Positions 1-35,868 of a stretch of DNA of 35,868 bases are shown one piece after another. The stretch is taken from NCBI GenBank assembly GCA_964035545.1, contig CAXIUT010000239.1, forward strand, positions 1-35,868, read 5' to 3'. The position numbers and the translations under genes are program-made. The notes below the pieces were generated by a model. The model saw nothing but the letters and a program-made list of their open reading frames with translations. It was not told the DNA's origin and searched no databases. The stretch comes from Bugula neritina. Taxonomy: Eukaryota > Animalia > Bryozoa. Numbering within the stretch: the first letter of the stretch is position 1; the number at the start of each line of letters is the position of its first letter.

Positions 1-100
1 CCCAACCCCAACCCCAACCCCAACCCCAACCCCAACCCCAACCCCAACCCCAACCCCAACCCCAACCCCAACCCCAACCCCAACCCCAACCCCAACCCCA
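1..100 (-). repeat. Left telomere, (CCCCAA)n; T(GGGGTT)16GGG on the minus strand
   Basis: Perfect C4A2 repeats at the window start, the Tetrahymena-type ciliate telomere repeat. Confidence 0.98.
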
Positions 101-101
101 T

Positions 102-272
102 CGGAAAAGCTAAAAAGTAATCATGCAATAAACACTACTATAAAATGAATAGGAAGATAACAGCCAAGATACTAGTGACTTTGTTCAAAGAAGAATTTCT
201 ACTTCTATTATTAGAAGAAGTAGAGATATAAGTCCTCTAAAAAATAATGAAAAAGAAGAACATTAATTTTGA
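102..272 (+). pseudogene. Probable 3' fragment of a gene cut by telomere addition
   Basis: Frame open from the telomere junction (RKSEKVIMQETLLENEEEDNSQDTSDFVQRRISTSIIRRSRDISPLKNNEKEEHEF) to a TGA-T stop, convergent with the Aurora gene. No recognisable homology. Confidence 0.4.
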
Positions 273-314
273 TTATTTATAAGTTTTAAATTGACTGGAA
301 TAAATTATAAACTA

Positions 315-2017
315 TCATTCTTACAATTGGAGCAAGAACCGATGCTTAAGAGCCTACGATGCTTTCATCCTCTGATCTGGATTCTTCAGTATCAGCTTTT
401 CAATAAAATCAATTGCTGAGGCTGACATATTCTAAGGATAAGTCACAGCTTCCATCTAACAGTTTATTATTTTTTTCATAGTTTACTTCCTACTAATATG
501 ATAGAAAGGAGCCTTTCCAGTCAAAAGTTCAAAAGTAAGCACTCCCAAACACCAGAGATCTACACTCATATCATAGTCTTTACCCTAGAGAATCTCCGGA
601 GCAGCATAGTCAAAGGTTCCACAGTATGTAGTTCTTCTCTGATTGCACAGAGTAGCCCAACCAAAATCACAAAGTTTACAAACGTTCTAAATAAATGAAT
701 TGATACGTTGGATATAACTATATTTTAAGGTTTGATGTCTCTATGGGCTATGTCATGGTCATGAAGGTACTCCACAGCCTCTGTTATTTGCTTTATTATT
801 GTTGCTGCTTCTATTTCAGACAGAATTTTATTCTTTTTGAGTTGAGAATAAAGAGTACCCTGCTCCATATACTCCAAAACGATGAATAGATGTGTACTAT
901 TATCAAAAAAACCATAAATTCTGAGAATATTCTTATGATTAAGAAAGCTCTGCAATCTAACCTCTAGAGCCAATTGATCAATCATGAAGTGGGACTTGAT
1001 CATTTCTTTAGGTATTTTCTTTAATGCAAATAGGCTAGAAGTGTTGCGATGCCTTACCATCGATACTATTCCAAATTTACCTTCTCCTAAGGTCTTCCCT
1101 GCCTAAAAATCTTCAAATGATATTTTATTGGACTTCTTCCATTTTTATTAAACTTATAAAAACTTAGTTGGAGGCGATCTAGAATCTGAGTTGTCGGTTG
1201 AAGTTGGAGACCCAACCTTCTTAAACCTTTATTCATAGGAGTATTTAGGCAACTTTGGAGTATAGCACTCATAGGGTTCTTGAGTGATTATTTTTTTTCT
1301 AAAAACATTGTTATTTTTTTATGAGTCATCCTGTTCGTTTTAAGGAGGATATGATGCTTTTCGGTAGTTTTCTATTTTGACTTTATGTTCTTCATAGGGC
1401 TTTGCTCGAGAAGAAGAAAAGCTTTATGGCACAATTTATTTTTATTTTTTGCTTTAAACCATGTTTTTTCTAAACCCTCCTGACTTCCACTTCTGTTTCA
1501 ACTACTCAATCGACTGTTCATTGTTGTCTCCATAATCAATCGATCTTAGACTTTTTGTCTATGGAACATACTGTTCTTTACGTGAGTAATAAAGATCGTA
1601 TTTATTAGGTGCTTTCATCAAATCGGTACTTGAGTTTATGGTATGAGTAGGGTTGCTTTCTGAATATGTTTTTTAAAGTCTATTTTTGAAGGTAGAGTTG
1701 CTACTAATTGTCTGTCGAAGGATACTACTCGGTTTTTGTAACTTGTCTTTTTCATCATTATGAATCCAAGTGTTGAAATCAGAAGATTTATAGTTGAGTG
1801 TTTGACGTAAGGTAGAGTATTCGCTGGGTAGTTTCCTTAAATTTTATAAATTAGTGGAGGAAACAGTCTGATTCACTGCCAACTTACTTCCCTCTTTGGG
1901 TTTTATCAAAGGTTCGTAGACAGCAAACTTATTAGGACTTTTCTTGAAGTTCAAGTCGCTGGTGAAAGAAGAGGTCTTGCTAGCTGGAGGAGAAAATATC
2001 GAAAACTTGTCTTTCAT
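315..2017 (-). CDS. Aurora-like Ser/Thr kinase, ~560 aa, long disordered N-terminus
   Basis: With TAR=Glu: DFEAGKTLGEGKFG, FALKKI, HRDIKPEN, DFGWA, RTTYCGTFDYAAPEILEG, VDLWCLGVL. One 20-nt intron at 687-706. Confidence 0.93.
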
Positions 2018-2271
2018 TCTTAATTAAGCAATATAATGAAATATGACTTTCACAGAAATTTATTTGAACATACTTTAAAACACTTAAAAACTCCAAAAAC
2101 TATCTAGAAACTAGTTCAATAAGGATCATAATTTTTAATATATTTGACTTAAATATGAGAAAAGTTGACTATATTAGATAAACAAAATTAAAATGCATTA
2201 AAACAAGTACAATGTTGATATATTAGTAGGTATGTTTAATATAATAGAGTTATATATATAACGAATAGATA

Positions 2272-3451
2272 ATGCATCATCACCTTTTCCCGATTGAAAA
2301 ACAAAAGCATTAAATTGAAAGAAGAATAAATCAACTTTAATAAAGATTTAAAGAGGTAAAGATTAATTTATGTAGAAAGAAATACCAAAAAATAATCAAA
2401 AAAGAATCAATAACTATCTACAAGATTAAAATAAAATTATAGCTCAACACCATACCTCAAAAACATTAGAACTTAGAGGTAAAATAAAAACTCAAGGAAA
2501 TAAAAATAAACCTGGAAAATAACAAACCTTTAATCCATCTTTCAAATCACCTCTAACAGAAACAATCAACCTCTAAAACAACTATGAAGCAAAATAATCA
2601 AAAAGACAATACTACAAAAGGTAAGGTAGAGACTACAAAAGGTAAGAGAGAGACTACAAAAGAGAAGACTACAAAAGAGAAGACTACAAAAGAGAAGACT
2701 ACAAAAGAGAAGACTACAAAAGAGAAGACTACAAAAGAGAAGACTACAAAAGAGAAGACTACAAAGGATAAGACTACAAAAGAGAAGACTACAAAGGATA
2801 AGACTACAAAGGGTAAGATTAGAAAGGATAAGATAAAGATAAAAAGATAAAATAACTCTATGATGTACTAATATGATGAAATAGATGATGCATTTGATAC
2901 TAAATGGACAAAAAAACATCGAAAAGGAAATAAATTAATTAAAAAGTAAATAATAAACTAAAAAGAGTAAATTTTAAGGACAGAATAGCTATCTTAGAGG
3001 TCAAATAACTCCTTTATAGTCTAGTTTATAAAAAAATAGCTACTCAAAATAGAATAAACATCAAAAAAGTCATAAGAAGATTCTTCAAGAACTCAACCAA
3101 AGTCTACCTCTCAAAGAATAGACAAGCCATAATAAGGATACTAAGTTAATAAAGCAAAAAAAAGTAATATCAAAGAAGTAAAGGTTTGATTTAGAGGGAA
3201 ATTTATAGTAGCTGAGAGGACAGTCGAAGTGCAGTGAGAGAATTCGAGTTGGAGAGGAGTGGAAGGGACGAATATGGTGTGAGGTGGAGGGAAGAGTGAA
3301 GGATTCATAGAAAGAGTATAAAGATACGATTCATCGTAATAATAAGCACTAGTTTTAACATTTAACTAGTACTTTTGAATTGCAAAGGAAGTTAAAAGAT
3401 GACTTATTGTAAAAAATATATCAACAGTGCAATCCTCAAGTGTATAAGTGA
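2272..3451 (+). CDS. Hypothetical coiled-coil protein with DYKRE pentapeptide repeats, ~379 aa
   Basis: Continuous frame after removing 20-nt introns at 2356-2375 and 2865-2884 (the second removes an in-frame TGA). Ends TGA-TGA. Confidence 0.7.
2610..2830 (+). repeat. Coding 15-bp tandem repeat (GACTACAAAAGAGAA)
   Basis: Directly visible. GAA and TAA alternate at the same codon position between copies. Confidence 0.95.
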
Positions 3452-3468
3452 TGAACGAATGATATAAA

Positions 3469-5109
3469 TCACTATTTTTTACATTTTTTATTTTTTTAAA
3501 AGTTTTAATGAGCCGTTTATATAATTTTAAGCAGTTAGGCTATTTGATTTTACGCAAGAGAGTGAAAAGTTTTAGCTATTTTACCTATTATATTTTTAAC
3601 ATTATGCTTTTCTATTCCACAATCAATCATATTCAAAGCATTATTCATCAAACTTGTATAAACTCCATTTTTTATATAAACCTATCTTTACTATTGAATT
3701 TTACAACTAGTTATACTTTATCTAACACTCCAAAAAAGATAAAACCTCCAAAAAGCCAAATCATTGAGAACTTTTTATTTTTTCAATTCATCTAAAATAG
3801 TTTTTCTTCTATTTTCTATTGAATTCGAATAGTATGAATTACCATACAGAATAATAGTTTGTACACATCTAAAGTCCAATTCAGAAATAGCCATTTTCAA
3901 TATCTACTTAAATATATAAACCAAAATCACGAATTATTAATTCTCAAATTTAAAACGACCACTCTTTCGAAAAGATTATATCCAAATCACAACCTCATTC
4001 CTGTATTATTAATATTTAGTCCTCAATTAAACCACCATCTCCTCCACAAACTTACCAACAACCAACTTCTCCACAAACTTACCAACACCCAACTTCTCCC
4101 CATGCTTACCAACCCCCAAACTCTCCCCATGCTTATCAACACCCAACTTCTCCCCATGATTACCAACACCCAACTTTTATTAAATATACCTTAACCTTTA
4201 CTCGCTAAAACTGTTTTCATTTTTAAAATCAATCACATCCTTTTGGGATAGAATATTTGATTTAAACTTTTTAAAAGGATCATCAAATGATAGTTGTTAA
4301 ATAGTTTTTGAAGCAAACGATAGTTGTTAAATAGTTTTAGTAGCAAATTGGTCTTTAAATTAATTGGTATTTTGCCAATTAAAGATATCTGTCTTCTTGA
4401 TCATAGTATCTATATCATATTGAATATTTCTAATCAGAGATATTTAGTGTACGTTCATCTTTTTAAAAAAATCTACAAATTACTCCTACACCTTTACATC
4501 CAACTACCAGATCTTCTTCTATCTCTCTGAAGCACTGCTCTCAAAACTAACCATCCCTTGTCTTACTTTCATCCAATCACTCTCCAATATCTCTAAAGAT
4601 GTAGATTGTTCTAAAAGTATATTTTGAGATATTTTTCTATTGCTTATATTGTCTTTATATAAAACAGATATTTAGTTAAGAATAAACTTCTAGTCAAGTT
4701 CTTTTAACTTTTGCTCAATACTACCTTTGTTCTTAAGCAAACTATCAAAAGATATCTTCAAATCTTTCTACATATTTTTCAACTCAGATAACTGACTCCT
4801 CATTTCCTCTTATATGGGAATCAATCCTTCCTTCAATAGCTAAGCTTCTCTTTATAACTGTTGTCGGAATAGTCTTATCTGATGAGAACGCTAGTTTATT
4901 AACTTCTTAAAGTTTAATATTATCTTACAGTAAAGAGGATGTGATGACTGGAGTTCACTTATTTTTTGTGCCGATCTATTGATAGCTTTTTCATATTGCT
5001 ATTCAGCTTAGACTCGTAGTAGAATTGAAGCCATGAGACTGTTAAGAGTTTAAAAGTTTTGAAGATGGTAAGAAAATACCTGATTGACTTTTGGAAATAC
5101 TTAGTGCAT
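3469..5109 (-). CDS. F-BAR-like coiled-coil plus SBF1/SBF2-like domain protein, ~546 aa
   Basis: Intronless ORF. N-terminal LLRVEAEEQYEKAINR...HEISLIRNIQYDID resembles F-BAR; C-terminal FRKSGRF...DFRCVQTIILYGNSYY...LNDLAFWRFYL resembles SBF2. Domain calls from pattern recall. Confidence 0.65.
4040..4176 (-). repeat. Coding 27-bp tandem repeat (EKLGVGKHG, about 5 copies)
   Basis: Unit CTTACCAACACCCAACTTCTCCCCATG on the plus strand, degenerate copies. Confidence 0.9.
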
Positions 5110-5155
5110 TTGATAGATATAATATTAAATGATTCAGAAGTTAGTGGATAAATCA

Positions 5156-7615
5156 TCACAATCTGAAATTAAAAACATTTTAATCCTATTTCTATTTCTA
5201 TCTGATCCTCAAGGTCAACCTCTCTATCTCTCGCTTATAGCTCACTATCTACTCCTTCAAAACCTCTATCTACGGAATCAACAAACATTACTCAGCCGAT
5301 TCAAGCATACGCATTATCTATCCTCCACTCTCTTCTTAACTATTCTCTTCTTCATCAACTTAACTACTCTCTTCATCAACTTAACTACTCTGTCTTTAAA
5401 CCTATCTACTATTTGGAATTAACTATTATTCCTCTGCTTGAATCCCACTTTCTGCCACCAACTTTTATTCAGTTTGAGCCTCACTCTAAATATATTATGT
5501 CTCATAAGTCTGAATTCCACTTGATACTTCTTCCTTCTCTTCTGTTTGCATCCCACCTTAAACCACAACATATTATAGCTGAACCTGACTTCTTCTTTAG
5601 AGTTATATCTGACTTCTTCTTTAGAGTTATATCTGACTTCTTCTTTAGAGTTATATCTAACTTCCTCTTTAGAGTTATTTCTAACTTCCTCTTTAGAGTT
5701 ATTTCTAACTTCCTCTTTAGAGTTATATCTGACTTCTTCTTTAGAGTTATTTCTAACTTCCTCTTTAGAGTTATTTCTAACTTCCTCTTTAGAGTTATAT
5801 CTGACTTCTTCTTTAGAGTTATATCTGACTTCTTCTTTAGAGTTATTTCTAACTTCCTCTTTAGAGTTATTTCTAACTTCCTCTTTAGAGTTATATCTGA
5901 CTTCTTCTTTAGAGTTATATCTGACTTCTTCTTTAGAGTTATATCTAACTTCCTCTTTAGAGTTATTTCTAACTTCCTCTTTAGAGTTATATCTGACTTC
6001 TTCTTTAGAGTTATATCTGACTTCCTCTTTAGAGTTATATCTGACTTCTTCTTTAGAGTTATATCTGACTTCTTCTTTAGAGTTATATCTGACTTCTTCT
6101 TTAGAGTTATATCTAACTTTCTCTTTAGAGTTATATCTGACTTCTTCTTTATAATTCCTTTTAATATATATTTTTTTGACTTATTATTTAAATATTTTAC
6201 TTTTCATATTCAGTCTGACATTCATTCTAGATATGTGCTATAAAGATTTAGGTTTGACATTAATTCTATTTTATTTAGCTATTCTTTTCAGTTTGATATT
6301 CTAATTCTCTTTTGGTTATATTTTTCTAAGTCTGTATTCCACTCTATATACCTTATTTATAATATTCAGTTTGACTTTATCTATCTATTTTTTATCTTCT
6401 TGATATCTACATTATCTTCAATACTGATATAATCTTTTCACTACTCTTCTATTGCTATTCATTCATTTCTTTTATTGTTTTTCTTACATCAGATGCTATA
6501 CTTTTCAACTTTAAACACTGACCACTCAATAAAGATTCCAGCTATTTGATATTATGTTTGTTACGAGTTGATTCCCGAGTGAGTAAAGAGTACTATTTTG
6601 TTAGTTTAGAAAGTACTTCTTCGATAGTTAATTTTTATCTTAACAAATCTTAAAACTATTTCTGTTCAAAAGATAGTTGATTGGATAATGTTGTATTTAC
6701 TTCTTTTACTTTCTCGAGTTTCTCCAATAAACATACTTTCTATTTATTTAAAGAAGTATGTTAGACAGATAAATCAACATACTTCTCTTTTTAAGTTTAT
6801 AAAGCAGTTCTAGTAGCTATAACCTATTGACTTATACCTTAATGCTCTTATACTTTCTAACGAATAGACTCAGTAATCTTTTTAAAAGTCACAGGTTGAT
6901 CATTCTTAATACATCCTAGCTTTTATATTTTAGCAAATAAAGCTTTAATTATTCTATCTTTCTTGTCAATGCTCTCTTGAAGCTCTCTTACCTTTCCATC
7001 CAACATTTTTTATTCTGACATTATTCCCCCTGACAACTTCTTTTCAAGACCACTTTTAATTAACCCATCAACTGTTACTTTTGGACTTTTTTCCCTTGCT
7101 ATCAAAGTATTCTGAAAAACTCCAGAACCATTACTGCTAGGACATAAAAACAAACTCTCAAATTACTAAACTATTGATTTTTGACTGAGAATATATCTTT
7201 ATATATTGTCTTTACACTACCTTATTTTTGATTTATTGTTTTACTATTAAGCTTTAATAAGATTTTTTTTAGCTATTTATTCCCTTTGAAGCTATTATTG
7301 ATATTTATCATACAATCGACGAGGCCTACCATCCAAATATTTAATCACAATAGAAAAGATTTTATTAATTTTTTAGTTTCTACCAGACTAATCACCTCTA
7401 TCTCTATCTTTTTTGCTATTTTTATCAGGCACTATCGCATATTAAATAAATTTATTAGTATCAGTAGTTCTCAAAGGATGCTATTTTCTATTATAACTAA
7501 CCAAGTTATTATTCTGCTGAGTTCTTTTGAATTTGCTAGAATTTTTAACCTATCTAGAACTTCTGTAATTAATACATTTATACTATCGATTGGCCTGGGT
7601 GGTGTTTCTCATCAT
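5156..7615 (-). CDS. Coiled-coil protein with 8-aa repeats and multiple QT motifs, ~819 aa
   Basis: Single 2460-nt ORF under table 30, ending TGA-TGA. Repeat reads RRSQIELE/RGSEKELE. Confidence 0.8.
5586..6150 (-). repeat. Coding 24-bp tandem repeat, about 23 copies in two main variants
   Basis: Units TGACTTCTTCTTTAGAGTTATATC and TAACTTCCTCTTTAGAGTTATTTC on the plus strand. Confidence 0.97.
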
Positions 7616-7649
7616 TTAAATATTTAAACTGTTAATTATAATATTGTGT

Positions 7650-8756
7650 ATGAAAATAAGAAACCTTTTTTATTTCTTTGGGAAATATTATGCATAAGAA
7701 TAAATAAAACTATTTAACAACCTAGATCAGCTTAAATATAGGATAGGTAAATAGTACTTTTTTGTCAGAAAAAACTATCAAGAAATAGGACATTAAATTC
7801 AAACATTGATTAAAAGACATGAATGGTAATTACTCAGGGACGGGTTAGAATTAATCAATATTAACTAACTAGATTCTTGGCTGATTCTTAAAAAAATATC
7901 TAATACTCTTACGAAAACCCTTAATTCATAAGTGCTTTTTGAAGGAATGAGATAAAATTAAATCAAAAGCATTCTTTCAATCTTAAACATCCTTCGATAC
8001 TAACCTATCAAAAATAAATAATACGACTCACTAGACCCATTCTACGAACAACTATAGCAGTATTTTTAGAATCTATCAAAAAATGAAATAGATTTGTTTT
8101 ACTTTTAGCTAGTTAAAAATCTCATTCATACTCAACCATCTCTTTTCCAAAAGAAGAGAAAATAAATTTAAACTTTTATTGAAGTAAACTTATAAGCTAT
8201 GTTATAAAAAGGATACTATTTAACAAAAATTTTAGCGAAAGGAATGATATCTAACTTTTGGAGCATTTAGTTCAAAAAAAGACTTGTTAGATATGTCCTT
8301 TTCACCAATAAAAACCAGTAAAAGATAAACCCCCTGCTCTTTGCTGACCTGAGTATACCTACAAATATAGAACAAGTAGTTAACAAATAAAAAGTAAAGA
8401 CATAAACAGATATATTCAATATTTTAGATGGCTATCAATACGATTTCAAAACTAATGTTCTTATCAATAAATACTAAGTCGATATTCTTCTTTCTGATTC
8501 CATTATAGTCTAGTATAATGGACATCATCACTACTCCATCAATTCACTCAAACTCATGCCTACTCTGTATTAGCAATGGAGATGCTCAATCCTAAAATCA
8601 AGAGGCTTTCATCTTGTTATCATTCCTTATGACTAGTGGAAAGTTCTAAAGTATTTTTAATCTAAAAGATAGTACCTTGTCACCAAAATATAAAATAATC
8701 TCATCCAAAACTACTCAAATAATTCAGTTAATGATATGCTTATTAGTAACGACTGA
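7650..8756 (+). CDS. RAP-domain protein, probably mitochondrial RNA-binding, ~368 aa
   Basis: C-terminal YEVDILL...IIVEYNGHHHY...ILKSRGFHLVIIPYDEW matches the RAP domain pattern. N-terminus MKIRNLFYFFGK is presequence-like. Confidence 0.85.
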
Positions 8757-9000
8757 TATGTTTATTAATAATGACTGATATGTTTATTAAAAACGACTGA
8801 TATGTTTATTAATAATGACTGATATGTTTATTAGTAACGACTGATATGTTTATTAGTAACGACTGATATGTTTATTAAAAACGACTGATATGTGTATAAT
8901 AACGACTGGTATGTTTATTAGTAATGACTGATATGCTTATTAGTAACGACTGATATGCTTATTAGTAATGACTGGTATGTTTTATTAGTAACGACTGATA
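8732..9000 (+). repeat. 22-bp minisatellite (TGATATGTTTATTAGTAACGAC), about 12 copies, including the RAP gene stop
   Basis: Directly visible tandem array. Confidence 0.95.
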
Positions 9001-9035
9001 ATATCTATTGGCAAATATAAATAAAATTATTTTTG

Positions 9036-10262
9036 ATGAAAAACTTTATCCACCGCAACATCATGTTAATAAAAGGATCAAAGAAAGCTTCCTCGATCTA
9101 ACGTGAACACAATAAAGGTCCAATTAGCAAACACAACAGTCTCCCTAAAAGCGGATCAATGAATCAAAGAATATCTTAATTATAAAAGAAATTGTAATAT
9201 GTCTAACAAAATTATCAACAAGAAATAATATAACAACTATCAACGATCAAAGATGATATCAGACTAATAAAATCACACATGTTCGAACAAAAATATAATC
9301 ACACAGAAAAACAAATCACACAATAAAGCCAAGATTAATAAACTATTTTTGGATCAAACAAACAAAGAATGAAAAGCCAAAGCTCAGAACACGATAGCAA
9401 ACTAGCTTAAAAAAGTCTAGTCCATAATAATAGTTCAAAAGTAGTAGCTGTTTCATAGATAATCCAGGCTAGAATCAAAAGAAGTCACTCCAACTATCAT
9501 AAAAGTAGCATCAACCTGAAGGCCATCTCATCTTTCATCAAATAATACAAACTATAAACTCCTTAGTTCAGCACTATCTTCTATGGCTACTCAAAAAGAA
9601 ACTCACATCCAGTTGTTGTCAAATACGCCCCTGAAGGACTAGCACCCATCATAGAAATTTATGATAGACTTTGGAAAAATATAGCTATGGCTAAGTGGCC
9701 CTGTGTCAATCGACTACTTGACTTCAAAAGATAAGATTCCAGCTATATAGTCATATAAAAAAACAAAGGATCCATCCTAGGACTACCTCCTAAAGCCATC
9801 CTCATCGATATCCTCAAAATCATAGAATTTATTCACGACTGCGGCTACCTCTACAGAAACATTGAACCAGAACATTTCATGCTGAATTAGGAGGGACAAC
9901 TAGTAGTCATTGACTTCAAAAGGACAAAAAGATTCATCGATATCAAAGGACACTCTTTATAGGTTGTAGATGTCTACAATGGAAGTCCTTTCGCCAGCAA
10001 CAACCAATTAAGAGGATTTCCCTAAAGTAGAAAAGATGACCTTGAATCTCTAGGATATCTGGCCTTATTGCTCCTTGAAATTTAAATTCCATGGTTTGGT
10101 TGTAGTCGAGAACAAACCATCAAAATAAGGTCATCTCTCACTCTACAATAGCTATACAAAAATAACTCTAAGTGGGTCTAGTTTATGGCTGTGGTGATGA
10201 AGAGTCCCAAAGGAGAACGTCCTGACTATAAAAAACTTCTAGACATCATATAATACAGCTGA
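9036..10262 (+). CDS. Casein kinase 1-like pseudokinase, ~408 aa
   Basis: CK1 signature SRKDDLESLGY, FASNNQLRG, IPW, ERPDY. Catalytic loop reads YRNIEPEH and DFG reads DFK. Confidence 0.85.
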
Positions 10263-10305
10263 TATATCATATAATACAGCTGATATATCATATTATACAG
10301 CTGAT
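10245..10305 (+). repeat. 21-bp tandem triplication of the CK1-like gene stop region
   Basis: ATCATATAATACAGCTGATAT in about 3 copies. Confidence 0.9.
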
Positions 10306-10337
10306 TTGTCTTATTTTCATTTCTTATTATTAGTCTA

Positions 10338-11491
10338 TCAAGTTCTCTCTGACAACCACTCTTGCATTACTTTTGCTACATCAGAAACGTGATCGTCCAG
10401 CCAAATTGCATGCCACATATCAAATATAATAACTGTAGTCTTATCAGTACAAGGACTGAACTTTTAGAGATCCAGGCAAGCAAAAGGATCCACCAATTTA
10501 TCACTTCCAGACTGAATCAATAAATAAGGAGTTTTAAAGTTTGAAAACTATTTACGAGTACGAGCCATTGCCATCATAATTTCCTGAACAGTTTTTGGAT
10601 AAAGCCTTCCATGATAAATGTAAGAATCACTTTGAGAATAACTATCCAGACGGTACTTTGATCCGTTTCTACCCGTTTGTTTTAAAAGCTGTTTGTAAGG
10701 AAATAATAATGAAAAGAGCATTGTTAATTTCTTTAACAGAGGATAATGCATTTTGTTTTACCTAAGAGAAGGACTTAGAAAGATAGCTCCATTTACAATA
10801 GAATGGTTCTTCAGAAGAAGATTAAAAGCAACTGCTCCTCCCAAACTCATCCCAGATAGATAAATCTTCATGTTTGGATTTTAAGATTTGACTTTGATCA
10901 CATATTGTTCAGCTATAGTAACTAACTGTTCGAAGGATTCAAGACAGCCTCGACGAGAACCTTCTGATTGTCCAAAATTGACAAAATCGAAACCTTTCAA
11001 TAGATATCCATCTTTAGACAGAGTACTAGCAATTTATCCGAATGTTCCAGTATGTCCATTGAGTGAATGCAAAAATATGATAACAGCTTTAGTTTTTTTA
11101 TTGTTTGGAGTCCAACTATATGTCATTAGTTTAGTTCCATGATAGTTCCATATTTCTTTATCAGGAAATATAGGAATTTGTCTTTAAAAAGAAAAAATAG
11201 ATTTTTTAAGACTTTTTATCCTCTACAACTCTTCATTTCTATCTTTAAATGAAATATTTTTGAAATAATCATAGTCTAATTGAAACTTATCTCGAAATTT
11301 TACCTCTTTAGAGTAACTCTTAACCTCTTTCGAAAAGCTATTTCCCAGAAGCGAGTGTAAACCTTTTAATAAAGTAAACTTCTGGTTTAGATTGATCCAT
11401 AGTCGAACAACTAACATAACTATCACATAAATATATCACTTACAATTAAAAATAAATCCAATAAGACTAACTATTTAGAGTATTCAGTCAT
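10338..11491 (-). CDS. Alpha/beta hydrolase, monoglyceride lipase/lysophospholipase (Hydrolase_4) family, ~377 aa
   Basis: IFLHSLNGH, GFDFVNFGQSEG, GMSLGG nucleophile elbow, QSGSDKLVD, MWH; triad intact. The 5' exon depends on an atypical 20-nt intron at 11420-11439; the alternative start is ATG 11417. Confidence 0.88.
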
Positions 11492-11539
11492 TAAAAGAGG
11501 CTTTTAAATATCTAGAACTTTCTTATACGTATAATATAT

Positions 11540-11802
11540 ATGTAAAATATCAGGCAAGTACCTTCAAAATTATATTGGTTCTTGTCCGCTATCATCGAAC
11601 TCATCCTCATCTTCTTCGTCTCCATCTTTAAACTCAACAAACCCTCTGACTCACTCACCTCAGATGACATCAGAAACCTCAGACGAGGAAATCAACCCGG
11701 CGGACATAACGGAAATGATTGGAGATATCAAGGATCAAGAGGTAAGTATCCTTTTATTTAGGTTCGACCAGAGTGCCCATGGGAGGATGAGGAGGAGGCT
11801 GA
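11540..11802 (+). CDS. SELENOK: Selenoprotein K, ~80 aa, Sec at TGA 11788-11790
   Basis: N-terminal TM segment LYWFLSAIIELILIFFVSIF, Gly/Arg-rich tail ending RVPMGG-U-GGG-stop, 20-nt intron at 11742-11761, downstream SECIS. Confidence 0.9.
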
Positions 11803-11819
11803 TTCGATGGTTGAGGAAG

Positions 11820-11897
11820 AGAAGGCGCTACAATTTCCATGATTGAGTTTAAAAAAACTCGAAAGAGCTTTAAACTCATGATAATTGAAGCTATTCT
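11820..11897 (+). promoter_or_regulatory. Eukaryotic SECIS element, type II
   Basis: A-UGAU (11839-11843)/UGAU (11879-11882) core, perfect 10-bp helix TGAGTTTAAA/TTTAAACTCA, unpaired AAAA, apical mini-stem CTC-GAAA-GAG, lower helix CAATT/AATTG, GCT/AGC, AGAA/TTCT. Confidence 0.92.
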
Positions 11898-11972
11898 TTG
11901 GTGATTCTTTATGATATAAGTTAGCAATCACTCTAGTATGAACAATTTTATTTGTTTTATTTCATATTTAGC

Positions 11973-12048
11973 TGGGGTTGGGGTTGGGGTTGGGGTTGGG
12001 GTTGGGGTTGGGGTTGGGGTTGGGGTTGGGGTTGGGGTTGGGGTTGGG
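11973..12048 (+). repeat. Internal telomeric tract T(GGGGTT)12GGG
   Basis: Perfect 76-nt tract between the convergent SelK and cyclase-like 3' ends. Confidence 0.97.
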
Positions 12049-12066
12049 ATAACAAACGATTCACTA

Positions 12067-14995
12067 TCAAATACAATTACTATAATTTCTATATCCATTC
12101 CACTGACTGGGTACTCTAGCTTTTTGACTTTCAATAAATCCTTTGATTCTTTGAGCAGTATAGTCATGATTTAACTTTTAATATTTTAACCTAAATCAAT
12201 TCAAAATTACAATTATAGACTTTCTACCCACTACCCCTTTACATAATATTCAAAAGCTAGTCGATACTTCTTCCTTGTCTCTTCACTTAAATTCTTCTTC
12301 AATATCTCTCTCAATTCTTTCTTATTATTTATAAAATGCTAAATATTATCAAAAATACCCCAGAATTATAGTTACCCATCTAAGACATTTGAAGATACAT
12401 TAAATTTTCCTCTTTTTTAGTTTTTAAGTCTTTTGATTTTTTCTTTGATTTATCTATTCTATTTCTTGAAGGAGTGACATTCAAAGTGTCAAAATCAATC
12501 ATGTACACCCTCTCACTCACCTGAGAATCATCATATTTTATAGACTCAAGACATCTAAGATGTTTCTTGAGGCCAGTTGATAGGTTAGAATGTAGGGATT
12601 AAGATACAACCATGAAGTTTCCTTTCTCCTTAGCGAAGCTCATCAACTTATTTAACCTACTTACTTCAAGTCCAAAAAACATAGGATCTATTTTATAGCT
12701 ACTTCCTACTATTCCCTCAGAAGCCCATCCTAAAGTTAAAGCAAAACTCATTTAAACAGAAAAAGCTCCTTTGAAGCTCACTAAAAGTCTTTGGTCATTT
12801 CTATATTTAAATATTTTAGGTTCTTTGCACAAACGAGCTAAAATTTTCAATGCTGAGAATACTCCAAAATCACTAATGATTTTAATATAGTTATTGGTTT
12901 CTGGATCAGCATTATTGCCAATTAGACAAGGATTCATTCCTTATTAGATTCTATTTTTATTTAATTGGTCTTTAGGTATTTTAAAAACCAACAAAAATCC
13001 ATTATCCAGAATTTTAGAACAGTAGCCTCCATATCTAAAGGCAGAATTTTGAGCAATAATTGATATTTAGTTGATAAATCCAAAAACATCATCGCCTAGA
13101 ACTTAAGTGATAGTGTCAATATGGTTGATTTGACAAAGAACAAACACGCATAGCGACCTATTCATACTAGAATCAAGATTCTGATTGATAGCTTCACTAT
13201 TTTGCATCTTAGAATGAATCAGCTAGTTTCCAAGAGAACCAAAAATAGTCTGCATTAACTTTTTTATCTTTATTATAGCATTCTGCACCATCTGAGTCTC
13301 ATATTATTCATTACTATCTTCCTAAGGTTTATCTTCTTCGTCATTTGTTTCTTGTGACTTCACCAAAAAAAGCATTTTTTCTATGGGAACGATCACCAAC
13401 TCATTAATGTTATTACTAAAAGACGTTAGGAGGTACATAATAGTCAGACAAATGAAAGTAGTAGTTATAATAGAAAATACTATATAAAAGCATAATTACT
13501 GGCATCAATCTGATTGTATTGAGAATAATCAAGAAAGACAACAATAGAGTCAGCACTTTGATCAAATAGGTTTTTAGACTTTAAAGTAACATCAGGTCTG
13601 ATAGCTAAAACTTGACTAACATTAAATGTTTTATAGAATATGCCTATGTCAGTCGACCTGAAAGAAGAAAAATCAGTTACAGGACAATATTCGACTTCAT
13701 CAAAAGGGGTATCAATACAAAGAATACTTGAATAGACTCCTAAACCAGGAAACTCATTGATATTATTATTAATGAGTTGATTTATTTAATTAATAGTAAC
13801 TCGGCTATTAGTTCTAAATCAAGACAGGGCTACAATATTCTGGCTAGGAAGGATGTCATAAGGTCCCATTGTGTGGCTAAATCTAGGTAGTTTTTGATAT
13901 CCATCAAAGGAATAGATATCATCAATATGAGAATGATGATAATGATTCGTTTTCGTTTGATAGTGTCATTAGAAAGAATTTTACTTATATTGCTTTATTT
14001 GTTTTACTCAGTGATCTACTCCTACTTCTTCTCCTCACTCTACTCAGAAAATATCATCATTGCTTCAGATCTCTTAGATTCTATCCTGCTTTTCTTGTTT
14101 CTTTATAATTATGACTTCAACAACTTTTATATCTTATCCTATTATTCTTTTATACTATCCTTCTCTATTTCAAAACGACCTAAATTTTATTCATACATAT
14201 TCAACTCATTTGTCATTCTTATATTAGATAACCCTTCTTCATTGTACCCTATTATTTATTTATTAGAGTTGTTACCTTCATCCATTAGTGGCTCAATTAC
14301 CTCTTTTATATTTTTATCTTTCTTTCTTTGCTAATTTAGCTCTTTAGCTTTTTGACTTGACTTATATAGTTTAGCTACTCTAGCTAATCTGAATATCTTA
14401 ACCACTCGAACTGCTCTAGCTGCTGCTCTTGAAGCCTTACTTTGAGCAATTAAACTATTAACTTGAAAACCTGAAGAAGAGTTACTATTAAAGATGGCAT
14501 CAGTAATGAAATCTACATCGAGAAGTATAGTAATGGTGGAGATAAGGTCAAGATAGAAGTAGAATGAGCAGAAATATCCTTCCATAGCAAAATTCATAAA
14601 AATTTAAATCATGAAGACAGCAAAGAAGGTCAAATTGATATATCCTACAGTTTAGTCTTGTTCTTTAGTCATAAAAATAGTTCTAAGATCATAAAGAACC
14701 AAGCTTATCAAAGTTAGAAATGTAATAAAAAGTTGAAAATAAATACTAAATTATTCAATATTTACTTTTGAACTATTTTCAACAATGAACTTTTCTATTT
14801 CTTTTTTATCTCAGGCTACTCCTTTACTTTAGATGTAAACATTCTTTGTGTATTCTTTTTTTATGTCATTGCATTAAACTAATCCTAACTAATCCCTAAA
14901 CTGCTCTTTCTACTATAGTTAGCTCTATCTCTGTCACTCAATTCCATCACCTTACATATCTGCTCGTTAGTATATTCAGCAGGACTGATCGACAT
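12067..14995 (-). CDS. Alveolate-type ion-channel/adenylyl-cyclase-like protein with degenerate catalytic site, ~942 aa
   Basis: S1-S4 voltage sensor (FMIEIF, FYFYLDLIS, SRAAARAVRVVKIFRLARVAKLYK), ESNISKILS, VIVPIEKM, class III cyclase fold (GWASEGIVGSSYKID), TPR-like tail (KGEW...PSQWNGYR). Five 20-nt introns: 14746-14765, 13814-13833, 13480-13499, 12339-12358, 12191-12210. Confidence 0.9.
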
Positions 14996-15039
14996 CTTTT
15001 ATTTAAATCCTAACTTATATATTCTATTACATCGATACT

Positions 15040-15330
15040 ATCATCATAACTATACTATCAATCATCATAACTATACTATCAATCAATATATCAATCCTAT
15101 CAATCAATATATCAATCCTATCAATCAATATAGCTATACTATCAATATAGCTATACTATCAATATAGCTATACTATCAATATAGCTATACTATCAATATA
15201 GCTATACTATCAATATAGCTATACTATCAATATAGCTATACTATCAATATAGCTATACTATCAATATAGCTATACTATCAATATAGCTATACTATACTAT
15301 AAATCATTTTAGCTATAGTATCAATACTAT
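15040..15330. repeat. Compound minisatellite, core 17-bp unit ATCAATATAGCTATACT (about 10 copies) plus ~21-bp variants
   Basis: Directly visible array downstream of the minus-strand gene ending at 15366. Confidence 0.95.
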
Positions 15331-15365
15331 CGATGTTATCAACTTAACTTGGAGAAATATAAGTA

Positions 15366-16063
15366 TCAGATATCATCACTATTATCATTTTACAGTTTAG
15401 TCAAGGCTATCCAAAGACAATCTGGGCTACAACTCCACTAAAATCTAGGAGACTAGGAAAGAGATATTTATTTATGATTTAACTCTGCCAACTTATGCTT
15501 GATGGAATCAGTCATTTTACTATCCAGGTCTTATCTCTATTCACTCCTATTGAACACGTAGAACACTCCAACCACAATGGCCACAACTATATTAAACTTT
15601 TAGTACCAAATATTACACTCAAACAAGAAAAAGAATAATACAAGTTGTCGTTAGTCACATTCAATAAAACAGCCATTATATAAATAGACAAAAATAGTAT
15701 AGCAGAAAGACATAGTCCCTTGATAGCCATCTCTTCTTGTCCGAAACAGTTACTTTATAACTTGTTTTTATACTCCTTCCAAGTACAATAGCACTATCCA
15801 TCCACTTATCCCTTCATCTCCTACACACACAACTCACCTAAACTCTAAGGAACTTTAGCCCTCTTAAAACCATTGCCATACTTATTAGAAACAAAGACCA
15901 CTTTGTCAGAAGTAGAAAGAGGAACATCGAAACTATTAGACTTCAACTTCTACATCCTTGTTTCAGGAATATAACCTCTTAGCTTAATAGATGTCATTTT
16001 ATTCAGTCGACCTCCGTCCATCTTGCGACAAGTCAACTTCCTTATTGTCTGAACCGATTGCAT
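15366..16063 (-). CDS. Hypothetical two-TM membrane protein, ~225 aa (start may be 16111)
   Basis: A consensus 20-nt intron at 15587-15606 joins LSVIF/VVAIVVGVFYVF into a TM helix; the other TM is LCLSAILFLSIYIMAVLL. Ends TGA-T. Confidence 0.7.
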
Positions 16064-16208
16064 CTTATAGAAAATATTTATCAATTTAGAATATTACATC
16101 AAACTCTTCATAAAGGGTATCAATAATATCAATGATATCAATAAAGAGTGGTATTTAGAATGGTTTTAGAAAAGTGATAGGTTATAATTTTGTTCAATAA
16201 ATAATTTT

Positions 16209-17768
16209 ATGTCAAAACATACAAGTAAGTACTACCAATTAGTCAAAGCCATAAGAACAGAAAAGCAATAGTCCCACCTCAGAAAGACTCTTCGCTAGCA
16301 AAGAACCAAAATAAAGCTGATTAAAGACAAACAAGAAGTCAACTAAAAAATAATATCGTAGATAATCGACCAAGATAGATCGATATAATTGGATAAATAA
16401 GACCTAAACATAAGCAAAACAGAAGAACGATTAATCGATAGAGATCAAGAAGAACAAAGACTATGGAAAATATTTATAGATAAGGCTAAGACAATAACCC
16501 AACCGTCAGATCTTCTTCCGATAAAGAAGAAACTCAATCAGGCAAAAGATGAATAAGCAATAGAATAGATATTGATGTTGATATAAAACGAGGAAAGGAT
16601 AAACAGATAGAATGAATAAAGAATATAAAGGAAATTAGGTAACATATGGTCGTAAGGAGGTGGTTTAAAGAAGAAGATAGAAGAGATAAGGATGAAATTG
16701 TAATAATATGATCGGTAGTTGATCAGGTTAAAAAACAATTTTGATAAAGAAGAAAAAGCACTTCATTAGAGGTCAAATAAATTCAAAGAAGAGAAAAGTA
16801 AAGATATGATGATCAAAAATATAAATAAAGATGATAATCAAATGAGAAATGCTATGATATCAAAGATAAAACTCAATCAAGAACTAGATTTTGGATTTCA
16901 ACTCCAAAGAAGAAGAACTTTCAACCAAGCCAAACAAGTCATCAACGACAATAAAAAAACAACTAATCAGCAACTCAACACTTTAACCTAGAAGTATAAT
17001 CAACTTAAAATTCTATAAAAATAAATAGAACCTCAACTTATTAGCATTAAAAACAAATAAAATACTTTAAACAGTTAAATCATTTACTTTTTAAAATATC
17101 TAATAAAGTATTTTCCTTACCATTCTCAAGGAATCAAATGGATGGTATAAAAATTAAATCATCTAAAAGTATAAATAAAATAATAGTAACTGCCTGAATC
17201 ATTATTAACTTAAGACAAATAATTTCTATCCTCTTTGTTCAAGTAAAATATTCATAAAAGTCAATTCTAGAACACTTAAATCAAAGTATTTAATAAAACA
17301 CGTTTCTCCAAATAAAATACTACCAAAAATGGATTTAAAAAAATATAAACTTATAGAACATAACCCAATATGACCACCAACCAAGATTTCATCAAAAACT
17401 ATTAAATCAACTAATAATCTCCCTTCAATAAAGATACCACCATTCACTTCGATATCGACAACTAATTCGATAACACCATTCACTTCTAGTCATCATCTCC
17501 GAGAAAGTTTAATGTCCAATCAAACTCTCTTAAAAGAATATACCAAGAAGCAGGATAAGTCATTTCTGATAGAATTAAAAAAAGACAATGGAGCTACTAA
17601 TCCTGCAAAATGATCAATACAAATAAACTAAACAATAGCGAGCTCAAAAATAGAAGCAATAGTGTGATAAAGTAAAAACTTAGATGCAAATTCATCAATG
17701 TCAGACAAAACTCAAGAAGAAATAAACTCAACTCCCTCATCTTCGGAGACACATACAGATAATTATGA
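16209..17768 (+). CDS. Hypothetical coiled-coil protein, ~519 aa
   Basis: 1560-nt ORF under table 30, Glu/Lys-rich heptads. Confidence 0.75.
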
Positions 17769-17829
17769 TCATTCTTATCCTTTATAGTCATATTCTTAAA
17801 TAAGATATAATATCATAATAGACCAATTA

Positions 17830-18028
17830 GCAAATCAATAAATAATATTATCAATGAAAAGGTTGTGAGTAATTACTGAAATAAATAAATAAGTCAATCA
17901 ATAAATAATATTATCAATAAATAATATTATCAATGAAAAGGTTGTGAGTAATTACTGGAATAAATGAATAAATAAATGAATGAATGAATGAATGAATGAA
18001 TGAATGAATGAATGAATGAATGAATGAA

Positions 18029-18079
<51 letters not shown>

Positions 18080-18253
18080 ATCAATAAATAGTATTATCAA
18101 TGAAAAGGTTGTGAGTAATGGGGTTGGGGTTGGGGTTGGGGTTGGGGTTGGGGTTGGGGTTGGGGTTGGGGTTGGGGTTGGGGTTGGGAGTATTATCAAT
18201 GAAAAGGTTGTGAGTAATTACTTCAATAAATAAATGAATAAATAAAATAATAA

Positions 18254-18312
<59 letters not shown>

Positions 18313-18360
18313 ATCAATAAATAGTATTATCAATGAAAAGGTTGTGAGTAATTACTTCAA

Positions 18361-18395
<35 letters not shown>

Positions 18396-18443
18396 ATCAA
18401 TAAATAGTATTATCAATGAAAAGGTTGTGAGTAATTACTTCAA

Positions 18444-18474
<31 letters not shown>

Positions 18475-18522
18475 ATCAATAAATAGTATTATCAATGAAA
18501 AGGTTGTGAGTAATTACTTCAA

Positions 18523-18561
<39 letters not shown>

Positions 18562-18636
18562 ATCAATAAATAGTATTATCAATGAAAAGGTTGTGAGTAA
18601 TTACTTCAATAAATAAATGAATAAATAAAATAATAA

Positions 18637-18687
<51 letters not shown>

Positions 18688-18780
18688 GTCAATCAATAAA
18701 TAGTATTATCAATGAAAAGGTTGTGAGTAATTACTGAAATAAATGAATAAATGAATGAATAAATAAATAAATAAATAAAT
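17830..18780. repeat. Array of 9 copies of a ~31-bp unit (TATTATCAATGAAAAGGTTGTGAGTAATTAC) separated by variable AATA/AATG microsatellites
   Basis: Directly visible, between two convergent genes. Confidence 0.95.
18119..18188 (+). repeat. Internal telomeric tract T(GGGGTT)11GGG
   Basis: Perfect 70-nt tract flanked by identical 30-mers at 18090-18119 and 18189-18218. Confidence 0.97.
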
Positions 18781-18800
18781 ATTTAGGAATAATAGAGATA

Positions 18801-20669
18801 TCACAGCTATCCAGGAGTTTTTTTATCCTGCAGCAACAAAATTTAACTTTCAAGATACTTAATTTTGGTTTTGAAATGATCAGTTTTGTCCTTCAGTATA
18901 TTCTAGTATTTCTAAGATATTAACTTCTACATACTATCCAGTCCTTCTTAAATGCTCTCTATTTTTTATGTTTCTAACTCATTTCTTAATTCTATCATCT
19001 TTTGCTAGAACTATTTCTTTTCCTTTTCTCTCTATCTAGATAATGAATAAATATCTTCTTATAGTCCTTTGATGTCGTTCTGAAATGCAGATGTTTTCTA
19101 TTTTTCAATGATGTACAGTTTTTAGCATTAATTAATACAATTTTGAGTCTACTTCAAAAGATTTTCCCTTTAAATAGACTTCTCCATCAGCTGTTCTTTC
19201 TACTATTATATGCTTTTTCTTCTTTATATTTCTGAATCTAATATCTTATCAAACTCCTTGACTCTTTTATTCTCCTTTTCGTAAATAAGTTCCATTTAGA
19301 CCAACCTAGTCTTCACATCTACATAGTTCTTCTCAGTCTCATTGGCAAATATCTAATTCTTGTGACTTTTCTCTCTCAAACTTTCTAGCTCTTTGGTCTG
19401 CACCTCTAAAGTATGATCAACCTATCTCAATTTTTGACTCATTCGATGGCTGCCCTCTTTTAAATGAACATTTTCACCCATCAACTCCTTCTCTCCTTTC
19501 TATAATGTTGAGACAATAGCTATCAAGTCGTGAATTTCTTGCTGTTTTGTGCTGACATCTTTTTAAAGAGTGCTATTGGACTAACGGATAAGTACATTAT
19601 CTTTCTCTAAAGCATTTATTAATAGTTTGTGTTTATTATCATTTTATTTTAGTTAGCATTCAAAGAAAGTACTGCTCTAAGTCATTCTTCTCAGTTATGA
19701 TTAAAGGTTTTAGATATGTCTCATTTGAGAATACTTGGTTTCTTAAAGTCCAAGAATGTTTTATTTCAATTCATTTCCTTAAGCCATCAAATGAGCTCCA
19801 TCTTGCTTCAACTGACCTACTATCCTTTCAAGCATAGCTCTCTCTTGTTTACTTTTCTATAACTCACTCTTGGACGTTTATAACTACCTCCCCAAGACTT
19901 GTATCTTTTGCAAATTATCTGTTTATATCTGATTTATCTTTTTATTTTTTAGTTAAATTTAACTTTTAAGATCCTCGGCCAAGGATTTGTATTTTTTAAG
20001 TTCTATTTCTATTTTATCCAGTTCGATGTTTATTTTATTGAGTGCTAGTTCTTGATTTTTGCAGGTGATTTTCAGCTATGTATTTTATTTAAATAGAGTT
20101 TCTATTTATTTTTTGGAAGAAAGATTTTCTTAAGAATATTTTTTCTGTGCACTTCTAAATGATTGCTACAAATGCATCATTTCTGATTTATTTTTTGCTT
20201 ATAAATTGCTGAGAACTCTTTCCCTACTTTGTCTTTCACTGGTTAGTTCTTGTTGCAACCTCACTAGTTGAAAATTGTCTTAAATCTCATTTATTTTATG
20301 ATAAGAAGCTCGATCCACCTCTTTTTTCCAATTCTATTAAACTCTATTCTTTAATCCCTTGATCTGTCCGTTCTCATTTCTCAAACTATCAATCTCTCGA
20401 ACCAACTATGAATTTTGTTTTTGCAACTAGAGAGTACTCACCTTATAGCTCTCATTCTGAGCCACCAAAACATTCACGTATCTCTATATTTAATCTATTT
20501 TAGAACACCTTAACTTCAATTCTTTATTTTCTATCTTATACTCTTCAAGTCTTCTATCAATATTCGAGTGAGTGGGTTCGACTCGCTTTAATGTACTGAG
20601 TTGATTGATGGGTAAATCTTTAAGCACTTTGGCTGAATTATACTTGCTTTAACTTGTCAAACGGTACAT
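18801..20669 (-). CDS. Long coiled-coil protein, ~622 aa
   Basis: 1869-nt ORF under table 30, heptad-rich throughout. Confidence 0.8.
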
Positions 20670-20699
20670 TCTATTTTAATATTATATTTTATATAAATA

Positions 20700-21611
20700 T
20701 CAAAAGGTGCTTCTCTTGCGATAATACTCAGGCAACAAATTATGAGAAACCCTTTTGCCATGCTGTTCCTATATTGCTTTTGAAAGCAGCCAATCAAAAT
20801 AAGTGAAATACATCCAATATAACAACATCCCCTTTGACATGTTTTTTATCAAAGTACCAGTAAAGCCCTTCCAATAACGATATCTAGACTTCAAATCAAA
20901 ACACTATTCTATCTGTCTCTGTACAGCGAAATGACTAGCAGCATTAGTCAAACCAATCACAATCGATGCTATCAACAACTCTTACTTTCTAAAACTTGTC
21001 TCAGAAGTTTATTCATGATGTTATGCCTATCTTGATACCAGTTTTCCTTATAATTTAAGAAAAGTAAAAACCTCTATCATGCTGTTTATAAGACTAGCAG
21101 GCAATGTATATTTCAATCCATTTCTAAAGACACTTTTATTTTATGTCACTTTAATCAACCTCCTACGGACACTTTCTGTTGAATTGTTAGAACTTGGTTC
21201 AAGAGATGAGGCAATAGTTTGATAGTTGAAGGCGCTTTGACTGGCCAAAGTAGCAAATCCATTTGCCAGAATACAAGATATATAGATCCAGTATTTACTG
21301 TCAGCCCATCGAGATACTATCAGATGATCGAAAATAAAGAATTTAAAAGTCATCAGAGTGACAGAATAGTCCAAAGAGTACCTGAAACCATGAAAGCATT
21401 TCGGAAAACCTTAGACTTTAAACATCTGAGCCAATATCATTGGTATTTATGTAATCTGATTGGGTGTCAAATAGGTCTATCTTTTAATTAATTGCGTCTG
21501 CAAACGTTGCAAAGGATAAGTAACCAATTCAGTCAAAACTACAGGAAGGTTTATTGCTAAAAACTTATTTAATAACCCGAACGAACTGAAATCGAAATTT
21601 ATCACAAACAT
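20700..21611 (-). CDS. Divergent mitochondrial carrier (SLC25) family protein, ~303 aa
   Basis: VTYPLQRLQTQL, MFKVEGFPKCFHG, VFRNG, RYWKG; size and three-fold TM pattern fit SLC25. Confidence 0.75.
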
Positions 21612-21685
21612 TTCTCTTATTTATTATTATCTAACTTTAAAAATCAAATCATTAAATCCAATCACTCTTCTTAAAAAATATATCA

Positions 21686-21845
21686 AATACTCACAGATAA
21701 AAAACTCCAATACTCATAGATAACAAACTCCAAGACTCACAGATAACAAACTCCAATACTCACAGATAACAAACTCCAATACTCATAGATAATACATTAA
21801 ATACTCATAGATGATAAACACCAATACTCACAGATGATAAACAAC
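21686..21845. repeat. 23-bp minisatellite (TACTCACAGATAACAAACTCCAA), about 7 copies
   Basis: Directly visible, just downstream of the stop at 21854. Confidence 0.93.
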
Positions 21846-21853
21846 ATCACTAT

Positions 21854-22917
21854 TCACTGAGTACTATTGAACTCAACATAGATTTACTTTTATGTTTAGT
21901 TGTTGGCAATCATAGAGCCTCCTTTTCTGTGTTCAGGATTCAAGAAGTCAGCAATACTGGGCTCAGGGGTACCTACCTCATCCATAGTAGTTTTTTCTGG
22001 ATGATCAAAAGATTTCAAAGATAAGATCTCGTCTTCGTAGTGACTGAGTTCCCTAAATAAGTCACTTGCAGATCGTCTCTGACTCGGATTCTATTGAAGC
22101 ATACTATTAAGAATGCTCTTGAAGTATTGACTGTAGTTATGACCAATTTTTTGCATGAGATCGTTTTTTTTATCTTTGCAAAATGAAAAGATAGATCTAT
22201 TGTAAAGATGGTAGCAATCACAAAGAGTCCCAGCCATCAATATAGTCACTCCTATACTAAAGATTTAAGCTTTACAAGGGTTGACCTTCGGATAGATTCC
22301 TTTTTAGATGAACTTGTTGTCAATTTCTTCAGGAGCTATATGAAAAGAGATCTACCTAAGAAACAATCGCTAGCCTTTGATTCAACAATTTTATTATAAT
22401 TATTTTTTCCAAAGGGCAAAAGGCAAGTTGGCACTACTTTTGCCCTTCCTTTTTGATTGACAACAATATTGGAAGGATGCACATTTCCTATCTTTTTATT
22501 CGAAGGCTCAAGATAGAATGCTGCTTATAGCAAATTATAAAGCAAATACCATAACTAACTTTCATCGAAAAAAGCTTTACTATGATGCCGACTGACTATC
22601 TATGTCTTTAGAATATGTTGATAGTATTAGCATTCGATTTACAAAGTGCCAGCCGTTCCACATAGAGTCTCCTGGGTAAACTTATAATGAGTAGGTAAAA
22701 AAAATATCTACCTGGCCTCTTCGTTCAATAAATGCTTTATATCATTTTACCACTAAGTAAATGTTTTACTAGAATTCAGTCCTTTTGTCACTTTCATGGT
22801 TGTAAGAGCCGAGATATCAGTTGTTTTTTGAGGGTCAAGAGAGCTTATTTCTATTTGACCAAAGAGGTGATGGGTGGTGGTTGTCGTTTCTGTTTATTTA
22901 ACTTGTCCCTGTCCCAT
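21854..22917 (-). CDS. Kinase-fold pseudokinase with possible N-myristoylation (MGQGQV), ~347 aa
   Basis: FDESELWYLL, IGNVHPSNIVV, FLAPEE (restored by the 20-nt intron at 22336-22355), KAEIFSIGVT, MLQENPSQR. Confidence 0.8.
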
Positions 22918-23053
22918 GTAATAAAATTATAGATAAAATAACTTGTTTTTTTAATCAAATATCAAATAACTGTCAAAGTCGTCTTTTCAGTCATTTATCT
23001 TAATTAAATTATCAGAATAAATAAGATAGAATTAGTCTTTAAGATGAGTAAGT

Positions 23054-23876
23054 TCAAAAATCATACAAAATATAAAGAAATGATGATTGGATCTTACTGA
23101 AGATATTGTTAAGAGTTTTAAATATTATTTTAGCTGCTGCTTCTCTGTTCTTACATCGAATAAATCTGTTCTAATCACACATATTATTCAGATTCTCCTC
23201 TAACTCTAAACCAACCATCTTATTCCTTAATATTTCATATTTGTCCTTTATCTATCGAACATCTTTGCCTTTCTTCTACCCAAAATTATTGTCTAAACCT
23301 ACTTTCTACTTGCTTTTCCTCGTTATCATCCTATTCTTCTATTTCGACTCGTTCTGGTATTTATTTTGTGACCTACTTTGTTTGAAATCCTGATTGCTTT
23401 TATCTTTTTTGTAGTCTACTGACAAAATAGATCTTATTTTATACAATCTCATCGATTAAGTAGACTATCTGCTCTGCTTTGATAAACTTCTCTCGGCATG
23501 TTGTTCTATTCTTTTGCTAAGCTGTCCATCTCTTGGAACTTAAAGTTTTAAATACCTATAAGCTTTTTTCCTTTTCCTTTATTTGCCAAACATATTTTTA
23601 TTCCTCCTCTAACTCTCATCAGTCAAATCTACTTAAAATACTCTTTACAGACAAGCTAACTAGTCATTGGTTTATTTCCTTGCAAATGAGAATTGATAGT
23701 ATATCCTTGGTTAAATCGATTTTACCTGATTATTTATTAAAAGAACTATTTCCATAACGATTGTTATACAAGTTTTTTCTCACGTATTTAGTATTATCAG
23801 GTTTAGGTATTTCTACATTATAGGTTGACTGTTCTGTTGGTAGTTTGTTTTTGAATCGTTTCGATTGAATTATCAT
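23054..23876 (-). CDS. Hypothetical basic protein, ~260 aa
   Basis: Frame restored by consensus 20-nt introns at 23706-23725 and 23629-23648. Both ends are uncertain. Confidence 0.6.
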
Positions 23877-23889
23877 ACAAATATTATAA

Positions 23890-25337
23890 ATGATAGTTAT
23901 AATTCTCCTTCCCTTACTAATCTCCTCTCTCACCATCAACAATCACTTCAAAGATTGCAATTCCTCTCAATATGACTTCTTCAGCTAGTACATCTTAGGA
24001 AAACAAAATTAACTCAATAGAACCTTCTAGATTCTCAATAAACAAGTCAGTCCTCTGCCTTAAGTCACTTATAATTCAAGCTAACACTTCTATCGCTATT
24101 CTATTTCAAAAACTAAAGCCAGTTTTTACTACAGAGATAGCTAGCAAAGGGCTCAAATCGTAGGAGATAACACTATTTATATAAAAGGAGGAAAAACATA
24201 AGCAAATTTATAATTTAAATGGACATTAAATGAGATGTAAGGAATAGGAACAGCATAATGTCTAAGCGACCAAATAACTTTTTCTAAAACTGTTTTTCTT
24301 GAGAGAGGATTCATAAAATACAAAATATTAGATTACACTAATATATCCTACTATTCGACTAATTGCACTATCACAAGAGTCGATCCAGAGCTATAACAAA
24401 AACATATAGTTGTGATGTAGGACATGATCAACACCCACGAAGGATATAAACATTTAAAAGAATATCTGGAATAATAAATCAGTCGCAAATATTAATAAGC
24501 CTTAAGCGAAAGTCTACATTTTTAAAGACAACCAGTTGACACATCGTATCAGTATCAATGGATTGATGAAACTCCAGGTAAAAAAAATATGACCATCAAC
24601 TACACTATACTACCCGTTGGATGCCATCTACAAACACACGGAATGTCTCTCAATTTTGTTACTTAAATAAGCTAGTATTAACATTGGGAATGTGGAGCCC
24701 CAGTCCCCACGTCTCCTAAAGATTAAAAGTATATTCATAGTTATATAGAAGCTATGGAGGAGTTCAGGAGTATCTTTCCCTTTCGATCCTTGAAAATACT
24801 ATTAGATACGCAATAGAACTAAAACAACTAGATACAGAACTGAATAAATAGAATTGGTAATCAATAATGTTCCAATTCTATGCAGGAGATCTCTACGCTA
24901 TAATTCCCTTCCTAGCAACTAAACACTATGCCAGCTAAGTAGTAAAAGGACATTGCAACGCCACTACTAGTAATTTAAAACTGACATAATCTAGTCAAAA
25001 CAACCTCTTCTTGTCGATGCACTACTAATGCCAACTCAACATCAATTCTATCACTATCAGCTAGTTTACTATTGACCCTAATTTTGTTATTTAAACAGTA
25101 CCTCAACAAAAATACCTAGATTTCTATGTTAGAAAAGTCAATAAGTTCAGTCATTTTAAAGATGTAGGATAGTATAAAATATTCAACCTAGATCTAGCCA
25201 ATACAATACTCACTAAATGCCTCGAAAATGTCTAAAATAAAAAAGTCTTTGGAAGTGGATGGAAAATATATGCCAGAGACCTACCTGCTATCTAAGTCGA
25301 TTAAGGACTACTTCTCATCTACGATAAAGCCAACTGA
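23890..25337 (+). CDS. Secreted protein, possibly BPI/LBP (TULIP) lipid-binding fold, ~475 aa
   Basis: Signal peptide MIVIILLPLLISS, 20-nt intron at 24729-24748, beta-rich pattern and AGDLYAIIPFLATKH. The ORF is solid; the fold is tentative. Confidence 0.6.
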
Positions 25338-25344
25338 TCTTATA

Positions 25345-25500
25345 ACTAAATATCCCTCATTGAATAACTGAATATCTATCATTGAATAATCTAATATCTA
25401 TCATTGAATAAATAATTATTTAATCATTGAATAATCTAATATCTATCATTGAACAACTAAATATTTATCATTGAATAAGTAATTATTTAATCATTGAACA
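25345..25500. repeat. 22-bp minisatellite around ATCATTGAATAA, about 7 copies
   Basis: Fills the gap between convergent stops at 25337 and 25512. Confidence 0.92.
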
Positions 25501-25511
25501 GCTATGAACAA

Positions 25512-26243
25512 TCATTTTTTGTTGTACTGTTTTAGCCATTCAGCTTTATCTTACAAATATCCATTCAGCTGGTAGTTAGGATCAGGCAAGTTTTTTTTAT
25601 GTCCTCCCCGTCTACTCACCTCTTAGACTTACTTTTATGGCTGTTTGATATTGATATTGGAACAGACCTTCAAATAATCCTGAAAAGTATACTCTTTATG
25701 AGTATTGTTCATGATATTCAGCTGAATCTCTTCGTTTCTTGGAAATATCATGTAGTTTGTTTCTACTCTATCTTTTTTGAGTTTTCTAAATGACTTTTCA
25801 CTATATAGTCTCTCAAGATCGTCTTTCACTCTTTTGTAGGTGTAGTTGAGTAACTAGTCGTCTACTTATAGTCCTCCTGGATGTTTAAGAATTAAAGACC
25901 TGAGTTCTTTTTCATTCTTTACATTGTATTTGTTATTCCTGCATATTTTGATATTTTCTTTGTTATTGCTTTTTTAGACAGGCTCAAAATAATATTTTTC
26001 TTTGAAAATAGGATCGTTTTTAACTACGTCTTCTATAAATGACTTCACAAATTGCTAGTCTACACTTCTGTTGGCGACAAACCTATTTTATTAAGCCATC
26101 TTTCGAAATGCTTAATTGTTTATCACCTTTTCTATCTTAATTGGGTCTCCATGACTGTTCTTAAACTCGTCTTCAAACAAAAACTTAAGAATTGTTAACT
26201 GTCCCTGGTCCTCTCTCGACAATGTCACCAAACTACTATTCAT
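25512..26243 (-). CDS. GTF2E2: Transcription initiation factor IIE beta subunit-like, ~243 aa
   Basis: KYNVKNEKELRSLILKHPGGLEVDD...YKRVKDDLERL...MIFPRN resembles the second winged helix of TFIIE-beta. Confidence 0.7.
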
Positions 26244-26380
26244 AGATATTTAATATTATAATACTTACGACTCTTTTCCCGCTATATCTTTTTAAACAAG
26301 TTTAATTTGGCATCTAAATATATAATTTACCAGATTTTGATTAATTACAACCTCTCTTCGCTCAATATATAATATATCTT

Positions 26381-28624
26381 ATGAAACTCAGACAATTACA
26401 CGTCAAAATTGGTCTCTGCAGTCTCAACAACGACCCTCTCGATTTCAAAAACAACTACAGAAAAATATGTTAAAGCATCGAAGAGTGCCGTCGTCTCAAT
26501 TGTTCCATCAGAGTAGGAGGATAACTATAAATTTCAGGATATTCATGTGAAGATCACTTCCTCTAATACGACACAGTTTTCCACTCTTGGGATATAATCA
26601 GAGATATTATCGCCTCAGGAGTAACTAATGGCATCGTTGTAGACATCGGTTGTCCAGTTCTACACAAAGCAGCTCTCTACAATGGCAGAATAATCATCTA
26701 TAACTCCAAGTTGATTGGTATTAGATGTAAGATGAGTCTTTTCGATGAAGGAAACACCTTTGAAACCAGATACTTTTCTGCCTGGAAACATTCCAGACAA
26801 ATTGATCAGTTTATGTTGCCTCAAATACTCCAAGATCTTACAGGACAACGGACAATCCCCATTGGCAGTTTTATCCTGAACTTTAACGACACCTTTGTTG
26901 CCTATTAAATAGGATAATAAGCCTGGATTTCTGACAATCCAATGATAGATGCTTCTCTTGACGGAGCATAGATCTTTCTCAGTCCTTCAGGATCAGAAGC
27001 TTAAAGAGGAAAGTTAAAAAGGAAGTTACAAATGCTTGAATAATTTACTTAGAGACATGGAGGAGCATATGCCCATGTTAATATCAAAGGAGGAATTGGT
27101 CAAAGAAACTTCTATGATGGTTGTTGCTTTTATGCTTAGAACGGAAAAGTAAAAGAATTGTCATAACCCTTTCATCTGGGAGATGTCCAAGTAACTCCTG
27201 TAGTAATAAACCTCAATGCAGTTAGAACATTCAGGATAAATAACAAATCGTTCCAGAAGGCCTCACATGGAGTATCTCTAATTCCTCGAGTTAAAATATA
27301 AACTAGTATCGCTACAAATGCAGAATAGTATGTTTATGATAGTTAAATTCATAAAAAAGAACTGAAAAGAAGAAGGAATCTGTATTAATTTTAACATGTA
27401 TCTTATGAACCTTCTGCTTATCTATGGGATTTCTTGAGAAAAAGCAGAGCTAGAGGATTTTTCTTGCCTTTATCTGGTGGATTAGACAGTTGCGCAGTGG
27501 CTCTTATAGTCTATAATATGTGTTTTCTTATCTACAATCAAATCAAACACTCGGCACAGTCATTGTAAATCCTATAACAAGTGAGGCAAGTAGTTAAAGA
27601 TAAAGAATATGTCCCTTGTAGTACTTAATAACTGTGTGGAAAAATACTATGGACAGCTTATTTGAGCACTGAAAATACGAGTTAATTAACTAAAAATAGG
27701 GCAGATAAAATAGCAAAACAGTTTGGTATCAATCATCGTAAAATAAATTTTGATAAGATATATCAATCCTACAAACAAATCGCATTAAAACAATTTAATC
27801 TTCAACCTAAATTCAAACTAGAAGGGGGATCTTAGAGGATGGACCTTTCTCTTCAAAATATTCAGGCAAGGACAAGAATGGTTCTATCATACTTCCTAGC
27901 TGCTTTAGAAGTAGAAAAAGCCAATCAACCAGGTTTTTTATTAGTCTTAAGCGCAGCTAATTTAGATTAAACTCTTAGAGGTTACTTCACTAAATACGAC
28001 TGTAGTTCAGCTGACATCAACCTTATTGGCTCCTTCTCAAAGTATCGACTCAGATAGTTTGTAAACTACTTTCAAGGAGTCCATAACTTTGATATTTTAA
28101 AAGAGGTGCTGGAAGCTACTCCTTCAGCTTAACTTAGACCTTTAAAAAAAGGATAGACAGTTCAAAATGATGAAGAAGATATGGGTCTATCTTATGCCTA
28201 GTTATGTGTGTTTGGAAGATTTAGAAAGATATAAAGATTAGGTCCTGTTTCAATGTTCGATAGAATGATTTATAAAGCAAGTTATTCAGATGTCTAAGAA
28301 TTGGCAACAAAAATAAAATTATTTTTTACTACATACGGCTAGAACAGACATAAAGCTAATACTCTACCTCCAGTATTTTACTATGATCCTGAGTGCAGTG
28401 AACACAATAGGTATGATATTCGACCTTGGGTTTATGCAACCGATTGGTCCTATCAATTCTAAATAATCGACGAGAGAGTAAGAGAGATCAAAAGCAAAAA
28501 ATAGCAACTAAGTAAAATATAAAAACAGCTAAATGGAGGACAATAAGACAAAAATATCAATGCCATTTTGCTACCACCCGTTAAAGAACAAAATAAAGAA
28601 GTAACCAGAATTCTTAATCTTTGA
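26381..28624 (+). CDS. NADSYN1: Two-domain (glutamine-dependent-type) NAD+ synthetase, ~747 aa
   Basis: RVGGELEISGYSCEDHF, YLWDFLRKS, LPLSGGLDS, LQNIQARTRM, GYFTKYDCSSADIN, DEEDMG. Intronless. Confidence 0.97.
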
Positions 28625-28661
28625 TAAATAATTATTCTTATTGTCAAATTAAGTATATATA

Positions 28662-29209
28662 TCAAACTGGAGGGTACTCTTTTGTTACTACCTCTACAAA
28701 TTAGTCGAAATTGATCCTACCGTCTTTATCTTTGTCTGCATATTCGATCATTTGTTCAATTTAGGTTGGAGAAAACCTTTAGCCTACACTTTCGCACATC
28801 TAACTGAACTATTACACTCCAAATGATCCTAAACCTTGCTTATCGAACATCTAAAATAAATGTCTTAAACTAGATTAGTTGGTATTATCACCACTAAATC
28901 CAAAAATCTTAAGAAAAGTTTAAAAATCCATTTAAACTTAACTAGATTGAGTTTGAACAATTTGAAGAATTTTTCCAGCCTATTTCTATAGTCCTAAAGC
29001 TTTGATAGCAGTTGATAGTTATTCAGTTGATACATTACCACTCTTATCATAATCAAAGATATCAAAACATTATTTGAGACGAGCTACATCATCAGCTGGT
29101 AAATTTTTAGATGCATAAGCAGAAGGGTCAAAGACATTAGCTTGTTTGAGATGAGAAGAAACCTTAATAAAAATAAAATTACTGATCTAAGAGGAGATTT
29201 CGTCGACAT
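28662..29209 (-). CDS. Centrin-like EF-hand protein, ~175 aa
   Basis: LKECFDIFDYDKSGNVSTEELSTAIKALG; VGERFSPTEIEQMIEYADKDKDGRINFDEF. 20-nt intron at 29163-29182. Confidence 0.92.
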
Positions 29210-29239
29210 AACAGTTAAATTCAATCTAAAATATTAATT

Positions 29240-29812
29240 ATGAATGTAATTAACAAACTCAAAAGCAAAAAGAATAAATAACTCAATTCGCAACAATAAA
29301 ATCTAATGGAAAATCAAATAACTCATCCTCAAATAGTAGAACCGTCAAATACTGTATCTATTCAGTCAACAATAAGTCAAAAAACTACAAATAACATTTC
29401 TTTATTTGGCGTTCATTAATAGAAAAGTTAAAGTTTTGAAAGAGACCTCGATTAAATAAATATTAATGAATATTATTAAAGAAAAGATAGAAAGAAACAA
29501 ATGATAGATAAAAGATAAAGCAGCTTTACTTTTCAATAAAATGAGATCAAAGAAGATCACTATAATCTCAAAGTCAAAAAAACATTTAATCTAGGCGATA
29601 TTTGTATCTTTGAAGGAGAACTAGCAAAGAAGGTATAAGGAAAGTAAGTTCAAAGGTATAGAGTAAAGCTTTCGTGTGGTTTTGATAGTATTTAATTTCC
29701 AGAGATGATTAGCAATATCCTTCTTTCTCAGATTACTATGCTAAACCAGCAAGAAGGATTGTTTGTTAGTGATGATATAATAAAGATAGCCTAAAAAAGA
29801 CAAAAGAAATGA
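29240..29812 (+). CDS. Hypothetical protein, ~190 aa
   Basis: ATG to TGA-T ORF that fills the gap between its neighbours. Confidence 0.65.
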
Positions 29813-29832
29813 TTATACTACTATTATAAATA

Positions 29833-31449
29833 TCACCTTTTGCTTTATCTTGATTTATACTTTCTATTGCTTTTTATATTTCTATCCAAATATCTCTCTT
29901 TCTAGTTTTATTTATAAAGATTAGTATTTTCTGTTTTCTAGATATTAGTTGGAGATTCTCTTGAAGAAGTAGTCCTAAATATAAAGTTGAAAGCTACAAA
30001 GAATACTAAAGTTGTTACTATTACACTAGATCCAACACAAATTAAAATTAAAAGAGTCATTGATATCTAGTATCCTTCTTTATTGTCTTTTATTTTTAAC
30101 TCAAGATCTTTTAGCTTTTTTTTAAGATATTTGACTTAATTATTGACCATAAACTGATCTATGACATTGTTTTTTCTTTAAGAATTACTTTTATTAAATG
30201 ATTTTGTTGACATTGTTTAGTGATTAAGTCCTAAATAATATTAATAAATAGCACTAGAAAAGAGTTTTCTCTCAGATTCAGATACCTTATTCGTAATATT
30301 AGTTCTATTAATAAGAGAAGAGTTGTTATTTTGGTACATTGATAGTTGATTTTATAACTATTTAATTTGAAGAGTTAAATTATTCAAATAGAGGATTTGT
30401 TTTTATTATATTTTTGATAATTTTTGTAGTTATTGAAAAAAGAATTTAATTAAATTATTTTGAGGAATTGTTTTATTTCCCTCTCGAGCCAGTGTTATCA
30501 TCTTCTTCAAATCTTCATATAATTACATACTCGAAGTATCTACTTCAGGCTCAATCAAAGTAAAGTTGACATTCTATTGATAGTTATTCATAGCCTATGC
30601 ATAAAGACTATTTCCATACACTTTTATCTGAGTCATCGTAAAATATCTCCAATTTCCATGGGCACTAATCACTTTCAACTTCAAAAACCTTATCACCTTA
30701 TTAGCAGTTCTAAAATCCTGCTATCCTGCAGTATTTTTAGCATTTGCCTCAACCAACTGAAACCAGTTATCCTTATCATCTTCTTTATCATATTGATCTA
30801 AAGAAAAAGCCCCATAAACTATAAACTAATTTATTGTACTAGAATAATACTAATTAGTTTTGATTCCTATTCGATATATACTTGCTTCTTCCTTCAAAGC
30901 AATCACTATTTCTATTGGCAGTTCTTAATCAGTATACATATATCGATCGTTGTTATCTTAAAGAAGTGCCTGAGGAGCTCTTATTTTATCAGAAGATAGA
31001 CGTAAAATAATGGCTCCTCCGTCAATACTAGCAAAATTTTAATAATATTCAGCTGCTTTAGTCATTACTTGTCCAATATCGAAATACTCCATCAAATCTG
31101 ACCTTACTTCTCTTATAAGATATACTATTTCTTAAAAAGTGACTGAAAGTGTTTATATAGTGCTCAATATCCATTGTATTATCAAATTTCTATTTTATAT
31201 TTCCTGAATATCTATTTATTCTTTAAGGTTAATCGTAGAATAGTTTTAACTGGGTTGAAAGAGTTGATTTTAGTCTATAAAAGATTGATATTAGTGCTTA
31301 TAACATTTTTTTGATCTATCAAAGCTTACATTAATCGATCTCAATATCTCAAAATACTACTCAGAGAAAGTCTACTCATAAGAACCACAAAAAGACAAGT
31401 TTATCAGAACTAGCAAAAAAAAGACCTTCCTAGAATCGCTTTTCCACAT
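29833..31449 (-). CDS. Mid-SUN domain protein (SLP1/SUCO-like), ~538 aa
   Basis: N-terminal hydrophobic segment, NFASIDGGAII, TNEYYSSTINEF, RFLKLKVISAHGNWRYFTMTQIKVYG, coiled coil, C-terminal TM. Confidence 0.85.
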
Positions 31450-31540
31450 CCACACGTCTATTACTATTATAATAACAACAAAGATTATTTAGGCTTAAAT
31501 ATTATCATTTTGAAATATAATTATATTAAATGTCCAACAA

Positions 31541-32719
31541 TCAATAGGCACAAGGTTTGTTGCTTGGCCATGCATCGGCATCAATCATTGCAACTTTTTC
31601 ATCTTTAAAAACAAATCTATCAATCGCATCAGCAACAGTAGAACCTACTAGTTGAGGTATTTTCTGAGTAGAAACATTATAAAAATTACCAAAACAAGCA
31701 TAAGAATGTTGACAACAACTAATAGTCCAGATACTATGATTGTTTTGAACGATATTTTATACAATGCTCAGATAATTAGTCCTATATCCTTAGATATAAT
31801 TCATTTGTTTTTAGTTACATCTAGATAGAGTCATTCCTGATACTCCAGCAGACATACAATCCATCCCCATTGATGTTTAAAGACCTACAGCATCATACTA
31901 CGAATTCAAAAACATCACCTTACTCTAGATAAAGTATAAAGCATTTTGAATACTAAAACATTTCCATTATTAGCCCACATATTTCTGATTACATCCTTCG
32001 ATGGGAGATTTCTAGTCTATATTTGACAACTTTATGAGATTTTTTGTCAAAACATCATATATATGAATAATAGTATTAGGATAACTCACATTGGCAAACA
32101 CACTTGAATCAGCTATAGTGTAGACCTTGCTAGGCTAGTCAACTAATGATCTAAAATAGTTACTCCACATCCAAGTAGCTACTCCTCCAGCTGACGCACC
32201 AGTCAAAATCACTTTACTTGCCTTGTTTATCTTATATCTATTCAATAACCATCTAAAATGCGATCTTGTATTATCAGCTCCTCTAAAGTATAATTGAGTA
32301 TCTTTATACGATACTGGATCTTTACTGCTACCTTGGTGCAATGAGCTGTCACAGTATGTTATAATTATCTTTGTAAAGTTGGCAAATTTACTCAAAGAAG
32401 GATCAGTTGATAGATATCCTCCAGGAGATAAGACTTATTTTGATAAGTATTTACTACTTCCCAAGTCTGTTTTAGATCTTTTATAACAATCTTCAAGAGT
32501 CTGTTCAACAGTCAAGCCAGAACAAAAGCCACCTCCTACAAAAAATATCAAAAAGTGTTAAGTATCTCCTCCCTAGTGTAGATATAAAGCAGGAGAAGAT
32601 CCATCCAAACATCTAGCTTAAGGATCTGTATTATGAATTACCAATTTATAAGGTTCTTATGCACAGTTGATCAAGGATAAACAACTCAGAAGAAACAAAA
32701 ATCCTATTTTAAGATGCAT
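31541..32719 (-). CDS. Pectinacetylesterase/Notum-family secreted esterase, ~392 aa
   Basis: Signal peptide, ARCLDGSSPALY, FVGGGFC, LGSS, YCDSSLHQG, LYFRG, LTGASAGG, CQHS, WPSNKPC. Confidence 0.93.
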
Positions 32720-32776
32720 TCTACTATTAAATATCAATTATAAGGTAAAAAGGAAAATTATTATTTACTTTGGGAA

Positions 32777-33154
32777 TCATTCGCTTTTTAGATAATTTTA
32801 ATAGTTATCTCTTTCTACTTAAGCCATTTCTTAGTAAAATTACTAAAAAGAATTGTTGTTACTGCTTTTTGATTTTTAATCCTCTACTAGATCTTTTTCT
32901 AAAGGAAAAGTAGACTTTTACTCTTCTTATTATAATCTTTGAGGGAGATATATTTCTTAAAAGGCTTAAAAGTATGATTTTTTAAATTGTTTTTATTCTT
33001 GCAGCTCTTAATTTTCATCTTTATATAACTAAAAGCTTCCTTGCTGATACTAAAGCTTTTGATCTTATAAATTAGAAGGATTCTTCTTGAAATATTATTC
33101 GGGACGCTCTATCTTTATCAAATAAACTCTAACTTTCTTATTTTAAGAGTCCAT
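32777..33154 (-). CDS. Small acidic hypothetical protein, ~125 aa
   Basis: ORF very rich in in-frame TAA/TAG/GAA, ending TGA-T. Confidence 0.6.
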
Positions 33155-33245
33155 TTCTCCAATAGTGATTAAATAATTATACTCTAAGAAATAACTTAAT
33201 TTTTTATTAAAAATATAAACAATTCTGAATTAAACAAGATATAAA

Positions 33246-34538
33246 TCATGATTCTACTTGAATTTATAATTCACTTTTCCATTCTAATATTTTGATAGGT
33301 AATAGATTGGTAGTTAGCAAAAAAGATTGAAATCTTTTTATTTAATTAATAAAAGAGATACCTAAATCAAAATGTTTATGACGGTTAACTTTAAGACAAA
33401 GACTACAAAATTGATATAATTTTTATGATGATTTGGAGAGTATATAAATCCATAAGGTAAGATCTATCCACTAGTAATACTTTTTATATTAGAACTAGCT
33501 TTACTCTAAAGATTTTATTATTAAATAAAACTGTTGATCGATTACTATTGAGGTTACCATTGCATAGCAATATTTAGGTAATGACCAAAAGGATTATTTA
33601 TTAAATTATAAATAAATAAGGTATATTCCTTAGTCTATTCTATTTATTAGTCTATGATGTTTTATTCTTTCATTCCATAGCTATAAATGGTAAAATAATT
33701 AAAATAGTTAGAGTTATTTCAAGTGTGTCTTCAAAAGGATGTTTGCTTTGAGATAAGTTCCTTGTTTTTATAGAAGTCTTCCTTCTGTAAAATTTTATCT
33801 CAACCTAAAACCTTCATCTGATGATAAATATCTCATCTATTACGAGGTAATTGGCAACTTCAAATGTAATCTTTACTGTGGTTATTCCACAACAATCGGC
33901 TACTCTTACATCACTGTGCAATACTACGATTAATGCTATGATCTCGAGTGATTTTCTTAGTCTTACTCTTTTTCAAATTAAAATTATATCTACTTTGGGT
34001 TATTCTTCATAATTTTAGGTTAATTTGGTTGTTTTTCAAGTCTATACTCATACTATCCTTATGATTTTTAAAATAAGAGTTAATTTTTTGACTTATTTTC
34101 TATCTTTATATCATCAATAGGAAACATCTTTTATATTTGAATTTTAGGTACTTTGAAATATCTTTTCAACCGGATTACATTATCAAATAGCACTAGAGTT
34201 TTAGCCTATGTCTATCTCCCAACAAGATACCTTCTTCCATTAGATAGCTACAGTCCAAAACAATGATGCTACTCAATAACAGAACATCTCTTAGACATCT
34301 TAGTCTGTCTCAAATTGATTACTTATTCTTAATTAGAAGTATCTTTGATAGTCATAGTTAATTCTGTTTTAGGGAGATAAATGATAAAAGATGTTCTTTT
34401 TTTCCATTTAGAAAAAAAACTTGATTCTCTTTTTATAAATATCTAAAAATGCAACTCTTCTTTAAGACTAGAACGATACTCTCTCTGCTTCTCACCTTAT
34501 CTCGCGTTACTTGATTCAGTCGACCTCTAACCTATCAT
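33246..34538 (-). CDS. PH-like plus START-like domain protein, ~430 aa
   Basis: FIKRESSFFSKWKKR (PH-like N-terminus); LWNERIKHHRLINRIDEGIYLIYL (START-like). Domain calls tentative. Confidence 0.6.
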
Positions 34539-34584
34539 CTTATTATCTGTTGAGATTTATTATCTATCACATAATATCCTACTA

Positions 34585-34740
34585 ATCATATTAACCATCT
34601 TAATCATATGTTAGTCACATGTTAGTTATGTAAATAATGTAAATCACATGATAATCATGTAAATCACATGATAATCATGTAAATCACATGTTAATCATGT
34701 AAATCACATGTTAATCATGTAAATCACATGTTAGTTATTT
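34585..34740. repeat. 20-bp minisatellite (ATGTAAATCACATGTTAATC) with 10-bp sub-period
   Basis: Directly visible, downstream of the stop at 34793. Confidence 0.92.
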
Positions 34741-34792
34741 TAATCAAGAGAATCAAATAATATGATACAATATTTAGATAACTTAGAAGAGA

Positions 34793-35443
34793 TCATTGAG
34801 TGTATTGTCTGAGACTTTACCTGGCAGTTTGAGCTCTTTGATCTTCTTCTTGATATTTTTTTTATAAATCTTGTAGTTTTTTCTTTTGAATGTTAGTGAT
34901 GCTCCACACTTGAGATTGATTCATTCCTTTCTGATAGTTATTAGATTTGATATTTCCCAAATAAAATAACTATTTACCTGGTGACCTTAGTTCTTGGTTG
35001 AAGCAGAAGGTACTCAAAGTCAATTCTGATTCATTTTATGAGATCGTGGTAGATAGATCATCTCCAACCATTAAACTTTGATACTGGTGGGCTATTTGTT
35101 CTTCAGGAAAGAGCATTGTACCTGCTGTTAAGGTAACATCCATCTATTTTCTTGCTTTTATCCCTAAGGTAACTTTTCTATGTGTATTGGAGATGATTTT
35201 AGTGATTTTGAGGTCATTGGATTGAGCCAAATTGTAGATATTATCTTTTTCTTTGATTTATTCAAAGCCTATTTCCTACATTGTTATTTTAGGATGACTT
35301 ATCCCCAGTCTCTTCTTCTACTTCTCCACTATCTCTACTACAGGAGTCAAATTCTTTAGAGTAAAGAATTTTTTGGGAGTATAGCTGTTGTAGTTTTGGA
35401 CACATTGTTTAAAAACTTACTATGTTTTAAGAGGATTGAACAT
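34793..35443 (-). CDS. Hypothetical protein, ~216 aa
   Basis: ORF with a globular-looking core (LTAGTMLFP...YQSLMVG...TFCFNQELRSP...QSQVW). Start uncertain. Confidence 0.65.
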
Positions 35444-35780
35444 AATAGCTAAACTTATTTGATATAAATGATTTTGGTCTTTGAATTTATAATAGGATAG
35501 TCTAACTAATACCGATATTTTATAAAGAACTTTAAAAAATCTACTAGTTTTATCAGTTTATTATTATATCTCTTTTAATCAAGATAATCTATGTTGCTTC
35601 TTGCAAGGTCAATAAACTAGATATATATTTATCCTTACGTTACATATTTATTTTATAATAGACTCATCAGTTCAATCTAGTACAAATATATGAATCAAAT
35701 AAATATGATTTTATTTAAGAAAACCATCTTTAACAATTACTATCCAATAGAATAGAACAAAATATTTTTAAATAAAATAA

Positions 35781-35868
35781 TGGGGTTGGGGTTGGGGTTG
35801 GGGTTGGGGTTGGGGTTGGGGTTGGGGTTGGGGTTGGGGTTGGGGTTGGGGTTGGGGTTGGGGTTGGG
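35781..35868 (+). repeat. Right telomere T(GGGGTT)14GGG
   Basis: Perfect T2G4 repeats at the window end. Confidence 0.98.

Follow-up and report, generated by a model that had tools for sequence, protein, structure and literature searches.

The window, by which we mean the whole stretch of 35,868 nucleotides analyzed here, is a full macronuclear chromosome, capped by telomeres, from a ciliate whose DNA was carried into a bryozoan genome assembly. In this ciliate TAA and TAG code for glutamate and UGA alone serves as stop, which is the peritrich nuclear code (NCBI table 30). In paralogue alignments TAA stands opposite E 34 times, with Q outside the top eight residues; for TAG the alignments give less clear evidence (E 8, K 8, Q 4), a tRNA(CUA) gene is present at L020:3981-4052, and TGA is the sole boundary of long genes. 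The introns belong to a 20-nt class that surfaced only within the gene model, while a length scan relying on GT..AG alone gave no clear peak.

Nearly all gene ends in the window share the base that follows the stop. On the plus strand, TGA-T closes the 49-codon ORF 123-272 adjoining the left telomere (270-273; weak as a gene) and ends the genes at 2370-3451 (3449-3452, a tandem TGA TGA), 7650-8756 (8754-8757; low score), 9036-10262 (10260-10263), 16209-17768 (17766-17769), 23890-25337 (25335-25338; intron 24729-24748), 26108-28624 (28622-28625; 838 aa) and 29240-29812 (29810-29813; low score). On the minus strand it ends a protein kinase gene at 315-2071 with one 20-nt intron at 687-706 (314-317), the 554-codon ORF 3469-5133 (3468-3471; the stop at 3451, which faces it, is 17 nt away), the 819-aa gene 5156-7615 (5155-5158, again a tandem TGA TGA) and the gene 10338-11417 (10337-10340). 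The gene at 12067-14995 encodes 942 aa up to the TGA-T at 12066-12069 (-) after removal of five 20-nt introns; left unspliced, its ORFs end falsely in TGA-G. Further minus-strand TGA-T stops belong to the genes 15366-16063 (15365-15368; low score), 18801-20669 (18800-18803), 20700-21353 (20699-20702; low score), 25512-26099 (25511-25514), 28662-29209 (28661-28664), 29833-31092 (29832-29835; the ORF extends to 31584) and 34793-35443 (34792-34795), to a pectinacetylesterase-family gene at 31541-32719 (31540-31543) and to a gene whose upstream limit is uncertain (32776-32779). The TGA-T at 33245-33248 (-) closes the ORF 33246-34643 and may reflect a frame switch inside one gene instead of a gene end. 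Two minus-strand stops are TGA-A. The first, at 21853-21856, is a well-supported exception that ends the gene 21854-22917 (score 20, one intron), with no in-frame TGA within 10 codons past it. The second, at 23053-23056, is a doubtful gene end, no predicted gene stopping there; the next in-frame stop is a TGA-T at 23012-23014 (-). The first-pass annotation had counted TGA-T at 24 of 26 gene ends, and all 26 are indeed TGA with the next base as it listed them, including the exceptions at 21854-21856 and 23054-23056 and the in-frame TGA-T beyond the latter. Three of them (270, 23054 and 33246) are weak as gene ends.

One TGA in the window looks translated. A SelK-like gene on the plus strand (11540-11802, intron 11742-11761) carries an in-frame TGA-G at 11788-11791, a presumed Sec codon in the context ...RVPMGG-U-GGG, and three codons further on a TGA-T at 11800-11803 that is most likely its real stop. 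The gene is best read as UGA-G for Sec followed by a UGA-U stop, and the G that had been noted after the presumed Sec UGA is there (TGA at 11788-11790). Exon 1 has PF10961 as its sole Pfam match (E = 0.0033; 18.4 bits, under the 23.3-bit cut-off), and the C-terminus ...PMGG-U-GGG presumably resembles the end of human SelK. Near the gene, no SECIS element matched Rfam at E <= 1, and the fold of the 3′ UTR is not distinctive (z = -1.4). Among the 53 of 6392 tRNA candidates that were scored, the only tRNA-Sec candidate on a small contig proved to be a tRNA-Ser(UGA). As for further Sec contexts, all glutathione peroxidase matches lie on host chromosomes, and the single ciliate match to the Rdx family contains no in-frame TGA. 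It had been suggested that UGAU helps to separate stop from Sec decoding; this found no support, since it concerns one gene only and a bias across the whole genome cannot be the work of a few genes for selenoproteins.

We examined the strength of the bias with a purpose-written gene finder that combines a 3-periodic Markov model with a 20-nt intron model and takes no account of what follows the stop: each gene is closed at the earliest TGA in frame and anything beyond scores zero, so that +4 has no influence on the predictions. This model took over from a plain codon log-odds score, whose frame separation was too poor. The sample (~215 kb) comprised the window and, from the same ciliate, the eRF1 locus plus 19 further stretches of 10 kb each; all gene ends in it are predicted ones, and we distinguish confident genes (score >= 20, n=75) from a looser set (score >= 10, n=101). 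Within the window 24 ends were predicted, and T follows the TGA at 21. The remainder consists of the TGA-A at 21854, the presumed Sec codon at 11788 and an end at 4455 that belongs to a spurious low-score fragment. Across the sample TGA-T was found at 110 of 146 predicted ends (75%), at 81 of 101 in the looser set and at 64 of 75 confident ends (85%), counts that were unchanged in substance when the intron penalty was varied. The genes for eRF1, polyubiquitin and H+-pyrophosphatase of this ciliate all end in TGA-T. Some of the ends lacking T are gene-finder errors, such as a missed GTG-type 20-nt intron near 7327 in L016; since there are several of these, the real rate of T at +4 is probably above 85%. 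That the annotator or the gene finder simply favored ORFs ending in TGAT might be suspected, given that the first reading was visual and includes three weak ends among its 26. We consider such an artefact extremely improbable: the gene finder cannot be influenced by +4, and the T fraction climbs with gene score and, in a purely mechanical ORF list, with ORF length (from 0.40 to 0.69).

The T might also stem from base composition, or from a motif of the 3′ UTR or of polyadenylation whose first base happens to be T. The 3′ flanks are 44% T at positions +7 to +30 and 54% T following A, and 60% of the TGAs within them are followed by T; T follows 40-41% of all TGAs and 46% of those in unannotated DNA. 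We tried four nulls, the harshest being the 60% T obtained from TGA-N within 3′ flanks, and the excess was significant over all of them. Even against the 0.60 null p was 1.7e-6. The 24 of 26 ends in the window gave p = 2.8e-4 against 60% T and p = 3e-7 against 44% T, and in the part of the sample outside the window TGA-T at 66 of the 85 ends scoring at least 10 gave p = 4.5e-4 against 0.60 and 2.6e-10 against 0.44. T stands at 75-85% of predicted ends over ~215 kb against backgrounds of 40-60%, and at 80-85% in the two scored sets against 44-60% under the four nulls. The excess sits at a single position fixed to the stop codon: +4 is the only strongly deviating position, +5 shows a minor excess of C (26-32% against ~12%), and from +6 onward the sequence is at background. 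Because only +4 spikes, above backgrounds of 40-60% T, it is the stop codon that the signal goes with, not the make-up of the 3′ UTR. A 3′-end processing motif is likewise unlikely because convergent stops in the window are 17-37 nt apart, and where they are 17-20 nt apart there is no space for a separate motif. A metagenome search with the H+-pyrophosphatase piece returned mixed taxa and few usable contigs. A metagenome contig of 45% GC with the same 20-nt introns has TGA-T at four of five ends (a very small sample), which also speaks against composition; two other metagenome contigs, which come from different AT-rich ciliates with sense TAA and TAG, have mostly TGA-A at their ends (a small sample). 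An origin in composition or a 3′ motif is very improbable.

It is just as improbable, in our view, that U is kept because it permits a back-up TGA as the next codon (a tandem stop) or another codon beginning with T. Tandem UGAs are enriched in UGA-only ciliates (PMC6879139, PMC10553269), and here 26% of the T-ends have a TGA in frame within the next six codons, a figure that is 16-20% for the two remaining frames. Nevertheless, the codon directly past the stop is TGA in only 6 of 101 genes, or 6%, whereas T follows the stop in 80-85%, and TAT, TCT, TTG and TCA are all commoner as next triplets. It follows from the counts that T at +4 stays at ~80% when genes with a TGA among the first codons past the stop are set aside.

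UGA-U is a strong preference, present at ~85% of confident predicted ends, and not a rule. The proposal of a tetranucleotide stop survives insofar as +4 is strongly non-random, but an obligatory four-base codon does not agree with the ~15% of confident ends that lack U. Some confident predicted ends have A, C or G instead, one of them being that of the Rab-like gene at L005:3943-4404 (...KKGCC-TGA-A). Among these minority bases A is the commonest and G and C are the rarest; that A prevails and not C is as expected for AT-rich DNA. The frame past non-U stops is as non-coding as that past U stops (mean score -2.1 vs -2.4, p = 0.87), and we saw no sign in the in-frame sequence past non-T stops that UGA is translated before A, C or G. 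Ambiguous UGA of the Condylostoma kind was not encountered, the only translated-looking in-frame TGA being the one presumed to encode Sec in the SelK-like gene.

These ends bear on the possibility that the release factor or the ribosome of this lineage recognizes U at +4 directly, as part of a true four-base stop signal, and that UGA before another base terminates poorly for want of recognition and not through tRNA competition. The bias is of unusual strength and much the same in every class of gene, and the eRF1 of the ciliate (L001:589-1869) has a divergent N domain in which the YxCxxxF motif, aligned to human residues 125-131, reads YNCDSRF and the NIKS loop appears as QIKD (read by eye, unaligned; a 24-residue piece holding this loop had no match in the PDB). 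The SelK-like gene, where UGA-G is passed and the UGA-U three codons on fits the expected protein end, agrees with this idea as well. Against it are the ~15% of confident ends without U, with a non-coding frame beyond them, and the solved termination complexes, in which, according to PMC5829715, +4 stacks on G626 of the 18S rRNA, not on eRF1, a contact that favors purines. We regard direct recognition as unlikely, and find its stricter form, in which UGA stops efficiently only before U in a quadruplet signal set by the divergent eRF1, more doubtful still. If the latter were true, the ~10-15% of genes ending in UGA-A, UGA-C or UGA-G and the Sec UGA-G would be sites of substantial or regulated read-through.

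The explanation we favor, and think fairly probable, is that U at +4 has been selected because UGA in this context leaks least at the ribosomal A site, without being an obligatory fourth letter. UGA is the leakiest stop codon and stands here without UAA or UAG back-ups downstream, and tight gene packing would make read-through costly. Judging by measurements in yeast, U is the +4 base that would least assist near-cognate tRNAs (Trp, Cys) in competing with eRF1; it would thereby tighten termination without being a required part of the stop signal. In yeast, read-through falls in the order UGA-C > A > G > U, and UGA-U favors no near-cognate tRNA (PMC4748822); C is shunned at +4 in other UGA-only ciliates (PMC10553269). 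In mammalian cells, by contrast, purines are best after UGA and U at +4 is rather poor, so the yeast hierarchy may not be transferable to the ciliate (PMC5829715). The general statement of the first-pass annotation that a purine at +4 strengthens termination accordingly fits mammals (PMC5829715) and fails for yeast, where UGA-U shows the least read-through (PMC4748822). A counter-point to selection for a tight context is that, were selection on efficiency weak, T should become more frequent at low TAA/TAG use, which it does not: across tertiles of TAA/TAG use, a crude proxy for expression, the T fraction is 0.82, 0.82 and 0.85, with no trend.

Tetranucleotide termination signals were reportedly put forward by Tate and colleagues, for instance McCaughan et al. 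in 1995. As in such signals, the base after the stop is non-random in this ciliate and the effect fades within one or two positions. The +4 context effect is treated in the passages of PMC4967479 that cite McCaughan et al. (1995) and by Cridge et al. (2018; PMC5829715), and the UGA-U bias is a very strong case of it, not a new mechanism. At ~85% it exceeds any +4 bias named in the literature we surveyed, where no UGA-U rule for ciliates came to light. Unlike mammalian cells, which favor purines (PMC5829715), the ciliate favors U. It agrees with yeast (Beznoskova et al.; PMC4748822) in that the tightest context, UGA-U, carries its preferred base and G and C are rarest; the yeast data are read-through measured with reporters, whereas ours are a genomic bias only. 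Like Oligohymenophorea sp. PL0344, Tetrahymena and Paramecium, it has UGA as sole stop with UAA and UAG reassigned, and the context bias there has likewise been interpreted as protection against read-through (PMC10553269). In those three, however, one base is avoided, most strongly in highly expressed genes, while here one base is near-fixed in all classes. Condylostoma and Parduczia are also ciliates in which stop-codon context matters, but there UGA is a frequent sense codon as well, its meaning set by nearness to the transcript end (PMC4967479), and in the present ciliate there is no sign that UGA-A, UGA-C or UGA-G is translated.

In practice, TGA-T is a useful guide when genes are predicted in this ciliate, and probably in its relatives too, as it tells real ends from the false ORF ends of unspliced 20-nt introns, as in the gene at 12067-14995. 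More generally, the base after the stop tunes termination by rules that vary among organisms, and the mechanism is disputed between stacking on rRNA, sensing by eRF1 and competition from near-cognate tRNAs. A single stop codon with a near-fixed pyrimidine at +4 contradicts the purine-stacking rule, and this ciliate would be a clean natural system for telling which mechanism sets the +4 preference.

C4A2 repeats open the window and G4T2 repeats close it; its G+C content is 30%. The large contigs of the 216-Mb assembly belong to the animal host, and of 20 small contigs sampled near the window, 15 share its starting telomere, and the G+C content is ciliate-like in 19. Because of the telomeres at both of its ends, together with the telomeres and G+C content of the sampled contigs, we conclude that the window is an entire macronuclear chromosome from a ciliate carried along with the host. 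One of the sampled stretches, L010 (from contig C245, 77.6 kb), has 13% G+C, starts without a telomere and sits among the ciliate chromosomes; it may represent an organelle genome and was excluded from every count. Internal G4T2 tracts of 60–96 nt were also observed, always in the orientation of the right-end telomere and with unique sequence running on past them, at 11974–12045 and 18120–18185 in the window and in six 10-kb stretches sampled from other small contigs and numbered separately (L009 6989–7060, L013 9156–9227, L015 8293–8358, L017 8357–8422, L021 9605–9700, and L024 4833–4892). The window's first tract lies between the convergent gene ends 11802 and 12067. Such tracts could be alternative chromosome ends or joined molecules.

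Within the long reading frames of the window TAA and TAG are abundant, and TGA alone bounds them. In paralogue alignments within the sample, TAA stood opposite glutamate 34 times, with glutamine outside its eight commonest partners; the evidence for TAG was weaker (E 8, K 8, Q 4). A tRNA with a CUA anticodon is found at L020:3981–4052. The genetic code is compatible with NCBI table 30, the peritrich code described previously.

The first-pass annotation had proposed UGA-U as the stop signal from 26 gene ends in the window, and a base-by-base check bore out its counts: all 26 stops are TGA, T comes next in 24, and A follows those at 21854 and 23054, the latter having TGA-T (23012–23014) as its next in-frame stop. 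The in-frame TGA at 11788, taken as a selenocysteine (Sec) codon, is indeed followed by G. As these ends had been chosen by eye, we built a gene finder blind to the base after the stop (+4), which combines a three-periodic Markov coding model, self-trained on the data, with a tiny-intron model, and in which a gene starts at ATG, stops at the first in-frame TGA and everything outside genes scores zero. It was run on ~215 kb, comprising the window, 19 other ciliate 10-kb stretches and the eRF1 locus. Across this sample, 88 of the 94 predicted introns were exactly 20 nt long, with ends GTA...TTTAG (for example, window 687–706, 2865–2884, 12191–12210, 22336–22355, and 24729–24748). If they are not spliced out, ORFs seem to end at false stops whose +4 bases match the background. 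The apparent exceptions 12311–13504 and 13401–14810, unspliced ORFs ending in TGA-G, become a single 942-residue gene once five 20-nt introns are removed, and this gene ends in TGA-T at 12067. In the same sample, a polyubiquitin gene (L013:404–1315, minus strand) consists of four repeats in 303 codons without TAA or TAG; its last repeat reads ...LRLRG and then TGA-T, so that this unit is without the final Gly76 needed for conjugation.

The blind finder placed TGA-T at 21 of 24 gene ends in the window, the other three being the TGA-A at 21854, a spurious fragment at 4455 and, in a SelK-like gene, the first in-frame TGA. Over the whole sample, TGA-T accounted for 110/146 predicted ends (75%), rising with the gene score to 81/101 (80%) at scores of at least 10, 64/75 (85%) at 20 or more, our confident set, and 31/35 (89%) at 40 or more. 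These shares stayed almost constant when the intron penalty was varied and also when ends with coding-like sequence downstream were dropped. Among TGA-bounded ORFs listed purely mechanically, the fraction followed by T climbed from 0.40 in short ORFs to 0.69 in those of at least 400 codons. Part of the non-T ends that remain stem from finder errors, such as an overlooked 20-nt intron with a GTG donor in L016 near 7327; the actual rate therefore probably lies a little above 85%, and the window's 24/26 is at the upper end of what such a rate would give.

Composition does not account for these values. T follows 40–41% of all TGAs and 46% of those in unannotated DNA; it accounts for 44% of bases at +7 to +30, 54% of bases after A in the flanks and 60% of bases after TGA inside 3′ flanks. 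Against a null of 0.60, p was 1.7e-6 for the confident predicted ends, 0.0035 for the blind calls in the window and 2.8e-4 for the 24/26. In the position profile, the 3′ flanks deviate sharply at +4 alone; C is modestly enriched at +5 (26–32% vs. 12%), and no other position deviates convincingly. Convergent gene ends lie only 17 to 37 nt apart (3451/3469, 28624/28662, and 29812/29833), so the T goes with the stop codon rather than with an independent 3′-end motif. The convergent stops occupy 3449–3471, 28622–28664 and 29810–29835; at these distances the 3′ UTRs must overlap or enter the antisense strand of the neighbor. The bias is thus strong and fixed to the stop codon.

UGA-U is nevertheless not an absolute rule. 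A small GTPase-like protein (L005:3943–4404) confidently ends in ...KKGCC-TGA-A, a natural C-terminus for such proteins, and another confident non-T end is the TGA-A at 21854. Imperfect repeats of ~27 nt lie directly past the latter stop (window 21760–21850, minus strand, ...TTATCATCTGTGAGTATTGG...). The frame downstream of predicted non-T stops was as non-coding as that after T stops (mean score −2.1 vs. −2.4, p = 0.87), and its coding score gave no sign that UGA is translated before A, C or G.

The SelK-like gene (window 11540–11802, plus strand, intron 11742–11761) encodes a protein that begins with a transmembrane segment and has a tail rich in Gly and Arg. With the truncated piece as query, its sole Pfam match was SelK_SelG, below the cut-off (E = 0.0033). 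Its end, ...RVPMGG-U-GGG followed by TGA-T, is in our assessment closely similar to the human SelK C-terminus, and the simplest reading would be one Sec codon (TGA-G, 11788), not three, with the true stop three codons on (TGA-T, 11800). The adjacent UGA-G and UGA-U contexts make a neat example, but a single gene. An Rfam search found no SECIS element for it, no ciliate tRNA-Sec was among the scored candidates, and matches to further selenoprotein families were either from the host or from the ciliate without an in-frame TGA.

It has long been known that the +4 base influences termination. After UGA, the best bases in mammalian cells are purines, U is rather poor and C worst (PMC5829715). Read-through in yeast decreases in the order UGA-C, UGA-A, UGA-G, UGA-U, and UGA-U is the sole yeast context favoring neither Trp- nor Cys-tRNA (PMC4748822). 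UGA-only ciliates are reported to avoid C at +4, an effect clearest in highly expressed genes, and to be enriched in tandem UGAs (PMC10553269, PMC6879139); our literature search turned up no ciliate described as having a near-fixed U after UGA. In one scan of a very small sample, with a gene model trained on other sequences, two metagenome contigs of other AT-rich ciliates with TAA and TAG as sense codons had mostly TGA-A ends, and a contig of 45% G+C that shares the 20-nt introns had TGA-T at 4/5 ends. These very small samples hint that the bias belongs to the lineage and does not simply follow from AT-richness.

The ciliate eRF1 gene (L001:589–1869, minus strand) itself ends in TGA-T. One of its TAA codons sits at what we take to be the position of the conserved Glu55, which is compatible with TAA encoding glutamate. 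Its YxCxxxF motif is YNCDSRF vs. human YLCDNKF, aligned to human residues 125–131. The short piece with the loop equivalent to TASNIKS yielded no alignment; mapped by eye, the human TASNIKS appears as RASQIKD (QIKD for NIKS). In solved termination complexes, as summarized in PMC5829715, the +4 base stacks on G626 of the 18S rRNA rather than on eRF1, with purines favored.

We infer that selection would have favored the tightest context of UGA, an intrinsically leaky stop codon. Read-through would be costly, since neither UAA nor UAG can serve as a second stop and the genes are tightly packed. The U might act either by keeping near-cognate tRNAs from gaining a hold on the codon or by being recognized directly. 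The bias does not differ between genes with low and with high TAA/TAG use. This is awkward for weak selection on efficiency; it would be compatible with highly effective selection in a large population or with a stricter mechanistic requirement.

Follow-up and report, generated by a model that had tools for sequence, protein, structure and literature searches.

The window, that is, the whole 35,868-nucleotide stretch of DNA that was analyzed, holds a two-exon gene of the selenoprotein K (SelK) type from a ciliate, with a predicted selenocysteine (Sec) residue and with three in-frame UGA codons, hereafter UGA1, UGA2, and UGA3, near the end of its coding sequence. In all likelihood, this is an expressed ciliate SelK gene, in which UGA1 is decoded as Sec through a SECIS element and followed by a glycine tail, UGA2 is the stop codon, and UGA3 is an unconserved accident. 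In this explanation, the expressed two-exon SelK gene lies on a mini-chromosome from the macronucleus of a ciliate in which UAA and UAG are sense codons. The ribosome would read UGA1 as Sec, directed by a form-2 SECIS located in a very short 3' untranslated region (UTR), would then add a tail of three to five Gly residues, and would terminate at UGA2. UGA3, situated in the 3' UTR, would at most catch rare read-through.

As a contig, the window comes from a ciliate macronucleus and has C4A2 repeats at positions 1-99 and G4T2 repeats at positions 35782-35865. Perfect G4T2 telomeric blocks are also found internally, at 11973-12048 and 18120-18185, in the same orientation as at the contig ends, and neither of them is followed by C4A2. 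A 4,060-nt assembled contig from run X1 spans 11300-11972 and continues for about 3.1 kb past 11972, with no end at the G4T2 block. These internal blocks may mark alternative chromosome ends, or else telomere tracts that were retained inside the chromosome.

The first-pass annotation of this DNA took UGA to be the only stop codon, and the window fits this view. When TGA alone is counted as a stop, 86 stretches stay open for 150 codons or more (versus 4 with the standard code), the longest of which reaches 872 codons, and the long ones each contain tens of TAA/TAG codons. Regarding the meaning of these two codons, codon 2 of the SelK gene (TAA, window 11546-11548) varies among the lineages, 10 of which have TAA or TAG and 3 of which have GAA or GAG, while a TAG located about 40 codons into the orthologous locus L025 stands opposite Glu or Asp in the other sequences. 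Both columns of the alignment, the only two that are informative, fit UAR read as Glu, as in a peritrich-type code.

On the forward strand, exon 1 of the SelK gene covers 11543..11741, starting with the ATG at 11543 and continuing with the TAA of codon 2 as a sense codon. It is separated by a 20-nt GT..AG intron (11742..11761) from the coding part of exon 2 (11762..11799), which provides (G)STRVPMGG, Sec, and GGG. An intron of comparable length occupies the identical site in the orthologs. When translated, exon 1 yields a single hydrophobic helix (LYWFLSAIIELILIFFVSIF), followed by a Gly/Arg/Asn-rich stretch. With UGA1 translated as Sec, the C-terminus reads ...VPMGG-U-GGG, and the protein counts 79 residues in the window form, or 81 in a form with five Gly codons that is described below.

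Several lines of evidence relate this product to the SelK-SelG family. Exon 1, compared with the Pfam SelK_SelG model (PF10961), gives an E-value of 0.0032 and 18.5 bits, which is sub-threshold (cut-off of 23.3 bits), the C-terminal exon being excluded because its reading frame passes a UGA. The same model matches six of the seven orthologs, with a best E-value of 0.0011, and the top three named ESM Atlas clusters are SelK_SelG, with scores of 0.85-0.88 that constitute a lead only. By inspection, the topology is that of SelK, with one 20-residue hydrophobic stretch near the N-terminus and a G/R/N/P-rich sequence behind it. An in-frame UGA lies near the C-terminus in the GG-U-G context (M-G-G-UGA-G-G-G) in all 13 lineages compared. 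The vertebrate SelK protein ends with Gly-Arg, its Sec standing in a GG-U-GR context.

The likeness to Selenoprotein K (SELENOK, SelK-SelG family, PF10961) thus extends to the small size, the N-terminal hydrophobic helix, the Gly/Arg/Pro-rich tail, the position of the predicted Sec a few residues from the C-terminus in GG-U-G, and the single SECIS in the 3' UTR. The ciliate family differs from SELENOK by its post-Sec tail, made of three to five Gly residues (or GGGM, GGGA), by the use of UGA as the stop as well, by its sub-threshold Pfam score, and by a SECIS core that is just 41-54 nt away from the predicted Sec codon. Among the selenoproteins of eukaryotes, SelK has one of the widest distributions (PMC2375036).

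Expression was assessed with the public runs found for the organism, none of which is registered as RNA, by comparing their assembled contigs with 11300-11972. Two contigs, of 375 and 364 nt, issued from runs X4 and X5 of different studies, lack exactly the 20-nt intron. The SelK gene is, therefore, expressed, since these two contigs match the spliced mRNA. They begin at 11544 or 11553, and both match the window as far as 11927, after which 3-5 letters have no counterpart. This shared end on the forward strand, which sits about 46 nt upstream of the telomeric G4T2 block, is probably the poly(A) site and the 3' end of the mRNA, in which case the entire SECIS lies within the transcript. Counted from UGA2, the 3' UTR is about 125 nt long. 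At the other end, the cDNA contigs begin essentially at the ATG (11543), which suggests a very short 5' leader.

Two other observations concern the region upstream of the gene. An AT-rich motif, ACGTATAAT in the window and in loci L001, L003, and L017 and TATA-like in the others, is located within about 12 nt upstream of the ATG. A 277-nt contig from run X6 (same study as X4) lies at 11386-11662 and comprises the upstream intergenic region together with the first 120 nt of exon 1; it may represent carried-over genomic DNA or a longer upstream transcript.

Positions 11779-11820 read ATG GGA GGA TGA GGA GGA GGC TGA TTC GAT GGT TGA GGA AGA. UGA1 (11788..11790), UGA2 (11800..11802), and UGA3 (11812..11814), all on the forward strand, end 48, 36, and 24 nt, respectively, before the AUGA at 11839-42 of the SECIS, and have G, T, and G at +4. 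The three TGA codons, their distances, and their +4 bases are, thus, seen in the sequence just as the first-pass annotation had described them. Between UGA3 and the base of the SECIS stem there are 4 nt. A fourth in-frame UGA (11902..11904, same strand), located 3' of the SECIS, would halt a ribosome having passed the three earlier ones.

The comparison with orthologs allows sorting these codons. A word search with exon 1 returned six proteins with 72-81% identity. Orthologous contigs (from ENA, Logan, and JGI) and a metagenome scan with an alignment, A1, led to 13 distinct lineages, including the window. Four loci from the metagenome scan (L026-L029) were discarded, as GC-rich chance matches to one short peptide. 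All lineages covering the region present the same succession, namely M-G-G(-G)-UGA, GGG plus G, M, A, or nothing, and UGA. UGA1 and UGA2 are present in 13/13 lineages, far beyond chance. UGA1, the predicted Sec codon, always comes after M-G-G and before conserved in-frame Gly codons, and UGA2, the predicted normal stop, comes three to four codons later (five in runs X1, X4, and X5). Between the two, GGA, GGC, GGT, and GGG interchange, the Gly codons of the 13 lineages differing at third positions only, and the stretch measures 9, 12, or 15 nt, i.e., its length changes in multiples of three only. In most lineages, the codon preceding both UGA1 and UGA2 is Gly.

Past UGA2, the sequences are unrelated among lineages, and the spacers between UGA2 and AUGA have lengths that fall into all three classes modulo 3. 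Another UGA comes in frame after 3 to 34 codons, and in most lineages the frame passes right through the SECIS. Because the synonymous, frame-kept conservation ends at UGA2, UGA1 is most likely the Sec codon and UGA2 the stop codon of the family, as judged from these alignments. This comparison supports the earlier proposal of a Sec UGA that is followed, a few codons on, by a UGA acting as the stop, with no alternative stop codon available. The regular spacing that had been pointed out, with a UGA at every fourth codon, holds in the window but is not a fixed feature. Runs X1, X4, and X5, which belong to three studies, have 6 extra nucleotides (GAGGAG) behind 11788, resulting in five Gly codons instead of three. 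This 6-nt difference at 11785-11799 is either an in-frame length allele of the GGA repeat or an assembly slip in the window.

The status of UGA3 is different. A close third in-frame UGA, at most five codons past UGA2, is found in only three to four lineages (the window, the close pair L002/L020, and L023). In the UGA2-AUGA spacers of the 13 lineages, four in-frame TGAs are counted versus two and four in the other frames, for what is a small sample. Since close third UGAs are rare among lineages and in-frame TGAs show no enrichment, UGA3 looks incidental and indistinguishable from chance. The UGA contained in the SECIS AUGA is in frame with the coding sequence in 5/13 lineages (L002, L003, L019, L020, and L023), which is near the one-third expected by chance; in these lineages, UGA2 read-through would stop there. 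The base following the codon was also considered as a signal separating Sec from stop, as the first-pass annotation had suggested. This rule did not withstand comparison: UGA1 is always followed by G, but the base behind UGA2 is G in 7 lineages, T in 5, and A in 1.

Downstream of these codons, a hairpin at 11819..11898 of the forward strand is a well-supported form-2 SECIS, predicted from its fold and from covariation in two alignments, A2 and A3, of 11 orthologs. It folds at -17.6 kcal/mol, with a z of -2.56, and displays the form-2 SECIS shape. From its base upward, it consists of a lower helix (11819-22 with 11895-98), which starts 20 nt before the AUGA, helix I (11827-29 and 11831-36 with 11882-87 and 11889-91), the AUGA itself (11839-42), facing a GA (11880-81) included in the 3' UGAU, a 10-bp helix II (11844-53 with 11869-78), an unpaired AAAA (11854-57), and a 3-bp mini-stem (11858-60 with 11865-67). 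The AUGA and the GA are those of the non-Watson-Crick quartet expected in the core of such an element. The AUGA, AA, and GA motifs are invariant in the 11 aligned orthologs.

Covariation is extensive. In A2, 85.5% of the cells are paired, versus 32-41% (about 40%) with slid partners, and 19 of the 22 pairs show compensatory double changes; the observed values were reached by 0 of 500 shuffles. Nine of the ten helix II pairs show compensatory changes, and pairing in the mini-stem holds in 93.9% of the cells. In the extended alignment, A3, 23 of the 26 pairs show such changes. The lower helix is paired there in 90.9% of the cells, with compensatory changes in all four of its pairs; in duplex-energy comparison with shuffles, it is not significant (mean z of -0.47). 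The lower helix was, thus, kept on the basis of A3 covariation, but counts for less than helices I and II. Helix II and the mini-stem were also obtained, independently, with RNAalifold. The presence of a genuine SECIS behind a SelK-type gene, as proposed in the first-pass annotation, is supported by the invariant motifs and by the covariation. That annotation had also considered that the absence of a conserved SECIS fold would speak against its reading; the fold is conserved in the orthologs.

A covariance model built from the alignment, R1, gives the window 80 bits, the window being among its training sequences, and a scan of 64 kb (the window and other loci) with R1 found no SECIS of this type beyond those of SelK. 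With the Rfam SECIS models, no match was obtained at the gathering threshold in the window, nor at E ≤ 10 in 11500-12000 (501 nt), the Rfam scans returning only chance snoRNA and CRISPR-like matches. In the AT-rich genome of Tetrahymena, most matches of RF00031 were apparently false positives (PMC1557398). The Rfam miss was set aside as evidence against a SECIS and treated as a sensitivity problem, the defining motifs and the covariation being present. ARAGORN detected no tRNA in the window, and hence no tRNA-Sec there.

The distance separating the UGA codons from the SECIS is remarkably constrained for sequences that have otherwise diverged. Over the 13 lineages, the end of UGA1 lies 46.4 ± 2.5 nt from the AUGA (range of 41-51 nt, and 54 nt in the five-Gly form), and the end of UGA2 lies 31.8 ± 2.8 nt from it (range of 26-36 nt). 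The UGA2-AUGA spacers are unalignable and fully diverged, yet their length is kept within this narrow range. With the stem base (AUGA minus 20) as the end point, the distance amounts to 21-31 nt for UGA1 (34 nt in the five-Gly form) and 6-16 nt for UGA2. The Sec codon, the stop codon, and the SECIS all fit in about 110 nt.

Much larger values are known from other systems. Natural UGA-SECIS distances in mammals range from 207 to 5207 nt (PMC3316567), and the stop-to-core distance is 124-138 nt in the thioredoxin reductases of Euplotes (PMC3737529). The minimum UGA-SECIS spacing determined experimentally on mammalian Dio1 is 51-111 nt, in the figures quoted by PMC3316567 and PMC3737529. This minimum concerns the same variable, and the SelK family described here is at or under it. 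The short and conserved UGA-SECIS spacing appears, from the aligned lineages, as the distinctive and noteworthy part of this SelK family.

Other readings of the three UGAs were weighed against the one retained here. UGA2, and perhaps UGA3, could be decoded as Sec too, giving functional isoforms with several Sec residues and biologically relevant U-GGG-U-FDG(-U-GR...) products, as the first-pass annotation had envisaged. The GG-U-GR context of UGA3 resembles the vertebrate SelK C-terminus, and all three UGAs are upstream of an intact SECIS. In SelL, one SECIS serves two close UGAs (PMC3316567), which offers a precedent. Nevertheless, the trait that characterizes proteins of the SelP or SelL type is absent, as neither the further UGAs nor the downstream coding sequence are conserved, a third UGA being found in 4/13 lineages at varying positions. 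The residues encoded past UGA2, the reading frame relative to the SECIS, and the distance to the next in-frame UGA all vary freely among the 13 lineages, and in the window, passing UGA3 would force translation of the SECIS up to 11902-04. Such multi-Sec isoforms, thus, found no backing in the comparison, and are highly unlikely. Rather than a Sec codon, UGA3 could be a selected, fail-safe tandem stop, catching the SECIS-driven read-through of UGA2. Tandem stops were reported as selected in stop-reassigned ciliates (PMC6879139), a nearby SECIS should increase read-through at UGA2, and L002/L020 and L023 likewise have a third UGA close by. However, UGA3 is missing from 9/13 lineages, neither its position nor its context is conserved, and the counts of TGA in the 13 spacers, a small sample, reveal no in-frame excess. 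A selected role for UGA3 is, therefore, rather improbable. The most radical reading is that no Sec is inserted at all, UGA1 being the plain stop codon of a Sec-less SelK homolog and the hairpin a different 3'-UTR structure. Some eukaryotes do have Cys-containing or Sec-less SelK homologs (PMC2375036), and the Rfam SECIS models gave no match. This is hardly reconcilable with purely synonymous changes in the Gly codons that follow UGA1, with a second in-frame UGA in all lineages, and with indels in multiples of three, nor with a hairpin that has all the defining features of a SECIS, including the invariant AUGA, AA, and GA motifs and strong covariation; the probability of this reading is minimal.

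With UGA1 as the predicted Sec codon and UGA2 as the predicted stop, two explanations of how the ribosome would tell them apart were considered. The first, which is the preferred one, is geometric. As known from toeprinting and footprint sizes, about 10 nt of mRNA downstream of the A-site codon are enclosed by the ribosome. When UGA1 occupies the A site, the core of the SECIS would be at a distance of 41-54 nt and the stem base at 21-31 nt, so that the folded SECIS, with SBP2 and eEFSec, would still reach the ribosome, leaving a free linker of 10-20 nt. With UGA2 in the A site, the core would be 26-36 nt away and the stem base, only 6-16 nt away, would be at or inside the mRNA entry channel; delivery would fail, and eRF1 would win. 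Such a geometric discrimination, which has close to an even chance of being correct, fits the conserved narrow spacing. Nevertheless, this narrow spacing may just reflect very compact UTRs, and is also compatible with a SECIS that, in a genome whose UTRs are very short, is pressed against its functional minimum. The second explanation is a plain kinetic competition, in which eEFSec and eRF1 contend for both UGAs and a minor read-through product is tolerated. Thioredoxin reductase normally ends with Sec-Gly-stop. If the Tetrahymena enzymes that PMC2612030 lists among the selenoproteins do so, their two UGAs would be offset by 6 nt, which a ruler would hardly resolve. In SelL, moreover, the single SECIS decodes two UGAs located two residues apart (PMC3316567), which also favors competition over a ruler. 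The two explanations are considered about equally probable. A stronger version of the geometric model is tentative and somewhat unlikely. In it, the SECIS of this family would be a molecular ruler operating at the shortest distance that physically allows Sec insertion in eukaryotes. A UGA would be recoded at 41-54 nt and not 4-6 codons farther on, at 26-36 nt, where the ribosome would already stand at the foot of the hairpin.

To frame the use of UGA both as the sole stop and as a Sec codon as a new paradox is an overstatement, because this use was already described for Tetrahymena in 2006 and 2008 (PMC1557398, PMC2612030). The SelK gene adds to known kinds of systems, and the general phenomenon is not new. 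With the thioredoxin reductase, glutathione peroxidase, and SPS2 genes (TrxR, GPx, SPS2) of Tetrahymena thermophila, it shares a Sec-UGA and a stop-UGA in one mRNA with no other stop codon available, as well as a form-2 SECIS with a similar AAACUC...GAG apical mini-stem (PMC2612030, Table 2). It differs by its UAR codons, aligned with Glu here and read as Gln in Tetrahymena, and by its identity, as SelK is not among the six selenoproteins listed for that organism. Position-dependent decoding of UGA governed by the SECIS is described for the thioredoxin reductase of Euplotes crassus, in the account given by PMC3737529 and the 2009 work that it cites. Both cases concern a ciliate in which one codon takes two meanings within an mRNA, depending on its position relative to the SECIS of the 3' UTR, although this is a prediction here. 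In Euplotes, the two meanings are Sec and Cys, and UGA never terminates, whereas Sec and stop are the meanings predicted from the sequence of the SelK gene. The literature search found no relevant paper on selenoproteins of the peritrichs, whose genetic code is the most similar.

Overall, a SelK with a well-supported SECIS is added to a ciliate lineage in which UAA and UAG are sense codons, and comparative data alone allow sorting three adjacent UGAs into Sec and stop. The gene is an unusually compact case of an old puzzle, UGA being used as Sec and as the only stop, with a spacing at or below the mammalian minimum. Its compact 3' end is suited to tests in small reporters, concerning both the minimal UGA-SECIS distance and the question of whether distance alone acts as the switch between Sec and stop. 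Should the ruler be true, this would be the shortest natural UGA-SECIS arrangement found in the literature searched, and would provide a natural system for studying minimal spacing, in which a single-stop genome lets UGA mean both Sec and stop within about 15 nt.
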